A stretch of DNA of 64,000 nt, taken from assembly GCA_018819065.1 (NCBI GenBank), contig JAHJQL010000017.1, positions 35,952 to 99,951 on the forward strand, written 5' to 3'. A model generated the notes under the pieces. That model saw nothing but the letters and a program-made list of their open reading frames with translations. It was not told where the DNA came from and made no database searches. This DNA comes from Nanobdellota archaeon. GTDB lineage: Archaea; Nanobdellota; Nanobdellia; Woesearchaeales; GCA-2686295. Each line of letters begins with the position of its first letter. The stretch's first letter is position 1. Both the position numbers and the translations under genes were made by a program. Below, piece after piece: positions 1 to 64,000 of the stretch.

Positions 1-262
1 AATTCTGCTGTTCTGCTGGTTGTTGTGGTGCTTCTTTAAATTGTGCCATTTGTTCTCGCCTCGTTTCCTGCGGATTAACCCCGTTAGCTGCAGGAACCAT
101 ATCCGCTTGGTTCATAGCTTCAAAGATTTGAGCTGATGAAAAGCCATCCCTTTGAAGTGTTTGTATTATTTGATTATTAGTTATTCCCTGCCCCCTCATC
201 GAGATTACTTGGTTGATAGGAATCTCTGACTTTGAGGATTTATTATTCCCAAATAAAGCCAT
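1..262 (-). CDS. hypothetical protein, partial (N-terminal part; C-terminus lies beyond window start)
   Basis: ATG at 262-260 on the minus strand, and the frame stays open to position 1. Hand translation gives MALFGNNKSSKSEIPINQVISMRGQGITNNQIIQTLQRDGFSSAQIFEAM... The ORF track does not list it because it is under 60 aa within the window. Confidence 0.35.
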   Translation of the reverse strand, partial: MALFGNNKSSKSEIPINQVISMRGQGITNNQIIQTLQRDGFSSAQIFEAMNQADMVPAANGVNPQETRREQMAQFKEAPQQPAEQQN

Positions 263-302
263 TTTTACAAATATTTAATATGATATATTTATATAAATCT
301 TC

Positions 303-710
303 TTATTTATTAGCAATATACTTATTAAACTCATCTCTCGTGACAAAGTTCATAGGCTGCCACAAATCAACATATCTCTCCACAACCTTAAAATCTGACT
401 GCTTAACAGATTTATCAAGCTCTGATGACATCATCAAAAGATTATCATTTATCTCCCCAACAGACCGCTTTATATCCAAAAAATCCTTGTTTAAATCCTT
501 CATCTCAACTCTTATTTCCCTCTCAAAATTTAAGAAATTCTCATCAGACATATCATTTTTCTTACGCAGATTAGTATACCGCTCCTCAAGAACCCTTAGT
601 CTTGAGCCAAGACTCGTGACTCTCTTTGTCAAAGATTCAAAAGGAGAATCTGATTTACTTTGATCTCGATTGGTTGCAGGGATTTGCTTTGAGAAGTCTT
701 GTTCAACCAT
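303..710 (-). CDS. coiled-coil hypothetical protein
   Basis: Internal ATG at 710-708 gives a 136-aa product (MVEQDFSK...KYIANK) rich in heptad-like charged residues. The longer ORF-track start at 878 would run into the FlaI-like gene promoter region. The overlapping plus-strand ORF 232..663 is low-complexity. Confidence 0.5.
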   Translation of the reverse strand: MVEQDFSKQIPATNRDQSKSDSPFESLTKRVTSLGSRLRVLEERYTNLRKKNDMSDENFLNFEREIRVEMKDLNKDFLDIKRSVGEINDNLLMMSSELDKSVKQSDFKVVERYVDLWQPMNFVTRDEFNKYIANK

Positions 711-777
711 GTTTTTATAAAAAAGTTTATATATAATGGTTCTAAATATACAATATAAATTTTTCGTTTGAGGTGGG

Positions 778-3069
778 ATGTTGGCTGAAGAAGACTTATT
801 TTCTTTTGAAATGATGAGGCAGGGCGAAGATAATATCTTAAGAATAAACTGTGAAAAAGCAACCAGGGCACCATCCATTGAAGACGACGAGATTTACATG
901 TCAAAAACAGCTGAGTTTCTTATAGAGAATCCTGGGACGACAAAGATAGTTTTTTCACAAAAGAGAGATTATGAATATGACTATCCGCAGACAGTAATGC
1001 TTAACGAGATAGCCCATATATACAACGAGTTGGTAAAGAACAAACGCTTATTCTCGTATGAATCGTTCAAAGAGTATGATGAGGGTAAAAGCCAAGACTC
1101 AAAGTATAATGAGATAAGAAATACAGTCTTTAACCTTTTAAAAAAAGACCCTGTGGGTTGCTATGTGGCTTTGAAAAGAATTATGAGAAAAGAACAAATA
1201 TTAATGGAGAAAAGCTCAGAGCAAACACAAATAAAGGCGCATAAAAATTATCTCAAACTATTAGATTACCTAATAAACATTCTTGAAAATACCAAGTTAA
1301 TAGCAGTCTTAAAACCATTCACTGCCGGACACAGAGTAGGCTCAAGAGATATCTACAGGAAAGTCTTTAGTCCAACCATAAAGCCTGATTTTATGTTCAC
1401 AAAATTAATGGCCACATACCCAAAAGGTGCTGTTGAGCTTGACGCTTACGTTGTAAACAATATGGAAGTGGTGATTTTTGAGCTTCCAGACACTATACAA
1501 TACTTATACCACATAACCCCGCCAGAATTTAAGCTTGAAGAAGAAAAATACGAGCTTTTAGACCTTGCAAGAAACATAATGTCAGAGCACAAACCTGAAA
1601 AACAAGATTTTGTTGACCCACAAAGAATGAGAGAAGTCTTTTACAACGTTGGACATGACTTAATGGAAGAATTAGCCAACTACAAGAATATAAAACTCAG
1701 TCTAAAAGAAGTTGATGAACTAACACAGATACTCATAAGATACACTGTTGGCTTTGGACTAATAGAGGTGCTTCTTCAAGATGAAAAGATACAAGACATA
1801 ACAATTAACAGCCCAATGGGACAAATCCCTATGTTTCTTGTACACCAAGACTTTGGAGACTGCAAGACAAACATAATCCCAACAGTAAATGATGGAGAAT
1901 CATGGGCTTCAAAGCTAAGACTTATATCAGGAAGACCACTAGACGAAGCAAACCCTATACTTGACACTGAAATTGAACTACCAGGAATAGCAAATTCTAG
2001 AGTTGGAGTAATAGCACCACCACTAAACCCGACAGGAATAGCATACGCTTTTAGAAGACACAGAGACAAGCCATGGACTCTGCCACTATTCATAAAAAAC
2101 GGCATGCTAAACCCGCTGGCAGCAGGGATAATAAGCTTTCTAATAGACGGCAACAGGACACTATTAATTGCAGGCACCAGAAGCGCTGGAAAAAGCTCGC
2201 TTTTAGGTTCAATACTAGTTGATATAATGAGAAAATATAGAATATTAACTATAGAAGACACTTTAGAACTCCCAAGTACAAGCTTAAGAAAATTAGGTTA
2301 TAACATACAACAACTAAAAGTAGCATCAGCACTTTCAAAAGGAAGCTCAGAAGTTCCAGCCGATGAAGGTATAAGAACAACTTTAAGACTTGGAGACTCC
2401 TGCCTCATAGTTGGAGAAGTCAGAAGCACAGAAGCAAAAGCACTCTACGAAGCCATGAGAGTTGGAGCACTATCAAACGTTGTAGCAGGAACAATTCACG
2501 GCGACAGCCCTTATGGAGTGTTTGACAGAGTCGTAAACGACTTAGAGGTTCCAAGAACTAGCTTTAAAGCAACAGATGTCATAATAGTTGCAAACCCTAT
2601 AAAAAGCGCTGACGGACTGCATAAATGGAGGCGCATAACCCAGATTACTGAAGTCAGAAAAACGTGGGAGGACGACCCATTAAGAGAAGGAGGGTTTGTT
2701 GATTTGATGAAGTACAACTCAAAAACAGACCAGTTAGAGCCAAGTGATGAGTTGATAAACGGTGAGTCAGAGATACTAAAAGCAATAGCTGGAAATGTCA
2801 AGGAATGGGCTGGCGACTGGGACGCTGTATGGGACAACATTCTTTTGAGAGCAAAAATAAAAGAGCTAATTGTAGAAACAGCCAAGAAAGAAAACAACGA
2901 TGAAATCTTAGAAGCACCTTTTGTAATACAAAGCAACGACCAATTTCACAGGATATCAGAACGAATAAGGGAGAAGAAAGGAAAACTAGACTCAAAAATG
3001 ATTCTATTTGAATGGACTGAGTGGCTAAAAAAAGAGGTTAGAAAATTCAACGATAAAAATGACGAGTGA
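778..3069 (+). CDS. type IV pilus/archaellum-type secretion ATPase (FlaI/TadA/VirB11-GspE family) with long N-terminal extension
   Basis: Walker A GTRSAGKSSLLGS, a TIEDTLEL motif, and an Asp/His-box-like CLIVGEVRSTEA typical of the GspE/FlaI family. At 763 aa it is oversized relative to canonical FlaI. It is immediately followed by a FlaJ-like membrane gene. Confidence 0.8.
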   Translation: MLAEEDLFSFEMMRQGEDNILRINCEKATRAPSIEDDEIYMSKTAEFLIENPGTTKIVFSQKRDYEYDYPQTVMLNEIAHIYNELVKNKRLFSYESFKEYDEGKSQDSKYNEIRNTVFNLLKKDPVGCYVALKRIMRKEQILMEKSSEQTQIKAHKNYLKLLDYLINILENTKLIAVLKPFTAGHRVGSRDIYRKVFSPTIKPDFMFTKLMATYPKGAVELDAYVVNNMEVVIFELPDTIQYLYHITPPEFKLEEEKYELLDLARNIMSEHKPEKQDFVDPQRMREVFYNVGHDLMEELANYKNIKLSLKEVDELTQILIRYTVGFGLIEVLLQDEKIQDITINSPMGQIPMFLVHQDFGDCKTNIIPTVNDGESWASKLRLISGRPLDEANPILDTEIELPGIANSRVGVIAPPLNPTGIAYAFRRHRDKPWTLPLFIKNGMLNPLAAGIISFLIDGNRTLLIAGTRSAGKSSLLGSILVDIMRKYRILTIEDTLELPSTSLRKLGYNIQQLKVASALSKGSSEVPADEGIRTTLRLGDSCLIVGEVRSTEAKALYEAMRVGALSNVVAGTIHGDSPYGVFDRVVNDLEVPRTSFKATDVIIVANPIKSADGLHKWRRITQITEVRKTWEDDPLREGGFVDLMKYNSKTDQLEPSDELINGESEILKAIAGNVKEWAGDWDAVWDNILLRAKIKELIVETAKKENNDEILEAPFVIQSNDQFHRISERIREKKGKLDSKMILFEWTEWLKKEVRKFNDKNDE

Positions 3070-5299
3070 TGACATAGAGCAGTTCAAAGAGAAATACAAG
3101 AGCAAACTAAAATCGCAACTAAGGGGAGAAGACCCAGTACCAATAAGCAGCAACGACTATGAAGACTTTAAAAAAGATTATCTTCCAAAACACATGAACT
3201 TTTATGAAAAAGGATGTAACTTAGCTGAGAAAATATTTCACATAAAACCTGACAAAAAAAAAATTCCAGAGTATAAAGAAGCAATAGATATCTGCCACTT
3301 AAACATAACCCCAACAGGTGCAGCGAGTTTTCCAATACTAATGTTTTTAATATTTCTCCTCATAGGACTTTTCTTTGGATTCCTAATACCATTCTTAGTA
3401 GGCGGAAAGCCTAGCATGTTTGTAATAATAATGGCCGTACTTGTCGGATTTGGACTAATAGTTCCGCTTGGAAATCTGCCTTTCTTCTTTGCTAACAACT
3501 GGCGTATGAAAGCAAGCAACCAGATGGTTCTGTGCATATTCTACATAGTTACATACATGAGGCACAGCTCAAACTTTGAATTAGCGGTTGACTTTGCAGC
3601 TGAACACTTAGCCCCACCATTATCAATAGACCTAAAAAAAATTGTCTGGAACATAGAGACTGGCAAATATTCAACAATAAAAGAATCCATGGATGAATAC
3701 CTAGAGACTTGGAAGAAGTGGAACATGGAATTTATCGAGAGCATGCACTTGATAGAATCATCACTTTATGAAAGCTCTGAGAGTCGAAGGCTTGATGCAC
3801 TTGACAAGTCACTAACAGTCATGCTTGATGAGACTTACGAAAGGATGCTTCACTACGCACAAAACCTAAAGTCGCCAATAACAACTCTTCACATGATGGG
3901 AATAATCCTCCCAATACTAGGACTAGTAATACTGCCGTTAGTCGTCAGCTTCATGCCAGAAGTGAAATGGTTTCACTTATTCACGCTTTACAACATCTTA
4001 CTTCCGGGAGCTGTGTTTTACATGGCAAAGCAAGTGCTTTCAACAAGGCCAACAGGTTATGGAGAAACTGACATATCAGAGATTAACAAAGACTTAAAAA
4101 AATACAGGGACGTCATAATAAACATTGGTGGAGGTCTTGAATTAAGAATAAAACCAATCATTATATCAATAATAATTATAGTTGGTTTTCTAATAATAGG
4201 ATTCTCACCACTCATAATGCATGCGATGCTGCCAGAATTTGACTGCAGCATAGGCGACACTTCAAATGGAGTCACCACTTTTAAATGTGAAAACAAGCTC
4301 AACCACGCAGACAGTACCTATCAACCAAAATATTATCTTCTTGGATACAGACCTGAAATGATAGAAGGAGGAGCAACAGGCAAAATCATAGGTCCTTACG
4401 GTCTTGGAGCAATAATTCTTAGCATGTTTATACCAATAGGTCTTGGGGTTGGAATAGGTTTTTATAATAAGTTAAGATCTCAAAACGTCATAAAAATAAG
4501 GGATGAGACAAAGAAATTAGAGCAAGAATTTGCATCTGCACTATTCCAGTTAGGAAACAGGCTAGGAGATGGTTTTCCTGCAGAGATTGCATTTAGCAAA
4601 GTGGCTGATGTAATGGAAGGAACAGTATCTGGAGATTTTTTTGAGAAGGTAAGCCAAAACATAATTAGGAGAGGATACGGCGTTGAACAAGCAATATTTG
4701 ACCCTGATAATGGAGCATTAAAAGATTTTCCATCACCACTTATAGAAAGTTCGATGAAGGTATTAATTGAAAGCAGCAAGAAAGGTCCGCTAGTCGCAAG
4801 CAACGCACTAATTAACATATCAACATATGTCAAAGAGATGCATAGAGTAGATGAGAGACTAAAGGATTTAATGTCAGATATTATAAGCAGCATGAAATCA
4901 CAAATAGCATTTTTAACACCAGCAATATCAGGCATAGTCATAGGAATAACAAGCATGATAACAACAATCCTCGGAAGCCTTGGAGAAAAACTCTCAGAAC
5001 TAGCAGCTCAAGCAGAAGGAGCATCTACTGGTGGAATACTAAGCATGTTTGGAACAGGAGTGCCAACATTCTACTTTCAATTCATAGTAAGTTTATACGT
5101 AATACAAATAGCATTCATCCTAACAATCATGATTAACGGCATAGAAAACGGTGCTGACAAACTAAACGAACGATTCCTGCTTGGAAAAAACATGACTAGA
5201 ACAGCAATTATATATACGTCAGTAGCATTCGTTGTAGTCATGCTCTTTAATATAATAGCAGCAACCATACTAGGATCAGTAACGAGTAATTTGACTTAA
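3059..5299 (+). CDS. FlaJ/TadC-like polytopic membrane protein of type IV pilus/archaellum assembly
   Basis: 746-aa protein with multiple hydrophobic helices clustered in two blocks separated by cytoplasmic regions. It overlaps the upstream secretion ATPase by 11 nt, the classic FlaI-FlaJ / TadA-TadC arrangement. Confidence 0.7.
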   Translation: MTSDDIEQFKEKYKSKLKSQLRGEDPVPISSNDYEDFKKDYLPKHMNFYEKGCNLAEKIFHIKPDKKKIPEYKEAIDICHLNITPTGAASFPILMFLIFLLIGLFFGFLIPFLVGGKPSMFVIIMAVLVGFGLIVPLGNLPFFFANNWRMKASNQMVLCIFYIVTYMRHSSNFELAVDFAAEHLAPPLSIDLKKIVWNIETGKYSTIKESMDEYLETWKKWNMEFIESMHLIESSLYESSESRRLDALDKSLTVMLDETYERMLHYAQNLKSPITTLHMMGIILPILGLVILPLVVSFMPEVKWFHLFTLYNILLPGAVFYMAKQVLSTRPTGYGETDISEINKDLKKYRDVIINIGGGLELRIKPIIISIIIIVGFLIIGFSPLIMHAMLPEFDCSIGDTSNGVTTFKCENKLNHADSTYQPKYYLLGYRPEMIEGGATGKIIGPYGLGAIILSMFIPIGLGVGIGFYNKLRSQNVIKIRDETKKLEQEFASALFQLGNRLGDGFPAEIAFSKVADVMEGTVSGDFFEKVSQNIIRRGYGVEQAIFDPDNGALKDFPSPLIESSMKVLIESSKKGPLVASNALINISTYVKEMHRVDERLKDLMSDIISSMKSQIAFLTPAISGIVIGITSMITTILGSLGEKLSELAAQAEGASTGGILSMFGTGVPTFYFQFIVSLYVIQIAFILTIMINGIENGADKLNERFLLGKNMTRTAIIYTSVAFVVVMLFNIIAATILGSVTSNLT

Positions 5300-5333
5300 A
5301 AGAGGTAGTTTGAACAATATTTAAAAAAACGAT

Positions 5334-6011
5334 TTGTTTTCTATTGGTAAAATGCGCTGTAATGTTAATTGTTCAAAGCCTTTGCTCTATATGGCCGCAG
5401 TCTATTCCAACGCTGCAGGCACTCTTCTTAGGACTGATGAAAAAGAGCTAGATACAGATAATTTAGAATCAACACTTGAAAGCTATGGTCTTCCAAGAAA
5501 AAATATTGATGAGGCTGTCAAGGGTGGTGAAAGCATCAACTACGTAAACAACATAATTGACAGGCTTAAGGAGAATGGAGACTTAAACAAGTTAAACAAT
5601 TATTTCTCAAAGATAGGTTATAGAAGAATTGGTGATCCTGATGTTTACGACGCAACCAGCACAAAGCAAGGAGTTGTCGCTTACACTGATGGAAATAATC
5701 TGCTCGGGGTGAATTATCAGCTTGAAAAAAGATTAGAGGAATTAGTTGCTGATAGTTACATGTCTGAAGAGATAGCTGAGCATTACCTAATTGCTCATGA
5801 GTATGTGCACCGTGCGCAGCCTGATAGTGTTAAGAGTAACGTCTTAGTTGCTGAGACTGATGCTGAGATGAGGGTTGCTGAGTACTTCTTGGAAAGAGCA
5901 CAAGAGGAAAAAGACCCTGTGAAAGCTAACGAATATCAAAGAGGGGCTGAATTTGCGATGAACCGTTTTTACTCAATTCTTGAACAAGCAATAAGAAGAG
6001 AGGACGAATAA
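5334..6011 (+). CDS. hypothetical protein with HEYVH (HExxH zincin-like) motif
   Basis: 225-aa ORF carrying ...IAHEYVHRAQPD... The start codon is uncertain, with several in-frame Met near the N-terminus. No recognisable family. Confidence 0.45.
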   Translation: MFSIGKMRCNVNCSKPLLYMAAVYSNAAGTLLRTDEKELDTDNLESTLESYGLPRKNIDEAVKGGESINYVNNIIDRLKENGDLNKLNNYFSKIGYRRIGDPDVYDATSTKQGVVAYTDGNNLLGVNYQLEKRLEELVADSYMSEEIAEHYLIAHEYVHRAQPDSVKSNVLVAETDAEMRVAEYFLERAQEEKDPVKANEYQRGAEFAMNRFYSILEQAIRREDE

Positions 6012-6062
6012 AACAAATATTATACGTAATAAAATAAGTGCTTTTTGGTTGTGGGTAGGATT

Positions 6063-6323
6063 CTAGTATACCTTGTCGTGGTGGTTGTAGTCTAGAAGTG
6101 TCACAGTTTTTCTTTCTTCATCAATTTCATACGTTAGAACGAATGATTTGTCTATGTGCACTCTTCTTGCACCGTGCATGTCTCCGCGTAATGGTTTAAA
6201 ATGTAGAGGGTTCCCAAGGATTTGCTCGATTTTTTTCAGAATAATCTCCATCTGCTTTGGGCTCTTCTTTGATAGTTTGGAGAATATCTTATCCAGCTCT
6301 GGCTTTGTTTCAAGAGAGTACAT
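6063..6323 (-). CDS. RelE/ParE-family toxin (type II TA)
   Basis: 86 aa ending ...RGDMHGARRVHIDKSFVLTYEIDEERKTVTLLDYNHHDKVY, the typical RelE/StbE fold signature. Its start abuts the stop of the upstream small gene at 6323/6324. Confidence 0.75.
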   Translation of the reverse strand: MYSLETKPELDKIFSKLSKKSPKQMEIILKKIEQILGNPLHFKPLRGDMHGARRVHIDKSFVLTYEIDEERKTVTLLDYNHHDKVY

Positions 6324-6566
6324 TTATTGTAACCCGTATCTTTTCTTGAACGCATCCAATCCGCCTATGTGAATGGATTTTTCTTTTCTGATTTTATTTA
6401 GTTTGTCAAGATATTCTTTTCTAGCCTCTGGCTCTTCCTCGACAACGGATTTCATGAAGAAGTCTATTTGTTTACTCATACTTAGCCCGCTCCCCTTACA
6501 GTATTCAGAGAATTTCTTGTAAGTCTCCTCTTCCACGTTGAATGATTTTATGCTCACAGGTATCAC
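6324..6566 (-). CDS. putative antitoxin (RHH/RelB-like) of RelE cassette 1
   Basis: 80-aa protein directly upstream of and contiguous with the toxin. It is paralogous to the 81-aa gene at 10046..10291; both share a ...Y(L/I)(D/E)KLNKI(R/E)K(E/Q)K... C-terminus. Confidence 0.65.
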   Translation of the reverse strand: MIPVSIKSFNVEEETYKKFSEYCKGSGLSMSKQIDFFMKSVVEEEPEARKEYLDKLNKIRKEKSIHIGGLDAFKKRYGLQ

Positions 6567-6610
6567 CTTGTTTAATGTTATATAAGATTATTCAATATTA
6601 TTTAAATTTT

Positions 6611-6709
6611 GCGTTTTTGAGTCCTGCCCCAAGCCCAAAACTCTTCGCCAATTCATAGCTCGTCCCTCACATACGTTCAGGAGAATATAACACCGATTAT
6701 ATTCAATCG
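6611..6709 (+). repeat. conserved TA-cassette upstream element (copy 1), containing the TATA-like motif ataacaccgattatattcaat
   Basis: Shares gcgttttt..gaactcttcgc and gaRaatataacaNNgatta blocks with 10398..10540, which sits upstream of the second antitoxin. Confidence 0.5.
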
Positions 6710-6810
6710 TCGTGTAAATTTCTTAGTAAGGGGCTGGCTCTTAATATTACTTCAAGTCAATTAGAACTTTTCGCTACATTTAAATAATTCATATAATAAA
6801 TAGAATAATT

Positions 6811-7584
6811 ATGAAACAAAAAATACTGATGATATTTTTAATGTCTATAATGTGTGTTTCAATAGTGTCAGCAACAACATTATATGATTTTAAGAAAGAT
6901 GCTGACGCCTATATTATTTCACAAGTGGGGCAGAAATACTTTAATGATAATTTTGAGTATTTAGGTGATAAACCCTATCCAGAAGATACGCCAGACAGCA
7001 ATATGCGAATTACACAATATAATCATAAAATTGTAATTGGTGATTATGCAGAAGATGTAAAAGTGACTGTATGGTTTAATTTTAAGGATGGAATTTGGGA
7101 GATTGGTAACGGATATAATACCCAATCTGAAGAATTACCTGATTGTATTTCTGATACTACTAAATGTATGCCTTTTGAAATAACAAGGGAAAAAGCCATT
7201 GAAATTGCAAAAGAAAATGGTGCTTTTGAAGTTGCAGAAAGATATACTGTTGATATTCATTATTTTTATGGAGATATTCAATCTTATGTTTGGGATATTA
7301 CAACTTTTGAATCTGCTGTAAATGGAAAAACTGCAATTATTGATTTAAACACTGGAAAATTAATTTCAATTGCATGGTGGACTTCACTTGAAGTTGAAGC
7401 AGAATATAAAGATGCTACACCATTAAATAATCAACAAACTCCGATAACTACTCCTTCAAACACAGATCAAAAGACACAAGATAATTCATCAAATACTTAT
7501 CTATATTTGATTGTTGGTGCAGTTGTTTTGATTGTAATATTTTTTGTAATTCTATTTATTAAAAGAAACAAGAATAAAGTTTAA
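6811..7584 (+). CDS. secreted, C-terminally membrane-anchored protein with PepSY-like domains
   Basis: N-terminal signal peptide (MKQKILMIFLMSIMCVSIVSA) and a C-terminal TM helix followed by KRNKNKV. Internal ...EITREKAIEIAKENGAFEV...IIDLNTGKLISI resembles PepSY repeats. Confidence 0.55.
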   Translation: MKQKILMIFLMSIMCVSIVSATTLYDFKKDADAYIISQVGQKYFNDNFEYLGDKPYPEDTPDSNMRITQYNHKIVIGDYAEDVKVTVWFNFKDGIWEIGNGYNTQSEELPDCISDTTKCMPFEITREKAIEIAKENGAFEVAERYTVDIHYFYGDIQSYVWDITTFESAVNGKTAIIDLNTGKLISIAWWTSLEVEAEYKDATPLNNQQTPITTPSNTDQKTQDNSSNTYLYLIVGAVVLIVIFFVILFIKRNKNKV

Positions 7585-7660
7585 CGAGCCAGCCCAAATA
7601 AAATATAGACACGACGACTTTGATTTTTTGCCTTCGGCATCGTTGCACTAAAATTTCGTC

Positions 7661-7924
7661 CTAAACGTTATCTTCGAAATGTTGGTTGTTAAAACAGTCA
7701 TCACACATACTATTATGCCAATCTTTGTTATGAGCTGAGATTTGTTTATTGCATTTTTTGCAGTTATAATTCATATCTTCATCATGTTTTTTATGGAATG
7801 TTTTCATTTTCTCTTGAATATCTTTGGGTCCTAAAGTTTCGATGAAAGCTCCGTCTTCCCAAAGTTCATCTTCATCATCTTTCAAGTTCTCTTCTTCATC
7901 CATTTTAGTACCTATTTTTATCAA
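7661..7924 (-). CDS. small Cys-rich zinc-ribbon protein
   Basis: 87 aa with CKKCNKQ...H...CDDC (C4/CHCC-type). It overlaps the 3' end of the WYL gene by 20 nt on the same strand, so they are likely co-transcribed. Confidence 0.45.
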   Translation of the reverse strand: MIKIGTKMDEEENLKDDEDELWEDGAFIETLGPKDIQEKMKTFHKKHDEDMNYNCKKCNKQISAHNKDWHNSMCDDCFNNQHFEDNV

Positions 7925-8411
7925 AGTTGTCTGGAATTGTATAATCTTTATTGGTCAATTTTACAGTAACAATCCTACTTGTTCTGAATTTTCTGATAGC
8001 TTTTCTCAAATGGCAGTAGCCAATGACATATTTTCTTGTTTTATGGTAAACATCAATTTCTCTTTTTCTTGTTTCAGCAGATGCCATATCAAAATAGCCA
8101 ATTTCAATTGTTTTTTGATTATTAAAAGCGTTTTCAATCTTTCTGTAAGCTAACTCATTAATTTCATTATTGAATGTGTCATATCTTCTCCTCAAGATAG
8201 TTTTCTTTGTTTTCTCGTTTTCCTTTTTTGGGAGTGATTTTTCTATCTTTTTTATGATTACCTTTAAACCTGTTCTATCGGCAATTTTTTCATCATAATG
8301 GTCTAATTCCCAATCTTCTGAAGGATTTACAATTAATCCTTCATCAAACACTTTTAAAATCTGATGTATTTGTACTGCTTCTTTTGTTGATAAGTTTATG
8401 GAAATATTCAT
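7905..8411 (-). CDS. WYL-domain protein (putative ligand-sensing transcriptional regulator)
   Basis: The C-terminal segment IEIGYFDMASAETRKREIDVYH..RKYVIGYCHLRKAIRKFRTSRIVTVKLT matches the WYL-domain pattern (Y..R.i.P...wYl.gyc..r...R.FRl.RI). Confidence 0.6.
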   Translation of the reverse strand: MNISINLSTKEAVQIHQILKVFDEGLIVNPSEDWELDHYDEKIADRTGLKVIIKKIEKSLPKKENEKTKKTILRRRYDTFNNEINELAYRKIENAFNNQKTIEIGYFDMASAETRKREIDVYHKTRKYVIGYCHLRKAIRKFRTSRIVTVKLTNKDYTIPDNFDKNRY

Positions 8412-8422
8412 TTTGTGGATGA

Positions 8423-9325
8423 TTATTTACTCTTGTCTTGTAATTTCTTCTTTGTTTCAGGTTCAGCCAAATAGCTCTCTCTTGATGTAACAGGACGACC
8501 TAATTCTTTCTCTGTTTCTTTTCGTGCATTGCCTGCTACTCTTCCGCCCCTTTTGGCAGCACCTTCAACTTCTTCATAACCTTGTGCATCTTCTTTTCTC
8601 GTGATTTCAGTGGATACTCTTTCTCCTAACATTGAAAATATTAACTCTAAGTCATTCATATGATCTCTCAGATTTTCTCTTTTTAATCCTTTGAATTTCT
8701 TATATTCGCTTGGAGTCATGCCAAAAGTGGCTTTTGATATTTCTGCTGTGAGTATTGCATAATTTCTTTCTTCCAAAACGCCTCTTTTTTTCCATTACAT
8801 AAAAATCATAGATTTTTAGGTTGCCAGAAAACAATGTTTTCTGAGCACATCTGTTAATTCATCTCTTATAGCAATACCTCTAACTCTTTTTTCTATCCAG
8901 TCATCAGAATATCCCTTTGCTTTGTATAGTTCTCTCATTCGTTTTTGGGCAAGTTCAGGATTCTCTATTTCCTGCACTCTCTGATAACCTACTTCTGCGA
9001 GCCATTGTTTGAAAGGCTTTGCTTTTTTAGATGGAATAGATTGTATTATCCTAAAAGCGTTTTTTGTATTGACACAATCAGTAAGATAGGATTTACCATC
9101 AGCAGATACTAATTTCAGTTGTCCGATTTTTGCGGACAACTCAAACCCTTCTTCAGTAAGCCTTTTTTTCAGGTCAGACCAGTATTTCCTTGCTCTTCCA
9201 GTTTCTGTCAATACTTCTACAATGTCAACTACTGAAAACCACCATTCATCATTAAACCAAGTCCTTCTAATCTCCTTGCCTTGAAATACCACTAATGCTT
9301 TATCAAATTTAGACATTTTTCCCAT
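8423..9325 (-). pseudogene. DinD/Bro-N-domain DNA-damage-inducible protein D homologue, disrupted by frameshift/in-frame stop
   Basis: The N-terminal ORF (8816..9325) has a Bro-N signature (FDKALVVFQGKEIRRTWFNDEWWFSVVDIVEVLT...KYW). Its frame ends ...ELTDVLRKHCFLAT*. The downstream ORF (8423..8776) begins at a TTG, and in its frame the upstream residues read WKKRGVLEERNYAILTAEISKATFGMTPSEYKKFKGL, the DinD C-terminal region. The break lies next to a T9 run (8783-8793). Confidence 0.6.
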
Positions 9326-9728
9326 TACTAATATCTGCTTAAATAATATATCCTACAATAATCCTAAAATAAATTGTAATATAAAGAATTTTCGGTTAAA
9401 AACGCATAATTATTCGATAAATAATTTCTTGTTACAAACCAGATGTTTGTGATAGTATATTACTAGTTGGGATACAAAAAAAGGTACCCAAAATTAAACT
9501 AATTTTAGTACCAAAAAATATACTTTTTTGTGTACCTTAAAAGGTACCACATTTTAAGACAGGCGAGAAATCACGTATAACTAGGACAAGATATATAAAT
9601 CTAAGCATCCATTTTTATACTATGGGAGCTGAAACGTCCGTTTCGCAAACTACTCCTTAAAAAACAATAATTAGAATCGCAGAAAAACCATTTTATCGAC
9701 GAGAAGAGATATTCGAAAAAGACGTCTT

Positions 9729-9750
9729 ACACCGTTTATATTCAATTCAG
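9729..9750 (+). repeat. copy of the intergenic motif acaccgtttatattcaattcag, flanked by a palindromic aagacgtctt
   Basis: Matches taacacYGaTTATATtCAAt copies at 6687, 11709 and 10515. Confidence 0.4.
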
Positions 9751-9767
9751 AAAAAACGTCTTTATTT

Positions 9768-10049
9768 TTATTGGTTTGGGGCTCTCTCGTAGACTTCATC
9801 GTGATGCCCAAAGTCAACAAACGAAATTGTATCAGATTCTTTTAGAAATTTGAATACAAGCACAAAGTGTCCTAGATGAACTCGTTTTCTGTCTTTCATG
9901 TCATATCTTAAATTCTTGTAATGTTCAACATCTTTGGAAGTTATTACTTCTTCAATTTTCTTCAGAATTCGTTCATACATCACTTTGTCTTTCTTTGAAA
10001 ACTTGTTGAGAATGTCTTGTAAGTAAGGCTTTATCTCATAATGTCTCAT
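9768..10049 (-). CDS. RelE/ParE-family toxin (cassette 2)
   Basis: 93 aa, ...RYDMKDRKRVHLGHFVLVFKFLKESDTISFVDFGHHDEVY. It is paralogous to 6063..6323, and its start overlaps the antitoxin stop by 4 nt. Confidence 0.75.
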   Translation of the reverse strand: MRHYEIKPYLQDILNKFSKKDKVMYERILKKIEEVITSKDVEHYKNLRYDMKDRKRVHLGHFVLVFKFLKESDTISFVDFGHHDEVYERAPNQ

Positions 10050-10291
10050 ACTTTGTCCTCAATAATTTTTCTCAACTCAGCCATATTCTTGAACTTTATG
10101 CCTTTCTGCTTCTCGATTTTATTCAACTTCTCAATGTACTTAGGTCTCAAAGCAGGCTCTAAAATATCCTGTTCATAACGCTGAGCCATCACTTCAATAG
10201 CCTCACTCTTATCCTTAAGACCAAATTGAGCTTTCACAATATTCAACACTCTATTCGTATCATCATCAATCTTTATAATTGCCTGAACCAT
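10046..10291 (-). CDS. putative antitoxin of RelE cassette 2
   Basis: 81 aa, paralogue of 6324..6566. Confidence 0.65.
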   Translation of the reverse strand: MVQAIIKIDDDTNRVLNIVKAQFGLKDKSEAIEVMAQRYEQDILEPALRPKYIEKLNKIEKQKGIKFKNMAELRKIIEDKV

Positions 10292-10397
10292 AATATCACC
10301 TTAACATGATATTAATTCGGTATTAATATATAAATTTTTTGATTCTACAAGCCCAAAACCAAACTATTCTCAAATAAAAAGGTGCTTCGCACTGTAA

Positions 10398-10540
10398 GCG
10401 TTTTTTCTGAACTCTTCGCAAAGCTTCGATTTGCTCGTCGTCTCATCTCTGTTCAACCCAGCTCTTAGCTTGCTTTCGCTCGCAGAAGGAGCTCCATGAG
10501 GAACCGAAAATATAACAGTGATTAAGCGACATATTACTCG
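10398..10540 (+). repeat. conserved TA-cassette upstream element (copy 2), locally GC-richer than surroundings
   Basis: Shares gcgttttttctgaactcttcgc and gaaaatataacagtgatta with 6611..6709. The ORF-track ORF 10370..10594 falls inside it and is probably spurious. Confidence 0.5.
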
Positions 10541-10611
10541 GGGGCACTTTAGATTATATTGAGGCACTCTTAATAGAAAACTATAAGAAAGCAAAGCTTA
10601 TTTTACATTAT

Positions 10612-11574
10612 ATGGAATCAGTTTTCAAACAAAGAATAGGTTTTAATGGAGATTTGAAAGAAATCTCAAAAGACATTTGTAGAGATTTTAATCTTGGAGA
10701 CTTTGTTGATTGTAAAATAATTCTCACAGGTTATGAAGATTTCAATTTCTCTTTAGAAACCAACAACGGCAAATTCTTTGTAAAAATATTCTCAAATGAA
10801 AGAACAATTGATGATTGTAAAAGAAATGTTGATGTAATCGTAAAGTCATTAGAAGTCGGCGTTTTTGCCCCTAAATTATACAAATCAAAACAGGGATATT
10901 TACATCTTCTGTATATTGATCAATCAACATTAAGAATTTGCGTTATGGATTTTATTGATGGTAAAGATTTCTTTACTTCTAAAGCAGCAATCACTCATGA
11001 AGACATGCTTTCATTAGTATGCCAAGCATCTTTAATTAACTCAATAAATATTGAACCAGCAAAAATTTATGATTCATGGGCGATTACTAACTTTCTTCTG
11101 GAATTTGAAAAGAAAAGTCAATACTTAGAAAAAGAAGATTCTGACATTATTAAACCCCTTGTTGAAAAATTTAAGAATATCAAAATCGCATCATTACCTC
11201 ACTGCTTTGCACACGGGGATATAATCAGAACTAATGTTATAAGAGATAAAAATGATAAGATTTGGATTGTGGATTTTTCTGTTTCAAATTATTATCCTCG
11301 CATTCAAGAATTAGCAGTGTTGGCTTGCGATATCTTATTCAATAGAGATAACAAAGAAGAAAGTGAACAAAATCTTAAAGATGCTTTAGAAGAATATCAA
11401 AAAACGATAAAATTGACTACAAGAGAAATTGAAGTTTTACCAACTTACATTAAACTTGCTCATGCCATGCATGTATTATGTGCAACCTATGAGAAGAAAG
11501 CTAAAAAGAATGATTCTAAAGAGAATGAATACTTTCTCAACATTGGAAAGTCTGGATTAAGACAAATAAATTAA
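10612..11574 (+). CDS. phosphotransferase-family protein (APH/choline-kinase/homoserine-kinase-II-like)
   Basis: Catalytic-loop-like HGDIIRTNVI and metal-binding IWIVDFS motifs of the APH/ePK-like kinase fold. Confidence 0.6.
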   Translation: MESVFKQRIGFNGDLKEISKDICRDFNLGDFVDCKIILTGYEDFNFSLETNNGKFFVKIFSNERTIDDCKRNVDVIVKSLEVGVFAPKLYKSKQGYLHLLYIDQSTLRICVMDFIDGKDFFTSKAAITHEDMLSLVCQASLINSINIEPAKIYDSWAITNFLLEFEKKSQYLEKEDSDIIKPLVEKFKNIKIASLPHCFAHGDIIRTNVIRDKNDKIWIVDFSVSNYYPRIQELAVLACDILFNRDNKEESEQNLKDALEEYQKTIKLTTREIEVLPTYIKLAHAMHVLCATYEKKAKKNDSKENEYFLNIGKSGLRQIN

Positions 11575-11708
11575 AATCTCTTTCTAAGAGTGCCCAAAAT
11601 AGTATGATAAATGCGAAATGTATTTGCCGATGAAGTGCCCCCTGCGTCATACGCTGCGGAAAACTAAAGTTTTCCTTGCCCCTCACCCAAAAAAAGGCTC
11701 GGGGGAAA

Positions 11709-11730
11709 CTAACACTGATTATATCCAAAT
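11709..11730 (+). repeat. copy of the intergenic motif taacactgattatatccaaatg, ~50-65 nt upstream of the next gene
   Basis: Third copy of the TATA-like motif. It is preceded by a perfect hairpin ggaaaact-aa-agttttcc (11657-11674). Confidence 0.4.
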
Positions 11731-11776
11731 GTTAAAAATGCTATAGTTTAAATAAAGCAGTCTCTTTCTAAATGAT

Positions 11777-12118
11777 ATGTCCGAACAGGGTTATGAAATA
11801 TATAAAACAAAACCAGATGAAAATCAAAAATTCCCTCATATAGTACTCGATCAAGTGGGAGTAAAGTTTTACGATGGTCCTAATAACTCTGGTGAAACGG
11901 GAGGTTATTGTCATCCGAACTCAGATAGAGAACCCGATCAATTGGCAAAAATTATTGATACAATAGTTTATGATAGATTGTTAAAAAGAACAAATTTAAA
12001 GAATTCTCCCATCAATTCAATAAAGGTATTTCTTGAAGACCCAAGTTGGGACGAGACTGCAACAAAATTATTAGAACTAAACGATAGTCGAGCGTTTTCA
12101 ACATCTCGAAAATCCTAA
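11777..12118 (+). CDS. hypothetical protein
   Basis: 113-aa ORF with no recognisable motifs. The initiator Met is taken from the ORF track. Confidence 0.4.
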   Translation: MSEQGYEIYKTKPDENQKFPHIVLDQVGVKFYDGPNNSGETGGYCHPNSDREPDQLAKIIDTIVYDRLLKRTNLKNSPINSIKVFLEDPSWDETATKLLELNDSRAFSTSRKS

Positions 12119-12189
12119 AAATCTCGTTAATCCTTTTTATGAATTTTCGGTTTTTTCTAGCGAAAAACGAACATAACACTTTTTTTAGA

Positions 12190-12230
12190 AGGAAAAAAAA
12201 GAAAAAAAATCAGCAAGACTTACATCTTGC
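12190..12230 (-). terminator. hairpin (gcaagacttacatcttgc) plus T8/T8 run downstream of the Zn-ribbon gene
   Basis: On the minus strand the stop codon sits inside a 6-bp stem-loop followed by TTTTTTTTCTTTTTTTT, consistent with archaeal oligo-T termination. Confidence 0.45.
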
Positions 12231-12363
12231 CAATTCTAAACATCTTAGTTCCACAAGTTGGGCAGATTCCCTTAACACAGTCTCTACCATTAGCCATTTT
12301 ACTGGCTTTTGCGTCTTTCATAGTCCTTTTTGACTTGCACTTGACACAATATGCTTCCACCAT
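12220..12363 (-). CDS. small CxxC...CxxC zinc-ribbon protein
   Basis: Internal ATG at 12363 gives 47 aa: MVEAYCVKCKSKRTMKDAKASKMANGRDCVKGICPTCGTKMFRIGKM. The longer ORF-track start would read through the tRNA-Phe 3' exon. It lies immediately downstream of the tRNA on the same strand. Confidence 0.6.
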   Translation of the reverse strand: MVEAYCVKCKSKRTMKDAKASKMANGRDCVKGICPTCGTKMFRIGKM

Positions 12364-12408
12364 TCTAGTACACCTCATATTTTTTAATGAATTATTAGGA
12401 AAAAAAGT

Positions 12409-12617
12409 GGGGACACCGGGACTTTCACTTACGGCTTCGAATTGCAACGCAATTCCTTCGCCCGAAGGGAAGGATTTCGTCGTCAAGGTTCTCAAAAAGC
12501 GAAGCTTTTTGGCACCTCAAAAACGATTTCTCGTTTTTGTTGGGGCGAAACCGTTGTTTTGAACCCGGGACCACTAGATCTTCAGTCTAGTGCTCTCCCA
12601 GTCTGAGCTATGTCCCC
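12409..12617 (-). tRNA. tRNA-Phe (GAA) with a 135-nt intron in the T-loop (non-canonical position 59/60)
   Basis: The 5' exon (12617..12558, minus strand) is GGGGACA TA GCTC AGACTGGGA GAGC A CTAGA CTGAAGA TCTAG TGGTC CCGGG TTCAAA. The 3' exon (12422..12409) is T CCCGG TGTCCCC A. All stems pair perfectly, the anticodon is GAA, and the mature length is 74 nt. The intron spans 12557..12423. An oligo-T run follows the 3' end. Confidence 0.85.
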
Positions 12618-12626
12618 GAAAAAACA

Positions 12627-12911
12627 TTAAATTTTAGTTATTGTTCCTTTTCTTCCAGCAGTTAACTGTAAGCTTCCCTGCCATTCATTTACATAGCCAT
12701 CTTTTAATTCTATCTTATCACCAACTTTGACTTGGTCTATTTGTTCGTTCCACAAAGTCATAGTGACTTCTCCAGTTTCATCCTTTACTTTCGCGTTTGC
12801 AACTCTTCCAGGAGTTCCAAATTTCTGAAATTCTCTGACTTCGCCAATTTCAATCACTTCGACTTTGACGTTGACATCTCCTTTTTTTGGTTTTAAATCA
12901 CTTATTTTCAT
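12627..12911 (-). CDS. OB-fold single-stranded nucleic-acid-binding protein (SSB/RPA-like)
   Basis: 94-aa protein with a beta-rich OB pattern (VKVEVIEIGEVREF...GRVANAKVKDETGEVTMTLWNEQ...GDKIELKDGYVNEWQGSLQL). It ends 9 nt upstream of the tRNA-Phe 5' end. Confidence 0.6.
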   Translation of the reverse strand: MKISDLKPKKGDVNVKVEVIEIGEVREFQKFGTPGRVANAKVKDETGEVTMTLWNEQIDQVKVGDKIELKDGYVNEWQGSLQLTAGRKGTITKI

Positions 12912-12939
12912 TGTAATACTCGAGAAAATCGGTGACTAT

Positions 12940-14448
12940 TTAAAGTTTTTTGTTAAGCATGACAAATGTTTGCTTGTTATAAATTAAAGCTTTTAACGTT
13001 TCTTTTAAATCAGAGATTTTCACCCTTACTTGGTTTTCAGTATCCCTATCTCTTATTGTAACATCCTTCTTTTCCAAGCTATCAAAATCAACTGTTACAA
13101 CGTAAGGAGTTCCTTCTTCTGATGCCCGCAAATACCTCTTACCTATTGATCCTTTCTCGTCGTATTTGCATAGGAATTCAGCATTTAAATCAGTAAATAT
13201 TTTTTCTGCAAGAGCAGTTAATTCTGGTTTTTTTAGCAATGGATAAACTGCGACTTTGAAAGGGGTAAGTTTAGGTGAAAGCTTTAATATAGTTTTTCCT
13301 TCTTCTTCGCTTTTCTTATCATAATTTAAGTCTAAAACTGCAAAAGTCAATCTTCCTGTTCCAAATGCTATCTCCAGTATGTGTGGTATCTTCTTTTCAT
13401 TGGTCTGTTCATCTAAGACTTCCATGTTTGTCTTTGAGAATTTTGCGTGTTGTTTTAAGTCATAATCAGTCCTGTCATGCACTCCACAGATTTCTGTCCA
13501 TCCAAAACTGTTTAAGTTGACTTCCACGTCCCAAGCATCATCTGCGTAGAATGCTTTTTCATCTGGTGAGTGTTGTGTAAGCCTAATTTTTTCTTCTGGA
13601 ATTCCAATCTCCAAAAATATCTTATGTGTCAACCAGATCATGTATGCGTAAACCTTGTTTTTTAGAAACTTTCTTTTCATAGCATCTTCTAAGCTAATAG
13701 TTTCAGGCTTTTTATTCTTGCTTTGGAGTTCCCAAGCCCAGAAAGTCAGTTTGTCTTTTTGTACATTGTCAAACTTTGGAAAGTTGTTCTTTTGGTCTTT
13801 GAATATGAACAGCTGAGCCTCTGCTTGTGTAAACTCTCTTGTTCTAAGAAGGTGTTGTCTTGGGCTTATCTCGTTTCTGTAAGCATTTCCTATTTGAAAC
13901 ACTCCAAAGGGTAGTTTTTTCCTGAAAAAATCGTAGTATCTAAGAAACTCTAGATAAGTCGTTGTTGCAGTTTCTGGCCGGTTATACGCCTCGTTTCCTA
14001 TGCCCACAACTGTTTTCATCATTAAATTGTGCTGCTCGACTTTTGAGTCAAAGATTGTTTGACAAGAAGGGCATTTAACATTGTTTTTTGATAAGAACGA
14101 TTCAAAACTAGTTATTTTCTTATCAGGAAATAGTTCTTGTAGTAGTTGCTCTGCTTTAAATGAAGACTTGCATTTCTTACAAGTAATCATTGCATCTGTA
14201 AATCCACCAAGGTGACCTGATGCTTCCCAAACAATCTTTGGCATTATTGTTGGGCATTCAACTTCTAAAAAGTCATTTTTAAAGAATACATCCCTAACAA
14301 CGTTTTCAATGTTGTTTTTCAGCATTTTCCCAAGCGGTGCGTAGGTGTAAAAGCCTGCAAGTCCACCATATATCTCTGGTGTTGGACCCCAGATAAATCC
14401 TTTCTGCTGCATAAAAGATATTAATTCCTGCATGAACTGTTTAGTCAT
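12940..14448 (-). CDS. glyS: glycyl-tRNA synthetase, archaeal/eukaryal-type class II
   Basis: N-terminal ...PEIYGGLAGFYTYAPLGKMLKNN... and a class II motif region ...FQIGNAYRNEISPRQHLLRTREFTQAE..., followed by a C-terminal anticodon-binding domain. Confidence 0.85.
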   Translation of the reverse strand: MTKQFMQELISFMQQKGFIWGPTPEIYGGLAGFYTYAPLGKMLKNNIENVVRDVFFKNDFLEVECPTIMPKIVWEASGHLGGFTDAMITCKKCKSSFKAEQLLQELFPDKKITSFESFLSKNNVKCPSCQTIFDSKVEQHNLMMKTVVGIGNEAYNRPETATTTYLEFLRYYDFFRKKLPFGVFQIGNAYRNEISPRQHLLRTREFTQAEAQLFIFKDQKNNFPKFDNVQKDKLTFWAWELQSKNKKPETISLEDAMKRKFLKNKVYAYMIWLTHKIFLEIGIPEEKIRLTQHSPDEKAFYADDAWDVEVNLNSFGWTEICGVHDRTDYDLKQHAKFSKTNMEVLDEQTNEKKIPHILEIAFGTGRLTFAVLDLNYDKKSEEEGKTILKLSPKLTPFKVAVYPLLKKPELTALAEKIFTDLNAEFLCKYDEKGSIGKRYLRASEEGTPYVVTVDFDSLEKKDVTIRDRDTENQVRVKISDLKETLKALIYNKQTFVMLNKKL

Positions 14449-14560
14449 AGAGGAGAATAGATTTGTTTTATTTAAAAAGTTATCTTAAAAACCAAATTAA
14501 CACCACTAGACAGTAGTTAAAAAACGAAAGATTTATAAATATTGAAATCAACAATGACAT

Positions 14561-16051
14561 ATGCAAGAACAAATTAAATGGGTTTCTGAAGATGTAAAAA
14601 GAATTACGCTAAACAATATTCCATTAGATGAAATAATAAATAAGAGATATAACCAACAAGACGTGCTGTCATTTGCAGCTGATAGAAGCTTAAGAAACCT
14701 GCCAGAAGATTATAAAATGCTTACAGAACTTTTAGGTAAAGATGTTGTTTTTTACACGACAGGACTTCAAGTTCTCGCTGAAAAGAATCCGAGAATGCTA
14801 CAAAAAATAAATGATGAACAAACAAATGAATATACTCAAAAGCAGAGCATAAAATTAGAAGGTGGAAGGGCTGAATCAGACATAACTGCAGGAGTCTTAT
14901 TAAGTAGTGGTCTTGACAATGGATTTATTAAGATAGGATATCTGGAACCAAAAAACATAGATAAGAAAAACAGGACTCAAAATCTCGATAACATCGAACT
15001 AATAATATCAAACATTCTCAAAGGCGACCAAAAAGCAAATTTTGTAAGAATTACCAATAATGGAACATCATTAGATGTAGAACCACTTAAAGAAAACTCC
15101 CTTTATTCTGACGCATATTATGGAGAAGTTCCAAAAGACATAATCACTGCAAGATTTATGAAACTAATTGCAGAGGCAGCACATATAACTTATACATTAA
15201 CAAATGAAATACCAAAAGAAACAATTCATAGAGCCAAACAAGAAAAAATAGCTGAAATTAACAAGAAAAGAGAAATCTCAGATGAAGAAGCGTTAAGTTC
15301 TTATCATACATACAAAATAATTAATGCATTTAATCTAAGCGAGGAGTTTAAAGAATTATTTTTGCCAATCCAGACAGGTATGAACAACTATGAGAACAAC
15401 CACACAGTAATAATCAGCGACAGGTCACCAAAAAATAGAAAGGAAAAGAATTTTGATGGAAACAAGATTGATCAAGCACCATTCACAAGAGAACTGACGT
15501 TAATTCTAGATTGTGTCCCCGGGTACTTCAACCTTGAAGAGAGAGCCAACTTAGAAAGATTTGCAAGCATTTGCTATAATAAAACAAGCGATGAACTTGA
15601 GCAGGATTTGGAGTATCAAGCATCAAATCACGGGGAGAGGTTTACCAGATCAGTATTAAATGCCAATCACTGCATCAAAGAAGCAGAAAGAATCTACAAC
15701 ACAAAGGGTGGAACACCATTCTTTTTTGAGTATGCAAAAAAATTATCAGATGCAAAAGTGCATTATCAAATGGCAGAAGATTCCATGAAAGTTTTAAACA
15801 AAAACAGTGCGTTAGCAGAAGATGACGCTTTAGAAGTAATTGCTATGATAAAAGAAAGTTTTAGTAACAAGCTCAGATTTGTCAACGAGAACGATTACAA
15901 GATCGATTTAGAGCTTTACAATAAGATTTCTAGACCGTGGATTGCGGAGTCTGAAGGCCAAAGAGTAAACCCAATATATAGAGATATTTCTCAGAAGCCG
16001 ATGACAATAAAGCAATTAGAGGATGGTCTGAAATACACGAAGAATCCTTAA
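14561..16051 (+). CDS. hypothetical protein
   Basis: 496-aa ORF with coding-like composition and no recognisable motif. Its 3' end overlaps the convergent PhoU-like gene by ~120 nt. Confidence 0.5.
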   Translation: MQEQIKWVSEDVKRITLNNIPLDEIINKRYNQQDVLSFAADRSLRNLPEDYKMLTELLGKDVVFYTTGLQVLAEKNPRMLQKINDEQTNEYTQKQSIKLEGGRAESDITAGVLLSSGLDNGFIKIGYLEPKNIDKKNRTQNLDNIELIISNILKGDQKANFVRITNNGTSLDVEPLKENSLYSDAYYGEVPKDIITARFMKLIAEAAHITYTLTNEIPKETIHRAKQEKIAEINKKREISDEEALSSYHTYKIINAFNLSEEFKELFLPIQTGMNNYENNHTVIISDRSPKNRKEKNFDGNKIDQAPFTRELTLILDCVPGYFNLEERANLERFASICYNKTSDELEQDLEYQASNHGERFTRSVLNANHCIKEAERIYNTKGGTPFFFEYAKKLSDAKVHYQMAEDSMKVLNKNSALAEDDALEVIAMIKESFSNKLRFVNENDYKIDLELYNKISRPWIAESEGQRVNPIYRDISQKPMTIKQLEDGLKYTKNP

Positions 16052-16844
16052 GAGCAGACAAAATCAAATCATTAATTTTTTTTCTCGAGTCATAGAATTG
16101 TTTTGCTTTAGTCGAATCATAAGAAAAATATATTTCTGTGACGATATACAAATTATCAAGAACCATTTTTGCAATAAGTTGAGTATTTTTAGATATTTTT
16201 TTGGGCTTTAAATGAGCAAAAAACTTAAAATCATTGCCAAGTTTTTCAACAGCCCATATAAGTGTATAATTCATAAAAGAGCCTGATAGTTCTGGGTTTT
16301 TGTGCATCGCCCGCATACAATAATGCGCAAGCTTATTATTCGCTTGTTCTAACTCAAGCAAATCAGATAAAATAGACTCATCCTCAGTTTCAAGATATTG
16401 AACAATTTTTCTAATCTTTTCACGCAGTAAAAAAATCAACCTATTTTGTATGGATTCAAAATCAGAATTATTCATTTCAGATATTGATTTTACGAGCACA
16501 TAATTCTTTTCTTTTTTTACAATTTCGAACATCGTTGCTTCAACCTTAAGACTTTCTTTTACCTGATTTAGCTCTGACTCATCAGAAAAAAGCACAGTTA
16601 TTTCATCATAACCCCTCTTTGAGAGATTATCAAATTTTCGACGTGTAAGAGAACCATATTTAGAAGCATCTATTACAACTTTAGTTACTGGAGCAACATA
16701 GCTTTCAGGCTTTATCTCAAGCACACCTTTAACAGAGTCTATGTTGAGAATATCACCTTTCTTAAGATTCCACTGCTTAACCCATTTATGCGGAAGGCTA
16801 ACTCCCAAGCTGCTTGAACTCTGTTGGATGACTTTTCTTTGCAT
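15930..16844 (-). CDS. PhoU-domain regulator with N-terminal AbrB/SpoVT-like swapped-hairpin domain
   Basis: N-terminal ...SSLGVSLPHKWVKQWNLKKGDIL (AbrB/MazE-like), followed by PhoU-like helical repeats (...IQNRLIFLLREKIRKIVQYLETED...LELEQANNKLAHYC...). ATG at 16844 is preferred over the TTG at 16862. Confidence 0.7.
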   Translation of the reverse strand: MQRKVIQQSSSSLGVSLPHKWVKQWNLKKGDILNIDSVKGVLEIKPESYVAPVTKVVIDASKYGSLTRRKFDNLSKRGYDEITVLFSDESELNQVKESLKVEATMFEIVKKEKNYVLVKSISEMNNSDFESIQNRLIFLLREKIRKIVQYLETEDESILSDLLELEQANNKLAHYCMRAMHKNPELSGSFMNYTLIWAVEKLGNDFKFFAHLKPKKISKNTQLIAKMVLDNLYIVTEIYFSYDSTKAKQFYDSRKKINDLILSALKDSSCISDHPLIALLSSASEKYLYILGLLFGLQTPQSTV

Positions 16845-16968
16845 AAAGAAGAAGCCAATCAAGAGAACTATTTAAAGTTTTTGAAAAATAGCTATAATAT
16901 ATATTATATAGTGAAAATCTATATATACTTAAATAATACCACTAACTAATAACAACAAAGGTGATAAT

Positions 16969-17922
16969 ATGAATTCAATAAAAAAAATCGCGTATATAAC
17001 AATGCTCTTCGCAGCGACGTATTTTGCAGGTTGCACAAACAACGATAACAACACACAACCACAACCAGAAAAAGAAGTTGTAACAACAGACACAACTAAA
17101 GTATCCGAAGATAAAGAAACAATTGAAGACGAAATAAAACAATATTCAAGAACAATAAAAGTTCCAATAAACGGACAAACATACACTTACACAGAATTCT
17201 TCGAAAGCGATTTGCTGATATCAACCGAACTTCAAAAGACGAAAGGAGACACAATCGAGACATACACCGATGTAAATCTTGATTCAATAATAGGAAATCA
17301 TCCTGATGATAAGTATACAAAATCAAAAGGACGGGGAGAGGGGACGGGACTTGATATCAGAGCGACAAACAACTCATACTATAAATGGGACTTTGACAAC
17401 ACACTCAGAATAGAATATCCTGACTTAACAAAAGAAAGCGCAGAAATAAATGAAGCAGTCAAAAGCAAGCTAGAACAAGAAAACAAGCAATACCAAAAAG
17501 CACAAGAAGCAATAGTGGACTATTTCAATCAAGAAATAAAAAATGCGGTAACTAGAGCAAAAAAAACATATAACCAAAAAATAGACGAGAAAGACGGGTT
17601 TAAAGTAGAAGCTGAAATCGACAGCCTTAACAAACTAACAATGTATGATGCAGACAGCAGCGGAGTTCTTGGAGACAACCCGGAAGATTATGTTGAACTT
17701 GGATACGTCCGATCTGAAGCAAGCGACTATACCCGAATGACAAATGAGAATTTTATGTCTGGATGGGGAGGGGGAGATTATAGCATAAGAAAAGGCGGAC
17801 ATCTATCAAACAAGATAATCTCAAAGGTTCAAGAAGCAATGAAGACAACATTCACAGACATATTCAAGAACTACAAAAAACAATACCAAAAACAAGTAAT
17901 TGAAAATATAAAGAAGGAGTGA
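16969..17922 (+). CDS. putative lipoprotein/secreted protein
   Basis: Signal peptide with a lipobox-like AGC (MNSIKKIAYITMLFAATYFAGC), then a hydrophilic acidic/Lys-rich body. Confidence 0.55.
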   Translation: MNSIKKIAYITMLFAATYFAGCTNNDNNTQPQPEKEVVTTDTTKVSEDKETIEDEIKQYSRTIKVPINGQTYTYTEFFESDLLISTELQKTKGDTIETYTDVNLDSIIGNHPDDKYTKSKGRGEGTGLDIRATNNSYYKWDFDNTLRIEYPDLTKESAEINEAVKSKLEQENKQYQKAQEAIVDYFNQEIKNAVTRAKKTYNQKIDEKDGFKVEAEIDSLNKLTMYDADSSGVLGDNPEDYVELGYVRSEASDYTRMTNENFMSGWGGGDYSIRKGGHLSNKIISKVQEAMKTTFTDIFKNYKKQYQKQVIENIKKE

Positions 17923-18563
17923 AAATAACATTGTTATTCAAAACAAAAATTAAAAAAACACAGATAAACACTGACGAAGTCTACAACACAATCCAAGAAG
18001 GCCTAAAAGAAATGGAATCAAAAGGAATTGACAGGATAACAGTTGCATTGGGCGAAACAGAAAAAAATCCAAATGCCAGTGGTTGGATTGAAATGAACCA
18101 AAGTAACTATTATGACTACGAACTTCTAGACTCTGATGAACAAAAAATGGTTGATGAAAAAAAGACATATGCAGTAATGGCATTAGTCATAGAAAACCCT
18201 TTTAATGCAGTAAAATACAACGGAAAAGGTATGGAGAATTTCACCAGAACAAGAGTATTTCCATTACTTCCGACTTTAAAGCCAAAATCAAATTTATATT
18301 ATGTTGTTTCAGGAGGATTCTTAACAGGTGAAGACTTAAAGCAATACGTATCTGAAGTGGTAAAGGCAAATGAAGACTGGACACCTGAGAATTTAAAGAA
18401 TGTTTTAAATCAAAACATGCAAGAGTATCAAGAAAAAACAAAACAAGCACTAAGAGACCACACAGGACTACAATACAGACTTGAAAAGATGGAAGAAAGA
18501 AAACATTCACCTCAAGAAGAAATACTTAACACAATAAAAGAACAGATTTACAAGAAAAATTAA
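17919..18563 (+). CDS. hypothetical protein (GTG start overlapping upstream stop, GGAGG upstream)
   Basis: The GTGA overlap with the 16969..17922 stop suggests translational coupling. No recognisable domain. Confidence 0.5.
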   Translation: MKITLLFKTKIKKTQINTDEVYNTIQEGLKEMESKGIDRITVALGETEKNPNASGWIEMNQSNYYDYELLDSDEQKMVDEKKTYAVMALVIENPFNAVKYNGKGMENFTRTRVFPLLPTLKPKSNLYYVVSGGFLTGEDLKQYVSEVVKANEDWTPENLKNVLNQNMQEYQEKTKQALRDHTGLQYRLEKMEERKHSPQEEILNTIKEQIYKKN

Positions 18564-19753
18564 GAAGAAATGAGCCACTCAATCTCATCTGAACTCAAGT
18601 CTAATAATTTACTTAATTTTTCTGAATCTTTTTTAAAATAAACCTTCAAATAAGAAACATTTTCTCTTGCTCTCTTGACACTTGTGTGTGTCTTTGCAGC
18701 AAGTTTTCTTGCAATAGCAATCTTTTTTGCGTTCTTCTGATTAGCCATCCACATTCTAAGAATTCTCGTAGTTGGCTTAAGAGCGATAAATCCTGGATAC
18801 TTCTCTTTTTTTGAAAGAGCGATTCCTGCAGATAACAAGTTGTAGCAGTAAACGTAGAAACGATAGTATTGCCAACGCCTAATTCTTCCTTTAAAGACAT
18901 CTGCAAGAGCTAAATTTGAGAATGCTTCAGCCAAGTCCTCAACTTTAGTGTATTCTTTAGGAAGATTTTCTTCCACCCAAAAAAATATTTGGTCAAGATC
19001 TTCTTGAACATCATTAAACGCGTTTATTGCAACACTTGCATCTAACGTCTTAAAAACTCTCACTAACGCATTAGTTATCTTCTCTGTATGATCTCGTCCG
19101 TACGCAAGTTCCAAATCACTATTTGTCAACTTACCATTATATGAAAAACTTTGAAGATCGTTTATTGCAGCCCTCAAATCCCCACCCGCAGATCTTGCCA
19201 GGGATGTTAGGGCATCTTCATCAGCAGCAATTCCTTCTTTTAAACATATCATCTTAAGATAGCTTAAAATAGATGTGTAAAGCAAAGGGTGATACTCTAG
19301 CAATTCGCATTTCTTTTTAAGAGAAGAAATTGATTTAGTATAAGGATCGTTTGCAATGATAACAATAGGAAACGTGCTTTTGTCAATAAGAGTGTTTATC
19401 GCGGCAACGCCGCCTCTATCTTCTCTGCCTGCAACACCATCAATCTCATCTATGAGTATAAGCTTCTTCTTTTGAAATAGCGAAGCTTGGTTTATGGCTG
19501 CTCCAACCAGCGAATTTATGCTTTCAGCGTTTCGAAGGTTAGAAGCGTTTAATTCTATAAGCTCAAAATCTTTCTCAAAAGCTAAGGCGTACACTGAAGA
19601 AGTCTTACCAACACCTTGAGGGCCGTATATTAAGAGTGGTTTAACGCCTCTCTTGTAATTATTAACGTATGATTTCAATCTTTTTATGGCTGTATCTTGT
19701 CCTTGTACTTCAGAAAGACTCTTAGGAGTATACTTATTAATCCAAACACTCAT
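18560..19753 (-). CDS. rfcL: replication factor C large subunit (clamp loader AAA+ ATPase)
   Basis: N-terminal W.NKYTPKSLSEV.GQ, Walker A GPQGVGKTS, ELNASN, and a Walker B LILIDEID. The 397-aa size fits the archaeal RFC large subunit. Confidence 0.8.
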   Translation of the reverse strand: MSVWINKYTPKSLSEVQGQDTAIKRLKSYVNNYKRGVKPLLIYGPQGVGKTSSVYALAFEKDFELIELNASNLRNAESINSLVGAAINQASLFQKKKLILIDEIDGVAGREDRGGVAAINTLIDKSTFPIVIIANDPYTKSISSLKKKCELLEYHPLLYTSILSYLKMICLKEGIAADEDALTSLARSAGGDLRAAINDLQSFSYNGKLTNSDLELAYGRDHTEKITNALVRVFKTLDASVAINAFNDVQEDLDQIFFWVEENLPKEYTKVEDLAEAFSNLALADVFKGRIRRWQYYRFYVYCYNLLSAGIALSKKEKYPGFIALKPTTRILRMWMANQKNAKKIAIARKLAAKTHTSVKRARENVSYLKVYFKKDSEKLSKLLDLSSDEIEWLISS

Positions 19754-20003
19754 ATTTAGAAAGGAAGGAAAACCTTTTTTAAAAGCTTTCTACTTAATAG
19801 ATATACAATCTTCTTTTACCTTGCACTTAGTACACGCGACGTGGACAAGGTCTGAAGAACTAACCTCTAAGTCGTTATCCACGATGTACTTATGCAGTTT
19901 TTTTATGTGAGAACAGACCATAAATACTATTAAAGAAATTGTATTTAAAAATCATACGGTTGCCGGGACTTTCATCAGTGAATACTCTTAGCCGCTATGT
20001 TTA

Positions 20004-20414
20004 ATGAATAATTGTAAATTGTTTATAAAATTTTATAAACAACAATTTAATCTCAACAAGTACAAAGCAAAACTATTTTCAACTCAAATGCTAAAAATAA
20101 TGGATGTAATATGGATGTATGAAGAAGGAATGACTGCAAAAGTTATTTCAAGGCTCAAAAACCCTGATCAGAAAGGAGAGTATAGGCCTGATAAAGATGA
20201 GATAGTCATTGCTGCTGATAATATCAAATCTGAAGATGATTTTAACATAACACTGGTGCATGAGTTGATACATGCTAGGAATGATTTGTTATATTCAAAA
20301 AAAGAGCTAGAAAATGAGGTTGAAAAAGAAGCTTTGAAAACTTATAATTTAAATCCAGGAGTTGCTTTATTTGCAAGACAAATATATAAGATTGATTATA
20401 ATGGAAAAAATTAG
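20004..20414 (+). CDS. hypothetical protein with HExxH motif (LVHELIHARND)
   Basis: 136-aa ORF, possibly a small zincin-like protein. It lies upstream of the YchF-like GTPase. Confidence 0.45.
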   Translation: MNNCKLFIKFYKQQFNLNKYKAKLFSTQMLKIMDVIWMYEEGMTAKVISRLKNPDQKGEYRPDKDEIVIAADNIKSEDDFNITLVHELIHARNDLLYSKKELENEVEKEALKTYNLNPGVALFARQIYKIDYNGKN

Positions 20415-20498
20415 AATCATTCACAAGAGACTGTTTTTTTAGATAAATTTTATAAACGATGAATTATTTTTTACAACAAAGAATTTTTAGAGGATAAA

Positions 20499-21695
20499 AT
20501 GCTTGTTGGTGTTGTTGGAAAGGCAAATGTTGGAAAAAGCACTTTTTTTAAGGCTTTAACGCTTGCAGAAGTTGAAATCGCTAATTATCCTTTCGCAACT
20601 ATAAAGCCTAATCATGGCGTTGGGTTTGTAAAGATTGAGTGTGTGGATAAGGATTTTGGCGTTCAATGCAATCCACGAGAGGGATTTTGTATTAAACACA
20701 ACCGATTCGTACCTGTAAATGTTATCGACGTTGCAGGTCTCGTCCCTGGAGCTCATGAAGGAAAAGGCATGGGTAATCAGTTCTTAAACGATTTAAACCA
20801 AGCAGATGCATTAATTCACGTTATAGACTGCTCTGGAAGCACAAATGAAAAAGGAGAACCTATTGCTGCAGGCACTTATGATCCTGCAAATGACATAAAA
20901 TTTCTTGAAGAAGAGCTTGACTACTGGTATATAGACATCTTAAAGAAGGTTTGGGATAAGTTTTCAAAGGCAGTTACTCAGACTCAAACAGATGTTGATA
21001 AGTCACTTCATAAGCAGTTTTCAGGGCTTGGAAGCAGTGAAGAGATGATTAAAGACATGCTAAAACAGTTGTCATTATCTGAAAAAAAGCTTAAAGATTG
21101 GAGTGAAGATGAATTATCATCATTTGCAAAAGCTCTTAGAAAAAGAACAAAACCAATGGTTATTGCAGCAAATAAGATAGACACAACTTCTGCTCAGGAG
21201 AACTATAAGCGCCTGAGAGAGCAGTTTTCACACCTAACAATAATTCCTTGCTCTGCAGAGTCAGAATTAGCCTTAAAAGAGGCTGCAAAACACAAGCTAA
21301 TAGAGTACCTCCCAGGTGAGAAAGACTTTAAAATAATTGGAAGTCCCAACGACAAGCAAACAAAAGGATTGGAGTTTATCAAAAACAATGTTTTAGAGCG
21401 ATTTGTAGAAGGAACGGGTGTTCAACAAGTATTAAACAATGTGGTGTTTGAATTGTTAAAAAGAATTGCTATATTTCCAGGTGGAATCAACAAGCTAGAA
21501 GATCAACACGGAAATGTGCTGCCCGACTGCTTTTTACTACCTGAAAAATCAACGGCCTTAGACTTCGCTTATAGAATACACACAGACCTTGGAAATGGGT
21601 TTATTAGAGCAATTGATGTTAAAACAAAGAGGACGGTTGGGAAAGAACACTTGTTAAAACATTTAGATGTTGTAGAAATAATAAGTAGTAAATAA
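20499..21695 (+). CDS. YchF/OLA1-like Obg-family GTPase with C-terminal TGS domain
   Basis: G1 GVVGKANVGKSTFF and ANYPFATIKPNHGV (YchF-like), then G3 DVAGLV, and a C-terminal TGS-like region ...DFAYRIHTDLGNGFIRAIDVKTKRTVGKEH. Confidence 0.75.
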   Translation: MLVGVVGKANVGKSTFFKALTLAEVEIANYPFATIKPNHGVGFVKIECVDKDFGVQCNPREGFCIKHNRFVPVNVIDVAGLVPGAHEGKGMGNQFLNDLNQADALIHVIDCSGSTNEKGEPIAAGTYDPANDIKFLEEELDYWYIDILKKVWDKFSKAVTQTQTDVDKSLHKQFSGLGSSEEMIKDMLKQLSLSEKKLKDWSEDELSSFAKALRKRTKPMVIAANKIDTTSAQENYKRLREQFSHLTIIPCSAESELALKEAAKHKLIEYLPGEKDFKIIGSPNDKQTKGLEFIKNNVLERFVEGTGVQQVLNNVVFELLKRIAIFPGGINKLEDQHGNVLPDCFLLPEKSTALDFAYRIHTDLGNGFIRAIDVKTKRTVGKEHLLKHLDVVEIISSK

Positions 21696-21702
21696 AAAAA
21701 AA

Positions 21703-22314
21703 TTATTTCTTCTCTTTTATAAGACCATATTTTAGAAGTATATCCTTATATTTTTGAAAGTCTTCTGACTCTTTAAAGAGCTTTTTATTCTTATCCGAGA
21801 GCTTCTCAAGCCAAGAATGTGTTATTCTTAGAACTTCTTTTACATCCTCATCCATGGCTGAAACTAAAGGTTTCTTCTCAAGTGCAGCCTCTAACTCATC
21901 ATCAAACTCAGCTCCATGACCGCTTTTGAATATGTTGAGCTTATTAAAGAAAACAGCCAACAAACCAGCTTTTTTCTCCTCAACAGCTTCTTCCATTTCT
22001 TCTAATGCAGCTTCCTCGTCTTCAAGTGCTTCTATATCTCCTTCAAGCTCTTCAAACTTCTTTTTTTCTTCAGGCGTCAAATCATCATCACTCTCCACAG
22101 CGTATCTTCTTTTCCATCTAAAAAGCTTCCTTAAAAAGGAAGGCTCTTTATACTCTACATGAATCTTACTTTGTGAGAACTTAGGAACTTTTTCATTAGA
22201 AGGTTGCTTAATAAATGGAAGTCTGTCCATAAAACTCTTATAGTTCCTCTTCTTTAAATCTCCAATATAACGATCTAAGTCTTGATTAAAATCTTTCTGA
22301 GTAATAATTACCAC
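21703..22314 (-). CDS. acidic hypothetical protein
   Basis: 203 aa rich in Glu/Asp/Lys (EELEGDIEALEDEEAALEEMEEAVEEKK). Confidence 0.5.
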   Translation of the reverse strand: MVIITQKDFNQDLDRYIGDLKKRNYKSFMDRLPFIKQPSNEKVPKFSQSKIHVEYKEPSFLRKLFRWKRRYAVESDDDLTPEEKKKFEELEGDIEALEDEEAALEEMEEAVEEKKAGLLAVFFNKLNIFKSGHGAEFDDELEAALEKKPLVSAMDEDVKEVLRITHSWLEKLSDKNKKLFKESEDFQKYKDILLKYGLIKEKK

Positions 22315-22400
22315 CCTTTTAAAATATTATGCTAAGCCGATATGAAGTGAAACAGTATATAAATTTTTTTGTTATAAAAAAAATGAGGTTAAAAAAAAGG

Positions 22401-22559
22401 TGGGGACGGAGGGATTTGAACCCTCATCTGACGGTATCTCCACGAATGGACTCCTTTAAATCATCGGCGAAGCCTCATCGCTCCAAGTACTGGAGCCGAC
22501 CATTCTAGCCAGGATGTACCCATTTTTGTACTAAACAAAAAGGTTTATACTACGCCCCC
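22401..22559 (-). tRNA. tRNA-like gene, probably intron-rich (identity unresolved)
   Basis: On the minus strand the 3' end is a canonical T-arm and acceptor: GAGGG TTCAAAT CCCTC CGTCCCC A, then CC plus oligo-T. 159 nt upstream, GGGGGCG-UA pairs 7/7 with CGTCCCC (one G-U) and carries U8/A9. A TATA-like TTTAAATATAAAAAC lies ~27 nt upstream of that G. Between them there are ~85 extra nt, and I could not fold a unique D/anticodon arm by hand. Confidence 0.4.
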
Positions 22560-22575
22560 AACTAACAATACAGAA

Positions 22576-22600
22576 AAAGTTTTTATATTTAAAGTTAACT
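22576..22600 (-). promoter_or_regulatory. archaeal TATA/BRE-like box upstream of the tRNA-like gene
   Basis: The minus-strand TTTAAATATAAAAAC is centred ~27 nt upstream of the putative tRNA 5' end. Confidence 0.45.
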
Positions 22601-25084
22601 TCTTTTTTTCCTTGCAACTGCTCTTCGCTCGTTAAAATCCATTCTTATTCGTTTATAACCAATTATCGCAACGAAGATGAATGCTATGAACACTAAGAAC
22701 CAATTAGCATAGAAGCAAAGCTTATCATAAGCCTGAGAAAGTGTAAACTTATCCCTTCTTACAACTTCAAGAGTTATTCTTGGGCTTAGAGTGAACGCGT
22801 CGTGGTTGTCTACTGCCAGAAAAGAGACATTAGTCACGCCGTACCATCCTTGTTTTGGCATGAATACCACTTTATCTATTGTTATATCTACATTTACAAA
22901 TTCGCTTGAGTCTATGAGTGACAAGTTAACTTTGTCTCCTGCATCAGGGTCAGAAACAAAGGATGATTTTTCAACCTTGAAAGCTTTATCCTGAGCCCAG
23001 ATATAATGAGTTGAACTAGCTTTTGAATAATCTATTAATGGATTTAGAACTGGTGGGCCTATGAAGAAGTAAACTATCCAAAGCAAGATTCCTAGTATTA
23101 CTAAAAGCAACACTAAGAACAAGATGAATTTTCTCTTATTAAGCCAACCCTTCTTCTTCACAAACTTAGCAACAATTGCTAATATTATGATTGCAAATAT
23201 TAATAGTACAGTTACGAATCGGCATGGTTTTTGCGAGAAGTAAAGATATAGCTTGACATAAACAGGCTTGTCTTTGAGACTGACAATTATATTGTTTTTA
23301 TATTCAAAATCGTTGTCAGACTTTATTGTTAGGTCAAGAGTATAATCTCCAAATGGAGTTTTATCAGTGTGATTTGATAATAGTAGGATTTCTTTTGTCT
23401 CTCCTGGGTTAAGCGATAAGGTTTTTTCACTTAGTTTTATCCAGAAATCTTTTGGCTGAAGGGATAAAGAGTATTTTCCAGATTCAAGTCCTTCGTTAGT
23501 TATCTTTATTACTGCTGAGTTTTCTGTATCTCTTCTGATAGAATAAGAGGTTTTTGCTATGCTTGCTTTGTAGCAGCTCCATTGAGACAAAACAACTATG
23601 TTCTTAACCTCGTCTGATGCCTTGACACCATTTTTTAGGACTGCTTCTACCAACAATCCATAAGTTGCATCTTTATCAGGTGGATTTAAAGTAAGCACAA
23701 CATCTTTATCTTCGCCAGGCTCTAAAATTATAGAGTCAGTATCTAACTCAGCGATGGCTGGGTAAGCTTTTAAAGATATCTTTTCTTCATATAACCCCTC
23801 ATTTTTTACATTTACAACTAACTCTTTTTCTGAAGCGCAGAATCTTAAATTCTTATCAACAATAGTTATCTTTGGCTTATAACAATCAATTATATCTAAT
23901 ATAACAGTTTTTTCATTTGATATATTTCCATACCAACTTGTGGATTTGAGAGTGAAGGTATAATAACCAACTTTTACCTGTTTCAAAATAAAATTTATAT
24001 TCTCAGATTTGCTCTCATCCGAACCAAGGCTTACTTGATTAGAGGATAGTTTTACAAAAGAAGGTGCACCTATTAACTCTAAATAATACTTGTTTGGAGT
24101 ATCAACATCATTTTCAATATCAAATTCTATTGGTGCGTATTCTTCCTCACAAACTTCATGATAGTCATCAATGTCTAATGAATAATCATAAAGCTTGTTT
24201 ATGACTAGATCATGTTTGATTTCTGTTTTTAAGCGGTTATTCTCGGCCACAACTGAAAAAATGTTAGGTGTTACTCCAAAAACCGCACAAGAAGGTGTAA
24301 AGGTTGATTTGATGATTCCTTCTTCACCAGGATTTAAAAGAATTGTTTGTGAAGATAAAGTCATGTAAGGCTTATTGGTTATTGGTGTTGCTGTGTATTG
24401 TTCAGAAAATAATCCCGAGTTTTTTATCAATAATTCGTACTCTACAGATTTGCAAGGATCAATATCATCTTTGCTTGCTTTAAGTTTTACATCTAAATTT
24501 TGACATTGAGAAACTACTAATTTCTTTGTTAAAGTAGCTTCTCCATCACCAAGCAGCTTAACAGTTATCTTTAGCGTCTTATCTAAGATGTTGCAAGGAG
24601 CATTTATCTGCAGCAAGACTTCTTGAATTGCTCCGCTTTCTAATTCAAAATAAGAAGGGTTTATGCTTACAAAATCAAGGTTGGATGATAAGCTGTAAGC
24701 GACTTTCTTGTTTTCAGTATTTCTTATTTTTATTGAATCGTTAAGTTTTGAGCATGAACAAACCTTTAAATTAGCATCACCTGTGGCTGCTCCAAACTTC
24801 AAAGGAATTATTGGTGGCTTAGTAGTAATTGTCGGAGTGACTATGGTTGTAGGTGGTGTCTGTTTTGGAACATAAATAATGGTCTGTTGAGAAGGCGAAT
24901 CTGGTATGCTGACAAGATAAACTTCAAAAATTGTTTTTTCATACGGTGGCTGCACAGAGGTCACTGTTTGGTTAACCACTTCTGTATTGATTAGATTAAC
25001 TTCAAAAATCTCTGCACTTGCAAAACTAACTATGAATAGAATTGTTAAAAGAACAACTGAAAACTGTAATTGGTTTTTGTTCAT
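22595..25084 (-). CDS. large cell-surface protein (S-layer/adhesin-like) with signal peptide and membrane-spanning segments
   Basis: N-terminal signal peptide (MNKNQLQFSVVLLTILFIVSFASA), long beta-rich Thr/Ser/Asn-rich ectodomain, two internal TM helices and a C-terminal TM helix. Confidence 0.6.
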   Translation of the reverse strand: MNKNQLQFSVVLLTILFIVSFASAEIFEVNLINTEVVNQTVTSVQPPYEKTIFEVYLVSIPDSPSQQTIIYVPKQTPPTTIVTPTITTKPPIIPLKFGAATGDANLKVCSCSKLNDSIKIRNTENKKVAYSLSSNLDFVSINPSYFELESGAIQEVLLQINAPCNILDKTLKITVKLLGDGEATLTKKLVVSQCQNLDVKLKASKDDIDPCKSVEYELLIKNSGLFSEQYTATPITNKPYMTLSSQTILLNPGEEGIIKSTFTPSCAVFGVTPNIFSVVAENNRLKTEIKHDLVINKLYDYSLDIDDYHEVCEEEYAPIEFDIENDVDTPNKYYLELIGAPSFVKLSSNQVSLGSDESKSENINFILKQVKVGYYTFTLKSTSWYGNISNEKTVILDIIDCYKPKITIVDKNLRFCASEKELVVNVKNEGLYEEKISLKAYPAIAELDTDSIILEPGEDKDVVLTLNPPDKDATYGLLVEAVLKNGVKASDEVKNIVVLSQWSCYKASIAKTSYSIRRDTENSAVIKITNEGLESGKYSLSLQPKDFWIKLSEKTLSLNPGETKEILLLSNHTDKTPFGDYTLDLTIKSDNDFEYKNNIIVSLKDKPVYVKLYLYFSQKPCRFVTVLLIFAIIILAIVAKFVKKKGWLNKRKFILFLVLLLVILGILLWIVYFFIGPPVLNPLIDYSKASSTHYIWAQDKAFKVEKSSFVSDPDAGDKVNLSLIDSSEFVNVDITIDKVVFMPKQGWYGVTNVSFLAVDNHDAFTLSPRITLEVVRRDKFTLSQAYDKLCFYANWFLVFIAFIFVAIIGYKRIRMDFNERRAVARKKRS

Positions 25085-25114
25085 CGTACATGTTCTTTTG
25101 AAAAATTAAAAAAA

Positions 25115-26413
25115 TTAGTAATAGGTCTGTGTCTCCGTGTCATCATCCACGCCGCCGTTGTTCTTTCTAAGCTTGTTAAAGCCTATGATTAAGCCGACGA
25201 TTATTAGGATTATTACAAGGACAATCAGTGCTATTTCTAATCCTTTTTTCAAATCACTAGAAGATGACTTTTTTTCATCATCAGTGATTTTCACTGTTAG
25301 TGGAACTACTTTTGAGTCTTTGTCTGTTGAGACCGTCACCAAAAACATTCTTTCACCGCTAACATCTTCATTTGGAGTTATTAAAACTTCAACAGTCTTT
25401 GTCTCTCCGCCTTTTAACACTATTTGTGATCCTGGTGAAAGCATGCTTGTTCCCCAAGAGCTAACTCCTGAAACTGTCAGTGTGTATATCTTTGTTGTTG
25501 TTCCAAAGTTTGTTATGCCCATTGGGAATGAAACTTGTGAACCTTCTTTCACCTCTAGTTTTTCTGGAGCAACAATAGTTGTTTTTGATTCAGACACAGA
25601 TGATGGTGTTGTTGCTGTGCATGTGTCTCCTGGAACAACTGTTAGGTCTGTTGTTTTTGATGTTGATTCATATTCATCAAATTCAACTGTTATCTCTACT
25701 TTGTAAACTCCTGGAGCTGCGCAGTCTGGAATTCTAAGCAAGAATTCTTCTAATGTTTCTTTCTCATCTGCTTCTAACTCGTCAAGGTACTGGTAATCCA
25801 TTATGTTTAGTGCTGGAACTGCAACTTGAACTTTTACATCGTCTAAGTCTGTGTCACCAATGTTTTCAACTTTAACTGTTGCAGTAAATGCTCTTCCAGC
25901 ATTTATTACTGATGATGGACTAAATGAAAAATCTTTTATTATAACTGCATCTTCAGGATCAGTTCCTTCGACGTGTAGTTGATACATCTTTTCGAATGAT
26001 AAGCCATCTTCGTCACCAACTCTCACTCTTAGAATTGTATATTTCTTTTCCATTTTTGTTGGCACTTGAAGTGATAATGTAATTGTGTCTATGTCTCCTT
26101 GTGACATGTCAAATGTTCTTGAAGTTGCTGAGACAAGATTTTCTTCTTTATTAGCATATCTGTAACCATAAATGTCTGCTTCAACTTGAACATTTGAAAG
26201 GTTGTCGAGTGCTTGGACTCTGACTTTCAAATCAAGGTCTTGACCCCTTCTTACTTTCAAGTTGTCTGTGTGTGTTCCAACTTGAGAGCTGTTCATGCTG
26301 TCCATTTCTTCGCCGTTAATCTTTAAGTATAAAACATCTAGATTTATTGCAGCAGCGAAATTCGCAGTTAGTAAAACCGCAATCATTAAAATAAACACTT
26401 TTCCTAAATTCAT
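25115..26413 (-). CDS. cell-surface protein with CARDB/S-layer-like beta domains and C-terminal TM anchor
   Basis: ATG at 26413 gives an MNLGKVFILMIAVLLTANFAAA signal peptide. It has CARDB-like segments (VKVENIGDTDLDDVKVQVAVP), a Thr/Ser-rich stalk, a C-terminal TM IALIVLVIILIIVGLIIGF, and a basic tail. Confidence 0.6.
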   Translation of the reverse strand: MNLGKVFILMIAVLLTANFAAAINLDVLYLKINGEEMDSMNSSQVGTHTDNLKVRRGQDLDLKVRVQALDNLSNVQVEADIYGYRYANKEENLVSATSRTFDMSQGDIDTITLSLQVPTKMEKKYTILRVRVGDEDGLSFEKMYQLHVEGTDPEDAVIIKDFSFSPSSVINAGRAFTATVKVENIGDTDLDDVKVQVAVPALNIMDYQYLDELEADEKETLEEFLLRIPDCAAPGVYKVEITVEFDEYESTSKTTDLTVVPGDTCTATTPSSVSESKTTIVAPEKLEVKEGSQVSFPMGITNFGTTTKIYTLTVSGVSSWGTSMLSPGSQIVLKGGETKTVEVLITPNEDVSGERMFLVTVSTDKDSKVVPLTVKITDDEKKSSSSDLKKGLEIALIVLVIILIIVGLIIGFNKLRKNNGGVDDDTETQTYY

Positions 26414-26567
26414 TTTTACGTACCCCCTAATTTGGTTTCTTTTTTTCTTAATGTAAAAGAAAGTTCCTCGTCGAAACCCCCTATACAAACACGAAATTAA
26501 ACAAATATATAAAGCTTTCGTTTATTTCTTCATTCATCAGTGAAAACTTTTTGTTTTTATTTTCTAG

Positions 26568-29500
26568 TTAAATTATTCTTACAGGTATCTGCTTCTCCCT
26601 TCTCAAATCATCATTGCCAGTGTAAACACTAAAATAGTAATCTCCTGACTTAATGTTATTAGGTATATAAACGTATGATTTCACGCGCGTTCTCTTTTTA
26701 GCGTGAATATCAACAACACTTAATTGCTCCTTAAGTCCATACTCAGGAATCATAACACCAACTGCGATATCACTGACTTTTTTGTCAAAAGTGTTTTCTA
26801 AAGTGATTGCAACTAATGCATATTCTCCTTTTCTAACTGTGTTATAGTCATACCCATATATTGTGACATCAACTATCTTTACAGCATCACTATCCTCAAG
26901 GCCACTAACAATGGAAAACTCTCTTATATCAGTTGGGCTTTCACAACCAGGATCATCCGGGTAATCAGTTAAACCATCACCATCATTATCAACTCCATCA
27001 GAGCACTGATAATTCACAAATTCAATTACTCTTATCCTAAACAAAGCCGAAGCAGAGAATGTTCCATCAAATACAGACACGTAAAACCAGTGCTGTCCAA
27101 ACTGATCCTGGGTTGGTGTGAAACGTATAACTCCAGAAGTTGAGTTTATATTAAATAAACCAGTATCATCGCTGAAAGTTAAAGGGTCATTATTACTATC
27201 TGAAGCTTGGACTTGGTAAACGAACTCTCTTCCTATATAAGCCACTAAGTCCGCACCTAAAATTGTAGGTGGCATTGAAATTAAGTAAACAGTTAAAGTG
27301 AATGGATCACTAACAGATACTACACCATCAGAGCAACTAATAGTTATAGTGTGAGCACCACCATCTGAAACTGTTGGTGTAAAACTTATCAGTCCGGATG
27401 TTGGATTAATATTAAATAAGTTAGTGTTGTCTGAGTAAGTTATTGGGTCGCCATCAACATCACTGCAAACTACTTGGTAAGTGAAAGTTGAGTTTTCTGT
27501 AGCGTTCATGTCAGGGATTAGCTGCATAATTGGTGCGTCATTAACTGGATTAACAGTTATAGCAAACGTATTGTCTGCAGTTCCGCCATTACCATCACTA
27601 ACCCTAACAGAGCAACTAGCAACACCATTCCAATTCAAAACAGAATGTAACTTAAGAGTGTTACCAACAACCTCACAGTTAACCTGAGCAGTGTTCTCAT
27701 TAACAACAGAGAAACTCAAAACATCACCATCAGCATCAAAAACCAAAGCACTCAAATCAACAACATGAGTAAAAACACCAAAATCCTCATCCAAAGTCAC
27801 ACTTGGGATGCTGCTAGTCCAGACAGGATTATCATTCTGAGAAACAACAGAGAAAACAGCAGAGTCACTATCAGACAAACTACCAGGATCAGATGCAGTA
27901 AAAGTTATAGTCTCAAAACCAAACCAATTAGCATTTGGAACACTAATAGTAGCAACACGAGAAGGACTAATTGAAACAATCAAATCAGTATTACCAACAT
28001 AAGTCCAAGTCATTTCAGAATCAAGATTATCAACATCAGAAACATAATTATCAAGATTTATAGTTGTAAAGGTTTGACCCTCATTAACAGTCTGATCAGG
28101 AATATCAGAAACAACAGGTGCGTCGTTTACTGGATTAACAGTTATAGCAAACGTATTGTCTGCAGTTCCGCCATTACCATCACTAACCCTAACAGAGCAA
28201 CTAGCAACGCCATTCCAATTCAAAACAGAATAAAGCTTAAGAACGCTTCCAACAACCTCACAGTTAACCTGAGCAGTGTTCTCATTAACAACAGAGAAAC
28301 TCAAAACATCACCATCAGCATCAAAAACCAAAGCACTCAAATCAACAACGTGAGTAAAAACCGGGAAATCCTCATCCAAAGTCACACTTGGGATGTTACT
28401 CGTCCAAACAGGATTATCATTCTGAGAAACAACAGAGAAAACAGCAGAGTCACTATCAAACAAACCAGCAGGCGTAACATCAGTTGCAGTGAATGTTATT
28501 GTTTCTGCACCATTCCAATTATTGCTTGGGGGAGTAATGGTTACAACGTTTTGAGAGTTAACATTAACTGTCAAATCAGTGTTTCCTGAGTAAGTCCAAA
28601 CAATAGCATCACCATCAACTTCAATTAAGTAAGTATCTAAATCAAATGATGAGAATGATTGACCCTCATTAATAGTTTGATTAGGAATGTCCAAAACAAC
28701 AGGTGCATCATCAACAGGGTTGATTGTTATAGAAACTAATGCGTTGTTGCTGCTTGAGAATTGGTCTGAACATTTGTAAGTGAAACTATCAGCTCCAAAG
28801 TAATTAAGAGCAGAAGTATATATAACAGTATTGCCAACAACAGAACCTAATGATCCATGAGACGGACTTGACACAATTGAGTAAGTCAGATTATCCCCGT
28901 CAACATCAGAACAATTAAAAGTCACTTGTTTAGAAACATCTTCATTAGTTACAGCAAGTAAAGGATAAGCAACAGGTGCATCATCAACAGGATTAACTGT
29001 TATACTAACGGTGGCGACGTTACTGTAATTAAGTCCGTCAAACGCTTTGAAAGTAAATGAATCTGCTCCGTTGTAATTCTGGTTTGGAGTGTAAGTAACG
29101 TTGTTTCCCAAAAGAGTCAAAAGCACTCCATGAGTTGGCTGTGTTACTATACTATATGTTAATAGGTCATTATCTGCATCTGTTGCAACTAAAGTTATTA
29201 GTTTAGAATTGTCTTCATTTAATGAAACTGCTTGATTATAAGCAACTGGTGCGTGGTTTACTACGACTGCAGGTGTAACAACTATTGTTTTTAATGTTAG
29301 TTCCATGTCATTATCATCATCAATTACTCTAAGAGTTGTCGCGTAAGTTCCACTCTGGTTGAAAGTATATGTGGTATTTTGCGAATAGCTATCAATTGTT
29401 CCGTCACTTAAGAAGTCCCACTGGTACCTAAAAGGAGGATTTCCTTTTGTCACATTACCCCTAAACGAAACTGTCAGTGGTGCTGGTCCTGAAGCTGGAT

Positions 29501-31913
29501 TAGCAATTATCTGCGGAATTGGTCGATAATCACTAACAACTACTTCAGCAGTTGATTGCCGGTCAATAACTCCATGGCTATCTCTAACAGCGAGTCGGAA
29601 TGTCCACCAACCATTATACCGAAAAGTGTAAGTCAAATTGCTTGATGTGCTCCAATTAGTCTCAAAAAAAGGCGGGTGCTGAAGAATCCATTTATATTCT
29701 AATATGTCACCGTCAGGATCATACGAACCAGCACCTGATAAATTAATTGGAAATCCTTCAACGCCACTGTATGGTCCGCCAGCGTTTCCGATTGGAGGGT
29801 CATTAACAGGAATCACATTTATCGTAAATGTGTTATCAGCTGTTCCACCATTACCATCACTAACCCTAACAGAGCAACTAGCAACACCATTCCAATTCAA
29901 AACAGAATGTAACTTAAGAGAATTACCAACAACCTCACAATCAACCTCAGCAGTGTTTTCGTTGATAACAGAAAATGACAAGGAATCACCATCAGCATCA
30001 AACACTAAAGTCCTCAAATCAACAACGTGAGTATAAGTTCCAAAGTCTTCATTCAATATTGCGTTAGGAATACCACTTGTCCAAACAGGAGGATTATTCT
30101 GAGAAACAACAGAGAAAACAGCAGAGTCACTACCAGATAAGTGATTAGGAGTAACATCCGTTGCAGTAAAAGTAATTGTTTCTGCACCATTCCAATAAGC
30201 ACTCGGAGTTGTTATAGTTACAACATTCTGAGCATTAATACTAACAGTTAAAGCAGAGTTACCAGAATAACTCCAAACAACACTATCACCATCAACCTCA
30301 GTAAGATAACTATCCAAATCAAAAGTTGAAAAAGACTGACCTTCATTAATTGTTTGATCAGGAATACCAGAAACAACAGGAGCATCATCAACAGCAGTAA
30401 CTGTTATTAAAACGCTTGCTATATTACTGTTTGAAAAACCATCATTACACTTATAAGTAAAATTATCAGAACCAACATAGTTCTGAGATGGAGTATAAGT
30501 AACATGATTATCAACAACAAAACCCAAAGAACCATGATATGGATTTTTTGAAACAACAAAATAAGTTAATGAACCACTATCAACATCAGAACAATTAAAA
30601 ACAACCTGCTTAGAAACATCCTCATAAGTAAAAACACTAACAGGATAAGCAACAGGAGCATCATCAACTGGATTAACAGTTATAGCAAACGTATTGTCTG
30701 CTGTTCCGCCGTTGCCATCACTAACCCTAACAGAGCAACTAGCAACGCCATTCCAATTCAAAACAGAAACAAGCTTAAGAACGCTTCCAACAACCTCACA
30801 ATCAACCTGAGCAGTGTTCTCACTAACAACAGAGAAAGATAAGGAATCACCATCAACATCAGAAACTAAACTTAGCAAGTTTCCAACATGAACAACAGTT
30901 CCAAAATCCTCATCAAGATTTGCATTAGGAATGTTACTAGTCCAGACAGGAACATCATTAACTGGAGTAACAGTAATTGAAACAGCAGCAACACCACTAT
31001 CCAAAGAACCATCATTACACTTATAAGTAAAACTATCAACACTATTAAAATTCTGAGCAGGAGAATAAACAACCTTATCACCAACAACAGAACTTAAAGT
31101 TCCATGAACAGGATTTGAAACAACAAAATAAGTTAAATAATCACCATCAACGTCAAAACAATTAAAAACAACCTGCTTAGAAACATCCTCAAAAGTAAAA
31201 ACACTAACAGGATAAGCAACAGGAGCATCATTAACAGGAGTAACAGTAATTAAAACTGTTGCTGTGCTTAAACCACCATAACCATCGCTAGCTGTGTAAG
31301 TAAAACTATCAGCACCATAATAATTTGTATTTGGAGTATAATAAAGATTTGAATTTGTTTTTGTTAATGTACCGTGTGCTGGTTGTGTAAAAGAATTTAT
31401 TGATAAAACATCACCATTTGGATCAGAATCATTTAGCAATACATTAAATAAATTGTTTGAGCTATCTTCTTGAACAGTAAAAGCATCATTTCTTGCAACT
31501 GGATTTTGATTTGTTGCTGTGAATGTTAAGTAATCCCAATCACTTGAATATTGGTCACCTGCATATATTTCTATTTGATAGGTTCCAGGAGCATTGTAAT
31601 CAATTTTTTGAACTATTTGTGTTCCATTAATATTAGTAACGCCACCAACACCATTGTTTATTCCGCTCACATATGTTTTTACAACTTGTTGTTGACTGTT
31701 TAATAATTTAATACTGTAAGTTGTAGGAGGATTCATACTAAATACAGACCAAAATAAACTAACTGTTTGTCCGTTGGAAAATGATATTGTATCTCCTGAT
31801 ATTGGATTTCCATTTTGATCAAGCCATTGAATAACACCCAGTGCTGCTTGTGTTGATTGAGCAAAAAATCCTAACATAAAAAATAAAATTATAGGAAGTA
31901 TGATTTTTTTCAT
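26568..31913 (-). CDS. giant (1781 aa) secreted adhesin with tandem cadherin/VCBS-like repeats, PKD domain and Cys/Asp-rich DNDGDG motif
   Basis: Signal peptide MKKIILPIILFFMLGFFAQSTQA. Repeated modules ...SDGNGGTADNTFAITVNPVNDAPV... and ...NDAPVAYPVSVFTYEDVSKQVVFNCSDVD.. occur at least 6 times. A PKD signature RYQWDFLSDGTIDSYSQNTTYTFNQSGTYATTLRVIDDD is present, along with CSDGVDNDGDGLTDYPDDPGC near the C-terminus. Confidence 0.8.
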   Translation of the reverse strand: MKKIILPIILFFMLGFFAQSTQAALGVIQWLDQNGNPISGDTISFSNGQTVSLFWSVFSMNPPTTYSIKLLNSQQQVVKTYVSGINNGVGGVTNINGTQIVQKIDYNAPGTYQIEIYAGDQYSSDWDYLTFTATNQNPVARNDAFTVQEDSSNNLFNVLLNDSDPNGDVLSINSFTQPAHGTLTKTNSNLYYTPNTNYYGADSFTYTASDGYGGLSTATVLITVTPVNDAPVAYPVSVFTFEDVSKQVVFNCFDVDGDYLTYFVVSNPVHGTLSSVVGDKVVYSPAQNFNSVDSFTYKCNDGSLDSGVAAVSITVTPVNDVPVWTSNIPNANLDEDFGTVVHVGNLLSLVSDVDGDSLSFSVVSENTAQVDCEVVGSVLKLVSVLNWNGVASCSVRVSDGNGGTADNTFAITVNPVDDAPVAYPVSVFTYEDVSKQVVFNCSDVDSGSLTYFVVSKNPYHGSLGFVVDNHVTYTPSQNYVGSDNFTYKCNDGFSNSNIASVLITVTAVDDAPVVSGIPDQTINEGQSFSTFDLDSYLTEVDGDSVVWSYSGNSALTVSINAQNVVTITTPSAYWNGAETITFTATDVTPNHLSGSDSAVFSVVSQNNPPVWTSGIPNAILNEDFGTYTHVVDLRTLVFDADGDSLSFSVINENTAEVDCEVVGNSLKLHSVLNWNGVASCSVRVSDGNGGTADNTFTINVIPVNDPPIGNAGGPYSGVEGFPINLSGAGSYDPDGDILEYKWILQHPPFFETNWSTSSNLTYTFRYNGWWTFRLAVRDSHGVIDRQSTAEVVVSDYRPIPQIIANPASGPAPLTVSFRGNVTKGNPPFRYQWDFLSDGTIDSYSQNTTYTFNQSGTYATTLRVIDDDNDMELTLKTIVVTPAVVVNHAPVAYNQAVSLNEDNSKLITLVATDADNDLLTYSIVTQPTHGVLLTLLGNNVTYTPNQNYNGADSFTFKAFDGLNYSNVATVSITVNPVDDAPVAYPLLAVTNEDVSKQVTFNCSDVDGDNLTYSIVSSPSHGSLGSVVGNTVIYTSALNYFGADSFTYKCSDQFSSSNNALVSITINPVDDAPVVLDIPNQTINEGQSFSSFDLDTYLIEVDGDAIVWTYSGNTDLTVNVNSQNVVTITPPSNNWNGAETITFTATDVTPAGLFDSDSAVFSVVSQNDNPVWTSNIPSVTLDEDFPVFTHVVDLSALVFDADGDVLSFSVVNENTAQVNCEVVGSVLKLYSVLNWNGVASCSVRVSDGNGGTADNTFAITVNPVNDAPVVSDIPDQTVNEGQTFTTINLDNYVSDVDNLDSEMTWTYVGNTDLIVSISPSRVATISVPNANWFGFETITFTASDPGSLSDSDSAVFSVVSQNDNPVWTSSIPSVTLDEDFGVFTHVVDLSALVFDADGDVLSFSVVNENTAQVNCEVVGNTLKLHSVLNWNGVASCSVRVSDGNGGTADNTFAITVNPVNDAPIMQLIPDMNATENSTFTYQVVCSDVDGDPITYSDNTNLFNINPTSGLISFTPTVSDGGAHTITISCSDGVVSVSDPFTLTVYLISMPPTILGADLVAYIGREFVYQVQASDSNNDPLTFSDDTGLFNINSTSGVIRFTPTQDQFGQHWFYVSVFDGTFSASALFRIRVIEFVNYQCSDGVDNDGDGLTDYPDDPGCESPTDIREFSIVSGLEDSDAVKIVDVTIYGYDYNTVRKGEYALVAITLENTFDKKVSDIAVGVMIPEYGLKEQLSVVDIHAKKRTRVKSYVYIPNNIKSGDYYFSVYTGNDDLRREKQIPVRII
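27533..28700. repeat. two tandem ~583-bp near-identical coding repeats inside the adhesin gene
   Basis: ggtgcgtc...ggattaacagttatagcaaacgtattgtctgcagttccgccattaccatcactaaccctaacagagcaactagcaac... recurs at 27533 and 28116 with only a few mismatches over hundreds of bp. Confidence 0.8.
29800..30045. repeat. third copy of the adhesin module repeat (high identity to 27540-27760)
   Basis: Shares ccattaccatcactaaccctaacagagcaactagcaacaccattccaattcaaaacagaatgtaacttaagag with copy 1. Confidence 0.75.
30660..30900. repeat. fourth copy of the adhesin module repeat
   Basis: ggattaacagttatagcaaacgtattgtctgctgttccgccgttgccatcactaaccctaacagagcaactagcaacgccattccaattcaaaacag... Confidence 0.75.
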
Positions 31914-33439
31914 TTTCTTCTACCTCCAGGTAAATTGTTTCTGTTATGATAAGGTTTACCACCACCAAAATTATACTTCAAATCAATTGAAGTGTTCATG
32001 CTTCCATTTTTCCATCCTGGTACGTCAAATGATGGTTTGTTTTCATTTAAGTATCCTACTCCTAGTTTAAAGCCTAATTTATCAGATAAATCAACACCAA
32101 CATTTAATCCACCACCATATGATAAAGTTGTAGAATTCTTTTCATTTCTTGTTATGTGAGCATCATCAGGCAAACCATTCTTAAAATCTCTTTCATAAGT
32201 TGTATTTGTTTTGTTTCGAGTGTTTGATTGTATTCTTCCAAAGAGTCCTACAACAAAATTTTTGAATCTTTTGTAAACTCCAAGTTCTCCACCAAAACCA
32301 GATAATCGTTTGAATTCTTCTTCTCTTGAACCTTCAAAATAACCATTATTTGGAAACACTTGTTTTGTACTGTTGATGTTTTGAGGTAATGTCATAAAAG
32401 CAGTTCCTTCAATTCCATAATTATTATTAAAAGCATAACCAAGCATAACTCTTGCTTCGCTAACAGGTTTTGACCCGTTTGCAACATTCATTCCATAACC
32501 TGCACCTATTGAAATTGGAGACTTGTTAACTTTAACAAACAACGTGTCTGTATCTCCTTTAACAATGTTAGTTATTATTTTAGTTGCTGGACTGTATGTA
32601 TCCATTAGCTTTTGAAGATATACAGGATCATCTAATGCTTTTGAGATAAGATAGTTTCTCACAAATTTTTTGAAATCTTCAAAAGGAACTAATGTATCAT
32701 CATGTTCAAGTATCATGATGTGTTCTCGATCCGTGTTTTTTCCATTTTGATCTGTTGTTTTTTGTACACGTTTTTTGATGTTTGGAGCTAATGCTTTTGT
32801 AATTTTTCCAGTGTAATATATATCTTTTATATCTCCACCTTCTTTCCATTCAACACGAACACGACTTGTGTCTATTGGAATAATTTCACCTTTTGGATTT
32901 ACAATTTTTATTTTTTTTATTTGATTATTAACTTTTGCTCTTTGATTTTCAGGAACGTTGTATCCGTATAACATTTCTGAAAGAATATCTAAAGTTGTAG
33001 AATGCCATGTTTGGCTTTCCCAAGTTTTATAATCTCCTGCTTTAATTAGCATATCTATAGTTAGAGGAACATATGTTTCATTTGTAATAAAATTTTCATT
33101 AAATGGATTACTAATATCTGAGATTTTATTTGTTTTTGGATCAACGTTTGTTAATCGAGGAGTTCCATCTGTTTTTTTTATAGGTACAAATCGGTGTCTT
33201 GATTCATTATATACATTATCAGTTCCAAATATTTCATTAAGATAATCTTTGTGAGTCATATTTTTGAAGAGAAGATTGTCTAATGCTACGGAATCAATTT
33301 TAGAAGCGATAAATGTTGTATCAGATTTGATATCGTTCTGAGTAATTGTTTGTTCTATTGTGTGTTTCTTTGCTTCTTGAAGAATTTCAAAGTCTCTGAC
33401 AGCATCTGGTGAACCAATTGGAAATAAAGAATTTATCAT
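31910..33439 (-). CDS. hypothetical protein with Gly/Asn/aromatic-rich beta-strand C-terminal half, translationally coupled to the adhesin gene
   Basis: The stop overlaps the adhesin ATG (ATGA at 31910-31913). The C-terminal half shows an alternating amphipathic pattern (GAGYGMNVANG...LGYAFNNNYGIEGTAF...LGVYKRF.NFVVGLFGRIQ...LSYGGGLNVGVDLSDKLGFKLGVGYL...SIDLKYNF) reminiscent of membrane beta-barrels. No N-terminal signal peptide is visible. Confidence 0.55.
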   Translation of the reverse strand: MINSLFPIGSPDAVRDFEILQEAKKHTIEQTITQNDIKSDTTFIASKIDSVALDNLLFKNMTHKDYLNEIFGTDNVYNESRHRFVPIKKTDGTPRLTNVDPKTNKISDISNPFNENFITNETYVPLTIDMLIKAGDYKTWESQTWHSTTLDILSEMLYGYNVPENQRAKVNNQIKKIKIVNPKGEIIPIDTSRVRVEWKEGGDIKDIYYTGKITKALAPNIKKRVQKTTDQNGKNTDREHIMILEHDDTLVPFEDFKKFVRNYLISKALDDPVYLQKLMDTYSPATKIITNIVKGDTDTLFVKVNKSPISIGAGYGMNVANGSKPVSEARVMLGYAFNNNYGIEGTAFMTLPQNINSTKQVFPNNGYFEGSREEEFKRLSGFGGELGVYKRFKNFVVGLFGRIQSNTRNKTNTTYERDFKNGLPDDAHITRNEKNSTTLSYGGGLNVGVDLSDKLGFKLGVGYLNENKPSFDVPGWKNGSMNTSIDLKYNFGGGKPYHNRNNLPGGRRK

Positions 33440-33625
33440 ATTAAAAACCCCCTGTTTAGATATAAATTTATTTTAAATAACATAAACTTCCCCGAAAATT
33501 TAAGAAAGTAAATGAACAGATTTTATAAAACTTTTCTTTTTTTAACTATTATATAATGGTTACTTAACTAGCTTGATGTTTTTAATTCAAACAACATTTA
33601 AATAAAAAAACACATTCAAGAAAAT

Positions 33626-34687
33626 ATGGATATCAAAATAATCGGTGGTGGACCTGTTGGCTGTTACTCTGCAGCCATTCTTTCAAAAAAACACAACGTG
33701 ACAATTTATGAAGAGCACAAAGAAACAGGTAAACCAATCCAGTGCACAGGAATACTCACAGACACAATAAATGAGATAATAAAACTAAAAAAAGAATTTG
33801 TGGCAAACAAGATATACGCAACGAGAGTTTATGCTCCAAACAAAGAAAACATTCGCATAAACTTCAAAAAACCAAACATAATAGTGTATAGAGATGAATT
33901 TGACAAATACTTCTTGGACAAAGCATTAAAAGGCGGAGCAAAGATAAATTACAATAATCAGTTTGTAAAAAGAGATGAAGTTTTAGACAAAATAACAAAC
34001 AAAACCACAACGATAAAATATGATTTGTTAGTTGGCGCTGATGGGCCTCTTAGCAAAGTCTCACAAACATTTGGGCTTGGAAGGAGAGATTACTTAGTTG
34101 GAGTTCAAGCAATAATTAAAAAGAAGAATGACAACGTTGTAGATTTCTATCCTCATATTGGAACTTACGCGTGGGCTGTTCCTGAATCTGAAGAAGTGTT
34201 AAGAGTTGGTGTTGCTGCAGAGAAAAACCCATTAGCCATCTTTAAAGATTTTTCAAAGAAGTATAAAGGAAAAATAATTAGTATGCAGGGAGGAATAATA
34301 CCACTTCACAAACCAAAGTTAATAACTTCAAAAGAAAAAGTATTCTTGGTTGGTGACGCTGCAGCTCAGATAAAAAACACTACTGGAGGAGGTCTTGTTC
34401 CTGGTTTGATGGCTGCAGAAGAGTTAAGCAAAGCAATCAACGAAGATAAAAATTATGAAACGCTGTGGAGAAATAGAATTGGAAGAGACCTCTTTGCACA
34501 TTACAAACTAAGAAAGATAATGAATAATTTCAAAGAAGAAGACTGGAACAAGCTAATAAAAATATTAAATGAAGATAGAATAAAAGAAGTGCTGTCAAAA
34601 GAAAGCAGAGACAAACCACTAAAAATAATAAGCAATATTTTGATTAGAAAACCCTCACTCTTAAAATTTGTCAAACAACTGTTTTAA
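33626..34687 (+). CDS. geranylgeranyl reductase-family FAD-dependent oxidoreductase
   Basis: N-terminal dinucleotide-binding IIGGGPVGCYSAAIL, plus LVGADGPLSKVS and FLVGDAAAQIKNTTGGG motifs typical of the archaeal GGR/ChlP family. Confidence 0.8.
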   Translation: MDIKIIGGGPVGCYSAAILSKKHNVTIYEEHKETGKPIQCTGILTDTINEIIKLKKEFVANKIYATRVYAPNKENIRINFKKPNIIVYRDEFDKYFLDKALKGGAKINYNNQFVKRDEVLDKITNKTTTIKYDLLVGADGPLSKVSQTFGLGRRDYLVGVQAIIKKKNDNVVDFYPHIGTYAWAVPESEEVLRVGVAAEKNPLAIFKDFSKKYKGKIISMQGGIIPLHKPKLITSKEKVFLVGDAAAQIKNTTGGGLVPGLMAAEELSKAINEDKNYETLWRNRIGRDLFAHYKLRKIMNNFKEEDWNKLIKILNEDRIKEVLSKESRDKPLKIISNILIRKPSLLKFVKQLF

Positions 34688-34714
34688 CGCATAAACAAAA
34701 ACGTGATTTTATAA

Positions 34715-35400
34715 TTATTTAAAACTCAAAATTGCATTCTTATGTTTTTCAAAAACTTTTTGATCAAAATATCCATATACTCCTGATAGCCCATCTTTAA
34801 ATTGTTTTGAGGAGATTTTCTCAATGATTTTCGCGATTCTGTCTTTGAAATCACACCTCATTTGAATTTCGGATTTCATCCATTCCTTATTTTTGGATTT
34901 TGGAAACATCATAAACACATCTCTTATGTCGGTGGATCTGCACGATATGATTTTCATAACAAGCAGTGCATCGATGTTTATTATTCGCATCTCGAGTTCT
35001 TCAGTAATGGTTTTTCCTCTCAGTATTTTAATACTTGAGTTTTCAAAAATCCAATCCGCTACAAATATTGCTCCAGTCATTCTGTCTGTTACATTACATA
35101 TCAATACATCCATGGTTACTGAAAAATTGTTATTAAGCTTTTTTTCATATCTGGAGAAGCTTTTAGAATATTGTGCATTTTGTGGATGTCTTTCTTTTTT
35201 GTAGCCGATTTTTAAGAGAATTGGTTCTATTTTTTCAACGCAGTTTCATCTTTAATCACAATGTCGCAGTCTACTGAAAATCTTGACAAGGTATAGGTAT
35301 TGACAGCATATCCTCCTATAATAGCAAAATCACAGTTTCTTAATTCTTTAAGAGTCTTAAATATTTCTTCTTCTCTTAGAGATAAAAAGTCTTTAATCAT
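34715..35400 (-). pseudogene. AbiEii/DUF1814-like nucleotidyltransferase, frameshifted
   Basis: ATG at 35400 (overlapping the upstream stop as ATGA) encodes MIKDFLSLREEEIFKTLKELRNCDFAIIGGYAVNTYTLSRFSVDCDIVIKDETALKK*. The GG.A...R.S.D.D motif is characteristic of AbiEii. The frame of ORF 34715..35113, read upstream, continues ...EKIEPILLKIGYKKERHPQNAQYSKS...MDVLICNV..., so the two are joined by a -1/+1 shift near a T6 run at 35231-35236. Confidence 0.5.
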
Positions 35401-35996
35401 GCTAATGCTCCATATTTCTTCTTAATATATTCTGATGCATACGCATACACGTCATTTGATTTTGCATATTTTATTGTTTCTTTTAATGAATCGACTTTGA
35501 ATCCGTTTTTTTCTTCAAATGATAATGAACTTACAGGAATCAAAATAATAAACTCTCCTATCGTTCCTCCTGAATTGATATAATTAGATATTTCATTTCT
35601 ATTAAAAAATGTCTTCCAATATTTCAAGTCTTTTTTCAAAATCTTAATGAAATAAGGAGACTTTTCCAAGCCTCTTTGCACATAGGAAAAATCAGACCAG
35701 ATTTCCACTGCCGACAATTGCGTGAATGCATATATCTTCCCTGCATTCTTGATAATCTCAGGGACTCGAAATTCCAATAATCCCCTTATAACGTCTGTTG
35801 GATTTATGCAAGAATATGTTCCTTGAGAATTTTTTTTGATCCATCCTGTCCTCAACAATAAAGAAAATATCTTCTTTTTCATGCTCGTAGAAACTATCCA
35901 ATCTAACTCGGACTGTCTGAATTCTCCACTCGTACTGTGTTTTGAAAACAACAAAGCATATGCTTTTAATCCATATTGAGGAATTTCAATCGCCAT
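35397..35996 (-). CDS. putative AbiEi-like antitoxin/transcriptional regulator
   Basis: 199-aa protein directly upstream of the AbiEii-like NTase with a 4-nt ATGA overlap, the arrangement typical of abiEi-abiEii. Confidence 0.4.
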   Translation of the reverse strand: MAIEIPQYGLKAYALLFSKHSTSGEFRQSELDWIVSTSMKKKIFSLLLRTGWIKKNSQGTYSCINPTDVIRGLLEFRVPEIIKNAGKIYAFTQLSAVEIWSDFSYVQRGLEKSPYFIKILKKDLKYWKTFFNRNEISNYINSGGTIGEFIILIPVSSLSFEEKNGFKVDSLKETIKYAKSNDVYAYASEYIKKKYGALA

Positions 35997-36069
35997 ATGT
36001 AGTTACCTATTAGGTAACTAATATTTAAATCTTTCGTTCTTAAAAGATAACAAAAATTCTAAAGAAAAA

Positions 36070-36747
36070 TCACCGCATAAACTTTCTAAAGATCATACGA
36101 AGACCTATTTTTACACTGTTTAAAGTGCTTTGACCTTTTTGTTTTGAATAATCAGAGTAAGTAATTGTGACAGGCACTTCAACAAAAGGGATTTTCTTTT
36201 TATGAATCTCTTCTACAATCTGAGACGCGTGCTCCATACGATCAGATGTTATATTAATCATCTTCGCTGCTTTTCTTGAAAAAACCCTAAAGCCATTGTG
36301 AGAGTCTGAAAGCTTAACACCATATAAGACGCGAGTGACGATTATACCTATTTTTAGGACTAACTTCCTAATAAAGGGGATTGATAAGTTTTCTTTCAAG
36401 AACCTTGAGCCAAGAGCAACCTCTACATTGTTTTTCTCAATTGATTCTAACAAAGCTTTGATGTCTTCAGGGTGATGCTGACCATCAGCATCAAAAGTCA
36501 CAATAAAGTCTGCTCCTCGTAGCAACGCGTAATCAATTCCTGTCTTTAAAGATGCACCCTGACCTCTGTTGATGAAATGCCTTAAAACAAAAACATTCTC
36601 TTTTGATGCAACTTCAAAAGTTTTATCCTTAGAACCATCATCAACAACTATTATGTTGTTATAACCATGCTTTTTTAATCCTGCTATAACTCTTGGAATT
36701 GACTTTTCCTCATTATAAGCTGCTATTACTATGTAAACCTTTTTCAT
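36070..36747 (-). CDS. GT2 glycosyltransferase, dolichyl-phosphate sugar synthase (DPM1/ArnC/AglD-like)
   Basis: ATG at 36747 (MKKVYIVIAAYNEEKSIPRVI...VVDDGSKDKT...DADGQH). Start overlaps the upstream gene stop (ATGA). Confidence 0.75.
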   Translation of the reverse strand: MKKVYIVIAAYNEEKSIPRVIAGLKKHGYNNIIVVDDGSKDKTFEVASKENVFVLRHFINRGQGASLKTGIDYALLRGADFIVTFDADGQHHPEDIKALLESIEKNNVEVALGSRFLKENLSIPFIRKLVLKIGIIVTRVLYGVKLSDSHNGFRVFSRKAAKMINITSDRMEHASQIVEEIHKKKIPFVEVPVTITYSDYSKQKGQSTLNSVKIGLRMIFRKFMR

Positions 36748-37097
36748 CTTGTTATTAAAAACACACCTGTTATTATAAGGATTATTCCAAACCATTTATA
36801 TTTATTCATGTTTTCATCCAGGAACTTAACTGAGAGCAAGGAAACCCAGATATAAGAGAAAGAAGTTATCGGGTAGACTAACGACAAACGCGCGTATTTT
36901 AAAGCCCAGACATAGAAAACTGATGAGAATAGGAATAAGAATATTCCAAATAAAAGCTCACGATTAAAAATTATCTTAAAAAAATTTTTTAATATAGTTC
37001 TGTGAAGATTAGCAGAGCCTTTCTTTAGGTAAAGAGAGCCAAAGGCGCCTATAACTGTTGCAAATATTGTTAGTGATATTGCAGATAATTCATTCAT
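36744..37097 (-). CDS. 4-TM EamA/DMT half-transporter (ArnE/ArnF-like)
   Basis: 117 aa, four hydrophobic helices, EamA-like LSLVYPITSFSYIWVSLLSVKFLDE. Confidence 0.6.
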   Translation of the reverse strand: MNELSAISLTIFATVIGAFGSLYLKKGSANLHRTILKNFFKIIFNRELLFGIFLFLFSSVFYVWALKYARLSLVYPITSFSYIWVSLLSVKFLDENMNKYKWFGIILIITGVFLITR

Positions 37098-37453
37098 TAC
37101 TTACCACCACCGCCAATAAAGCTAACACCTAAGATTATTAAAACCAATCCAAGCCAGTTAGCAAACAAAATATTTTCGCGCAGAAGGAAGAATGAAAGGA
37201 AGAATACCCATATAAAACTCAAAGCGATGAACGGGTAAAGGACTGATAACTCGCCATATTTCAAAGCAATAATCAAAATAATCGCACCTATTCCATAGAG
37301 GAAAAAACCACCTATTAACGGAAAACTTAACAAAGATAACGCGTTTCCTGAAATACTCTTAGTTCCAATCTTTATGAAGTACTGGCCAAAGGATGTAAGA
37401 AAAGTGCAAGTAATAACTAAAGCAATTGCAAAGAGAGGAGTCTTTCGCTTCAT
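37097..37453 (-). CDS. 4-TM EamA/DMT half-transporter (ArnE/ArnF-like), paired with the preceding gene
   Basis: 118 aa, GELSVLYPFIALSFIWVFFLSFFLLRE. Its stop overlaps the next gene's start by 1 nt. Confidence 0.6.
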   Translation of the reverse strand: MKRKTPLFAIALVITCTFLTSFGQYFIKIGTKSISGNALSLLSFPLIGGFFLYGIGAIILIIALKYGELSVLYPFIALSFIWVFFLSFFLLRENILFANWLGLVLIILGVSFIGGGGK

Positions 37454-37499
37454 AATGAAAAAGATAAAAAGACTATTTTAAATAGTTTCTGAAAAAAAA

Positions 37500-40361
37500 T
37501 CATATTTCTTTATTCCAGTCAACACTCCAAACAATCACTCTGTCGCCTGTCATTGATGTTTCTTCGCTGAATTTTTTGAAATGCTCAGTGTATCGTCCGT
37601 CTAAAAAGTAAAGCCTTGTGAACATTGACTGTGAAAGATAAGGACTGCTGACCATTGCGCGGTTGTTTAACTTATCATATAACACGTCTAATTGAAAATC
37701 AGAACTTTCTAATTCATACCTCTTTAATGAATCATCAGCTATTACTATATTGTTTGGTTTAGAATCTTGCTGACCTGCTAGTTGTCCGGTGTTTGGATCA
37801 ATAAATGATATGATAAAAGTGGATGCTTTTGGGTTTGAAATGTTTATCTTAACACCTGAAATAACCACTTGATGTCCTTGGTTTGAGTTGCCAAGACCAA
37901 GTCCTAAGTTGCAAAGTATAATTCCAGATTCATTTTTACAGCTACCCCAGTTAGCGCCTGCGTAGCTAGGCCAGGGAGCAATCCAGGCATTTGCTTCTTC
38001 ATCAGAAGTCAATGATTGTACCTCATAATAATAACTGGCTGCTTGGTCTTCTGTATAGTTAAATCTTTTAACTAGTATTTTTACAGCTGCATCCAAATCA
38101 TTAACATTTTTTACATTGTTATAGATAAAAGCCCTGTCAAAGTTCCAAGAACCAAAGTGAGCCCAAACACCTGCCTTGCCAACCATGTCGTTAGATGTAA
38201 TAAATAATGCTTCTGGAGGTTGGCAGTGGGTGTAGCTAAGTATTTTTTCAATAGCTGAATTATCAAATCCTATTTCCTGGAGGTAATCCTTTGCAGATTC
38301 TCTGTCTTTTTCTATAACTGCGTAGACTACATCAACTGATTTTTCAGTGTCATCATACTTTTTATCAACTTCTGTAAAAGCGTTGTTTGCGCCACAGTCA
38401 AGCATTCTTAAGATTCCAACAGCTTGGTGCTCGCTATCAGTCATTAATAGTTTTCCAACCCAGTGGGCTTGAGGAGTGTTTTGGCTTGTACCATCAAAAG
38501 TTACTGCTCTATCAGCTATTGCTTTGAAGAAGTGACCGTAATCCCACCATGAAGTTATTATTGCGCCTTTTGATGAGTTCTGCTCTATGTTTATCAATGT
38601 GTTCCACCAAGCATCGTTCATAATTGGAACGTCATTTCTGCCAATGTTATTAGCGGCTTTTACTGGTCCAATTAATAAAATCAATAATAAAACTATGAAA
38701 ATTCCTGAAGCAATTTTTCTATTAATTTTAAACTCTTTTGAGATGAAGTCTGATAGCACTGATTGTATGGTTCCAAAAGCTATTCCTAAAGCGATTGCAA
38801 ATGCTGGAACCATTAACAAGATAAACCTAACACCTTTTGTGCTTGCATAAATAGTTCCAACAAACCAAATGGTTAAAAACAACGCGTATTTTATATCAAC
38901 GTTTCTATTATCTTTAAGAAGTAATATCAAACCAATCAGCAGTGGCAACATGAACAAAGCTATGTAAATTATTGGCGACATATTAATGAAAGTTGTTGTT
39001 ATTAGTAAGAAATAAATAATTGCTCCAAGAATTATTAACAAAAAATCTTTTTTTGAAAAGTCATCTCTCTTAATCATTGTAAAAACAACCCCAAGGCATG
39101 CTATGAAGAATAGTAATTTGCCGCCATTTTGAGCAATAACTGCTGATATGGATGCAGGGTTTAACTCAGCAACTGTTGTGTAGACATTAGGCCAAAGGTT
39201 TGCGTGAGCTGCTTGTTTTATGATTGTAAAGCCCAAAGGACCTGTAAAAAACTGAATAAAATTGTTAAAACTAGTGATTAGCGTGACAAATAATCCTGAA
39301 AATGTGATGAATAAAATAAGTGCTATAGCAGGGCTTTTTATGTTGTTGTTAAAGATAGTTTTTAGGCTCTTTTTCTGAACAAGACCTTTGATTGCTGCAT
39401 AGAAAATATAGACTAATATTATACCTATTAAGAAGTCAAATATGTACCACCAGCCAGTCCAAGCAAAGCTGTATATCCCTACAAATAAGCCGCCAAGGAA
39501 TAAGTATATCAACTGTTTTTTGAAATTATCAGACTCAAAGGCTTCAAGGAAGAACCAAGCAATGAACAACGGAAATGTTACGTTGAAAGGATCAGTATCA
39601 GTAGCTCCCGCGGTTGTCCTGCCTAGGAATGATGAGTGAACAGCAACAATCATGGCAGCGACAAACCCTCCAAAGTAGCCAACCCTTTTTTTAGCTATGA
39701 AAAACGCTGGTATGACTGCAAAGACAGACATTAATATTGGGAGGAAGAAAAAATTCTTCATCACACTATTATCTGTGAATAAGCTCATGAATTTATGGTA
39801 ATAAAGACCTAAGTATAATATTAAGTTGTTTTCAGCAGGCCTACCTATTGGTGCAAACATGTGATCATCATAAGGTACACCATCTATAATTACATCTCCA
39901 TAGTGACCTTTTTCAAGAAGGTTTACAACATCTCGATAGAAGTAATAAGGGTCTATTGAACCTAAATAAGTCTGCCCTGTATCATCTTGAAAGTTTGACT
40001 TTAAGTTTTGAGATATTAAACTCACTTGATTATCAACAAGTTCTTTTTGCGACTCTAAGACTTCTGCAACCTGCTTTTCAATCAACTCGTTCTTGTTTTG
40101 AGCTGGCAGGTTTGGATACTGCTTGTTTACATCGTTTGAAACTTGATTTCTAATGGAGTTATAAACGCTGTTGTAAGCCCAATCATCAGTTACTGGCAAG
40201 TTATAAGACTGCGCCCTAACATAAACAGAGAAACTCATTGGAATAAGTATTAGCAGGATGATAAGCCAAGCGTTGTTTTTTGGTGAGCTAAGCTTTTTGA
40301 ACCAATTATTAACAGCAGTTAAGTCTATTGAGAATTCATCATCAGATTTCTTCTTAGCCAT
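37500..40361 (-). CDS. aglB: archaeal oligosaccharyltransferase AglB (STT3 family)
   Basis: Multi-TM N-terminal domain and the catalytic WWDYG motif (ITSWWDYGHFFKAIADRAVTFDGTSQN). 953 aa. Confidence 0.9.
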   Translation of the reverse strand: MAKKKSDDEFSIDLTAVNNWFKKLSSPKNNAWLIILLILIPMSFSVYVRAQSYNLPVTDDWAYNSVYNSIRNQVSNDVNKQYPNLPAQNKNELIEKQVAEVLESQKELVDNQVSLISQNLKSNFQDDTGQTYLGSIDPYYFYRDVVNLLEKGHYGDVIIDGVPYDDHMFAPIGRPAENNLILYLGLYYHKFMSLFTDNSVMKNFFFLPILMSVFAVIPAFFIAKKRVGYFGGFVAAMIVAVHSSFLGRTTAGATDTDPFNVTFPLFIAWFFLEAFESDNFKKQLIYLFLGGLFVGIYSFAWTGWWYIFDFLIGIILVYIFYAAIKGLVQKKSLKTIFNNNIKSPAIALILFITFSGLFVTLITSFNNFIQFFTGPLGFTIIKQAAHANLWPNVYTTVAELNPASISAVIAQNGGKLLFFIACLGVVFTMIKRDDFSKKDFLLIILGAIIYFLLITTTFINMSPIIYIALFMLPLLIGLILLLKDNRNVDIKYALFLTIWFVGTIYASTKGVRFILLMVPAFAIALGIAFGTIQSVLSDFISKEFKINRKIASGIFIVLLLILLIGPVKAANNIGRNDVPIMNDAWWNTLINIEQNSSKGAIITSWWDYGHFFKAIADRAVTFDGTSQNTPQAHWVGKLLMTDSEHQAVGILRMLDCGANNAFTEVDKKYDDTEKSVDVVYAVIEKDRESAKDYLQEIGFDNSAIEKILSYTHCQPPEALFITSNDMVGKAGVWAHFGSWNFDRAFIYNNVKNVNDLDAAVKILVKRFNYTEDQAASYYYEVQSLTSDEEANAWIAPWPSYAGANWGSCKNESGIILCNLGLGLGNSNQGHQVVISGVKINISNPKASTFIISFIDPNTGQLAGQQDSKPNNIVIADDSLKRYELESSDFQLDVLYDKLNNRAMVSSPYLSQSMFTRLYFLDGRYTEHFKKFSEETSMTGDRVIVWSVDWNKEI

Positions 40362-40504
40362 TAAAAGTCCCCCTTATTTACAACGAGTTATAACGTTGGT
40401 TTTATATAATTTTTGATTTCAACTTGGTTTGCCAAAGCCAATTATTTTCAGAAGCTGTTTTAACTGCGGCGAGATTTAAGCAAAATTGCTTAAAATATGT
40501 TGAA

Positions 40505-41791
40505 TCACCCACGATTTTTTAAAAGCCATTTCCAAACAGGCAAAATACTTATTTTTCTATTCCCAACTTTTAATTCTTCCTCTTCAGACATTGTTAATAT
40601 TAAAAGATTGTCGCATGAAAATTCTTTGCTTGCTAGCAGCAATGATCTTATTTCTCTGTCTCTTGTTTCAAAATTGGATATATCATAGCAGACCTGAATG
40701 AGTTCTTCTATTTTTTTGCCACTTTTTATTACAAAATCCACTTCGTTTTTAGTGGCGTTTTGGTAATATGCCGTGTCTTTATTTCTCCTGAGCAATTCAA
40801 CAAAAACCATGTTTTCCAGCAATCTTCCCTTATCATCTACGAAATTTATGCGCAACAGTCCGTTATCTATAAAATAAATTTTCGGAATTGATTGCTCTGA
40901 TTTCTTATATGATAATGAGAATTTATTTAGCATAAAAATAAAGAATGAGTCTTCCAAGTAGCCAAGGTAGTTGTATATTGCGTCTTTGCTGGACTTTATC
41001 TGTTGAGACTTTAAGTAATTATAAAATTTATTGGCTGAAAATTCTTTAGAAATCAATAACGCTCTCATCATTGTCTTCATCAAAAAGATATTTCTTATCT
41101 TGTGCCTTTCAATAATGTCTCTTAATATTGCTGTATCAAAAATATCTCTTAGTATCTTTTCTCTTTCTGTTGAGTAAAGTGCCACTTCAGGGTATCCTCC
41201 AAAATTCAAGTACTCATCAAAATAGTTCAGGATTATGCCTTCTTCTTTTGAAGATAGAAATTTAGGCACATTAAATGACTTAAAGGTTAAGAACTCTTTG
41301 AAAGATAATGGTAATATGTTGTATGTTAGGCTTCTTCCTCTCATGCTGGTTGCTAACTCTTTGCTTAAAAGCTTGGATGATGAACCTGTTATTATTACCT
41401 TGATTTTTTGATCAATGCATGTTCTTACAAACAATTCCCAATTTACTACATTCTGTATTTCATCAAGAAATAACCATAATTCCTCTTTCTTGTTTTTAGG
41501 AAAGATCTGCTGGTACGCTTCAAGCAATAATGAAAGATCTTTTGAATTTATTACTCCCAGGTCTCCACGCTCAAAATTTATGTAGATTGTTTTATCTTTG
41601 CCGTTTTTTTTTGCAACTTCTTCTGTAAGCATCAACATTTCAGAAGTTTTGCCTGCCCTTCTTGGTCCTATTAGAGAATAAGCTCTGTTTATGTTCAAGT
41701 CCAAAGGTATGTTTATGTGTCTTGATATTAAATTTTTGGGAGATGATTCGTTCCAGTCTTTTATAATTTTAATCCAATATTGCACATCCAT
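40505..41791 (-). CDS. AAA+ ATPase of the COG1373 / AAA_14-DUF4143 family
   Basis: Walker A GPRRAGKTS, Walker B LFLDEIQ, and the C-terminal DUF4143-like region common in archaea. Confidence 0.7.
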   Translation of the reverse strand: MDVQYWIKIIKDWNESSPKNLISRHINIPLDLNINRAYSLIGPRRAGKTSEMLMLTEEVAKKNGKDKTIYINFERGDLGVINSKDLSLLLEAYQQIFPKNKKEELWLFLDEIQNVVNWELFVRTCIDQKIKVIITGSSSKLLSKELATSMRGRSLTYNILPLSFKEFLTFKSFNVPKFLSSKEEGIILNYFDEYLNFGGYPEVALYSTEREKILRDIFDTAILRDIIERHKIRNIFLMKTMMRALLISKEFSANKFYNYLKSQQIKSSKDAIYNYLGYLEDSFFIFMLNKFSLSYKKSEQSIPKIYFIDNGLLRINFVDDKGRLLENMVFVELLRRNKDTAYYQNATKNEVDFVIKSGKKIEELIQVCYDISNFETRDREIRSLLLASKEFSCDNLLILTMSEEEELKVGNRKISILPVWKWLLKNRG

Positions 41792-41947
41792 ACAAACACA
41801 TAGAAGGAAACTATTTATAAATGTTTCCTTTCTTATCGGCTTTGATGTTTGAAATTTATAATGATCTTACAAATTCAACCACTCTGAATTCTTCGCCAAA
41901 TAGATTAAAGCTAAAAAAAGATATTAAGAACCCTTGTGCAACTTCTT

Positions 41948-43708
41948 TTAGTCCAAAGCAAGTTTTTCACTGTCCCAAACATCTTTTTGGTTGTCTTCTC
42001 TTTTGATTAAGAATTTATCAATCACTAAATAATCTATGCCTGTACCCATCATACACTTGTAAGCATCAAATGGTGTGCATACGATTGGCTCGCCTCTGAT
42101 GTTAAAGGATGTGTTTATCAGTATTGGAATGCTTGAGAGTTCTCCAAACTTCTTGATTAAATTATAGTATAAATGGTTTTGTTCTCGCCTAATAGTCTGC
42201 AAGCGCCCACTGCCATCAACGTGAGTTACTGAAGGTATTTTTTTGTGCCATTCTTTTTTTATTGGGTAAACCATTAACATATAATCAGTTGGTGCGGGGA
42301 TTGGGTTATCACACTCAAAGTATGTTAATGCATCATCTTCACAAACAACTGGTGCAAAAGGCCTAAATTTTTCCCTGTGCTTGACTTTCTCATTTAACAA
42401 CTGCTTTGCTTTTGGATTGCAAGGGTTTGCCAAGATGCTTCTGTTACCAAGTGCTCTTGGTCCCCACTCCATTCTGCCTTGAAACCACCCAACAACCTTG
42501 TTTTCAAAGATTAACTTAGCAGTTTGTTCTATTAAGTCAGATTCATCTTTGAAAGTTGAGTATTTTACCTTATTTTTGTCTAAGAAAACCTTTATCTCTT
42601 TTGTTGAAAATTCAGGCCCTAAAGATGCGTTTTTGAAAGGAAAAACTCTTTTATGACTAAGAATTGAGTGGTATATGTAAGCTGCAACTCCAATACTCGT
42701 TCCCCCATCTGAGGCGTTTGGCTGCATCCAAACATCTTTAAAAGGTGTGTTTTTGAGTATTTTGCCGTTGAAAACGCTGTTTAAGCCAACACCGCCAGAA
42801 AGAACTAATTTTTCACAGTTTGTAGCTTGATAAACATAGTTTAACATTCTTGTCATGACTTCTTCAGTTACTAATTGAAGGGCTGCAGCGATGTCTTTAT
42901 GTCTCTTTGTCATCTCAGATCCTTTCTTTGTAATTGGTCCTCCTAACAAATCACATAGTTTCTTTGAAGGCATCCTGTCAGAGTAGTGGTATTTGAAGTA
43001 AGACATGTCAAACCTGTAGCTGCCATCAGATTTTATATCAATGACTTTTCTTAGTTTTTTGTAATAAGGATTTGTTTTTTTATTCATGTCACCGTATGCT
43101 GAAAGACCCATGACCCGATACTCTGAATTATTCACACTCATTCCAAGATACGCCGTTATTGTTGAGTATAATAGTCCAATTGAGTGTGGAAACCTTATTT
43201 CTTTGAACAAGTGGATTTTGTTGTTTTCCCCAACGCCATAAGCTGTTGTTGTCCACTCACCAACGCCATCAACTGTTAAAATAGCTGCTTTTTCAAATGG
43301 GCTGACTAAAAACGTGCTTGCGGCGTGGGCTAAGTGGTGCTCTATGAATAATACGTCACCTTTGTATTTTAGCTTTTTTCTAATGACAGATGTAATCCTT
43401 AGCTTTTCATTCATCCAAGAAGGCATAAAGCTTAAGAAAGCCTTAAAGCTTTTTGGAAACATTTCTAAGTGCGAAGATATCATCCTCTCAAACTTCAGCA
43501 TCGGCTTTTCGTAAAAGCCAATGTAATCAACCTTGTTTACGCTGATTTTTTGATCTTTTAAGCAATATTCAATTGCATTTATCGGAAATGAGTTATCATG
43601 CTTTTTTCTAGTAAAACGCTCCTCTTCTGCAGCTGCAACTATTACTCCATCTTTAAGTAGCGCAGCTGATGAGTCGTGGTAATAACAACTCATTCCAAGT
43701 ACGTACAT
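41948..43708 (-). CDS. carbamoyltransferase (NodU/CmcH family)
   Basis: N-terminal GMSCYYHDSSAALLKDGVIVAAAEEERFTRKKHD, typical of NodU/CmcH/TobZ-type carbamoyltransferases. 586 aa. Confidence 0.85.
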   Translation of the reverse strand: MYVLGMSCYYHDSSAALLKDGVIVAAAEEERFTRKKHDNSFPINAIEYCLKDQKISVNKVDYIGFYEKPMLKFERMISSHLEMFPKSFKAFLSFMPSWMNEKLRITSVIRKKLKYKGDVLFIEHHLAHAASTFLVSPFEKAAILTVDGVGEWTTTAYGVGENNKIHLFKEIRFPHSIGLLYSTITAYLGMSVNNSEYRVMGLSAYGDMNKKTNPYYKKLRKVIDIKSDGSYRFDMSYFKYHYSDRMPSKKLCDLLGGPITKKGSEMTKRHKDIAAALQLVTEEVMTRMLNYVYQATNCEKLVLSGGVGLNSVFNGKILKNTPFKDVWMQPNASDGGTSIGVAAYIYHSILSHKRVFPFKNASLGPEFSTKEIKVFLDKNKVKYSTFKDESDLIEQTAKLIFENKVVGWFQGRMEWGPRALGNRSILANPCNPKAKQLLNEKVKHREKFRPFAPVVCEDDALTYFECDNPIPAPTDYMLMVYPIKKEWHKKIPSVTHVDGSGRLQTIRREQNHLYYNLIKKFGELSSIPILINTSFNIRGEPIVCTPFDAYKCMMGTGIDYLVIDKFLIKREDNQKDVWDSEKLALD

Positions 43709-43722
43709 TTTTATTTTCCCCC

Positions 43723-43983
43723 CTAAAAAGTTCTGTAATATTTTTCAATGTCTTTTTCTTTTAAGTCCAAATCATTCCAGTAAGACTTCTTTTTCTTATT
43801 CACCTTTAAATCTAAAAAATGTTTTTTGAAAACCTTTGCGAATATGGACGTTAAACCAACACCTACAAAGTAAACGATTGAAAGTAATAACGAATTAATA
43901 ATAACACTCACATCATGTCCAAAATCCATAAATCCTTCTTTAAAGCCTAAGAAGAAGTCTTTAATCAAACTCATCTCAGCCAC
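43723..43983 (-). CDS. small membrane protein
   Basis: 86 aa, one or two TM helices. It is in an operon position between the 75-aa membrane protein and the carbamoyltransferase. Confidence 0.4.
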   Translation of the reverse strand: MAEMSLIKDFFLGFKEGFMDFGHDVSVIINSLLLSIVYFVGVGLTSIFAKVFKKHFLDLKVNKKKKSYWNDLDLKEKDIEKYYRTF

Positions 43984-44198
43984 CTTCTCAGCATAACACC
44001 AATTAATGTTATTAAAAGAGTAAACAGTATAACATAAAAGAAAGACGAGCCAAACACAATCTTTTTAGAAAAAACCAGTACAAAGTATATAATTGTTGAA
44101 AACAACAAGTAAGCAGATAAAAAGCCGACTTTTTCACCAAAGCTAAAAACAAAATTGTTATTTTCAAAATCCATGAAGCAGAAGGAAAAACCACTCAT
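43971..44198 (-). CDS. small membrane protein
   Basis: 75 aa with two hydrophobic helices. It overlaps the downstream gene by 13 nt. Confidence 0.4.
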   Translation of the reverse strand: MSGFSFCFMDFENNNFVFSFGEKVGFLSAYLLFSTIIYFVLVFSKKIVFGSSFFYVILFTLLITLIGVMLRRWLR

Positions 44199-44250
44199 TA
44201 ATAAACTTTTTAGAAAAAGTTTAAATAAAAGCTTTCAATAACAATCAAAG

Positions 44251-44583
44251 TTGATGCAAATAATACAAATAATAGGAATACTATTCGCACTATTTGCGTA
44301 TAGCAGGACTATCCTAAGATTTAAAGACAAGAGAATTACAGCAAAAGAGTTCTTGTTCTGGACAATAGTGTGGGTGGGTGTGATAATTGTTGCAATAATT
44401 CCTGGAGTTATGAGTGGGCTGTCAAGATTTTTAGGAATAGGAAGACCAATCGATATAATCGTCTACGCAAGCATAATAATCTTGTTTTACTTGATATTTC
44501 GAATTTATGTTAAAATCGAAGATGTTGAGCAAAACATCACAAAGATAGTTAGAGAAACTGCAATTAGAAGAAAGAAAAAATGA
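44251..44583 (+). CDS. DUF2304-like small membrane protein
   Basis: 110 aa, 3 TM helices plus a basic tail, a family usually adjacent to glycosyltransferases. Its stop overlaps the GT4 start. Confidence 0.5.
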   Translation: MMQIIQIIGILFALFAYSRTILRFKDKRITAKEFLFWTIVWVGVIIVAIIPGVMSGLSRFLGIGRPIDIIVYASIIILFYLIFRIYVKIEDVEQNITKIVRETAIRRKKK

Positions 44584-45713
44584 ACATTTTATTTCTAACG
44601 GAATACTTTCCACAATCAGACAAAGGAGAAATATCTGGTGGAGTTGAAGCAAGATGTTTTTATCTTGCAAAAGAATTAAGTAAAAATCATAAAATCATAG
44701 TAGTAACTTCTTGGAGAAAAAGACAAAAAAGAGTTAACAAAATAGGAACAATCATTGTTGAAAGAGTTGGACCAAATCACAAATACTCAAATAAAGGAAG
44801 TATTTTCTCAAGATTATTGTTTGCAATTTATGCTTATAAAAGAGCAAAAATAAAAAAAGCAGACGTTGTTGATGGATTTAATTTCACAACTTATATTCCT
44901 GCCTATTTTGCAGCAAAAAAGATTAATGCCAAAAAGATAGCAACTTATCATGAAACTTGGGTTGGAGAATGGATAAAAAATAAAGGATTAATCACAGGAT
45001 TAATTGGTGAATTACTTGAAAGAATTACTTTAAAACTAAAATGGGATTTAATAATTGCAGTTTCTAATTTTACAAAAGAAAAACTAGAACAAACGAGCCC
45101 AGAATTAAACAAAAGAGTAGTCTACAACGGCGTTATGATGAATGACTTTGAAAAGATAAAAACTACAAAAGACGAAGGATTTAGGATTGTGTGCGTATCA
45201 AGGCTGATAAAAACCAAAAGACAAGAGACAATACTAAAAGCGCTAAAAGAACTAAAAGACGAAGAAATAACAGCAGTATTTGTTGGTGATGGAGATGATA
45301 AAGAATACTTTAAGAAAAGAATTAAAGAATTCAAATTAGAGAAACAAGTCAGATTCACAGGATTTCTAAAAACCAAAGAAGAAGTCATAAAAGAAATAAA
45401 AAAGTCACATGTATTAGTGCATCCATCTGCAGTCGAAGGATTTGGAATAACAGTAATAGAAGGAATGGCAGCAGGAGTTCCAGTGATATGCTCAGATATT
45501 GAACCATTAAAAGAAGTCACTAATAATGGACTATGCGGATTAATATTCAAACTAGATGATTACAAAGAACTAGCAGAAAAAATAAAAACATTAAAAAACG
45601 ACAAAGAAAAATATGAAGAGATGAAAGAAAAAGGGTTAAAAAGAGCGAAAGAATTTGAATGGAAAACAATAGCGAAGGAGTATGAAAAAGCAATAATAAA
45701 AAAGAGTTCATAA
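44580..45713 (+). CDS. GT4 (GT-B) glycosyltransferase
   Basis: The C-terminal EGFGITVIEGMAAGVPVICSD motif is the GT4 signature. Confidence 0.8.
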   Translation: MNILFLTEYFPQSDKGEISGGVEARCFYLAKELSKNHKIIVVTSWRKRQKRVNKIGTIIVERVGPNHKYSNKGSIFSRLLFAIYAYKRAKIKKADVVDGFNFTTYIPAYFAAKKINAKKIATYHETWVGEWIKNKGLITGLIGELLERITLKLKWDLIIAVSNFTKEKLEQTSPELNKRVVYNGVMMNDFEKIKTTKDEGFRIVCVSRLIKTKRQETILKALKELKDEEITAVFVGDGDDKEYFKKRIKEFKLEKQVRFTGFLKTKEEVIKEIKKSHVLVHPSAVEGFGITVIEGMAAGVPVICSDIEPLKEVTNNGLCGLIFKLDDYKELAEKIKTLKNDKEKYEEMKEKGLKRAKEFEWKTIAKEYEKAIIKKSS

Positions 45714-46273
45714 TGAAAGAAGAGATAAAAAAACAATTTGATGAACACATAACTGCTGTTAAGGACAATTTTGATTTGGCTGAAAAAGTTGAGAACGCTT
45801 CAAGGTTGATTATAGATGCACTTAAAAACGAGAAAAAGATTCTTATCTGCGGCAACGGCGGAAGCGCAGCAGATGCCCAGCACATAGCTGCAGAGTTAAT
45901 GGGTAAGTATGAAAAGATGAGACCAGCACTTGCTGCAGTGGCGCTGACAACAGATACAAACATGCTCACTGCTTGGAGCAACGATGACTGTTATGAAAAC
46001 GTGTTTTCAAGACAAGTCGAAGGACTTGGCGCTAAAGGAGATGTTTTAATTGGAATAAGCACATCTGGAAACTCGGAGAATATCATAAGAGCAATGACTG
46101 CTGCTAAGAAAAAAGGATTAAAAACAATCTCTTTCATTGGAAAAGACGGGGGAAATATGAAAGGACTTGCAGATGTTGAGATACACATAAAACATGACCG
46201 GACGTCAAGGGTGCAGGAGGTTCAAGAATTATGTTATCATATAATGTGCGGAGCTGTGGAGAACGCTTTTTAG
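45713..46273 (+). CDS. gmhA: sedoheptulose-7-phosphate isomerase (SIS domain)
   Basis: ILICGNGGSAADAQHIAAEL, GISTSGNSENI. 186 aa. Confidence 0.85.
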   Translation: MKEEIKKQFDEHITAVKDNFDLAEKVENASRLIIDALKNEKKILICGNGGSAADAQHIAAELMGKYEKMRPALAAVALTTDTNMLTAWSNDDCYENVFSRQVEGLGAKGDVLIGISTSGNSENIIRAMTAAKKKGLKTISFIGKDGGNMKGLADVEIHIKHDRTSRVQEVQELCYHIMCGAVENAF

Positions 46274-46310
46274 TTAACTATTTATATTCTTTTTAATTCT
46301 TAAAAAAAAG

Positions 46311-47756
46311 ATGAAAGAGAAACTCAAAAGGATAATTGGAGATTTTTCTAAGAAAAAGATTCTAATCATTGGAGACATAATGATTGACAAGTATATATAT
46401 GGTGAGGTTACTAGAATAAGCCCAGAGGCACCAGTGCAAATTGTAAAAGTAAAAAGAGAGGTTTACACGCTTGGTGGTGCTGGAAACGTAGCAAACAACA
46501 TCAGAAGCTTAGATGCAAAATCAGTTGTTGTAAGTGTAGTTGGAGAAGATAAAGAAGGCGAACTGCTAAGAAAATTGTTGAAGAACAAAGATATAAGTTT
46601 TGAACTTATTAAAACCAAGAAGCCAACCACAATAAAAACTAGGGTGATTGGACAACAACAACAACTTTTAAGGATAGACTATGAAAATATACAAGACGTT
46701 AACAGCGAACAATTATTAAAAGCAATCAAAAAAGAAATGAAGAATTGTAACGGCGTAATAATATCCGACTACGCGAAAGGAGTAGTCACAAAAGAACTTG
46801 TAAAAACGGTTGTTTTGCTAGCAGGAAAAAAGCCCGTTGTGATTGATCCAAAACACAAGGAGCTTGATTATTACAAGAACGCAACCATCATCACTCCAAA
46901 CGAGAAAGAAGCGTATGAATTAAGCAATTTAGATCTAAAAATAGATTTAAAAGAAGTAATAACTCATCTTGAAAACAAGCTAAACTGCAAAGTAATAGTT
47001 ACAAGAGGCGAAAAAGGGATTAGTTTTTTAAAAGAAGGAAAACAAATAGATGTACCAACAATAGCAAGAGAAGTCTACGACGTATCAGGCGCCGGCGACA
47101 CAGTGATAAGTGCATTGACGCTGGCTGTTTGCTCAGGAGCAGATTTAGAAGAAGCAGCGCTAATAGCAAACCAGGCAGCAGGGATAGTTGTTGGAAAGTT
47201 TGGAACTGCAACAACCACAAGAAAAGAATTATTGTTCGGGTTTGAGAAGATGAACGCAAAGATAAAAACAAGAGAAGAAATCATCCAGATAAGAAAAGAA
47301 CTAAAGAAAAAAGGTAAAAAAGTGGTGTTTACAAACGGCTGCTTTGACATACTACACATCGGACACGTAAGGCTACTTCAAAAAGCAAAGGAGTATGGCG
47401 ACGTATTAATACTAGGATTAAACACTGACGCATCGGTAAGAAGGCTAAAAGGACCAAGCAGACCAGTGAATAACCAAGAGGACAGGGCAGAAGTCATATC
47501 AGGACTAGAAAGTGTTGATTATATAGTATTCTTTGGCGAAGACACACCTGTAGAGATAATTAAGAAGCTAAAACCAGACGTGCATGTAAAAGGAGGAGAT
47601 TACAACCCACATGATTACAAACAAATGCCAGAAGCAAAGACAGTACATGAATATGGAGGAGTTGTAGAGATAATAAAACTAACAGATGGAAAGTCAACGA
47701 CAAACATAATTAATAAGATGAATTTTCTCCACAACGAAAAGAGTAGTTCACACTAA
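46311..47756 (+). CDS. hldE: bifunctional D-glycero-beta-D-manno-heptose-7-phosphate kinase / heptose-1-phosphate adenylyltransferase
   Basis: pfkB kinase domain (LGGAGNVANN, DVSGAGDTVISAL) plus a cytidylyltransferase domain (VVFTNGCFDILHIGHVRLL). The present C-terminus KMNFLHNEKSSSH appears non-native; see the remnant at 49429..49512. Confidence 0.85.
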   Translation: MKEKLKRIIGDFSKKKILIIGDIMIDKYIYGEVTRISPEAPVQIVKVKREVYTLGGAGNVANNIRSLDAKSVVVSVVGEDKEGELLRKLLKNKDISFELIKTKKPTTIKTRVIGQQQQLLRIDYENIQDVNSEQLLKAIKKEMKNCNGVIISDYAKGVVTKELVKTVVLLAGKKPVVIDPKHKELDYYKNATIITPNEKEAYELSNLDLKIDLKEVITHLENKLNCKVIVTRGEKGISFLKEGKQIDVPTIAREVYDVSGAGDTVISALTLAVCSGADLEEAALIANQAAGIVVGKFGTATTTRKELLFGFEKMNAKIKTREEIIQIRKELKKKGKKVVFTNGCFDILHIGHVRLLQKAKEYGDVLILGLNTDASVRRLKGPSRPVNNQEDRAEVISGLESVDYIVFFGEDTPVEIIKKLKPDVHVKGGDYNPHDYKQMPEAKTVHEYGGVVEIIKLTDGKSTTNIINKMNFLHNEKSSSH

Positions 47757-47762
47757 TATAAA

Positions 47763-49103
47763 ATGAAATATAGTGAATCTGAAACATTAGAACTGAAAAA
47801 ATCCACTTCAGAAATAAATGAAGCCATAATTTCAATAGTTGCAATTTTAAATAAGCACAATGCAGGAGAATTAATTTTTGGAATATCTCCAAACGGAACT
47901 GTAAACGGACAAAGTTTTTCTGAAAAGACATTAAGAGATATTTCTCAAAAGATAGCAAATTCTATTGAACCAAAAATATATCCTCGAGTAGAGCCTCAAA
48001 AAATTGGTGAAAAATATTGTATAATTGTAAAATTTGTAGGAGATGAACCAATTTACTATGCTCAAGGCAAAGCATATGTGAGAGTTGCTGATGAGGATAA
48101 ACTCATGTCTGCAAAAGAAATAGAAAAAAGAATACAATCAAAAAGTAATCTTAAATGGGATTCTTTTGTTTCAGATGTTTCTTTTGAAAAAGTCAATGAA
48201 ACTCAATTAAAAAAGTATATTGAAGAAGCAAGAAAAACCGAACGAATTAATTTTTCTTATTCTAATAAAAAAGAAGTTCTTGAAAAACTTGAGTTAATTA
48301 AGGGAAATAATCTATTAAATGCAGGTAAAATATTATTTTATGATGCAACAGAAGTTCAGACCGCGGTTTTTGCAGGAACATCAAAAAATACTTTTTTAGA
48401 TATTAAAGATAAGACTGCAAATATTTTTGAATTGATAGAATTTTCTGAAAAATACATTAAAGAACATATTGATTGGAGGGCAGATTTAAGCACAGGGACT
48501 CGGCAAGAGATACCTGAAATTCCTATAAGAGCAATATCTGAAAGCCTGGTTAATTCTTTTTGCCACAGGGATTATACTGCTCCTGAAAGCAATAAAGTTG
48601 CGATTTATAAAGACAGAATTGAAATTTGGAATCCTGGAGAGTTCCCATCTGAATTTAAACCATTAGATTTTGTGAAAAAAGAATTGCCATCAGTTCTTAG
48701 AAATCCAAAAATCGCAAAAATATTATACTATAATAGAAAAATTGAAAAATGGGGTTCTGGACTTCGTCGTATTTATGATGAGTGTAAAGAACACGATGTC
48801 AAAGTCAAATTTAAAGTCTTAAAATATGGATTTAGTGTTATATTTTTTCGAAGCAAACCAAAAGTAACAAAGCAAGAATCGGACACAAACCAGACACAAA
48901 CCAGACACAAACCAGATGAAGAAAATAGACAGAAATGGATTTTAGACTACCTAAAAACTAATCAAACTATAAAATCTAAAGATATAATTCAAAAATTTAA
49001 AATTGTCAAAGATACATCTGTTCGAGACCTTAATAACCTTATTAAACAAAATAAAATCATTAAGAAAGGTGCAGGAAACAATGTGTGGTATGAGTTAAGA
49101 TGA
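47763..49103 (+). CDS. Schlafen/AlbA_2-domain protein with HATPase_c_4-like and C-terminal HTH (COG2865-like)
   Basis: N-terminal ESETLELKKS...AILNKHNAGELIFGISPNGTVNG (AlbA_2) and a mid region ...YKDRIEIWNPGEF. A short DNA tandem repeat acaaaccagac x3 lies at 48888-48922. Confidence 0.75.
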   Translation: MKYSESETLELKKSTSEINEAIISIVAILNKHNAGELIFGISPNGTVNGQSFSEKTLRDISQKIANSIEPKIYPRVEPQKIGEKYCIIVKFVGDEPIYYAQGKAYVRVADEDKLMSAKEIEKRIQSKSNLKWDSFVSDVSFEKVNETQLKKYIEEARKTERINFSYSNKKEVLEKLELIKGNNLLNAGKILFYDATEVQTAVFAGTSKNTFLDIKDKTANIFELIEFSEKYIKEHIDWRADLSTGTRQEIPEIPIRAISESLVNSFCHRDYTAPESNKVAIYKDRIEIWNPGEFPSEFKPLDFVKKELPSVLRNPKIAKILYYNRKIEKWGSGLRRIYDECKEHDVKVKFKVLKYGFSVIFFRSKPKVTKQESDTNQTQTRHKPDEENRQKWILDYLKTNQTIKSKDIIQKFKIVKDTSVRDLNNLIKQNKIIKKGAGNNVWYELR

Positions 49104-49387
49104 AAAAGAACTACAGGCATTATGATCAAGAAAAATTTCTAGAAGCCCTTGAAAACATAGATAAGAAAAAAACTAATAAAATACTAGATTTAGGTTCTGG
49201 CAAGGGAGATTTCACACATGAAATACAGTCAGTATTCAAAGGTTCTAGGATAACTGCAACAAAGATATATAAATGGCTTTACAAGAAACGACTTAAAATA
49301 TTTACTAGAACAGCACAAATTTACAATAGAAAAAGGTCTTGTTACAAAGGTTTTTTTATCAGAAAACAAACACATACCGCTGCTTGA
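49100..49387 (+). pseudogene. truncated class-I SAM methyltransferase fragment
   Basis: Only motif I (ILDLGSGKGDFT) is present and the ORF is 95 aa. It overlaps the Schlafen-like gene stop by 4 nt. Confidence 0.4.
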
Positions 49388-49428
49388 AAAAATAATACCC
49401 AAAATAGCACTATCACAAATATAGATTT

Positions 49429-49512
49429 ATGAAAGAAAATGATGGAGAAGTAAGACTTGTAAAACTAATAGAAGGAAAATCAACGACAAACATAATTAAT
49501 AAAATAAAATGA
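49429..49512 (+). pseudogene. remnant of the original 3' end of hldE
   Basis: Encodes MKENDGEVRLVKLIEGKSTTNIINKIK*, aligning to the hldE C-terminal GGVVEIIKLTDGKSTTNIINK. 23 nt (tcaacgacaaacataattaataa) are identical to 47699-47721. Its TGA overlaps the hldD ATG. Confidence 0.6.
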
Positions 49513-50456
49513 TAATCGTTACAGGTGGAGCAGGATTTATCGGTAGTTGTATTGTAAAAGGCTTAAATGACTTAGGAATTTCTAATATAATTATTGTTGA
49601 TGAACTAGGCACCGACGAGAAGTGGAAAAACCTCGTTAATCTAAAGTATAAAGACTTTATCCATAAAAACAATTTCTTAGAAGAATTAAAACTGATGAAA
49701 AACATCGACTTAATAATTCATATGGGCGCATGCTCATCAACAACAGAAACAGATTCAGATTATTTGATAGATAATAACTTCAAGTATAGCAAAGAATTGT
49801 TTGACTGGTGTTTAAAGAATAACTGCAGATTGATATACGCAAGCAGTGCAGCGACGTACGGCGACGGAAGCATTGGTTATGATGATTCAAAAACAGACGA
49901 GTTAAAGCCTCTGAATATGTATGGATATACAAAAAAATTATTTGACCAATACGTTTTAAACTCAGAAAACAAACCAAAGCAATGCGTCGGACTAAGATTC
50001 TTCAACGTCTACGGCCCAAACGAATATCATAAAGGAAAAATGGCTTCGGTAATATTTCACTCGTTTAACCAGATAAAAAAAGAAAAAGAGATAAAACTAT
50101 TCAAATCATACAAGAAAGAATACTCTGACGGAGAGCAAAAAAGAGACTTTGTATACGTAAAAGACACAGTAGAAGTAGTTCTGTTCATGATGAAGAATGA
50201 TAAAATTAACGGTATATTCAACGTTGGAACAGGAGAAGCAAGAAGCTTTAATGACTTGGCAAGAAGCGTGTTTAAAGCAATGAACCTAAAAGAAAATATA
50301 AAATATGTGGATATGCCGCAAGGACTAAAAGAAAAATACCAATACTACACACAAGCAAACATTGAAAAACTAAGAAAAGCAGGCTACAAAAAGAAGTTTT
50401 ACAGCCTAGAAGAAGGAACAAAAGACTATGTGTGTAAATATTTAGAAAAAATGTGA
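49509..50456 (+). CDS. hldD: ADP-L-glycero-D-manno-heptose 6-epimerase
   Basis: MIIVTGGAGFIGSCIVKGLNDLGISNIIIVDEL... matches the RfaD/HldD N-terminus closely. 315 aa SDR. Confidence 0.9.
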   Translation: MIIVTGGAGFIGSCIVKGLNDLGISNIIIVDELGTDEKWKNLVNLKYKDFIHKNNFLEELKLMKNIDLIIHMGACSSTTETDSDYLIDNNFKYSKELFDWCLKNNCRLIYASSAATYGDGSIGYDDSKTDELKPLNMYGYTKKLFDQYVLNSENKPKQCVGLRFFNVYGPNEYHKGKMASVIFHSFNQIKKEKEIKLFKSYKKEYSDGEQKRDFVYVKDTVEVVLFMMKNDKINGIFNVGTGEARSFNDLARSVFKAMNLKENIKYVDMPQGLKEKYQYYTQANIEKLRKAGYKKKFYSLEEGTKDYVCKYLEKM

Positions 50457-50488
50457 ATTATTAGAATAAATTTCAAGTTCATAAAATA

Positions 50489-51487
50489 ATGAAAATAAAC
50501 ATAATAAATAGTTCTCCAAAAAATAGCGCAATATGGAAAGTAGGATATTATAATTATCTTGAATTAAAAAAAGACACTCATTATGATGTTAAATTTATAG
50601 ATTTATGGGAAGAAAACAAAGTATCTCATAACAATATAATTAGAGCATTACAACTTCTAAAAGGAATAAATCTAAATTTAAAGAAAGACGAAATAAATTA
50701 TTACATGACCCCCCTAATGTCAAAAACAATGAGGATAAATAAAGCAAAACAAAACATCATGTTTATACATGATTTGTATCCGTTGTATTATTCAGGAATA
50801 GGACTTAAAACAGTATGCAAAATACTCTATAAACAATCGACATTTGCAAATCTAATAGTTACTAACTCCGATACAACAAAGAATGAATATTTACAAGAAT
50901 ATGGTAAAACAAATAAAATATTTTCAAACCATCTTGGATTAGATAAAAAATATTTTAAAGTAAAAACTGTAAAAAAACCTAAGAAATTAACTTTCATAAG
51001 CATAGGAAGAGATGAACCAAGAAAAAATCTTGAATTTATAATTAATATTCTTAACAAAATTAATGTAGAATTTGAACTAATAAGAATAGGTGAATTTAGC
51101 AAGAAAAACATATCTAAGTTGAATAAAATAAAAAATAAAATACGAATATACAAAAATGTCAATGAAAATGAATTAATAAAACTGTATTCAAAATCACACA
51201 TTTTACTATTTCCATCGACTTATGAAGGATTTGGAATGCCACCAATAGAAGCAATGGCATGTGAATGCATACCATTAGTATCAGACAAAACAAGTTTGCC
51301 AGAAGTAGTTCAAAATGAAGAACTAATAATTCCTCTTGAAGAAGAAAAATGGATTGAAAAAATAAAACAAATAATTAAAGATGAAAGTTACAAAAAAGAA
51401 TTAATACAATTTGGAAAACAACAAATAAATAAATATATTTGGAAAGAACATAAAGAAAGATTTGAAAAAATATTGAATTATTTATAA
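50489..51487 (+). CDS. GT4/GT1-type glycosyltransferase
   Basis: C-terminal LLFPSTYEGFGMPPIEAMACECIPLVSD. Confidence 0.7.
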   Translation: MKINIINSSPKNSAIWKVGYYNYLELKKDTHYDVKFIDLWEENKVSHNNIIRALQLLKGINLNLKKDEINYYMTPLMSKTMRINKAKQNIMFIHDLYPLYYSGIGLKTVCKILYKQSTFANLIVTNSDTTKNEYLQEYGKTNKIFSNHLGLDKKYFKVKTVKKPKKLTFISIGRDEPRKNLEFIINILNKINVEFELIRIGEFSKKNISKLNKIKNKIRIYKNVNENELIKLYSKSHILLFPSTYEGFGMPPIEAMACECIPLVSDKTSLPEVVQNEELIIPLEEEKWIEKIKQIIKDESYKKELIQFGKQQINKYIWKEHKERFEKILNYL

Positions 51488-51510
51488 AAATAAATTTCAG
51501 ATGTGCTAAA

Positions 51511-52467
51511 ATGTATATAACTCAAAAAAAATATTGGTCTTTTCTTTTCACAATCGACATTATTGGAAACATATTATTTTTTTGGACAAAACTAAAAAAA
51601 CCTCCTAAAAGAATAAATAAAATCCTATTTATAAGACTTGAACATATAGGAGATATGGTACTTGCAACACCCATATTTGAAAGTTTCAAAAAAGAACATC
51701 CTGAATGTAAAATTCACGTGTTATGTAAAACCTTAAGTGAACCAATAATTAAATATAATCCTTATGTTAATAAAATAATTACATATGACCCTTCATGGAT
51801 GATACAAAGACAAGAAGATCCAAAAAAAACTTTTTATTCGTTAATATCTACTCTTCGAAAAGAAAAATATGATTTAGTATTTGAAATGCATGGAGACCCA
51901 AGAAATAATTTAATAACATTTTTAACTGGAAGTTATACAATAGGATATTCTTGTAGAGGTGGAGGATTTTTCTTAAATAAAATAATTCAATATAATCCTA
52001 AGAAAAGAATGATTGAACAAAATCTAGATTTAATAACTAATTACTGTAAAAAAACTACTGACAAAACAAGAATATTTGTTGATAATAATTCAAAAAAAGA
52101 AGCAACCAAGTTAATGAAAAAGTATAATCTTAAAAGTAAACAATATATAATTATCAATCCTTTATCTGGCAGAAAAGAAAAAGATTTGACAACAGAAGAA
52201 GTTAATAAATTTATTAAAGAATATTCTGATCAAAAAATAGTAATCACAGGATCAAAATCAGAAATTGAAAAAAATAAAGTATATAATAAATATACAAATA
52301 TAATAAATGTGACAGGTAAAACTAATCTTTTAGTATTAACAGAAATTGTGCAAAACGCAAAAAAAGTAATAGCACCAGATACAGGAATAATACACATTGC
52401 AAAAGCTGTCAAAACACCATTTGAAGCAGTATATAAGACAACTGATAAAAGTGTGTGGGGGTACTAG
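51511..52467 (+). CDS. GT9 glycosyltransferase (ADP-heptose heptosyltransferase family)
   Basis: ILFIRLEHIGDMVLATPIFESFKKEHPECKIHVLC (N-terminal GT9 signature), ...IINPLSGRKEKDLT..., KVIAPDTGIIHIAKAV. Confidence 0.75.
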   Translation: MYITQKKYWSFLFTIDIIGNILFFWTKLKKPPKRINKILFIRLEHIGDMVLATPIFESFKKEHPECKIHVLCKTLSEPIIKYNPYVNKIITYDPSWMIQRQEDPKKTFYSLISTLRKEKYDLVFEMHGDPRNNLITFLTGSYTIGYSCRGGGFFLNKIIQYNPKKRMIEQNLDLITNYCKKTTDKTRIFVDNNSKKEATKLMKKYNLKSKQYIIINPLSGRKEKDLTTEEVNKFIKEYSDQKIVITGSKSEIEKNKVYNKYTNIINVTGKTNLLVLTEIVQNAKKVIAPDTGIIHIAKAVKTPFEAVYKTTDKSVWGY

Positions 52468-54014
52468 AATTGCTTAAAAAAACAGAACGAACTACGAACG
52501 ATTCTAACACGAAGAATTTTAAAGTTTTATTTGTCTTGCCAGATTTTAATTACGTTGAAGAATACATGCCTGATTATTCTGGAAGCTTTTCGCTCGGGTT
52601 AGGATATGTTTCTGCAATGCTAAAAAAACACGAGTTTCAAACGTCACTAATTCATTTGACAAATAATATTCCTAAAAAGGAATTTGTAAAAAGAATAAAA
52701 GATGAAAACCCAGATCTAATTGGTTTTAGCATTTTTTCACATCAAAGAGCTGATGCTGAGAAATATGTTGGATTTATCAGAGATGCCAAAATAAATATAC
52801 CTATAATAATTGGTGGAGTTCACGCAACAACAGACCCTGAAGATGCAATAAGAATTAAAGGAGTCAATTATGTTTGTGTTGGTGAAGGAGAATATCCACT
52901 GCTTGACTTATGCAACACATTATATGAACAAAAAAATACTACAAACATTCCAAATATATGGGTAAAAGAAAAACAAAAAATAATACAAAATGAAATAAGA
53001 CCACTATTGCAAAATCTTGATGAACTTTCGTTTCCAGACCGAGAAATGTTTGATTATAAAAATCTTTCAGACACAAAAATGGGTGTTTTTAATGTTCTTG
53101 CAACAAGAGGCTGCCCATATAATTGCACATACTGCTGCAATCATGTATATCAGAAAATATACAAAAATAAAGGAAAATATGTTCGATTTAGAAAACCAGA
53201 ATTTGTAATTCAAGAAATAAAAGAAGGATTAAAAAAATATCCTTATTTAAAATATGTAAATCTGGAAGATGACGCTTTTTGTTTAGATAAAAAGTTTGTA
53301 AAAGAATTTTCAAAAGAGTTTAAAAAAAAAATTGGTAAACCATTTAATGCAAATACACGTGTAAATCTAATAAATGATGAAGTCGCAAAAAACTTATCAA
53401 AAGGAGGATGTATACATGTTGCAGTTGGGATTGAGTCAGGAAACCAACAAATTAGAGAAAAAATACTCAAAAGATTTATGACAAATGAACAAATTCATAA
53501 CGCAATTAAAACGTGCCATAAATATGGAATAACAGTCGGAACATATAACATAATAGGGCTACCACAAGAAAGCATAAAAAATGTTCTTGAAACAATAAAA
53601 CTAAATGTGAAATCAAAAGCAGACTCAATGCATGTTTCAATATTTCAACCATATCCAAACACTGAATTATATAATTATTGTATAAAAAATAAAATGATAA
53701 AAAACTCAAAAGTCAGCACATTCTTTGGAGAATATCTTCTTAAAAATAATACAATAACAAAAGAAGAAGTAACGTTTGCTTACAAATATTTTTACATTTA
53801 TGCTAAAGTATATAAAACAATTGGAAAATTAAAAATAATAGAAAAAACACTTGACAAAACATTCACAGCGAAGAAAACACATAAATTGCAATTAGCAATT
53901 TATCCGATTATGTTTTTTATAACAAACCCGATGATAGCCATTTACAGAATTATGATGAACATATCACCAAAAGCAACAAGAAAAATAAAATATTTGATTC
54001 TTGGGAGAAAATAA
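52455..54014 (+). CDS. cobalamin-binding radical SAM enzyme (class B RS, probable methyltransferase)
   Basis: N-terminal B12-binding-like domain (IGFSIFSHQ...IIIGGVHATTDPED) and a radical SAM cluster motif ATRGCPYNCTYC. Confidence 0.8.
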   Translation: MGVLELLKKTERTTNDSNTKNFKVLFVLPDFNYVEEYMPDYSGSFSLGLGYVSAMLKKHEFQTSLIHLTNNIPKKEFVKRIKDENPDLIGFSIFSHQRADAEKYVGFIRDAKINIPIIIGGVHATTDPEDAIRIKGVNYVCVGEGEYPLLDLCNTLYEQKNTTNIPNIWVKEKQKIIQNEIRPLLQNLDELSFPDREMFDYKNLSDTKMGVFNVLATRGCPYNCTYCCNHVYQKIYKNKGKYVRFRKPEFVIQEIKEGLKKYPYLKYVNLEDDAFCLDKKFVKEFSKEFKKKIGKPFNANTRVNLINDEVAKNLSKGGCIHVAVGIESGNQQIREKILKRFMTNEQIHNAIKTCHKYGITVGTYNIIGLPQESIKNVLETIKLNVKSKADSMHVSIFQPYPNTELYNYCIKNKMIKNSKVSTFFGEYLLKNNTITKEEVTFAYKYFYIYAKVYKTIGKLKIIEKTLDKTFTAKKTHKLQLAIYPIMFFITNPMIAIYRIMMNISPKATRKIKYLILGRK

Positions 54015-54970
54015 TGCTAAAAGATAAATTAATATTAGAAACTGTTAATTGCTTAATATGTAAAAAAAATAAATTCAAGGTTAATAAAAAAATAATTATT
54101 AATACTAAAAAAGAAGCTAAAATAGTAAAATGTAAAAATTGCGGATTAGTATATTTATCACCAAGACCCAAAAATGTTGAACTATTATATTCTGAAAAAT
54201 ACTGGGAATTAAATGAAAATAAAAGTTTTGAACATTTAAACAAACAAAGAACTGATGCTGTTAAAAAAACAATTGAAAAAATTGAAAAATACATATCTAA
54301 ACATCTGAATCAAGAACAAAAAATAAACATTTTAGATATAGGTGCAGGAGATGGACTTTTTCTAAACAGCATAAATAAAAAATTTAATAGATATGCAACA
54401 GAAATATCTAAAAGCGGTGTAAACTATCTTAAAAAAAAAGGAATAAAAAATGTTTATTGCGGAGATTTTAATGAAATAAACTTTAAAGAAAAATATGATG
54501 TTGTCAACATAAGTCATGTTATAGAACATCTTAAAAATCCCGCATATTTTTTAAAAAAAGTTAAAAAGATTATGAAAAAAGAAAGTATTTTGGTTATTTC
54601 AGCACCTAATGAAGATTCTTTTTTTACAAAAATAGTTAATTTACCAATTATAAGAAAACTGACTATCGAAAAAGATGAGTGGACGAATCAAAAAAAAGTC
54701 GACAAAATTGAATTCTGTTCAATAAAAAATAACAGCGAGTTAGGAGAAAGAAGATTTCTAATACATAATTTGCATCACTTTTATTTTTTTACACCTAAAA
54801 CAATTAAATATTTATTAAAAATTAACAAGTTTAAGATAGTTTATTTTTATGATGGAAATTTAATAAAAACAAACTCTTCAATTAAGAACATGATTAAAAA
54901 TAATTTTATTAATAAGTTATTCAAATTTTTTAATTCCCAAGAAGAATTATTAATCTTTGCAAAAATTTAA
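54014..54970 (+). CDS. class-I SAM methyltransferase with N-terminal Cys4 zinc ribbon
   Basis: CLICKKNKF...CKNCGLVY, then ILDIGAGDGLFLN motif I. Confidence 0.7.
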   Translation: MLKDKLILETVNCLICKKNKFKVNKKIIINTKKEAKIVKCKNCGLVYLSPRPKNVELLYSEKYWELNENKSFEHLNKQRTDAVKKTIEKIEKYISKHLNQEQKINILDIGAGDGLFLNSINKKFNRYATEISKSGVNYLKKKGIKNVYCGDFNEINFKEKYDVVNISHVIEHLKNPAYFLKKVKKIMKKESILVISAPNEDSFFTKIVNLPIIRKLTIEKDEWTNQKKVDKIEFCSIKNNSELGERRFLIHNLHHFYFFTPKTIKYLLKINKFKIVYFYDGNLIKTNSSIKNMIKNNFINKLFKFFNSQEELLIFAKI

Positions 54971-54972
54971 AA

Positions 54973-56127
54973 ATGAGAAAAATAAAATATTTAATATTAG
55001 ATAAATTGTTTTTTCTAATTAATAAAATTGTTAAGAAAAAAAAACCAAAAGTAGATGCTAAAACTATAAAAAAAGTTCTTATTATAAAATATTGTTGTAT
55101 TGGCGATGTTCTTATGACAACTCCTTTAATAAAAGGTATCAAACAAACATTTCCTAAAACGAAAATTGATTATTGTGTTGGTGAATGGTCAAAAGAAGTT
55201 TTAAAAGAAAATAAATCACTAAATAGAATATTTATTGACAAAAAAAATAACAGAAAAGAACTTAAAAGAGAATTAAAGAACAAATATGATTTAATATTTA
55301 TTTTAGATTTGGGTATTTCTGATCAATACTTTGCATATTCACTAAAACCAAAAATATTAGCAGGTCTTGACAGCATGAATAGAGGTTTTCTTTTGAACTA
55401 TAAAATGAAACATGAAGTTGATGATAATATTCATGAAACAGATGCATATCTTGGAGTTTTAGAGTCTCTTGGTTATAAAACAAAAGATAAACAAATGGAA
55501 ATGATTCTAACAAAAGAAGAGAAAAACTTCGGTTTAAATTTTATTAAAACAAACAATCTTGAAGATAAAAAAATGGTTGGAATATTTCCTGGTGGTGGAC
55601 ATAATCCGGGAACCACTATGAATTTAAAACAATGGGGAAGTGAAAAATATGCTGAATTAGTAAATAAATTAACAAATAATGATTTTTCTATAATATTGTT
55701 TGGTGGAAAAACTGATAAAGAAACAATTGATAATGTAAAAAAATTATTAAATAATAAGAATAAAGTAATTGATGCGTCAATAAAATATAATTTAAGACAA
55801 TCATCTGCATTAATAAGCACATGCGATTTATTTATTTCAAATGATTCAGGACCAATGCACATCGCATCAGCTCTTGGAGTGAAAACAATATCAATATTCG
55901 GACCTACAAATGCAAATCTATTAAAACCTTTAGGGAAAAATGATTTTATGTTTTACACAAATAAAAAATGCACTCCTAATTATACAAACAAAAATAACAA
56001 TCATGATTGTCATCCATGTTATAGACAAATAATAGGTGATTTTAATTATGGATGTCAAACAAAAGATTGCATGAAAAAAATACTTGTTGAGGATGTTGAA
56101 AAAAAAGTTTATGAAATACTACAATAA
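54973..56127 (+). CDS. GT9 glycosyltransferase (heptosyltransferase family), second copy
   Basis: VLIIKYCCIGDVLMTTPLIKGIKQTFPKTKIDYCV, VGIFPGGGHNPG, NDSGPMHIASALGVKTISIFGPT. Confidence 0.75.
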   Translation: MRKIKYLILDKLFFLINKIVKKKKPKVDAKTIKKVLIIKYCCIGDVLMTTPLIKGIKQTFPKTKIDYCVGEWSKEVLKENKSLNRIFIDKKNNRKELKRELKNKYDLIFILDLGISDQYFAYSLKPKILAGLDSMNRGFLLNYKMKHEVDDNIHETDAYLGVLESLGYKTKDKQMEMILTKEEKNFGLNFIKTNNLEDKKMVGIFPGGGHNPGTTMNLKQWGSEKYAELVNKLTNNDFSIILFGGKTDKETIDNVKKLLNNKNKVIDASIKYNLRQSSALISTCDLFISNDSGPMHIASALGVKTISIFGPTNANLLKPLGKNDFMFYTNKKCTPNYTNKNNNHDCHPCYRQIIGDFNYGCQTKDCMKKILVEDVEKKVYEILQ

Positions 56128-56758
56128 AGAATATGCTTTAAACCATCAAAAAAATGCTAAAGAGTATTGGGAGTATAAAGAAATATTTAGATTATTCACA
56201 CCTAAAAAAAATTCTTCAATATTAGAAATTGGCTGTAATACAGGTGACTTAATAAAACTTCTTTACGAAAGAGGCTACAAAAATATTTCAGGAATTGATA
56301 TAAACTCTCAAGCTGTTAAAATCGCAAAAAAAAAAGTTCCTAAAGCAAACATACAAATTAAAGATATCATGAAAACAATCCCAGAAAAAAAATACGATAT
56401 AATTTATGCATTACATATTATTGAACACTTTGAAAATACTGAAGATTTTCTTAAAAAAATTAAAAATTTACTTAATAATAAAGGAATACTTATAATTTCA
56501 TGTCCTAATAAAATAGCCTATTTAATGAGATTAGAACATTTTATCAGAGGAAAAAAGCACTGTTTTGATCCGACACATGAAAAATATTTCTCAATATTAG
56601 AATTACAAAAAGAATGTAGAAAAATAGGTTTTAAAATTATGAGAAAAAGCACTTTACCTCTTGATTTAATAACACAAAAAATCCTCGAAGGAAAAAATAT
56701 TAGAATTCCTGCAACGATATTTGGAGGTCATAATTATATAGTGTGTCAAAATGATTAA
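56084..56758 (+). CDS. class-I SAM methyltransferase
   Basis: ILEIGCNTGDL motif I and DIIYALHIIEHF motif II. It overlaps the upstream GT9 3' end by 44 nt. Confidence 0.7.
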   Translation: MLRMLKKKFMKYYNKEYALNHQKNAKEYWEYKEIFRLFTPKKNSSILEIGCNTGDLIKLLYERGYKNISGIDINSQAVKIAKKKVPKANIQIKDIMKTIPEKKYDIIYALHIIEHFENTEDFLKKIKNLLNNKGILIISCPNKIAYLMRLEHFIRGKKHCFDPTHEKYFSILELQKECRKIGFKIMRKSTLPLDLITQKILEGKNIRIPATIFGGHNYIVCQND

Positions 56759-58268
56759 AAAATTAATATTATTTTATCCATCGAGCGAATCTGATTTTGA
56801 AGGTAAAGATATAGATTTTGAAATACCAGGAATACCTATTGGAATAATGAGTTTAGCAGCATATATAGAGTCAAAAGGATACGAAGTAAAACTAATAGAT
56901 TCGAGATTATATGATAAGAATACTAGTAAAAACATGTTGTTTAATGAAATAAATGAAGAAACAATTGTAGGAATTTCAGCCACCACATCTCAAGTAAAAC
57001 ATGGATATATAATTTCTAAAGAAATAAAAAACAAATTTTCAAAAACAAAAATTGTTTGGGGCGGAATACACCCAACACTTTATCCAGAACAAACAATAAA
57101 AGGAAAATATGTTGATTTTGTGATAAATGGTGAAGGTGAATATGGATTACTGGAACTAATAAAACAACTTAACCTGACAACACCCGATTTTTCAAAGGTT
57201 CCTAGTCTAATTTATTTAAAAAGAAGTAAAATCATACAAAATCAATTAACTTTCTGTTCTGACATAAATGAGTTACCAGATCCGTCATATCATCTTCTAG
57301 AAATTGAAAAATATACAAATCGTGAACTTTATTTTTATGATATGAATAAAAAATACAAAACCATTGACATAAACACCAGCAGAGGTTGCCCATATAGATG
57401 CTCATTTTGTACAAATACCATTAATGGTTTTAAAAATTGGAGACCATTAGATGCAAAAAGAGTTAATAAACTAATCGATAAGTTGATCACAAAATATAAA
57501 GTAGAACACATATGGTTTATGGATGATTATTTTTTTGGAAATAAAGAAAGAGTAAAAGAAATTATTAACCACTTAATTAAAAAAAAATATAATCTCACCT
57601 GGGAGGCAAATGCAAGAGCTAATTTATTTAGAAATAATTATTTTACAAAAGAATTTATAAAATTAATAAAAAAAAGTGGTTGTATACAGTTAAGAATGGG
57701 TATAGAATCAGGTTCGAATAGAGTTTTAAAAATATTAAAAAAAGATATATTTATTGATGATGCAATAACTGCTACCAAAAAATTAAAAAAATATAAAATA
57801 AGAAGTAACATGTATTTTATGGGAGGAATTCCTGGAGAAACAAAAGAAGAGTTCATACAAACAATAAAACTAATGATTAATTTAAAAAAAATAGATTCTA
57901 ACTCGCTTATTCAAGGGCCTGGATTATTCAGACCATATCCGGGAACAGAATTATATAAAGAATGCAAAAAATTAGGATTTGAAGAACCAAAAACGCTTGA
58001 AGAATGGACTAAAATTAATTTGACAAATAATTTCGGAATAAATGAAAAAGACATTCAATGGGTTGATTTTGCACCTGAAGTAATAACGTCTGAAATAACT
58101 GTATTTAATTTTATGTATGGACACAGCAATAAGTCAAGAAATAAAAAACTTAGCATTACTAGAATAATATTATATTATATTGCACTATTAAGATTAAAAA
58201 CTAATTTTTTTAAAATACCAATGGAAAAAAAATTATTAGAGATAAAACAAAGAATGACAAAAAAGTAA
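56751..58268 (+). CDS. cobalamin-binding radical SAM enzyme, second copy
   Basis: B12-binding-like N-terminus (IVGISATTSQ...IVWGGIHPTLYPEQ) and TSRGCPYRCSFC. Confidence 0.8.
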   Translation: MIKKLILFYPSSESDFEGKDIDFEIPGIPIGIMSLAAYIESKGYEVKLIDSRLYDKNTSKNMLFNEINEETIVGISATTSQVKHGYIISKEIKNKFSKTKIVWGGIHPTLYPEQTIKGKYVDFVINGEGEYGLLELIKQLNLTTPDFSKVPSLIYLKRSKIIQNQLTFCSDINELPDPSYHLLEIEKYTNRELYFYDMNKKYKTIDINTSRGCPYRCSFCTNTINGFKNWRPLDAKRVNKLIDKLITKYKVEHIWFMDDYFFGNKERVKEIINHLIKKKYNLTWEANARANLFRNNYFTKEFIKLIKKSGCIQLRMGIESGSNRVLKILKKDIFIDDAITATKKLKKYKIRSNMYFMGGIPGETKEEFIQTIKLMINLKKIDSNSLIQGPGLFRPYPGTELYKECKKLGFEEPKTLEEWTKINLTNNFGINEKDIQWVDFAPEVITSEITVFNFMYGHSNKSRNKKLSITRIILYYIALLRLKTNFFKIPMEKKLLEIKQRMTKK

Positions 58269-58272
58269 AAAC

Positions 58273-59157
58273 ATGAAAACTATTATAAATTTATTAAAAT
58301 GTCCTGTTTGTAATTCAAACATTTCAGAAAATTTAAAGTGTGAACAATGTTCATACACAATCTCCAAAAAAAAAAATGTTTTTTTGTATAAACAGTTTCT
58401 AGACAAACAAATGTTGCGAGAAGACAACTTAAATAAAGAAATAATAAAAAATTCAAAAAAATTTAGAAAAGAAATAATTAATAAAAAAGGAATATTTTCA
58501 GTAAAAAAGATTATTAAAAGAATAAAAAAAGATAAAAAAATAAATAAAAACTCTGTAGTTCTTGAACTTGGCGGTGCAAATGGATGGTTATCAGAAATAG
58601 TATCTAAAGAAACTTCTAACGTATATAATACAGATATCTCATTTTGTTTTTTAAAGTATGGAAAAATTCCTTCTTTTCTTATCCCTATGAACAAAATTGA
58701 TAAAATATTCAAAAAAGAAAGTTTTGACATAGTCTGGGTTAATGCTGCATTGCATCATTGCGAAAATCTTGATGAAGTTTTTAAAGCTGTTAAGTATGTT
58801 CTTAAGAAAAAAGGGATATTCATAATCAGCAATGAACTAATTGTCGGAAAAATTATAAAAAATCCGGATGTAAAAAAAGCAAACGAAGCTGGAGCGCAGG
58901 ATTACCCTTATCAATTATCACATTATGTAAACACCTCAAAAAAATACTTGAAAACTTCAATTTTTTTGCCAGATGATTTGGATTATTTTATAAAAAATCC
59001 GCAAGTTATTCAAACAGGGTACAAAAGAATTATTTTTAGACTAATTAAAAAAGTTGGTTTTTTCAGATTAAAGGATACATTTTTATTTAAAAAAATATAT
59101 CTTGCTTTCGGAGAACTATTTGGTGCACCAGTATTAATAATATGCGAGAATGACTAA
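58273..59157 (+). CDS. class-I SAM methyltransferase with N-terminal zinc ribbon
   Basis: CPVCNSN...CEQCSY, then VLELGGANGW. Confidence 0.65.
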   Translation: MKTIINLLKCPVCNSNISENLKCEQCSYTISKKKNVFLYKQFLDKQMLREDNLNKEIIKNSKKFRKEIINKKGIFSVKKIIKRIKKDKKINKNSVVLELGGANGWLSEIVSKETSNVYNTDISFCFLKYGKIPSFLIPMNKIDKIFKKESFDIVWVNAALHHCENLDEVFKAVKYVLKKKGIFIISNELIVGKIIKNPDVKKANEAGAQDYPYQLSHYVNTSKKYLKTSIFLPDDLDYFIKNPQVIQTGYKRIIFRLIKKVGFFRLKDTFLFKKIYLAFGELFGAPVLIICEND

Positions 59158-59904
59158 ATGAAAAAAATTAAATTGTCAGGATTTATTGTAGTAAGGAATG
59201 AAGAAAAAAATATTGAAAGATGCTTAAGATCTCTTGATTTTTGTGATGAAATAATAGTTGTAGATCAGGAAAGCACTGACAAAACAGTTAAGATAGCGAG
59301 AAAATATACGAAAAACATTTATCATGACAAATGCTGGGGATATGCTGACCCTAGCAGAAAACTAGGAGCTAGCAAATGTAAAGGACGATGGATTCTAAAC
59401 TTGGATGCTGATGAAGAAATCACAAATCCCTTAAAATTAGAAATATTAGATGCGATAAAAAAAAACACTGCAGATGCATATTATATTCATAGAGAGATAT
59501 ATTTTTTGGAGAAAAAAATAGTGTGTGTAAGTGAAACTGATTATGTTCTCAGACTTCATAAAAAAAATACTGTAACTTATGTTTCAAATATTCATGTATG
59601 TGTAATTCCAAAAAAAAATATTATTATCAAAAAACTTAAAGAATCTATGAATCATTATGCAACAACATCTATAAAACAAGCACTAGAAAAAATTAGAAGA
59701 TACGCGAAAATTCAAGCTAAAACAGACAAAAAATATAATTCTTTTCCTCGAAAGTATTTTGGAATATTTTATACTCCCATCTATTATTTTGTCTACATCT
59801 ATTTCATCAAAAAAGGATTTTTGAATGGACAAAATGGTTTTATATATGCATGTATGGATTTCTATTATCAAATATTGATATATAGATATTTATGGTTCAA
59901 ATAA
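59158..59904 (+). CDS. GT2 glycosyltransferase
   Basis: GFIVVRNEEKNIERCLRSLDFCDEIIVVDQESTDKT. Confidence 0.7.
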   Translation: MKKIKLSGFIVVRNEEKNIERCLRSLDFCDEIIVVDQESTDKTVKIARKYTKNIYHDKCWGYADPSRKLGASKCKGRWILNLDADEEITNPLKLEILDAIKKNTADAYYIHREIYFLEKKIVCVSETDYVLRLHKKNTVTYVSNIHVCVIPKKNIIIKKLKESMNHYATTSIKQALEKIRRYAKIQAKTDKKYNSFPRKYFGIFYTPIYYFVYIYFIKKGFLNGQNGFIYACMDFYYQILIYRYLWFK

Positions 59905-59913
59905 AAAAATAGA

Positions 59914-60615
59914 TTAAATCTTTCTCGCTTTTACAATATATAATAAAGAGAACCTATTTGGAATCTTATATGCTAAAAACTTTCTAAAAGACTTAGGCAT
60001 AAATGTCAAAATATATGCTATTAGATTAATAAATTTTGAAGATAAACATTTTGCCCGAGTTATATTTTTCACATCTCTCTGCCATGTATTAAATGCGGGA
60101 ACATGTTCAACCCACTCAACATTAAAACCTGTCTTGTTTAAATCATCAATCAAATTTTTAATATAAATTCGCCTTACATGATGTACCCCATCTGCGGGAT
60201 TGTTAGGCTGACCTATAAACAACACCCCGCCATCTTTAAGTACATTGTTTACCTCCGTTAGTGTCTTACTTGGATGATTCAAGTGTTCGAGAACCTCAAA
60301 ACAATACACAACATCATAACTATCCTCTTTTATAGGAAATCTTTTATGAATATCTGTTTTAATTGTTTTATAACCTAATTTTCTAGAAAATTTTAATCCA
60401 GAATCAGAAATATCCATGATAGTAACATTTCTTATGCCGAGATAATACATGAAATGTCCATTGCCACCGCCAATGTCTAACAACGATTTTTTTCCTTTTA
60501 CAACAAGCTTCTTTTTGAAATCATGATATAATCTCTCATAATATTTTATCTCTTTTCGCTTCTCAAACTCTTTATCCCAATAAGTTTTATAGTATAATCC
60601 ATAATTTTCTTGCAT
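59914..60615 (-). CDS. class-I SAM methyltransferase
   Basis: LLDIGGGNGHFMYYL and DVVYCFEVLEHL motifs. Confidence 0.7.
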   Translation of the reverse strand: MQENYGLYYKTYWDKEFEKRKEIKYYERLYHDFKKKLVVKGKKSLLDIGGGNGHFMYYLGIRNVTIMDISDSGLKFSRKLGYKTIKTDIHKRFPIKEDSYDVVYCFEVLEHLNHPSKTLTEVNNVLKDGGVLFIGQPNNPADGVHHVRRIYIKNLIDDLNKTGFNVEWVEHVPAFNTWQRDVKNITRAKCLSSKFINLIAYILTFMPKSFRKFLAYKIPNRFSLLYIVKARKI

Positions 60616-60696
60616 GATTTTAAAAATGATATATCTTTTATAAATCTCCTTATTTTATTATTGTGCTAGAATGCAGATTATGCAAAAAAAAAGAAT

Positions 60697-60860
60697 GCAA
60701 TAGACACTACGATTGCAACAAGTCTTGGATTCATGCTAATGACTTACTTAACAACGAGACTAATCTTAAAAGAGTATCCTGTTCACATCGATAAGTTCAT
60801 CCAGTAAAAAAACAATCTTCTCCAGATTCATATTCTTAGCAGCATTAAGCATTCTAATAA
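60697..60860 (+). pseudogene. remnant of a wzx 3' end (diverged duplicate of 62110-62270)
   Basis: Translates as IATSLGFMLMTYLTTRLILKEYPVHIDKFIQ*, matching IATGLGFALMAYLTTKLILKEYPIHIEKFIQ in the intact flippase. DNA similarity continues ~50 nt further. Confidence 0.55.
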
Positions 60861-60897
60861 TATTTAAATTAAGCATTCTAATAATATTTAAATAAAC
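60846..60897 (+). repeat. 26-bp perfect tandem direct repeat (taagcattctaataatatttaaat x2)
   Basis: Directly visible at the boundary of the wzx remnant and the promoter region of the intact wzx. Confidence 0.8.
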
Positions 60898-60913
60898 AAT
60901 CAATAAACTATTA

Positions 60914-62404
60914 TTGATGAACAAGCTCACTAGAACAACAATTCAGCTTTTCATAATTAGTCTTTTTATTGGGCTAATCAATTATCTTTTAAGGATTGTA
61001 TTTGCCAGGAACTTAACTTTGGAGGAGTATGGTTTGTTCTATGCTGTTTTCGCACTTGTTTCCTTCTTTGCTCCTTTTAGGGATTTGGGTCTTGGCGAGT
61101 CTACCTTGTTTTTCATTAATAAATATGTTGTCAAGTCTGACAAGAAGAGAATCAAAGCATCTATAGTTATTGGTATTCTTCCTCAGCTCATTCTTGGAAT
61201 AGTCATTGCAGCAATTCTCTTCTTGCTTAAGGGTTACTTGGTTAAAAACTATTTCAAGAATCCCTTAGCAGACCCAATAATGACTATTTTAATCATCCTT
61301 TTTGCTTTTGAGACTATAAGGCCTACTTTGATATATCTCTTCTTAGCTTATCAAAAAGTTGCTTTAAGCAAGTTAAACGACTTGATTTGTTCTCTATCTA
61401 TATTAATAGTTTCAATAATACTATTTTCTTTTTCATCATCATCAAAAACAACAGTTCCAGCAATAGCTTACTTAATAGGATCAGTTGTAGCAATAGTCAT
61501 ATTTGGAATCATTTTTTACACTCAATTTAAAGATGTCATCAAAGAGAAAGCAGCCATAAACAAAGCGTTAATAAAAGAGATGTTTAATTATGCTATTCCA
61601 ATTATGTTTTCCACGGCTGGAGCTATGATTTTAGTCTACAGCGACACATTATTATTAACTTATTTTAAGGGTGTGGAGTTAGTTGGATTATATAACATCG
61701 CGTACCCTGCTTTAGGAGTTATATTAATTTTTATAACGCCAATAAGCATAATTCTTTTCCCAAAGATATCTAACCTTTACCATCAAAAGAAGTCTCAAGA
61801 CATAAAAAACATTTTAAGCATAATATACAACAATTTCTTGCTCTTAACAATTCCTTTGGGACTTGCATTCTTTGTTTACTCTGATTTAATTATTTCTTTG
61901 CTCTTTGGAGTAAAATACATAGGTGCAACTAACACGTTAAAGGTTTTCTCATTAGCATTCATATTCATAGGTATAAGAGATATCAACTTTAACATAATCG
62001 CAGGTATTGGAAAAGTCAAGGAGCGCTCAAAGATACTCTACTATGGCGCAGGATTCAACGTAATACTAGACTTAATCTTAATTCCAAAATACGGTGCAAG
62101 TGGAGCTGCAATTGCAACAGGCCTCGGATTTGCATTAATGGCTTACCTAACAACAAAACTAATCTTAAAAGAATACCCAATCCACATCGAAAAGTTCATC
62201 CAGTTAAAAACAGTATTCTCAGGACTATTATTCCTTGCTTCATTAAGTCTGCTTAAAAAAATAATTGTTATGAGCAACGCAATAATAGAAGCAATAATTG
62301 TCTGCACAATTTCAGGAATAATTTATGTACTCGCACTATACTTATTAAAAGTTGTAACTAAAGAGAAAATACTGTTTTTAAAAGAATTAGTTTTGAAAGA
62401 ATGA
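60914..62404 (+). CDS. wzx: polysaccharide/oligosaccharide flippase (Wzx, MOP/MATE-like superfamily)
   Basis: 496 aa with ~12-14 predicted TM helices, a typical Wzx topology, in a glycan gene cluster. Confidence 0.75.
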   Translation: MMNKLTRTTIQLFIISLFIGLINYLLRIVFARNLTLEEYGLFYAVFALVSFFAPFRDLGLGESTLFFINKYVVKSDKKRIKASIVIGILPQLILGIVIAAILFLLKGYLVKNYFKNPLADPIMTILIILFAFETIRPTLIYLFLAYQKVALSKLNDLICSLSILIVSIILFSFSSSSKTTVPAIAYLIGSVVAIVIFGIIFYTQFKDVIKEKAAINKALIKEMFNYAIPIMFSTAGAMILVYSDTLLLTYFKGVELVGLYNIAYPALGVILIFITPISIILFPKISNLYHQKKSQDIKNILSIIYNNFLLLTIPLGLAFFVYSDLIISLLFGVKYIGATNTLKVFSLAFIFIGIRDINFNIIAGIGKVKERSKILYYGAGFNVILDLILIPKYGASGAAIATGLGFALMAYLTTKLILKEYPIHIEKFIQLKTVFSGLLFLASLSLLKKIIVMSNAIIEAIIVCTISGIIYVLALYLLKVVTKEKILFLKELVLKE

Positions 62405-62547
62405 TCAATTTTTCTTCCACTCAATCATCTTTTTTATCATATCTTTAATTGACATTGTTATCTTCCAGTTTGGATAGTTTTTTTATCTGTCCCTCTTCAT
62501 TGTGTGCTGGTATTAACACGCTTAATTTCATTTTAAGAAATCCTTTT

Positions 62548-63621
62548 TTAGCTTAATATTGGCTTGAGACTCTTCTCGTTTTTTCGTATCCATTCAACAA
62601 CATCTTTTACAATCTCGTCAATTGTAATCTTTGGCTTCCAACCACACTCTCTTTTAATCTTTGTCGTGTCTGTCAAGTAGATTGGAACATCCTGTGTTCT
62701 ATCTTCTTTCACACTTCCAATCTTTATCTTGTTGCCTGTGTATTTCTCGCAGAGCTTAGTTAATTCTAAAAGTGAAACACTAAATTCTCTTCCACCACCA
62801 ACATTATAGGTTTTTCCAGAGAACTGCTCTATATTTTCAAGTTGTAATTTTAGTAGTCTATAAAGATCTTGTATGTGAATAATATCTCTTACTTGTTTTC
62901 CTTCTCCGCCATAACCGATGTAATTCAATTCTCCTTTAAAGTAGTGCTTTGCAGCCCATAAGACAATTAATCCTTGATCGACTTTCCCCATCTGCCAAGG
63001 GCCAGCTATTACTCCGCACCTGTCAATGACTGCTCGCATATCATAAGCATCGATGTACTCGTTTATTAGTATTTCAGAAGCTAATTTTGTCGCTCCGTAG
63101 AACGAACTTGCTCCTTCAATTGGAAAATCTTCAGATATGCCTTTAGAGGACGCACCTCTAACAGGTTGGTTTTCTGCAAGTTCAAAACGAGTCTCTTTTT
63201 CCACAAGCTTTAATGAGTTTATCAGTTTTGTAGGATAAACTCTGCTTGTTGACAAAAAAAGAAAATCTGCTTTGTTCTTCCTTGCAACCTCCAAACAATT
63301 AATCGTTCCAAAAAAATTTGTATTGATAACGTATTCAGGAGACTCATCACTATAACCTGCGAGGACGGATGGCTCTGCAGAGCAGTCAATAACACAATCA
63401 ACATCTCTTATGCCCGTCAAATCTTCCTTATTTCTAATGTCTCCATGAAAAAATTCTATATTGTTGTCTTTTAATCTTGGAATTGCGAGTTCTGATCCTC
63501 TGCGCTTGAGACTGTCAACGCAGACAATTTTTATCTTAGGAAAATCTTTTTTTAGAAATATCGCCAGGTTTGAGCCGACAAATCCTGCGCCTCCAAAAAC
63601 AACTATTTTTTCATATCTCAT
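62548..63621 (-). CDS. NAD-dependent sugar-nucleotide epimerase/dehydratase (SDR, GalE-like)
   Basis: VVFGGAGFVGSNLAIFL Rossmann motif and a YGATKLASE catalytic YxxxK. Confidence 0.8.
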   Translation of the reverse strand: MRYEKIVVFGGAGFVGSNLAIFLKKDFPKIKIVCVDSLKRRGSELAIPRLKDNNIEFFHGDIRNKEDLTGIRDVDCVIDCSAEPSVLAGYSDESPEYVINTNFFGTINCLEVARKNKADFLFLSTSRVYPTKLINSLKLVEKETRFELAENQPVRGASSKGISEDFPIEGASSFYGATKLASEILINEYIDAYDMRAVIDRCGVIAGPWQMGKVDQGLIVLWAAKHYFKGELNYIGYGGEGKQVRDIIHIQDLYRLLKLQLENIEQFSGKTYNVGGGREFSVSLLELTKLCEKYTGNKIKIGSVKEDRTQDVPIYLTDTTKIKRECGWKPKITIDEIVKDVVEWIRKNEKSLKPILS

Positions 63622-63683
63622 GAATAAGCGAGATAAATCTTATTTGATTTATATGTTTTCTTTTTTTCAGATGAAAAATAACA

Positions 63684-64000
63684 TCAATTTCCATTATGAT
63701 TTCTAATTGATGGAAGAAGTTTAAACCATTCAATAGTTTGTCTTAAGCCCTCATCTAATTCAACTTCAGGTTTCCATCCAAGCATCTTTCTAGCTGATGA
63801 AATGTCTGGTTGCCTCTTTGTTGGATCATCCTGAGGGAGTTTCTCAAATATAAGAGGAGAACTTGAATTAGTAAGTTGCTTTACTTTTTGCGCTAGCTCA
63901 AGTATTGTAAACTCATCAGGGTTTCCTAAATTTTTTGGCTGAACAAAATTGGAGTTCATCATCATGATTAATCCTGAAACCATATCACTGATATAGCAAA
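63684..64000 (-). CDS. UDP-glucuronate decarboxylase (UDP-xylose synthase)-like SDR, partial (N-terminus beyond window end)
   Basis: The frame is open to the window edge. ...YISDMVSGLIMMMNSNFVQPKNLGNPDEFTILELAQ...DDPTKRQPDISSARKMLGWKPEVELDEGL closely parallels the UXS C-terminal region. Confidence 0.75.
   Translation of the reverse strand, partial: CYISDMVSGLIMMMNSNFVQPKNLGNPDEFTILELAQKVKQLTNSSSPLIFEKLPQDDPTKRQPDISSARKMLGWKPEVELDEGLRQTIEWFKLLPSIRNHNGN

Follow-up and report, generated by a model that had tools for sequence, protein, structure and literature searches.

A membrane-type beta-barrel encoded directly in front of a giant repeat adhesin is familiar from bacteria, and its apparent presence in an archaeal lineage for which, to our knowledge, no outer membrane is known raises the question of what such a protein could do there. 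The pair lies in a 64,000-nucleotide stretch of a Nanobdellota contig (hereafter the window), for which a sequence-only reading had proposed two-partner secretion, a horizontally acquired host-interaction module or, failing these, a novel chaperone or anchor. The attribution of the DNA to an archaeon holds: the source is a Nanoarchaeota/Woesearchaeota-type DPANN metagenome-assembled genome (MAG), and the window carries archaeal genes (STT3/AglB, an RFC-type AAA+ clamp loader and a YGR210-like Obg GTPase). An identical copy of the 509-aa barrel protein is recorded in NCBI as 'MAG: hypothetical protein KJ583_03990 [Nanoarchaeota archaeon]', and the identical protein is found in four NCBI MAG records as well as in Logan, ENA and JGI assemblies. 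At the ~33% GC of the window DNA, ORFs of 509 and 1781 codons cannot be due to chance; both proteins also have homologues.

Predicted fold of the 509-aa protein

The gene and its parts are as follows.

31910-33439, minus strand: gene for the 509-aa protein (ORF and translation), comprising an orphan N-terminal domain, an OMP-like beta-barrel and a short tail
32525-33439, minus strand: N-terminal domain, residues 1-305, mixed alpha/beta, of no known family
31967-32524, minus strand: predicted transmembrane-type beta-barrel domain, residues 306-491 (AlphaFold2, Foldseek, Pfam)
31910-31966, minus strand: disordered Gly/Arg-rich tail, residues 492-509, and stop codon (sequence, low pLDDT)

The C-terminal half had been noted for a residue pattern typical of membrane beta-barrels, and structure prediction agrees, yielding a membrane-type barrel rather than a sandwich or a jelly-roll. 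The AlphaFold2 model of residues 306-491, which rests on a 3-sequence alignment (A2), is an all-beta meander (pLDDT 83.6, pTM 0.69; all five models at pLDDT 79-84) with predicted strands of 10-28 residues, as read from the DSSP listing; of its nine elements, 341-350 and 353-362 are read as one kinked strand. A Foldseek search of the PDB with this domain gave 73 matches at E<=1e-3, and all 50 of the 50 matches listed are bacterial outer-membrane barrels, headed by the OmpA transmembrane domain (4e-8), Ail (5e-8) and OmpX (6e-6) and also including NspA and OmpW. The best-scoring matches in BFVD (prob ~1.0; best E 3.7e-9, TM 0.55) are phage-borne or OMP-annotated barrels. At the sequence level, all three members of the family align to the same part of the Pfam profile OMP_b-brl (PF13505; E 0.0017, 9.9e-5 and ~0.003), and no other Pfam match at E <0.05 is common to them, although the scores of 17-19 bits (window protein and Woesearchaeota orthologue) fall below the gathering cutoff of 28.7. 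Composition-preserving shuffles produced OMP matches in none of seven cases. Among three reversed-sequence controls, one matched OMP_b-brl_2 weakly (E 0.039), so that the OMP signal is in part a generic beta-barrel periodicity and does not prove homology with bacterial OMPs.

The C-terminal 204 residues (Gly 14%, Asn 12%, Phe+Tyr+Trp 12%, Cys 0%) show strong amphipathic beta alternation. In all three sequences, eight segments have one hydrophobic or aromatic face and another that is Gly-rich and charged, and four further segments are polar on both faces; one topology, in which turns of 2-4 residues lie on the same side as the two termini, accommodates this pattern. For the ~186-residue domain, the prediction is a small membrane-type barrel of antiparallel strands, in the class of bacterial OmpX/Ail/OmpA; it would be closed, with about eight membrane strands and a long polar 4-stranded beta extension.

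The best structural matches are the 8-stranded barrels of the Ail/OmpX/Lom/NspA group (PF13505, clan MBB), and no other sequence profile matches consistently. The domain has in common with them the barrel size (~150-190 residues), the alternation of hydrophobic and Gly/charged faces, the short turns on the termini side and the extension of strands past the membrane on the other side. The 509-aa protein differs from this group in its archaeal host, which has no known outer membrane or BAM, in its sub-threshold Pfam scores, in the N-terminal domain of 180-300 residues that its family adds, in the lack of a signal peptide in the window copy, in the coupling of its gene to that of a giant adhesin and in a tail of 15-18 residues after the last strand in place of a terminal aromatic beta-signal. 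The protein had been thought to end in KYNF, but this motif (residues 488-491) ends the last predicted strand and is followed by a further 18 residues (GGGKPYHNRNNLPGGRRK), pLDDT being <50 at domain residues 192-204.

The N-terminal domain evolves fast and matches no sequence in Pfam, NCBIfam or the PDB, and the single-sequence AlphaFold model that includes it is unusable (pLDDT 32). It is partly common to protein P0002 (37% identity over residues 197-508; W-H-S-T motif), and similarity to the N-terminal domain of the Woesearchaeota orthologue is not detectable. The orthologue has a Sec-type signal peptide (MNTKTFYALLAFLGITTVGANQIIA); in the window protein neither a signal peptide nor a TM helix was found (maximum Kyte-Doolittle 19-residue hydropathy 0.68), and there is no room for a signal peptide upstream, since only 11 in-frame codons precede the ORF start before a stop is reached.

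The absence of a signal peptide and TM segment from the window protein would be consistent with a soluble or cytoplasmic beta-barrel, which might either assist the giant pre-protein as a holdase or chaperone or bind lipid, as would the fact that an outer membrane and BAM are not known in archaea; the chaperone idea, raised already in the sequence-only reading, fits translational coupling. Such a barrel is nevertheless unlikely. The structural matches are almost exclusively membrane barrels, the strands are of the length given above, and an orthologue carries a signal peptide. Furthermore, large hydrophobic or aromatic residues, 5-6 in each of the eight segments, line one face, opposite a face of Gly and charged residues; the ~40 bulky side chains would not fit inside an 8-10-strand barrel, and Gly-rich exteriors would be atypical of soluble sheets.

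The adhesin and its coupling to the barrel gene

The adhesin was compared with its relatives in two loci, L004 (a Woesearchaeota MAG) and L005 (an unassigned 1.6-kb metagenome contig).

26568-31913, minus strand: 1781-aa secreted repeat protein of the fibrillar adhesin type (ORF, translation, Pfam and NCBIfam domains)
31515-31913, minus strand: adhesin signal peptide (residues 1-23) and conserved N-terminal domain (24-133), from identity to L004 and L005
29280-29804, minus strand: two PKD domains, residues ~704-878, in the middle of the repeat stalk (Pfam PKD_4, PKD)
26571-28163, minus strand: conserved C-terminal block, residues 1251-1781, from identity to the L004 adhesin

The modules assigned to this protein from its sequence alone (cadherin/VCBS-like, PKD, a DNDGDG Cys motif) are recovered by profile searches: Pfam detects Big_9 (14 stretches, E 3e-137), Cadherin_5, Cadherin_4, PKD_4/PKD and He_PIG, and NCBIfam detects the tandem-95 repeat (E 1e-141), the VCBS repeat and, below cutoff (31 bits vs 41), the acidic double-disulfide repeat NF033662 at residues 1634-1659 (nt 26937-27014), which is the 'CSDGVDNDGDG...C' motif. 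The N-terminal region is 52% identical to the L005 adhesin fragment and 36% identical to the L004 adhesin. The C-terminal block (47% identity to the L004 adhesin over 534 residues) contains the last tandem-95 repeats, two He_PIG Ig domains, the double-disulfide motif and a terminal beta-sandwich-like domain, the L004 equivalent of which is similar to the NPCBM_assoc/CARDB domain found in the 457-aa neighbour (28% identity, E 3e-4). The sole hydrophobic segment of the adhesin is its N-terminal signal peptide (MKKIILPIILFFMLGFFAQSTQA; residues 1-23); no membrane or sortase-type anchor was found in the protein, whereas both downstream surface proteins have TM anchors.

As initially noted, the stop of the 509-aa ORF overlaps the start of the adhesin ORF, in the form of an ATGA at 31913-31910 (ATG 31913-31911, TGA 31912-31910), and the Shine-Dalgarno motif of the adhesin gene, GGAGGT (31927-31922), lies inside the last codons of the 509-aa gene. 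The pairing is real and conserved: the adhesin orthologue overlaps the barrel gene in all three known loci, each time with the Shine-Dalgarno motif and with the same tail/overlap arrangement (L004, GGAGGAGGAGAATGA; L005, GGGGTGGCAACTAATG). The odd C-terminal tail of the barrel protein could be explained by its doubling as the ribosome-binding site of the adhesin gene. Overlap alone is ordinary here, given that 11 of the 33 same-strand neighbour pairs in the window overlap, and the three loci come from related organisms (neighbouring enzymes 63-75% identical), so that the conserved adjacency is only moderate evidence of interaction, whether physical or functional.

The adjacency of a barrel gene and a large repeat-adhesin gene is also the hallmark of two-partner secretion (TpsB/TpsA, type Vb), which was ruled out here: that the 509-aa protein is a TpsB-like outer-membrane transporter exporting the adhesin is almost certainly wrong. 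No Omp85/ShlB, POTRA or TPS (Haemagg_act) domain was detected at E<=0.01 (E<=10 for the barrel and N-terminal domains), the barrel of ~186 residues and ~8 strands, compared with the 16-strand Omp85 barrel with POTRA, is too small to conduct a polypeptide, and the adhesin carries an ordinary Sec-type signal peptide of its own. The pair also follows the order 'cis-side domain - barrel - Ig-like repeat fibre' of intimin/invasin (inverse autotransporters, type Ve), here split at the overlapping stop/start. Unlike in the latter, however, two separate polypeptides are involved, the barrel has ~8 strands rather than 12 and the fibre is exported via its own signal peptide; no IAT_beta or Autotransporter Pfam match was found in the 509-aa protein.

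The conserved surface gene block

The surrounding genes are the following.

22595-25084, minus strand: 829-aa multi-Ig membrane protein with a signal peptide and three TM segments, last gene of the conserved block
25115-26413, minus strand: S-layer-type protein, 432 aa from the ATG at 26413 (mechanical ORF from 26488; NCBIfam, Pfam, TM segments)
33626-34687, plus strand: FAD-dependent (geranylgeranyl-reductase-like) gene, divergently transcribed (Pfam; conserved with L004)
36070-36795, minus strand: GT2 (Pfam; conserved with L004)
36744-37453, minus strand: two EamA half-transporters (Pfam; conserved with L004)
37500-40361: STT3/AglB, following the FAD-GT2-EamA context

The window and L004 share the block EamA-EamA-GT2-FAD / barrel-adhesin-S-layer-like-829 in collinear order. 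In the FAD, GT2 and EamA context (33626-37453), the L004 orthologues are 63-75% identical and the order is kept; two orphan genes at 34715-35996 are present in the window and absent from L004. The S-layer-type protein scores 139.5 bits with NF033506 ('PACE-CTERM-PROT putative S-layer protein'), for which the cutoff is 110, and matches Pfam NPCBM_assoc and CARDB. It combines a signal peptide with Ig-like domains and a TM anchor at its C-terminus, and L004 has a 60% identical orthologue. The gene of this S-layer-type protein, preceded by a 154-nt spacer with a TTTATATA box and GGGGGT, probably has its own promoter. The 829-aa protein has a 43% identical orthologue in the same position in L004. 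The barrel protein is the fastest-evolving gene product of the block (26% vs 43-75% identity between the window and L004), as would be expected of an exposed interaction protein.

The barrel-protein family comprises three sequences in an exhaustive search of 1.84 billion representatives, and the two taxonomically labelled members both belong to DPANN archaea. The barrel domain of the L004 protein, in the same gene neighbourhood, is 26% identical to that of the window, and the L005 protein, whose gene adjoins that of an adhesin of the same family, is 37% identical. This surface gene block is confined to a narrow lineage of DPANN archaea (Woesearchaeota/Nanoarchaeota in NCBI naming).

Horizontal acquisition, as envisaged in the sequence-only reading, is not supported by these data: the only two homologues are those of the Woesearchaeota MAG and the unassigned metagenome contig, no bacterial protein similar to the 509-aa protein was found at E 1e-3, and the GC content (0.306 vs 0.345 nearby) gives no strong signal of foreign origin. 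Recent transfer of the module from bacteria or phages, or mis-binning of a bacterial contig, is accordingly very improbable, even though the OMP_b-brl class is otherwise bacterial or phage and a low-GC island of the window holds bacterial-LPS-core-type heptose genes and GT9 heptosyltransferases. The barrel gene is flanked by archaeal genes (AglB/STT3, RFC and others), the 141.7-kb contig was recovered in several assemblies, and both homologous genes share the neighbourhood or the adjoining adhesin family. The barrel domain may still have come from bacteria or phages in the distant past. The sole mention found of an OMP-like barrel in a DPANN-labelled archaeon is a possible distal relative, in Altiarchaeales, of the PopA porin-like superfamily of Bdellovibrio (PMC12228718). 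The predator or symbiont context is similar; however, PopA is a different family, and Altiarchaeales have a double membrane.

Candidate roles of the barrel protein

We tentatively favour the reading in which a membrane-embedded Ail/OmpX-like barrel, made together with an adhesin devoid of an anchor, is the membrane foothold of that adhesin, which corresponds to the 'novel anchor' held in reserve by the sequence-only reading. The two proteins would form a two-gene unit within a cell-surface gene block, co-made from one mRNA and acting together. Four of the eight membrane strands would extend as a polar beta-sheet ~12-15 residues past the membrane, comparable to the 'fishing rod' of OmpX/Ail, while the other (cis) side would carry the short turns together with the N-terminal domain and the C-terminal tail. 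Seated in a lipid membrane, which may be that of the archaeon itself, that of a host or an unrecognised outer layer, the barrel protein could hold the fibre via its N-terminal domain or the projecting sheet. Since a barrel of eight strands lacks a lumen through which a polypeptide could pass, and the fibre carries a signal peptide of its own, the barrel would be an anchor or dock rather than a secretion pore. Counting against the foothold are the missing signal peptide of the window copy, though an orthologue has one, and the insertion step: we know of no beta-barrel insertion machinery in archaea, and no Bam, Lpt or Lpx genes, markers of a double membrane, were found within the ~85 kb examined. 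In vitro, however, OmpA, OmpX, PagP and other small OMPs are able to fold into bilayers when BAM is absent.

Several known systems offer parallels. OmpA, the top Foldseek match, likewise combines a small barrel with a soluble domain on the side of the chain termini, and this domain ties the membrane to the wall from the cis side; by analogy, the two-domain layout suggests a tethering role for the 509-aa protein. Unlike in OmpA, the soluble domain comes first and has no OmpA_C or other known family, and peptidoglycan is absent. The SlaA canopy and SlaB membrane stalk of the two-component S-layers of Sulfolobales similarly pair a large secreted protein that lacks an anchor with a smaller putative membrane anchor, the genes lying side by side in a surface locus of an archaeon. 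The likeness is one of gene layout: SlaB, which has a signal peptide, is anchored by a TM helix at its C-terminus, the putative anchor of the present pair is a beta-barrel, and the window locus has separate S-layer-type proteins with TM helices. In the Tir-intimin system, which is an analogy only, a microbe supplies the partner cell with the membrane receptor that its own adhesin binds.

The same fold and sequence evidence is compatible with an independent Ail/OmpX-like surface or host-interaction factor that inserts into a membrane and is co-transcribed with the adhesin only as part of a shared cell-surface programme, without contacting it. OmpX/Ail/Opa/NspA-type barrels serve as adhesion proteins, and bacterial 8-strand OMPs do so without partners; overlapping neighbours are common in this compact genome, and the synteny of three fairly closely related loci may be simply inherited. 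This possibility deserves some weight but appears rather doubtful, as the overlap and the internal Shine-Dalgarno motif persist in every locus despite 26% identity and a swap of the N-terminal domain, and the adhesin would be left without any anchor. If the foothold reading is correct, a small symbiotic-type DPANN archaeon, expected to be without an outer membrane, would use the predicted bacterial-type membrane barrel that it encodes to hold its adhesin at a membrane.

Gene pair and genomic surroundings

The 509-aa and 1781-aa proteins are encoded by adjacent genes, and their open reading frames bear out the sequence-only reading, according to which the stop codon of the first overlaps the start codon of the second:

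31910..33439, minus strand: barrel gene, 509 aa (open reading frame and translation)
26568..31913, minus strand: adhesin gene, 1781 aa (open reading frame and translation)

The two genes have the tetranucleotide ATGA in common, with the stop TGA (31912-31910) overlapping the start ATG (31913-31911), and a GGAGGT Shine-Dalgarno (SD) motif lies 8 nt 5' of the adhesin ATG, within the final codons of the barrel gene. The same reading ended the 509-aa protein in KYNF, but these are residues 488-491 and 18 more residues follow (GGGKPYHNRNNLPGGRRK). Because 11 of the 33 same-strand neighbour pairs in the window overlap, the overlap of the barrel and adhesin genes per se is not remarkable and was dropped as a special feature. 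The two genes appear to constitute a bicistronic unit of their own, given that the 154-nt spacer before the next gene downstream contains an TTTATATA box and a separate GGGGGT motif. A scan for sigma-70 promoters and terminators gave 38 sites against 44.7 expected, the sigma-70 model being uninformative for an archaeon.

This next gene, on the same strand, encodes a 432-aa protein with a signal peptide and a C-terminal transmembrane (TM) anchor that matches the NCBIfam profile 'PACE-CTERM-PROT putative S-layer protein' (139.5 bits, cutoff 110), and is followed by the gene of an 829-aa multi-Ig membrane protein. Upstream of the barrel gene are a divergent FAD-dependent reductase, a GT2, two EamA half-transporters and AglB. 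The cell-surface and glycosylation genes on both sides thus place the pair in a region devoted to the cell envelope and glycosylation.

HMMER, run exhaustively against 1.84 billion representative proteins, detected just two relatives of the 509-aa protein: P0002, which is encoded in a 1.6-kb JGI metagenome contig (L005) and is 37% identical over residues 197-508, and P0003, which is 26% identical over residues 306-491 and whose cluster includes NQU98249.1 from a 'Candidatus Woesearchaeota archaeon' (Woesearchaeota contig L004). Word-indexed homologue searches with the protein, with the alignment of the three barrel domains and with the Woesearchaeota orthologue recovered the queries themselves only, two scans of metagenome contigs for relatives yielded no match, and an HMM of the barrel domain detected no paralogue in the window or in L004 (the product of 6811-7584, which it weakly matched, is no barrel but an anchored protein of the PepSY-like kind). 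The family is tiny (n = 3), and all the evidence presented here is computational.

The window and L004 are collinear (EamA-EamA-GT2-FAD reductase / barrel protein-adhesin-S-layer-like-large membrane protein), with identities of 73-75% (EamA-EamA), 72% (GT2) and 63% (FAD reductase) upstream, and 26% for the barrel protein, 47% for the C-terminal 534 aa of the adhesin, 60% for the S-layer-like protein and 43% for the large membrane protein. L004, though collinear elsewhere, lacks two orphan genes of no Pfam family (132 and 199 aa; window 34715-35996, minus strand) that separate the FAD reductase gene from the GT2 gene in the window. In L004, the adhesin ATG is overlapped by the stop codon of the barrel gene (GGAGGAGGAGAATGA); in L005, the stop TAA overlaps the ATG (TAATG), with GGGGTGG in front, and the downstream open reading frame is the N-terminus of an adhesin orthologue, 52% identical to the adhesin of the window. 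The barrel gene is coupled to one adhesin family in all three known members. The Gly-rich tail beyond the last strand (LPGGRRK, LPSGKRGGN, LGGGE) coincides with the SD motif in each of them and probably was shaped by this second coding role, which would account for the lack of a terminal aromatic residue in the barrel.

The wider surroundings include a low-GC glycan-biosynthesis island (window 44251-62404, mostly plus strand; GC 0.23-0.30 at 49.5-60 kb), with the following genes:

45713-46273: SIS_2 (GmhA-like), a heptose gene of the bacterial LPS-core type
46311-47756: PfkB-cytidylyltransferase fusion (HldE/RfaE-like), bacterial LPS-core type
51511-52467 and 54973-56127: two GT9 heptosyltransferases, bacterial LPS-core type
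60914-62404: Wzx/MurJ-type flippase

The island also encodes GT4s, an epimerase, two B12-radical-SAM enzymes and several methyltransferases; no lipid A genes were seen in it (44251-62404), and instead of LPS it probably makes a surface glycan that contains heptose. To our knowledge, such a heptose-type island is unusual for an archaeon. Amid the sugar-biosynthesis genes is a Schlafen AlbA_2 + HATPase_c_4 + HTH protein (47763-49103, plus strand), an architecture often tied to defence or regulation. Elsewhere in the window, the genes of a 763-aa T2SSE-type secretion/pilus ATPase and of a 746-aa protein without a known family have 11 nt in common (778-5299, plus strand); this pair possibly represents a type IV pilus-like machine, and such machines often adjoin archaeal S-layer genes. 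WYL-domain and Bro-N-domain genes at 7905-9325 (minus strand) are replaced by a different set, including ParE-like toxins, at positions 7338-9968 of the contig L007 from the sister assembly GCA_018819945.1; this is a strain-variable defence or mobile spot. A 310-aa protein (15930-16862, minus strand) combines an N-terminal MazE/AbrB-type antitoxin domain with a long C-terminal part of no assigned family, and its open reading frame overlaps the end of the convergent open reading frame 14561-16051. The 141.7-kb source contig ends soon after the window, at an rve-family transposase/integrase gene that lies beside sugar genes ~3.5 kb past the right end of the window (positions 69-932 of the piece denoted L008).

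Predicted fold of the C-terminal domain

The suggestion, made from sequence patterns, that the C-terminal part of the 509-aa protein is a membrane beta-barrel is supported by structure prediction, structure comparison and profile matches. An AlphaFold2 model of residues 306-509, based on the three-sequence alignment, is an all-beta meander with the last 13 residues disordered (pLDDT 83.6, pTM 0.69; five models, 79 to 84). Foldseek comparison with the PDB gave 73 matches at E<=1e-3, and the best 50 of these 73 all are bacterial outer-membrane barrels (OMPs). The 8-stranded class leads, with the OmpA TM domain (4e-8), Ail (5e-8), OmpX, NspA, OmpW and OprF-N, all at a Foldseek probability of 1.00, and with TM-scores of 0.55-0.57 for Ail (on target) and 0.58 for NspA. 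Among predicted viral structures, the top scorers (probability ~1.0; best 3.7e-9, TM-score 0.55) are phage-borne or OMP-annotated barrels, and a few low-probability matches are ssRNA-phage maturation proteins. When PDB sequences were searched with the protein and with the barrel profile, no meaningful match emerged.

All three members match one Pfam family, and no other, at E below 0.05: OMP_b-brl (PF13505), aligned over the same region of the profile (0.0017, 9.9e-5 and ~0.003), at scores (16.8-19 bits for the window protein, 18.1 for the Woesearchaeota orthologue) that all fall under the gathering score of 28.7. OMP matches were obtained with none of seven composition-preserving shuffles, so the signal is not one of composition. 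One of three reversed sequences (the P0002 barrel) weakly matches OMP_b-brl_2 (E 0.039), which indicates that the sub-threshold signal partly reflects generic membrane beta-hairpin periodicity, not ancestry. Taken as a prediction, the assignment of the domain to the membrane-type beta-barrel fold class is well supported; homology with bacterial OMPs is likely but unproven.

To delineate the topology, DSSP strands were mapped onto the three-sequence alignment, and strands were counted from DSSP together with hydrophobicity. The domain spans ~186 residues with 8-9 strand elements; DSSP assigns nine, two of which are read as one kinked strand. In all three sequences, eight segments have one purely hydrophobic/aromatic face and one Gly-rich and charged face:

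309-320, 326-336, 341-350, 380-391, 395-404, 438-450, 455-466, 480-491: segments with a hydrophobic face
353-362, 368-379, 405-420, 423-437: four segments polar on both faces

On the side where the chain of the domain begins and ends, the turns comprise 2-4 residues. The final strand terminates in F, I or P, depending on the member, and a 15-18-residue tail comes after it. The ~40 bulky hydrophobic side chains are too many for the interior of a narrow barrel, so the hydrophobic face would point outward, to lipid. The model thus suggests eight membrane strands with short turns on the side of both termini, of which the four central ones would run on ~12-15 residues past the membrane as a polar sheet, in the 'fishing-rod' layout of OmpX and Ail.

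For the N-terminal 305 residues, Pfam, NCBIfam and the PDB gave no family match; the N-domains of the window and Woesearchaeota proteins share no detectable similarity, and those of all three members hit no Pfam family at E<=10 save for a chance-level OB-domain match. Single-sequence AlphaFold of the full 509-aa protein is unusable for the fold of this domain (pLDDT 32). The protein from the window has no signal peptide or TM helix (maximum 19-residue hydropathy 0.68), and an upstream in-frame stop is located just 11 codons from its ATG, whereas the Woesearchaeota orthologue starts with a Sec-type signal peptide (MNTKTFYALLAFLGITTVGANQIIA); the third member, P0002, is cut off by the contig end. 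A soluble or cytoplasmic barrel, or a chaperone, would agree with the missing signal in the window copy; given the signal peptide of the orthologue and the hydrophobic face that would point outward, we regard this alternative as rather improbable.

Transmembrane beta-barrels of the OMP class count as a hallmark of organelles and of the outer membranes of bacteria, and a search of the accessible literature brought up no report of such barrels from Woesearchaeota or Nanoarchaeota. Closest comes the mention of a possible relative of PopA in Altiarchaeales, which have a double membrane (PMC12228718). The bacterial look of the domain would be explained by recent horizontal transfer or contamination. 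A bacterial contaminant contig was rejected, however: four MAG records contain the identical 509-aa protein, 'hypothetical protein KJ583_03990 [Nanoarchaeota archaeon]' among them, the contigs that encode it reach 141.7 kb, and the window also has archaeal genes, for STT3/AglB (953 aa), an AAA+ protein of the RFC type and a GTPase of the YGR210 type. Together with the collinear Woesearchaeota locus, these observations make recent transfer or contamination very unlikely, and the proposal of a horizontally acquired module finds no support. No Bam, Lpt or Lpx genes were seen in the ~85 kb of the genome examined.

The adhesin and comparison with known systems

The adhesin has the following parts:

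1-23: signal peptide
24-133: conserved N-terminal Ig-like domain
stalk: tandem-95/Big_9/cadherin-like repeats in 14 stretches, broken by two PKD domains at 704-878
after the stalk: two He_PIG domains
1634-1659: acidic double-disulfide motif
C-terminal end: terminal beta-sandwich-like domain

The repeats exceed the curated thresholds (NF012211, tandem-95 repeat, 461 bits against a cutoff of 90, in 14 stretches; Big_9, 448 bits; Cadherin_5, 325 bits). Past the signal peptide, the protein has no hydrophobic segment and accordingly neither a TM helix nor an archaeosortase/sortase anchor; its C-terminus (...REKQIPVRII) is polar. From locus to locus the ends are conserved and the length of the stalk differs (1781 aa against 1057 aa for the whole protein), the usual anatomy of a fibrillar adhesin. 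Within the gene, DNA identity between repeats reaches 94% (300-nt units 27532-27831 and 28117-28416, with other copies at 29794 and 30655), which implies recent repeat duplication or gene conversion, as judged from sequence, and puts the repeat number at some risk of misjudgement in short-read assemblies.

The arrangement resembles two-partner secretion (type Vb), as initially proposed, in the adjacency of the genes in one operon, with the stop/start overlap (ATGA in the window) conserved in L004 and L005. Its defining features were not found. The 509-aa protein does not match Bac_surface_Ag/ShlB, the 16-stranded Omp85 barrel of TpsB (E<=0.01 for the whole protein, E<=10 for the barrel domain); no POTRA was found N-terminal to the barrel in the three members (Pfam, E<=10); and no TPS (Haemagg_act) domain is among the Pfam and NCBIfam matches of the 1781-aa protein. 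Unlike TpsA, with its N-terminal TPS domain, the adhesin starts with a plain signal peptide and an Ig-like domain. Given that the barrel is too small and the fibre carries its own signal peptide, the barrel would not be a secretion pore, and two-partner secretion is barely credible here. Classical and inverse autotransporters (types Va and Ve) combine barrel and passenger in one polypeptide, whereas here there are two, with a stop between them and a separate signal peptide on the second; the Autotransporter and IAT_beta Pfam families (12-stranded barrels) were not matched in the 509-aa protein, and these systems were rejected as well. By analogy only, the succession 'cis domain - barrel - Ig-repeat fibre' along the genes recalls an intimin split in two.

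As modelled, the 509-aa protein would work most like a small barrel of the Ail/OmpX or OmpA type. With the small OMP barrels (PF13505; OmpX, Ail, OmpA-TM) it shares the predicted all-next-neighbour antiparallel barrel fold of ~8 strands, the presumably lipid-facing hydrophobic belt that alternates with a polar or Gly face, and the short turns on the side of the termini; it differs in that the curated score is not reached, the terminal aromatic beta-signal is missing and the window copy is devoid of a signal peptide.

Possible roles and implications

Our preferred reading, tentatively held at somewhat short of an even chance, is that the barrel protein is embedded in lipid, is made together with the anchorless adhesin from one mRNA and acts with it as its membrane foothold. 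The two proteins would be translated from a single message and work together, the barrel protein being the foothold of the fibre in a lipid membrane, and the fibre might be held via the cis-side N-domain or the projecting sheet of the barrel. A less probable but serious alternative is that the barrel protein acts on its own as an Ail-like factor and only shares a transcript with the adhesin; the likeness to Ail and the frequency of overlapping genes in the window are compatible with it, and the coupling to one adhesin family in all three members speaks for joint function.

If the barrel protein is exported, as the signal peptide of the orthologue suggests, the canonical OMP orientation requires a membrane that faces the cell surface, which would be the host membrane or an unrecognised outer layer. 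A more daring version, which we consider improbable, has the barrel insert itself without BAM into the host membrane, with the N-domain in the intercellular gap holding the adhesin or the S-layer; alternatively, the membrane would be an unrecognised outer lipid layer. If true, insertion into the host membrane would make the barrel a translocated receptor that the episymbiont supplies itself, comparable in function to Tir-intimin, and by which it is riveted to its host; no functional transmembrane beta-barrel would have been known from Archaea before.

What is new here is a predicted OMP-class barrel in an archaeal, adhesin-coupled, two-domain context. The finding is relevant to the question of whether a membrane that is not bacterial can accommodate working small OMP-like barrels in the absence of BAM. 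Specialists would hardly expect an OMP-like barrel in an archaeon, linked to a fibre of the host-contact type, and the idea lends itself to direct tests: the size of the barrel domain suits it to refolding and to insertion into liposomes, and both conserved ends of the adhesin can be tested for binding. The conserved barrel-plus-fibre gene pair provides concrete, clonable candidates for how DPANN cells fasten to, and exchange material with, their hosts.

What the first reader, a model, noticed from the sequence alone, without database searches (positions are those of the whole stretch)
36070..40361. aglB operon with Dol-P-sugar synthase and a pair of 4-TM EamA half-transporters (ArnC/ArnE/ArnF-like)
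The minus-strand order aglB - 4TM - 4TM - GT2 is tightly coupled by 1- and 4-nt overlaps. It mirrors the bacterial arnC/arnE/arnF logic, in which a lipid-phosphate monosaccharide is made and then flipped by a heterodimeric SMR-like flippase. Here it is attached to the archaeal oligosaccharyltransferase. This would be a candidate dolichol-phosphate-sugar flippase for archaeal N-glycosylation, a step whose machinery is poorly defined.
Basis: inference. Interest (0 to 1): 0.55.

Follow-up and report, generated by a model that had tools for sequence, protein, structure and literature searches.

The report
ArnE/ArnF-like lipid-sugar flippase module beside aglB
Next to the N-glycosylation enzyme AglB, a Woesearchaeota (DPANN) archaeon carries three tightly coupled genes, a lipid-phosphate-sugar synthase and two small membrane proteins related to bacterial ArnE/ArnF, which most likely make a dolichol-phosphate sugar and flip it to the cell surface; it is an archaeal version of a known bacterial design, and its link to AglB is local rather than conserved.

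Summary
All four ORFs are real and lie at the stated coordinates. The 1-nt and 4-nt overlaps join only 4TM-A/4TM-B/GT2. aglB is separated by 46 nt that hold a T8 run and a TATA-like box, so the three-gene unit probably has its own promoter.

- **Small proteins:** both are EamA-type paralogues. They are homologous to E. coli ArnE (hhalign 97.9% and 97.0%) and much less similar to EmrE. The 4TM-A model has an SMR-protomer fold. The two carry opposite K/R biases in 69 of 76 pairs, as ArnF/ArnE do, which implies an antiparallel heterodimer.
- **GT2:** it is a short, TM-less polyprenyl-phosphate glycosyltransferase. Its best profile is PpgS, and its closest solved relatives are DPMS, ArnC and GtrB. 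A DUF2304 gene (the GacJ/Rv3632-type activator family) lies 7.5 kb away.
- **Linkage in 80 related loci:** the pair is almost always kept. A GT2 is enriched next to it (odds ratio 5.7; 14 at the +1 position), in several different arrangements, some with a PMT_2 GT-C enzyme. AglB is not enriched (p = 1). About a quarter of loci instead show secD-secF-pair-pyrH.

Verdict: this is a plausible Dol-P-monosaccharide synthase plus flippase module and a new archaeal member of a known kind. "aglB operon" overstates the link. Function is inferred, not shown.

The parts
37097..37453 (-). 4TM-A: first subunit of the small EamA/ArnE-like pair (118 aa). K/R bias is positive on the N-terminus/loop 2/C-terminus side, as in ArnF.
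   Evidence: Pfam EamA 2.5e-7. NCBIfam ArnE 5.7e-8, below the curated cutoff. Family profile versus E. coli ArnE: 97.9%, E 3.2e-13, 103 columns. AlphaFold model pLDDT 89 with four TM helices. The top 8 PDB fold hits are all SMR protomers (EmrE TM-score 0.72/0.82, Gdx-Clo). K/R bias.
36744..37097 (-). 4TM-B: second subunit, a paralogue of 4TM-A (117 aa). K/R bias is strongly positive in loops 1 and 3, as in ArnE.
   Evidence: Pfam EamA 6.2e-12 and TMEM234 1.4e-7 (32.0 bits, cutoff 30.1). NCBIfam ArnF 3.2e-9 and ArnE 4.5e-9. Family versus ArnE 97.0%, E 8e-11; versus ArnF 82.5%. Paralogy to 4TM-A: 100%, E 5e-42. It shares 1 nt (TAATG) with 4TM-A.
36070..36747 (-). Short soluble GT2 (225 aa from Met17; an alternative ATG lies at 36795): a predicted dolichyl-phosphate HexNAc (or hexose) synthase of the PpgS/GacI type.
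   Evidence: PF00535 1.7e-26. NCBIfam PpgS 4.6e-59, full length, 199.6 bits against a cutoff of 370; AglJ 3e-27; ArnC 1.7e-12. PDB: PfDPMS 5mlz 1.3e-16, ArnC, GtrB. No TM helix. DDGS and DAD motifs are visible in the translation. ATGA overlap with 4TM-B.
37475..37499 (-). aglB/4TM-A spacer elements: a T8 run immediately after the aglB stop (37492-37499) and a TATA-like TTTAAAAT (37475-37482) about 26 nt before the 4TM-A ATG.
   Evidence: Read from the sequence. A similar promoter-like element precedes the orthologous gene in L003 and L008, and a T8 run follows aglB in L008. Promoter and terminator function is inferred, not shown.
37500..40361 (-). AglB/STT3 oligosaccharyltransferase (953 aa): an adjacent gene on the same strand, probably a separate transcript.
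   Evidence: PF02516 1.9e-43 and STT3-PglB core 3.1e-5. WWDYG at residue 605 and 10 strongly hydrophobic segments. Directly upstream of the pair only here and in L008.
44251..44583 (+). DUF2304 small membrane protein (110 aa, 3 TM): a likely GacJ/Rv3632-type activator partner of the GT2, encoded 7.5 kb away at the head of the plus-strand glycan cluster.
   Evidence: PF10066 2.6e-28. In L020, L038, L079, L026 and L043 a DUF2304 gene lies directly beside the orthologous GT2. GacJ stimulates GacI and Rv3632 stimulates PpgS (bioRxiv 10.1101/180810).
60914..62404 (+). Wzx/MOP-family flippase (496 aa). This is context: a separate candidate for flipping the lipid-linked oligosaccharide.
   Evidence: Polysacc_synt 1e-27 and MurJ 1.3e-11. 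MOP flippase models in NCBIfam. 10 hydrophobic segments.
33626..34687 (+). Geranylgeranyl-reductase-family flavoprotein convergent on the GT2. This is context: a conserved neighbour and possibly a polyprenyl/dolichol saturase.
   Evidence: TIGR02032 156.2 bits against a cutoff of 158.8. The same family lies within 5 genes downstream of the pair, on the opposite strand, in 12 related loci as well as the window.

Best explanation
The functional unit is the three-gene cassette 4TM-A/4TM-B/GT2, which probably has its own leaderless promoter.

1. The GT2 is a short, TM-less PpgS/GacI-type enzyme. It transfers a single sugar, most likely a HexNAc, from a nucleotide sugar to dolichyl phosphate on the cytoplasmic face. 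The DUF2304 protein at 44251-44583 probably assists it.
2. The two 4-TM proteins assemble into an antiparallel heterodimer with the SMR protomer fold and are homologous to ArnE/ArnF. They move the Dol-P-sugar headgroup to the outer leaflet by facilitated diffusion. They lack the TM1 glutamate that proton-coupled SMR pumps use.
3. Outside the cell, a GT-C enzyme uses the flipped lipid as a donor to decorate a surface glycan or protein. In relatives this enzyme is a PMT_2 protein. Here it is unknown, and AglB is the only GT-C enzyme nearby.

Shown here: gene anatomy, homology, fold, charge bias and conserved linkage. Inferred: the substrate, the flipping activity and the acceptor.
For: - **Coupling.** The overlaps are TAATG and ATGA. 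E. coli arnE/arnF also share 1 nt.
- **Homology.** NCBIfam's best hits for both small proteins are ArnE/ArnF. hhalign to E. coli ArnE gives 97.9% and 97.0%, full length. EmrE gives 56-66% and only partial coverage. TM1 carries the GQxxxK motif seen in ArnE and has no glutamate.
- **Fold.** The AlphaFold model of 4TM-A has pLDDT 89, and its top 8 PDB matches are EmrE and Gdx-Clo protomers with TM-scores of about 0.7-0.8.
- **Topology.** The first gene has a mean K/R bias of +2.45 (70 of 76 positive). The second has -5.96 (75 of 76 negative). The signs are opposite in 69 of 76 pairs. E. coli ArnF (+3) and ArnE (-7) show the same split. Paired SMRs behave this way (PMC9574504).
- **GT2.** The PpgS profile matches full length. 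The closest solved relatives (PfDPMS, ArnC, GtrB) are all polyprenyl-phosphate glycosyltransferases.
- **Linkage.** A GT2 lies within two genes of the pair for 30 of 292 neighbouring ORFs, against 10 of 506 in the background (OR 5.7, p 6e-7). At +1 it is 17 of 76 (OR 14, p 5e-10). The arrangements differ: +1 on the same strand; convergent with DUF2304; at -1; a single 4TM gene beside AglJ-like GT2s in four bacterial phyla; 4TM-GT2-PMT_2 in L050; and an arn-like sugar-amination operon in L088. A PMT_2 GT-C gene lies within 3 genes in 7 close relatives.
Against: - There is no biochemical evidence for any member of this subfamily.
- NCBIfam scores are far below the ArnE/ArnF and PpgS equivalog cutoffs.
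- In roughly a quarter of the loci the pair sits in a housekeeping context, secD-secF-pair-pyrH. pyrH at +1 (19 loci) is as frequent as GT2 at +1 (17 loci).
- On a crude NJ tree the GT2 context is concentrated in derived clades, so the enrichment p-values overstate independence.
- No PMT_2-type acceptor transferase was found in the 64-kb window or in the flanks read beyond it: about 3.5 kb to the contig end on one side, and about 9 kb on a contig from another sample on the other side.
- The sugar identity rests only on the nearest profile.
Confidence: 0.55

Rival explanations
1. The GT2 is an AglK/AglJ-type initiating enzyme that puts the first sugar of the N-glycan on dolichyl monophosphate. 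The 4-TM pair then flips this Dol-P-linked mono- or short oligosaccharide directly for AglB. The block would then be a minimal N-glycosylation pathway.
For: - aglB is immediately upstream here and in L008. AglB lies within 8 kb in L003, L009, L013, L020 and L038 and within 4 kb in L083.
- AglJ is the second-best NCBIfam hit for the GT2.
- Euryarchaeal AglB uses Dol-P-linked glycans that are started by GT2 enzymes AglK/AglJ (PMC5222938).
- No AglH/GPT-type initiating enzyme and no other GT-C enzyme were found in the window.
Against: - AglB is not enriched near the pair (p = 1).
- The spacer has terminator-like and promoter-like elements.
- Close relatives carry PMT_2 rather than AglB at that position.
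- The window has GT4, GT9 and GT2 elongating enzymes and a Wzx flippase, which fits a conventional oligosaccharide route.
- The best GT2 profile (PpgS) and the DUF2304 partner both belong to side-chain donor systems.
Confidence: 0.15
2. The pair is an ordinary small EamA/DMT-type transporter for a soluble metabolite, for example a pyrimidine- or nucleotide-related compound in a host-dependent DPANN cell. Its position beside the GT2 reflects genome compaction rather than shared function.
For: - pyrH is tightly packed downstream of the pair in 19 loci. dCTP deaminase or CTP synthase genes lie nearby in some loci, and secDF lies upstream in 33 ORF positions.
- Databases name the family only 'EamA family transporter' or 'multidrug transporter'.
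- Makarova et al. 2015 classed short archaeal EamA proteins as transporters with no context clues (PMC5898192).
- P0094's locus shows a glycogen-gene context.
Against: - The nearest characterised relatives are the glycolipid flippases ArnE/ArnF, not solute carriers.
- GT2 linkage recurs in at least five arrangements and in distant bacterial phyla, including complete 4TM-GT2-GT-C and arn-like operons.
- The proteins have no TM1 carboxylate for coupled transport.
Confidence: 0.2
3. The pair recycles the carrier lipid. It would flip free dolichyl phosphate back to the cytoplasmic face after glycan transfer, doing the job that DedA and DUF368 proteins do in bacteria.
For: The pair is conserved like a core gene in Woesearchaeota, whether or not a GT2 lies beside it. 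Carrier recycling would be needed by every lipid-linked pathway, including AglB's.
Against: The pair has no homology to the known polyprenyl-phosphate transporters. Its closest characterised relatives flip the sugar-loaded lipid outward. Translational coupling to the synthase fits product export better.
Confidence: 0.05
4. The pair is an SMR-type proton-coupled exporter of drugs or cations, like EmrE or EbrAB.
For: The proteins share the 4-TM protomer fold of EmrE and Gdx. There is a weak EbrA hit (1.5e-3). Some sources annotate relatives as 'EmrE-like'.
Against: No PF00893 hit was obtained. hhalign to EmrE covers only part of the protein at 56-66%. The essential TM1 glutamate is absent.
Confidence: 0.03

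Closest known systems
ArnE/ArnF (PmrL/PmrM) undecaprenyl-phosphate-L-Ara4N flippase with ArnC and ArnT (E. coli/Salmonella)
   Same: Two adjacent genes of about 110-130 aa and 4 TM helices that share 1 nt. Both are in the EamA Pfam family. They are homologous at 97-98% hhalign probability. The two subunits have opposite K/R bias. Neither has a TM1 glutamate. Both are linked to a polyprenyl-phosphate GT2 and, in relatives of this archaeon, to a PMT_2 GT-C transferase.
   Different: - The host is archaeal, so the carrier is presumably dolichol rather than undecaprenol.
- Scores are far below the equivalog cutoffs (37 versus 92-99 bits).
- Both archaeal subunits resemble ArnE more than ArnF.
- The subunit with positive bias comes first here and second in E. 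coli.
- The GT2 is a short TM-less PpgS-like enzyme, not ArnC.
- There are no Ara4N biosynthesis genes.
GacI/GacJ/GacK/GacL (Streptococcus pyogenes) and PpgS/Rv3632/Rv3779 (Mycobacterium): three-component extracytoplasmic HexNAc decoration systems
   Same: A short GT2 makes polyprenyl-P-HexNAc, and PpgS is the best profile for the window's GT2. A DUF2304 small membrane partner is present in the window and lies beside the GT2 in five related loci. The logic is the same: flip the lipid-linked sugar, then let a GT-C enzyme transfer it.
   Different: The proposed flippase there is a Wzx protein (GacK) or is unidentified. Here it is an ArnE/F-like 4-TM pair. The acceptor here is unknown. The GT2 score is below the PpgS cutoff (199.6 versus 370 bits).
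Haloferax volcanii AglD/AglR/AglS branch (Dol-P-Man made inside, used outside to finish the N-glycan)
   Same: A Dol-P-monosaccharide donor is needed on the outer face of an archaeal membrane near an AglB pathway. The translocator for this step is still described as unidentified (PMC12992685).
   Different: AglR is a Wzx/MOP-type protein, and the window has its own MOP homologue at 60914-62404. No sequence relation to the 4-TM pair exists. The comparison rests partly on my own knowledge of the Agl pathway.
Short archaeal EamA proteins arCOG03427/arCOG03426 (COG2510) of Makarova, Galperin and Koonin 2015
   Same: These are short 4-5 TM EamA-family proteins in archaea, predicted to be transporters (PMC5898192).
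   Different: That study found no informative genomic context. Membership of the window proteins in those arCOGs was not tested here. The DPANN loci supply the context (GT2, DUF2304, PMT_2) that was missing.
Eukaryotic TMEM234 (PF10639), an orphan DMT-clan protein
   Same: 4TM-B passes the Pfam gathering score for TMEM234 (32.0 versus 30.1 bits). 18 of 20 4TM-B family members match it.
   Different: The EamA match is stronger. TMEM234 has no known function (PMC9333335). No direct alignment to a eukaryotic sequence was made here.

Membership tests
ArnE/ArnF-type (EamA/SMR-like) polyprenyl-phosphate-sugar flippase | Protein of about 110-130 aa with four TM helices and the SMR protomer fold | tested here: met
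   The proteins are 118 and 117 aa. The AlphaFold model of 4TM-A has pLDDT 89 with helices at 7-32, 44-66, 69-90 and 97-116. The top 8 PDB fold hits are EmrE and Gdx protomers with TM-scores of about 0.7-0.8.
ArnE/ArnF-type (EamA/SMR-like) polyprenyl-phosphate-sugar flippase | Sequence homology to ArnE/ArnF at family level | tested here: met
   hhalign against E. coli ArnE gives 97.9% (E 3e-13) for 4TM-A and 97.0% (E 8e-11) for 4TM-B, both full length. Against ArnF it gives 82.5%. The control against EmrE gives 56-66% with partial coverage.
ArnE/ArnF-type (EamA/SMR-like) polyprenyl-phosphate-sugar flippase | Scores above the curated equivalog cutoffs (the same function as E. coli ArnE/ArnF) | tested here: not met
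   The scores are 32.9-37.3 bits against cutoffs of 92 and 99. The proteins are homologues, not equivalogs, so the substrate is not expected to be Ara4N.
ArnE/ArnF-type (EamA/SMR-like) polyprenyl-phosphate-sugar flippase | Two adjacent paralogous genes encoding subunits of opposite membrane orientation (a heterodimer) | tested here: met
   The genes share 1 nt. They are paralogues (E 5e-42). K/R bias is +2.45 versus -5.96, with opposite signs in 69 of 76 pairs. ArnF is +3 and ArnE is -7. Orientation is inferred from the positive-inside rule and was not measured.
ArnE/ArnF-type (EamA/SMR-like) polyprenyl-phosphate-sugar flippase | Genomic linkage to a polyprenyl-phosphate GT2 and a GT-C transferase | tested here: met
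   The GT2 is translationally coupled here. GT2 is enriched near the pair (OR 5.7, and 14 at +1). PMT_2 GT-C genes are present in 7 close relatives and in L050. In the window itself the only GT-C enzyme is AglB.
ArnE/ArnF-type (EamA/SMR-like) polyprenyl-phosphate-sugar flippase | Transbilayer movement of a polyprenyl-phosphate sugar | not testable with these tools
   This needs reconstitution or genetic complementation.
SMR drug/guanidinium exporters (PF00893; EmrE, Gdx, EbrAB) | Conserved membrane-embedded TM1 glutamate (Glu14 of EmrE) and a match to the SMR profile | tested here: not met
   No PF00893 hit was obtained. TM1 of both families has no conserved acidic residue (alignments). The hhalign match to EmrE excludes TM1.
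PpgS/GacI-type polyprenyl-phosphate HexNAc synthase (short GT2) | GT-A GT2 domain with a DxD motif, about 225-230 aa, no TM segment, full-length match to the family profile | tested here: met
   PF00535 1.7e-26. The PpgS profile aligns residues 4-224 to model positions 2-225 of 226. DDGS and DAD motifs are present. The protein has 0 TM segments. PDB relatives are DPMS, ArnC and GtrB.
PpgS/GacI-type polyprenyl-phosphate HexNAc synthase (short GT2) | Score above the PpgS equivalog cutoff, or a demonstrated HexNAc product | tested here: not met
   The score is 199.6 bits against a cutoff of 370. The product sugar cannot be tested with these tools.
PpgS/GacI-type polyprenyl-phosphate HexNAc synthase (short GT2) | A DUF2304 (GacJ/Rv3632) small membrane partner | tested here: met
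   A DUF2304 gene lies at 44251-44583 (2.6e-28), though 7.5 kb away. It is directly adjacent to the orthologous GT2 in L020, L038, L079, L026 and L043. The role of the partner comes from bioRxiv 10.1101/180810.
AglB/STT3 oligosaccharyltransferase | STT3 N-terminal multi-TM domain, core domain and WWDYG motif | tested here: met
   PF02516 1.9e-43 and PF21436 3.1e-5. WWDYG lies at residue 605.
Single aglB operon containing the flippase and synthase | Co-transcription with aglB, and conservation of the four-gene block | tested here: not met
   The 46-nt spacer has a T8 run and a TATA-like box. The four-gene block occurs in only 1 of 80 related loci (L008). AglB is not enriched near the pair (p = 1). 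Transcription itself was not measured.

The most novel reading that the evidence does not exclude
The 4-TM EamA/TMEM234-like antiparallel pairs, which form at least 4,570 protein clusters and are annotated only as 'EamA family transporter', could be the general dolichyl-phosphate-monosaccharide flippases of archaea. Their eukaryotic relative TMEM234 could then be the long-sought ER scramblase for Dol-P-Man or Dol-P-Glc. In this DPANN genome the pair could even feed a Dol-P-linked sugar directly to the adjacent AglB.
Probability: 0.08. Interest if true: 0.85.

Novelty: new member of a known kind. Interest (0 to 1): 0.48.

Why it matters
The proteins that move dolichyl-phosphate monosaccharides across membranes are still unidentified in archaea (PMC12992685). 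Candidate lists exist for eukaryotes but no assignment (bioRxiv 10.1101/209106). Short archaeal EamA proteins were previously left as 'transporter, no context clues' (PMC5898192).

This locus and its relatives supply that missing context: translational coupling to a polyprenyl-phosphate GT2, DUF2304 partners and PMT_2 GT-C neighbours. That gives a concrete and easily cloned candidate of about 120 aa per subunit for complementation and reconstitution tests. It would also give the first functional handle on a very large, unannotated family that overlaps the orphan human TMEM234 family. If the prediction fails, the family is simply another small-solute carrier.

Tried and rejected
- **Whole block as one aglB operon.** Rejected because of the spacer anatomy and the lack of AglB enrichment.
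- **Recurrent ~570-590-aa upstream gene.** I suspected it was the window's carbamoyltransferase or a GT-C enzyme. It is SecD/SecF.
- **Recurrent ~228-aa downstream gene.** I suspected a divergent GT2 or isopentenyl phosphate kinase, which would have linked it to lipids. It is archaeal UMP kinase PyrH, above the curated cutoff.
- **PMT_2-type acceptor transferase in this genome.** I searched the window and the flanks beyond it. None was found. The 141.7-kb contig ends 3.5 kb past the window at a transposase gene.
- **265-aa gene beside the pair in Bryobacterales.** I expected a Ppm1-like synthase. It is signal peptidase I, next to ManC.
- **P0094 context (glycogen genes).** Uninformative.
- **Sequence search of the PDB with the pair.** Gave only marginal hits: NIPA2 at 0.003 and EmrE at about 0.7.
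- **Literature.** Searches found no paper that describes these DPANN pairs as flippases.
- **Not attempted.** A heterodimer structure prediction (single-chain tool only), arCOG assignment, and a direct alignment to a eukaryotic TMEM234 sequence.

Full report
**Source and observation**

The window comes from a Woesearchaeota/Nanoarchaeota (DPANN) metagenome-assembled genome. The small proteins are found with 100% identity in records named 'Nanoarchaeota archaeon', and the contig is 141.7 kb long.

- AglB, 37500-40361
- 4TM-A, 37097-37453
- 4TM-B, 36744-37097
- GT2, 36070-36747 (an alternative start lies at 36795)

Reading the junctions confirms a TAATG junction (1 nt shared) between the two small genes. 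It also confirms an ATGA junction (4 nt) between 4TM-B and the GT2, provided the GT2 starts at Met17. That start is where the Pfam and NCBIfam alignments begin.

aglB is not part of this coupled block. After its stop codon come eight Ts, then CAGAAAC-TATTTAAAATA, then 20 nt, then the 4TM-A ATG. The TATA-like box is centred about 26 nt before the ATG, which is the geometry of an archaeal promoter for a leaderless mRNA. The same GAAACTATTTAAAT element precedes the orthologous gene in L003, where the upstream neighbour is a divergently transcribed PMT_2 gene. In L008 a T8 run again follows aglB, and a TATA-like box again sits about 28 nt before the ATG. I infer that 4TM-A/4TM-B/GT2 is its own transcription unit. 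This was not measured.

**What the proteins are**

AglB is a normal STT3-family oligosaccharyltransferase (PF02516 1.9e-43; WWDYG at residue 605).

Both small proteins pass the Pfam EamA threshold, and neither hits the SMR family PF00893. In NCBIfam their best matches are ArnF and ArnE (E 3e-9 to 6e-8). These scores are well below the equivalog cutoffs.

I fetched E. coli arnE/arnF, which also share one nucleotide, and compared them with family alignments built from homologues:
- 4TM-A family versus ArnE: 97.9% probability, E 3e-13, 103 of 111 columns
- 4TM-B family versus ArnE: 97.0%, E 8e-11
- 4TM-B family versus ArnF: 82.5%
- 4TM-A versus 4TM-B: clear paralogues, E 5e-42
- Control, EmrE: only 56-66% over TM2-4 or TM3-4

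TM1 carries a GQxxxK motif shared with ArnE and has no acidic residue. The Tyr of the conserved LYP/AYP motif aligns with the EmrE Tyr60 'switch'. This matches the description of the lipid-type SMRs in the review PMC9574504.

An AlphaFold model of 4TM-A is confident (pLDDT 89). Its eight best PDB matches are all EmrE or Gdx-Clo protomers (TM-scores of about 0.7-0.8, rmsd 2.2-2.7 A for the best). No closer solved structure exists by sequence.

**Topology**

I examined 76 gene pairs from related loci.
- The first gene carries its Lys/Arg on the N-terminus, loop 2 and C-terminus side (mean bias +2.45; 70 of 76 positive).
- The second gene carries them in loops 1 and 3 (mean -5.96; 75 of 76 negative).
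- The signs are opposite in 69 of 76 pairs.

E. coli ArnF (+3) and ArnE (-7) split the same way. By the positive-inside rule this predicts an antiparallel heterodimer, the arrangement of paired SMR transporters.

**The GT2**

It is 225 aa with no TM helix and has DDGS and DAD motifs. Its best profile is mycobacterial PpgS, the polyprenyl-phospho-GalNAc synthase. That match is full length at 199.6 bits, below the cutoff of 370. AglJ, a haloarchaeal Dol-P-hexose transferase and ArnC follow. Its closest solved relatives are Pyrococcus Dol-P-Man synthase, ArnC and GtrB, all of which are polyprenyl-phosphate glycosyltransferases.

PpgS and its streptococcal counterpart GacI are stimulated by small DUF2304 membrane proteins, Rv3632 and GacJ (bioRxiv 10.1101/180810). 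The window has a DUF2304 gene at 44251-44583. In L020, L038, L079, L026 and L043 a DUF2304 gene lies directly beside the orthologous GT2.

**Conservation of the linkage**

A genome-collection scan found 560 loci that encode a relative of 4TM-A, and the best 80 were fetched. They are mostly DPANN, but also include Bryobacterales, Fraserbacteria, Deltaproteobacteria and Bacillota.

The pair, in the same order, is present in 75 of the 80 loci. Four bacterial loci carry a single gene, and one locus is cut by its contig end.

Neighbour genes were called, clustered and searched with HMMs:
- A GT2 lies within two genes of the pair for 30 of 292 ORFs, against 10 of 506 further away (OR 5.7, p 6e-7).
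- At position +1 the figure is 17 of 76 (OR 14, p 5e-10).
- AglB shows no enrichment (2 of 292 versus 4 of 506, p = 1).
- The four-gene block of the window recurs only in L008.

The GT2 link appears in several distinct arrangements:
- directly downstream and overlapping (the window clade, plus L017, L026, L041, L043 and L056)
- convergent, with DUF2304 (L020, L038, L079)
- upstream (L030, L033, L035)
- a single 4-TM gene next to AglJ-like GT2s in four bacterial phyla (L050, L069, L073, L075)
- a complete 4TM-GT2-PMT_2 operon in L050
- an arn-like operon, GT2/aminotransferase/dehydratase/kinase/4TM pair, in L088

Seven close relatives of the window have a PMT_2 GT-C glycosyltransferase, the family that contains ArnT, within three genes upstream.

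**Evidence that cuts the other way**

About a quarter of the loci show secD-secF-pair-pyrH instead, with pyrH packed as tightly as the GT2 is here. On a crude NJ tree this housekeeping context forms the basal grade, and the glycosylation context is concentrated in derived clades. The p-values above therefore overstate independence. I cannot exclude that the two contexts represent paralogues with different roles.

In Bryobacterales the pair sits beside signal peptidase I and ManC. No PMT_2-type transferase was found in the window or in the flanks beyond it.

**Surroundings**

The region from 44 to 64 kb is a large glycan-biosynthesis cluster. It holds:
- DUF2304
- GT4 enzymes
- GmhA and HldE (ADP-heptose synthesis)
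- two GT9 heptosyltransferases
- two B12-radical-SAM enzymes
- several methyltransferases
- a GT2
- a Wzx/MOP flippase at 60914-62404
- sugar epimerases/dehydratases

Large Ig-like/cadherin-like surface proteins lie at 22.6-33.4 kb. The locus therefore already has a conventional candidate for flipping the lipid-linked oligosaccharide. That leaves the 4-TM pair to handle a different lipid-linked species.

**Mechanism I consider most likely (confidence about 0.55)**

1. The GT2, probably with DUF2304, loads one sugar onto dolichyl phosphate at the inner face. A HexNAc is most likely, judging by the nearest profile.
2. The antiparallel 4TM-A/4TM-B heterodimer lets the phosphosugar headgroup cross while the polyprenyl tail stays in the bilayer. 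Movement is driven by consumption outside the cell and not by protons, because the coupling glutamate is absent.
3. A GT-C enzyme uses the flipped donor on a surface glycan or protein.

This is the ArnC/ArnEF/ArnT and GacI-J/K/L logic transplanted into an archaeon. It parallels the Haloferax AglD/AglR/AglS branch, whose translocator a 2026 paper still calls unidentified (PMC12992685).

Rivals, in order:
- a soluble-metabolite EamA transporter (0.2)
- an AglK/AglJ-like initiation step whose product is flipped straight to AglB (0.15; AglK/AglJ background from PMC5222938)
- Dol-P recycling (0.05)
- SMR drug efflux (0.03)

**Novelty**

The kind of system is known: an ArnE/F-type 4-TM glycolipid flippase coupled to a polyprenyl-phosphate GT2. 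The archaeal/DPANN members are not described as such in the literature I could search. Databases call them 'EamA family transporter' or 'multidrug transporter'. Makarova et al. 2015 listed short archaeal EamA proteins as transporters without context clues. I therefore rate this a new member of a known kind.

The family is large: at least 4,570 clusters reached E <= 1e-3 among the 8,000 candidates scored. 18 of 20 4TM-B-type members also match the orphan eukaryotic TMEM234 family. That overlap is the basis for the low-probability, high-interest reading that these proteins are the general Dol-P-monosaccharide flippases.

Noticed in passing
window 45713-47756, 51511-52467, 54973-56127: A complete-looking ADP-heptose branch lies in a DPANN archaeon. 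It comprises GmhA (TIGR00441 211 bits, above cutoff), bifunctional HldE (both domain models above cutoff) and two GT9 heptosyltransferases. This is chemistry typical of the bacterial LPS core. It sits in a stretch where GC falls to 23-30% (50-60 kb), which suggests a horizontally acquired glycan island.
   Followed up: partly
window 52455-54014 and 56751-58268 (with methyltransferases at 54014-54970, 56084-56758, 58273-59157, 59914-60615): Two B12-binding radical-SAM enzymes are interleaved with four SAM methyltransferases inside the glycan cluster. This suggests unusual C-methylated or otherwise modified sugars.
   Followed up: no
window 41948-43708, 43723-43983, 43971-44198; L008, L010: A NodU-like O-carbamoyltransferase (PF02543/PF16861; NodU 1e-50) lies upstream with small TM proteins of 86 and 75 aa. 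In L008 and L010 the carbamoyltransferase and an ~84-aa homologue of the 86-aa protein lie upstream of the 4-TM pair in the same order. This could mean the sugar is carbamoylated.
   Followed up: partly
window 40505-41791: An AAA_14/DUF4143 ATPase gene sits between the carbamoyltransferase and aglB. It is absent from the otherwise syntenic L008, so it looks like an insertion.
   Followed up: partly
window 33626-34687; 12 related loci (e.g. L002-L010): A geranylgeranyl-reductase-family flavoprotein (TIGR02032 156.2 versus cutoff 158.8) lies convergent on the GT2. The same family lies within 5 genes downstream of the pair, on the opposite strand, in 12 related loci. It could saturate dolichol or membrane lipids.
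   Followed up: partly
L011, L012, L015, L021, L025, L028, L029, L034, L039, L048, L055, L057, L068, L083 and others: Many other Woesearchaeota show a conserved, tightly packed secD-secF-4TM-4TM-pyrH arrangement. In Bryobacterales the pair lies beside signal peptidase I and ManC. The recurring association with protein-export genes is unexplained.
   Followed up: partly
window 47763-49103: A Schlafen AlbA_2 + HATPase_c_4 + DeoR-HTH protein is embedded in the middle of the glycan cluster. It may be a regulator or a defence-related gene.
   Followed up: no
window 22595-33439: This stretch is a run of large predicted surface proteins. They are a 1781-aa protein with 12 Big_9/cadherin-like repeats plus PKD domains (26568-31913), Ig-like proteins of 829 and 457 aa, and a 509-aa protein with a weak beta-barrel-like hit. 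They are probable glycoprotein substrates or adhesins of the episymbiont.
   Followed up: no
L081 7162-8766; L045 9697-11136: L081 carries two tandem copies of the 4-TM pair. L045 has extra partial 4-TM hits downstream. Lineage-specific duplications of the pair therefore exist.
   Followed up: no
L093 69-932 (end of the 141.7-kb source contig, about 3.5 kb past the window end): An rve-family integrase/transposase gene lies at the contig end, just beyond the glycan cluster. This is consistent with the cluster being mobile or sitting at an assembly break in a repeat.
   Followed up: no

Follow-up and report, generated by a model that had tools for sequence, protein, structure and literature searches.

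What does a glycan gene island of about 25 kb make for the archaeon that carries it, and where does the product end up? The island lies on a Nanoarchaeota (DPANN) contig, within an analyzed stretch of 64,000 nucleotides (here, the window), and is best explained as a surface-glycan biosynthesis locus. Does it belong to an archaeon at all? The DPANN context proposed in the initial annotation was borne out by marker genes in the window (the replication factor C large subunit, a YchF-related GTPase, and the oligosaccharyltransferase AglB) and by the NCBI label of identical proteins, "Nanoarchaeota archaeon." A geranylgeranyl-reductase-family protein is also encoded, with a score just below its cutoff. 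The junction between aglB and the heptose genes was assembled from several sequencing runs and so is not a chimera; the contig is genuinely archaeal rather than a contaminant.

The stretch from 44251 to 64000 is tightly packed. Sixteen ORFs occupy the plus strand between 44251 and 59904, with an intergenic spacing of -44 to +37 nt (one 121-nt gap excepted) that gives the block an operon-like layout. The island also extends further than was first described. On one side it includes a divergent O-carbamoyltransferase of the NodU/CmcH/TobZ family (41948..43708, minus strand; PF02543, 274 bits; PF16861, 241 bits), whose PDB matches are 7xb6 (350 bits) and TobZ (271 bits). On the other, the source contig shows that it runs about 3.1 kb past the window end, taking in the remainder of a UDP-glucuronate decarboxylase (UXS), a UDP-glucose dehydrogenase (UGDH), and an IS481-like transposase. 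This amounts to five glycosyltransferases (two each of GT9 and GT4, and a single GT2) and seven tailoring enzymes, namely, four O/N-type S-adenosylmethionine (SAM) methyltransferases, two cobalamin-type radical-SAM enzymes, and the O-carbamoyltransferase. The genes originally listed were all recovered in place, above curated Pfam or NCBIfam thresholds.

ADP-heptose would be supplied by three genes of the plus-strand block. GmhA (45713..46273) is a sedoheptulose-7-phosphate isomerase (TIGR00441, 211.2 bits; cutoff, 209.45). HldE (46311..47756) is bifunctional and matches two NCBIfam equivalogs, one for its heptose-7-phosphate kinase domain (TIGR02198, 352.5; cutoff, 345) and one for its heptose-1-phosphate adenylyltransferase domain (TIGR02199, 200.9; cutoff, 181.5). 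HldD (49509..50456) is an ADP-glyceromanno-heptose 6-epimerase (TIGR02197, 432; cutoff, 274.6). All three calls thus exceed equivalog cutoffs, and the genes are intact, not pseudogenes. The C-terminal motif of HldE, LTDGKSTT, has Lys at position 5, whereas it is Arg in this (F/L)xxGxSTT motif that is associated with promiscuity. What about the phosphatase GmhB? As the initial annotation held, the window has none: neither tblastn nor a six-frame scan for HAD motifs turned up a gmhB.

Candidate consumers of the heptose lie in the same block. GT9a (51511..52467; PF01075, 85.7 bits; gathering score, 22; GD and DTG motifs) and the full-length GT9b (54973..56127; PF01075, 127.5 bits; GD, K, and DSG motifs) both pass the family threshold, retain the N-terminal GD and D(S/T)G, and can be aligned with WaaF and a GT9 structure; the PDB matches of GT9b are 3tov (104 bits) and WaaF (1psw, 66 bits). 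The GT9a type has a hydrophobic N-terminal extension, and GT9b ends in a Cys-rich finger. Neither protein reaches the cutoff of the lipopolysaccharide (LPS) heptosyltransferase I, II, or III equivalogs (WaaC, WaaF, and WaaQ), so it is gene context that points to heptose as their donor sugar. In alignment, the GT9a C terminus is some 35 to 60 residues shorter than in orthologues, covering positions 4 to 299 of the 353 in the family model, and every orthologue keeps the missing segment. Perhaps, therefore, only one of the two GT9 enzymes is active.

The remaining glycan genes also passed their Pfam thresholds. A DUF2304 small membrane protein (44251..44583; PF10066, 98.8 bits) opens the plus-strand block, which also encodes GT4a (44580..45713; PF00534, 145.7 bits), GT4b (50489..51487; PF00534, 99.1 bits), and a 248-aa GT2 (59158..59904; PF00535, 63.4 bits) with a 291-bit orthologue in the related cluster L011. 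The class I SAM methyltransferases are MT1, with an N-terminal Cys4 ribbon (54014..54970; PF13489, 58.7 bits), MT2 (56084..56758; PF13489, 81.9 bits), MT3 (58273..59157; PF08241, 44.7 bits), and, on the minus strand, MT4 (59914..60615; PF08241, 62.9 bits). A MOP-superfamily flippase of the Wzx/AglR type follows (60914..62404, plus strand; PF01943, 97.8 bits; also PF13440 and MurJ), with about 12 to 14 transmembrane segments by hydropathy. Two nucleotide-sugar genes on the minus strand were supported by PDB matches. One is an SDR epimerase (62548..63621) closest to CDP-tyvelose 2-epimerase (9rl0, 138.6 bits; 1orr, 129 bits). The other is the 3' part of UXS (63684..64000), a gene cut by the window end; on the source contig it is complete (318 aa; 381 bits against human UDP-glucuronate decarboxylase) and, with the adjacent UGDH, forms a supply line from UDP-GlcA to UDP-Xyl.

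How might these parts work together? The reading that we modestly favor is that the island makes a Wzx-flipped, lipid-linked, methylated, heptose-containing oligosaccharide, most probably one transferred by AglB. Sedoheptulose-7-phosphate would be converted to ADP-L,D-heptose, with some other phosphatase standing in for GmhB. The GT4, GT9, and GT2 enzymes would then assemble a short oligosaccharide on dolichyl or polyprenyl phosphate at the cytoplasmic face, heptose being added by GT9b and, if its truncation is tolerated, by GT9a. The sugars would be O-methylated, carbamoylated, and further altered by the two radical-SAM enzymes. The MOP flippase would flip the completed lipid-linked oligosaccharide, and AglB, encoded 4 kb away, would most probably move it onto Asn of surface proteins. 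A lipid-linked, flipped, methylated heptose glycan, as first proposed, thus stands as the best reading; C-methylation, AglB transfer, and GT9a activity are parts that we infer.

The logic is that of the Agl pathway of Haloferax volcanii, in which the glycan is assembled on dolichyl phosphate by AglJ, AglG, AglI, and AglE, methylated by AglP, flipped by the MOP protein AglR, and transferred by AglB, with the genes clustered near aglB; its glycan contains a methylated GlcA. Cytoplasmic assembly, SAM-dependent methylation, MOP flippase, AglB, and clustering all have their match in the pathway predicted here. However, Agl equivalog scores in this locus fall below their cutoffs (AglJ, 95 against 325; AglM, 403 against 670; Agl16, 103 against 575), the predicted sugars (heptose and xylose) differ, and the radical-SAM and carbamoyl tailoring is without a Haloferax counterpart.

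What do the radical-SAM enzymes do? As called, rSAM1 (52455..54014) and rSAM2 (56751..58268) both exceed the gathering scores of PF02310 and PF04055. They are 30% identical to each other, and both carry the CxxxCxxC motif (CPYNCTYC at residue 220 and CPYRCSFC at residue 213, respectively). rSAM1 has lost its canonical ATG and begins at a non-ATG start that overlaps the GT9a stop. Its AF2 model (pLDDT, 91) has class B-fold neighbors, and at its C terminus an extra helical region, about 85 residues long, includes a hydrophobic stretch. The initial annotation placed both enzymes in the cobalamin-dependent class known for C-methylation. The class assignment holds, and methylation of carbon is the likeliest chemistry, but as one option among several. 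The closest solved relatives of rSAM1, at just 15 to 19% identity, are mixed: C-methylases are joined by AprD4, a diol dehydratase acting on an aminoglycoside sugar, and the ring-contracting OxsB. Moreover, the best NCBIfam matches of the pair are the nonmethylases HpnJ and BchE, which, like all the equivalogs, are far under cutoff, and in a related cluster, L099, the equivalent slot between the GT9 genes holds a SPASM-type radical-SAM gene instead of a B12 type. Other radical chemistry on the sugar or its carrier, such as deoxygenation (AprD4), contraction of a ring or formation of a carbocycle (OxsB and HpnJ), or epimerization, is therefore possible if rather unlikely, and would leave the glycan O-methylated without C-methylation. 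Against this, most characterized members of the B12-binding class methylate (reviewed in PMC9204698), and in structure rSAM1 is just as close to the methylases MgmA, TsrM, CysS, and TokK. GenK, GenD1, and MoeK5 are precedents for C-methylation of sugars. These three, like AprD4, share with the island enzymes an N-terminal B12-binding domain and CxxxCxxC core and act on glycosides, although they come from antibiotic pathways and not from a cell-surface glycan cluster.

Is the glycan destined for protein? AglB (37500..40361, minus strand; 953 aa; PF02516, 149.9 bits) has the WWDYG motif at residue 605 and about 12 transmembrane segments by hydropathy. Its gene sits in a small operon of its own on the minus strand, with a GT2 resembling polyprenyl-phosphate sugar synthases (PpgS/AglJ-like; 36070..36795; below cutoffs) and two codirectional EamA half-transporters of about 118 aa each (36744-37097 and 37097-37453). 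An adhesin-like protein of 1781 aa is also encoded nearby. An unrelated gene, for a PDC-S01-type ATPase, separates aglB from the island, and with this arrangement AglB may act on a different glycan; the 4-kb proximity is what suggests the tie. The island product might then be a lipoglycan, an LPS-core-like glycolipid, or a membrane-anchored, capsule-like oligosaccharide. Canonical GT9 acceptors are indeed lipid linked, and the most similar bacterial cluster, from an Omnitrophica genome (L009; GCA_028715335.1), carries a Wzy_C/O-antigen-ligase-type gene and is therefore LPS type. Still, we consider a nonprotein destination doubtful. The window encodes neither a ligase nor Wzy, Wzz, or an ABC exporter, and genes for Kdo and lipid A are absent; within the island there is no polymerase or chain-length regulator, nor does hydropathy show a multitransmembrane Wzy-like ORF. 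In archaea, furthermore, a MOP flippase beside aglB, as with AglR and AglB of Haloferax, usually marks an agl cluster, which favors transfer by AglB. Against the reading favored here, neither an initiating phosphoglycosyltransferase nor gmhB was found in the window.

Could the locus instead be a horizontally acquired, variable one, partly decayed, whose heptose glycan is no longer made in this strain? Besides the shortened GT9a and the altered start of rSAM1, a nonglycan gene for a Schlafen AlbA_2/HATPase_c_4/HTH protein (47763..49103, plus strand; weak PADLOC matches) splits hldE from hldD and is followed by a 95-aa class I methyltransferase remnant (49100..49387, plus strand; subthreshold Methyltransf_23 and DREV matches). 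These two, with the flanking IS element, indicate rearrangement. gmhB is missing here yet in-cluster or fused in relatives, GC content drops to 0.23 to 0.27 between the 50-kb and 60-kb positions of the window (about 0.34 elsewhere), and in another sample GT2 and MT3 are frameshifted. Decay is nonetheless improbable: apart from GT9a and the remnant, the long ORFs are intact, closely packed, and identical across several samples, functional surface-glycan loci are typically low in GC, and an Escherichia coli gmhB knockout is leaky. Least probable is direct cytoplasmic heptosylation of proteins by the GT9 enzymes, as by TibC and Aah of bacterial autotransporters, since, for all the precedent of ADP-heptose-dependent protein O-heptosylation by GT9-like enzymes (PMC4358343), the Cys-rich finger of GT9b, and the adhesin-like neighbor, the PDB matches are WaaF, WaaC, and 3tov, with no TibC chain at E ≤ 0.001, and the flippase and many other glycosyltransferases of the block favor a lipid-linked oligosaccharide.

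How new is heptose in an archaeon? Less so than first claimed. The description of the ADP-heptose pathway as essentially bacterial is contradicted by a report of archaeal enzymes, of the GmhA and HldE types, that are functional and yield ADP-heptose (Tang et al. 2024, as summarized in PMC11461863 and PMC11573728); those summaries give the purpose of archaeal heptose as unknown. The island encodes the same enzyme types but, compared with the enzymes as summarized there, links them physically to GT9 candidate consumers, tailoring enzymes, and a flippase. Nor is heptose new to archaeal N-glycans, a claim that was overstated: that of Thermoplasma acidophilum contains D-glycero-D-galacto-heptose, another isomer than the one predicted here, described in those sources without a genetic basis, methyl- or carbamoyl-heptose, or a link to GT9 (PMC11407970, PMC12448462).

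Compared with bacterial GT9/heptose loci, the island stands apart in its archaeal host, MOP flippase, nearby AglB, and lack of gmhB in the window. The Omnitrophica cluster combines GT4, methyltransferase, B12-radical-SAM, and GT9 genes just as the island does; among them are an rSAM1 homologue (43% identity) and a gene of the GT9a type. It has the Wzy_C/ligase-type gene but no AglB; both clusters are known from their genes alone. Metagenome-assembled genomes of Nanoarchaeota, Woesearchaeota, and Aenigmatarchaeota commonly encode HldE and GT9 homologues, and these are already annotated. Among related clusters, GT9b-type genes are kept together with gmhA, gmhB, hldE, and hldD in L099, while in L011 genes of the GT9a type and the rSAM1 family stand beside gmhA, an hldD-like SDR gene, a heptose kinase encoded on its own, and a fusion of adenylyltransferase and phosphatase. 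In a third such cluster, L100, the cassette rSAM-MT-MT-GT9b-MT-MT-rSAM is retained at 58 to 72% amino acid identity with intact ORFs, which points to selection. Of six distinct close loci, five have a GT9a-type gene within 6 kb of an rSAM1-family gene; of the 49 distant loci with at least 5 kb of flank, 10 do. HldA- and HldC-like genes accompany the pair in three loci (L041, L059, and L062). The island is one member of a DPANN-wide theme rather than a one-off, and what is new is the recurrent pairing of GT9a-type genes with the B12-radical-SAM family of rSAM1, in DPANN and Omnitrophica loci alike.

The glycan gene block is built around a run of 16 plus-strand ORFs spanning 44251-59904, packed so tightly that the intergenic gaps range from -44 to +37 nt, with the single exception of 121 nt before hldD. 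Pfam and NCBIfam scans place a DUF2304 protein (44251-44583) and a GT4 glycosyltransferase, GT4a (44580-45713), at its head, followed by GmhA (45713-46273) and a bifunctional HldE (46311-47756). A Schlafen/AlbA_2-HATPase_c_4-HTH protein with no relation to glycans (47763-49103) and a 95-aa methyltransferase fragment (49100-49387) come next, and then HldD (49509-50456), a second GT4 enzyme, GT4b (50489-51487), the first GT9 glycosyltransferase, GT9a (51511-52467), and the first B12-binding radical-SAM enzyme, rSAM1 (52455-54014). After rSAM1 the order is MT1, the second GT9 enzyme GT9b (54973-56127), MT2, rSAM2 (56751-58268), MT3, and a GT2 enzyme (59158-59904), the MTs being class-I SAM methyltransferases. 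Downstream of this block lie MT4 (minus strand), a MOP/Wzx flippase (60914-62404), an SDR whose best solved relatives are CDP-tyvelose 2-epimerases (62548-63621), and the 3' end of a UXS gene (63684-64000, minus strand) that is cut by the window. In the source contig this gene encodes 318 aa and scores 381 bits against human UDP-glucuronate decarboxylase, so the UXS call is right. Pfam, NCBIfam, and PDB matches thus recovered the gene content that the initial annotation had listed for 44251-64000: two GT9 enzymes, two B12 radical-SAM enzymes, four methyltransferases, GT2 and GT4 enzymes, a flippase, UXS, and an epimerase-like SDR.

The island exceeds the interval originally reported. Upstream and divergent from it, a full-length O-carbamoyltransferase is encoded at 41948-43708 (350 bits to 7xb6 and 271 bits to TobZ). 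At the other end, the contig runs on for ~3.1 kb past the window, carrying the remainder of UXS, a UDP-glucose 6-dehydrogenase (TIGR03026, 469 vs 190), and an IS481-like transposase. The transposase gene (positions 69-932 of L096, the copy of the source contig beyond the window end) lies ~2.2-3.0 kb past that end, directly after the dehydrogenase gene and right where the 141.7-kb contig stops, and it probably caused the assembly break there. The only structured RNA found in the window is a tRNA-Phe.

What would these genes make? The first clue is the sugar donor. GmhA (TIGR00441, 211.2 vs a cut-off of 209.45), HldE (TIGR02198, 352.5 vs 345; TIGR02199, 200.9 vs 181.5), and HldD (TIGR02197, 432 vs 274.6) are three equivalog-level calls that bear out the genes initially annotated, and for that reason an ADP-heptose route is predicted. 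The full-length HldE model, NF008454, stays below its cut-off (478.7 vs 521), while both single-domain models pass. In the proposed pathway, GmhA would turn sedoheptulose-7-P into D,D-heptose-7-P, which HldE would phosphorylate to the 1,7-bisphosphate. A phosphatase with no candidate in the window would then yield the 1-phosphate, adenylylation by HldE would give ADP-D,D-heptose, and HldD would epimerize this to ADP-L,D-heptose. The gmhB gene noted initially as missing from the window was indeed not found there by tblastn with an E. coli GmhB query, by a six-frame regular-expression scan for HAD motifs, or by Pfam scans of the ORFs. Among related loci, a HAD/GmhB phosphatase is encoded within the cluster in L099 and is fused to the adenylyltransferase (HldC) in L011. 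An arginine in the HldE C-terminal motif has been associated with promiscuity toward CTP and UTP; here the motif reads LTDGKSTT, with lysine at that position, so ADP-heptose is the expected product.

The enzymes that would consume this donor are GT9a and GT9b. Both clear the PF01075 gathering score of 22 with room to spare (85.7 and 127.5 bits, respectively), which upholds their family assignment, and both keep the N-terminal "GD" and "D(S/T)G" motifs when aligned with WaaF and the GT9 structure 3tov. Against models of the LPS heptosyltransferases I, II, and III (WaaC, WaaF, and WaaQ), their best scores are 98 bits for GT9a and 116 bits for GT9b, and none of the cut-offs (134.6-185.3) is reached. 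From gene linkage here and in L011, L099, L041, L059, and L062, we infer that the two enzymes use ADP-heptose. A role as protein heptosyltransferases of the BAHT type (TibC/Aah) was dropped for want of sequence support, as PDB searches returned no TibC chain for either protein (E<=0.001 for GT9b; E<=0.01 for GT9a). GT9b is full length. GT9a ends in ...SVWGY and covers positions 4-299 of the 353 in the family HMM; its C terminus is ~35-60 residues short of every orthologue and lacks a segment found in all five aligned relatives. A frameshift restoring this C terminus was ruled out, because the distance from the GT9a stop to the conserved rSAM1 start is just ~50 nt.

The two radical-SAM enzymes had been described as cobalamin-dependent members of a C-methylating class, and the first half of that description fares better than the second. 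In both proteins PF02310 and PF04055 score above their gathering thresholds, and a CxxxCxxC motif is present (residue 220 in rSAM1 and 213 in rSAM2). Modeled with AlphaFold from 31 homologues, rSAM1 reaches a mean pLDDT of 91.4, and its top Foldseek matches (MgmA, AprD4, TsrM, CysS, TokK, and OxsB; probability 1.0, 15-19% identity) are all of the cobalamin type, which places the modeled protein in the class-B (cobalamin-dependent) fold. C-methylation is the commonest precedent in the B12-binding class (PMC9204698). However, these structural neighbors include, besides C-methylases, a sugar diol-dehydratase and an enzyme that contracts rings, and neither radical-SAM enzyme reaches an NCBIfam equivalog cut-off. 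The fold class is therefore established, and C-methylation is by analogy the most frequent precedent for what rSAM1 and rSAM2 may do. Radical chemistry other than methylation is a main rival: the mixed neighbors speak for it, and the weight of precedent in the class speaks for methylation. The two enzymes share a mere 30% identity, and a recent tandem duplication of a GT9-radical-SAM-methyltransferase module was ruled out, the paralogues being just 23-33% identical.

The most informative new result is the company that rSAM1 relatives keep in other loci. Close homologues (at least 43% identity) have a GT9 gene no more than 6 kb away in five of six distinct loci outside this organism, including L012 and L009, whose rSAM1 homologues are labeled Nanoarchaeota and Omnitrophica, respectively, by NCBI; the exception is L008, from Woesearchaeota. 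Among 49 distant family members from a metagenome scan, all flanked by 5 kb of sequence or more, 10 have a GT9 gene and 7 a heptose-pathway gene within 6 kb, an enrichment of GT9 linkage gauged, in place of a matched control set, against a rough estimate of only a few GT9 genes per genome. Beside the close homologues, the neighboring GT9 gene is a GT9a-type orthologue (113-167 bits) in every case but L100, which has one of the GT9b type. L100 carries the cassette rSAM1-MT-MT-GT9b-MT-MT-rSAM2 as in the window, with 58-72% amino-acid identity and intact ORFs. HldA-like and HldC-like genes adjoin the GT9-radical-SAM pair in L041, L059, and L062. L011 combines a methyltransferase, a GT9a-type gene, an rSAM1-family gene, and a GT2 gene with a flippase, an hldD-like SDR, a heptose kinase, gmhA, and the HldC-GmhB fusion. 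In L099, genes for GT2, a GT9b-type enzyme, a methyltransferase, a SPASM radical-SAM enzyme, GT9, and GT4 adjoin gmhA, gmhB, hldE, and hldD. There (10001-13836), the slot between the two GT9 genes is filled by the 323-aa SPASM protein, which is not B12 binding, and gmhA and hldE are each present in two copies. In L014/L015 (8229-12939), an rSAM1 homologue (47% identity) has a GT9a-type gene on one side and, on the other, a PEP-mutase/nucleotidyltransferase fusion of Fom1-like layout, so that part of the family may serve phosphonate-decorated glycans. Could the GT9a-type and rSAM1-type genes form a conserved two-gene module, common to DPANN archaea and to bacteria, Omnitrophica among them, that installs a radical-modified (C-methylated or rearranged) heptose in a surface glycan? 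We regard this as a tentative proposal, and on present odds a doubtful one.

Where would the finished glycan go? The only multi-TM proteins of the island are the DUF2304 protein and the MOP flippase, and Pfam scans and hydropathy revealed no Wzy, Wzz, ligase, or ABC exporter in it, a combination in keeping with a short lipid-linked oligosaccharide. As for an AglJ- or AglH-type enzyme that would load dolichyl phosphate, the scanned ORFs contained none of the PF00953 type, and the GT2 encoded beside aglB scores below the AglJ cut-off (see below). A candidate transferase is near at hand, as an STT3/AglB protein of 953 aa (PF02516, 149.9 bits; WWDYG at residue 605) is encoded 4 kb from the carbamoyltransferase gene; against the TIGR04154 subfamily it scores 70, below the cut-off of 450. 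The agl genes of archaea typically cluster around aglB, and here the flippase and five glycosyltransferases are encoded within 25 kb of it. On the other side, aglB heads a small operon of its own, and a PDC-S01-type ATPase gene intervenes between it and the island, so that transfer of the island's glycan by AglB is, on proximity, plausible. A glycoconjugate with no attachment to protein is another main rival, to which the separate operon lends weight and the clustering habit of agl genes does not.

The aglB operon has features of its own. Co-directional with aglB at 36070-40361 (minus strand) are two ~118-aa EamA half-transporters and then a PpgS/AglJ-like GT2 enzyme (36070-36795) that falls short of both the PpgS model (199 vs 370 bits) and the AglJ model (95 vs 325), a layout reminiscent of the three-component ArnC/ArnE/ArnF/ArnT or GtrA/B/C systems that are arranged around a GT-C enzyme. 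The intervening gene (40505-41791, minus strand) encodes an AAA_14/DUF4143 ATPase matching the PADLOC candidate defense family PDC-S01 at 348 bits. Farther away (22595-33439, minus strand), a 1781-aa secreted protein built from Big_9, cadherin-like, and PKD repeats carries 18 N-x-S/T sequons. Its neighbors are CARDB/Ig-like membrane proteins and a 509-aa protein that has 11 sequons, and the group supplies candidates for adhesins and for targets of glycosylation. At 778-5299, the gene for a FlaI/TadA-like secretion ATPase (763 aa) precedes one for a 746-aa protein that has nine TM segments but no Pfam match; the two may form an assembly pair similar to those of type IV pili or archaella.

A third main rival is that the locus is partly decayed. 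GC content drops from ~0.34 to 0.23-0.27 across about 49800-60000, and two independent assemblies of the same population, L002 and L003, break inside hldD (~49.8-50.0 kb), right at the drop, which suggests that the downstream block varies at the strain level. Low GC and assembly breaks are also the usual picture of a variable surface-glycan locus. Rearrangement is suggested by the Schlafen-like insertion, the methyltransferase remnant, the short GT9a, and the start of rSAM1, a GTG/TTG overlapping the GT9a stop in place of the family's canonical ATG; within 51511-52560, it looks as though one small deletion cost GT9a its tail and rSAM1 its start at once. The Schlafen-type gene and the remnant (47763-49387) split the heptose genes between hldE and hldD, and the former has weak PADLOC matches to pAgo-associated proteins. 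In L098 (JGI 3300015370), also of this population, the equivalent of 58273-59904 is 99.9% identical and carries three indels that fragment GT2 and shorten MT3, either a real inactivation or an assembly error. Elsewhere in the window, WYL-domain and BRO-N-domain proteins are encoded side by side (7905-9325, minus strand), as is typical of mobile or viral DNA.

Could the island simply be a bacterial contaminant or a chimeric contig? This was ruled out. Archaeal markers share the window with the island; among the gene products are a replication factor C large subunit (NF003229, 353 vs 280), an archaeal-type YchF-related GTPase (556 vs 387), a glycyl-tRNA synthetase, and a geranylgeranyl-reductase-family protein marginally below its cut-off (TIGR02032, 156.2 vs 158.8). 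Proteins identical to rSAM1 and HldE are labeled "Nanoarchaeota archaeon" by NCBI, from a MAG with a 141,740-bp contig. The stretch from aglB to the heptose genes recurs at 99.9-100% identity in SRR6514730, SRR10598174, SRR7059195, GCA_018819945.1, ERZ27247117, and JGI 3300015370, so the junction is no mis-join; the matching assemblies all represent one population and are therefore silent on conservation.

Two parts of the initial annotation went too far. The heptose pathway was called essentially bacterial. Functional archaeal heptose biosynthetic enzymes have been published, and the commentaries on them call their purpose unknown (PMC11461863, PMC11573728). Named HldE matches at 50-63% identity are all Nanoarchaeota, Woesearchaeota, or unclassified "archaeon" MAGs, and named bacterial ones (Aliarcobacter) begin at 46-48%, a ranking of named matches by identity when most database matches carry no taxon. 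In GTDB species representatives, a single contig scan seeded with HldE found relatives at only 31-38% identity (Chlorobiaceae, Engelhardtia, and Methanosarcinales). Woesearchaeota, Nanoarchaeia, and Aenigmatarchaeota, like Omnitrophica, have annotated GT9b homologues. Judged by these homologues, visible in public annotation, the heptose/GT9 theme would be established within DPANN and no recent one-off transfer. The claimed novelty of methylated heptose in archaeal N-glycans is also overstated, since the Thermoplasma acidophilum N-glycan contains a heptose (PMC11407970, PMC12448462) and archaeal N-glycans with methylated sugars are already known. In the one library searched, no paper dealt specifically with heptose or GT9 in DPANN or Woesearchaeota, or with B12 radical-SAM enzymes in surface polysaccharides, and none mentioned the accession or run numbers of this sequence. 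The B12-radical-SAM plus GT9 module appears uncharacterized so far, as does the overall mix of heptose and xylose with four methyltransferases, two radical-SAM enzymes, and a carbamoyltransferase.

Overall, the best explanation of the island, and one to which we give slightly better than even chances, is a Wzx-dependent, heavily tailored, heptose-containing oligosaccharide that is probably AglB linked; any C-methylation and the AglB link within it are drawn from precedent and proximity, respectively. As a genomic prediction, this matters in several ways. The locus and its relatives place the genes for ADP-heptose synthesis in physical linkage with those for GT9 transferases, a flippase, and AglB, and so offer a testable answer to the purpose of archaeal heptose, namely, incorporation into a surface glycan. 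They expose an uncharacterized family of B12-type radical-SAM enzymes whose genes recur beside GT9 in DPANN and Omnitrophica. Should they act on heptose by C-methylation or other remodeling, radical-SAM tailoring of sugars would reach beyond antibiotic pathways to cell envelopes. [quoted passage not shown] The module would also explain in concrete terms why ADP-heptose is made by archaea, and a genome-reduced DPANN archaeon would rely on scavenged cobalamin for its surface coat. That coat is the interface of DPANN archaea with hosts and viruses, and a variable, low-GC, bacterial-looking glycan locus would bear on both host attachment and interdomain gene exchange.
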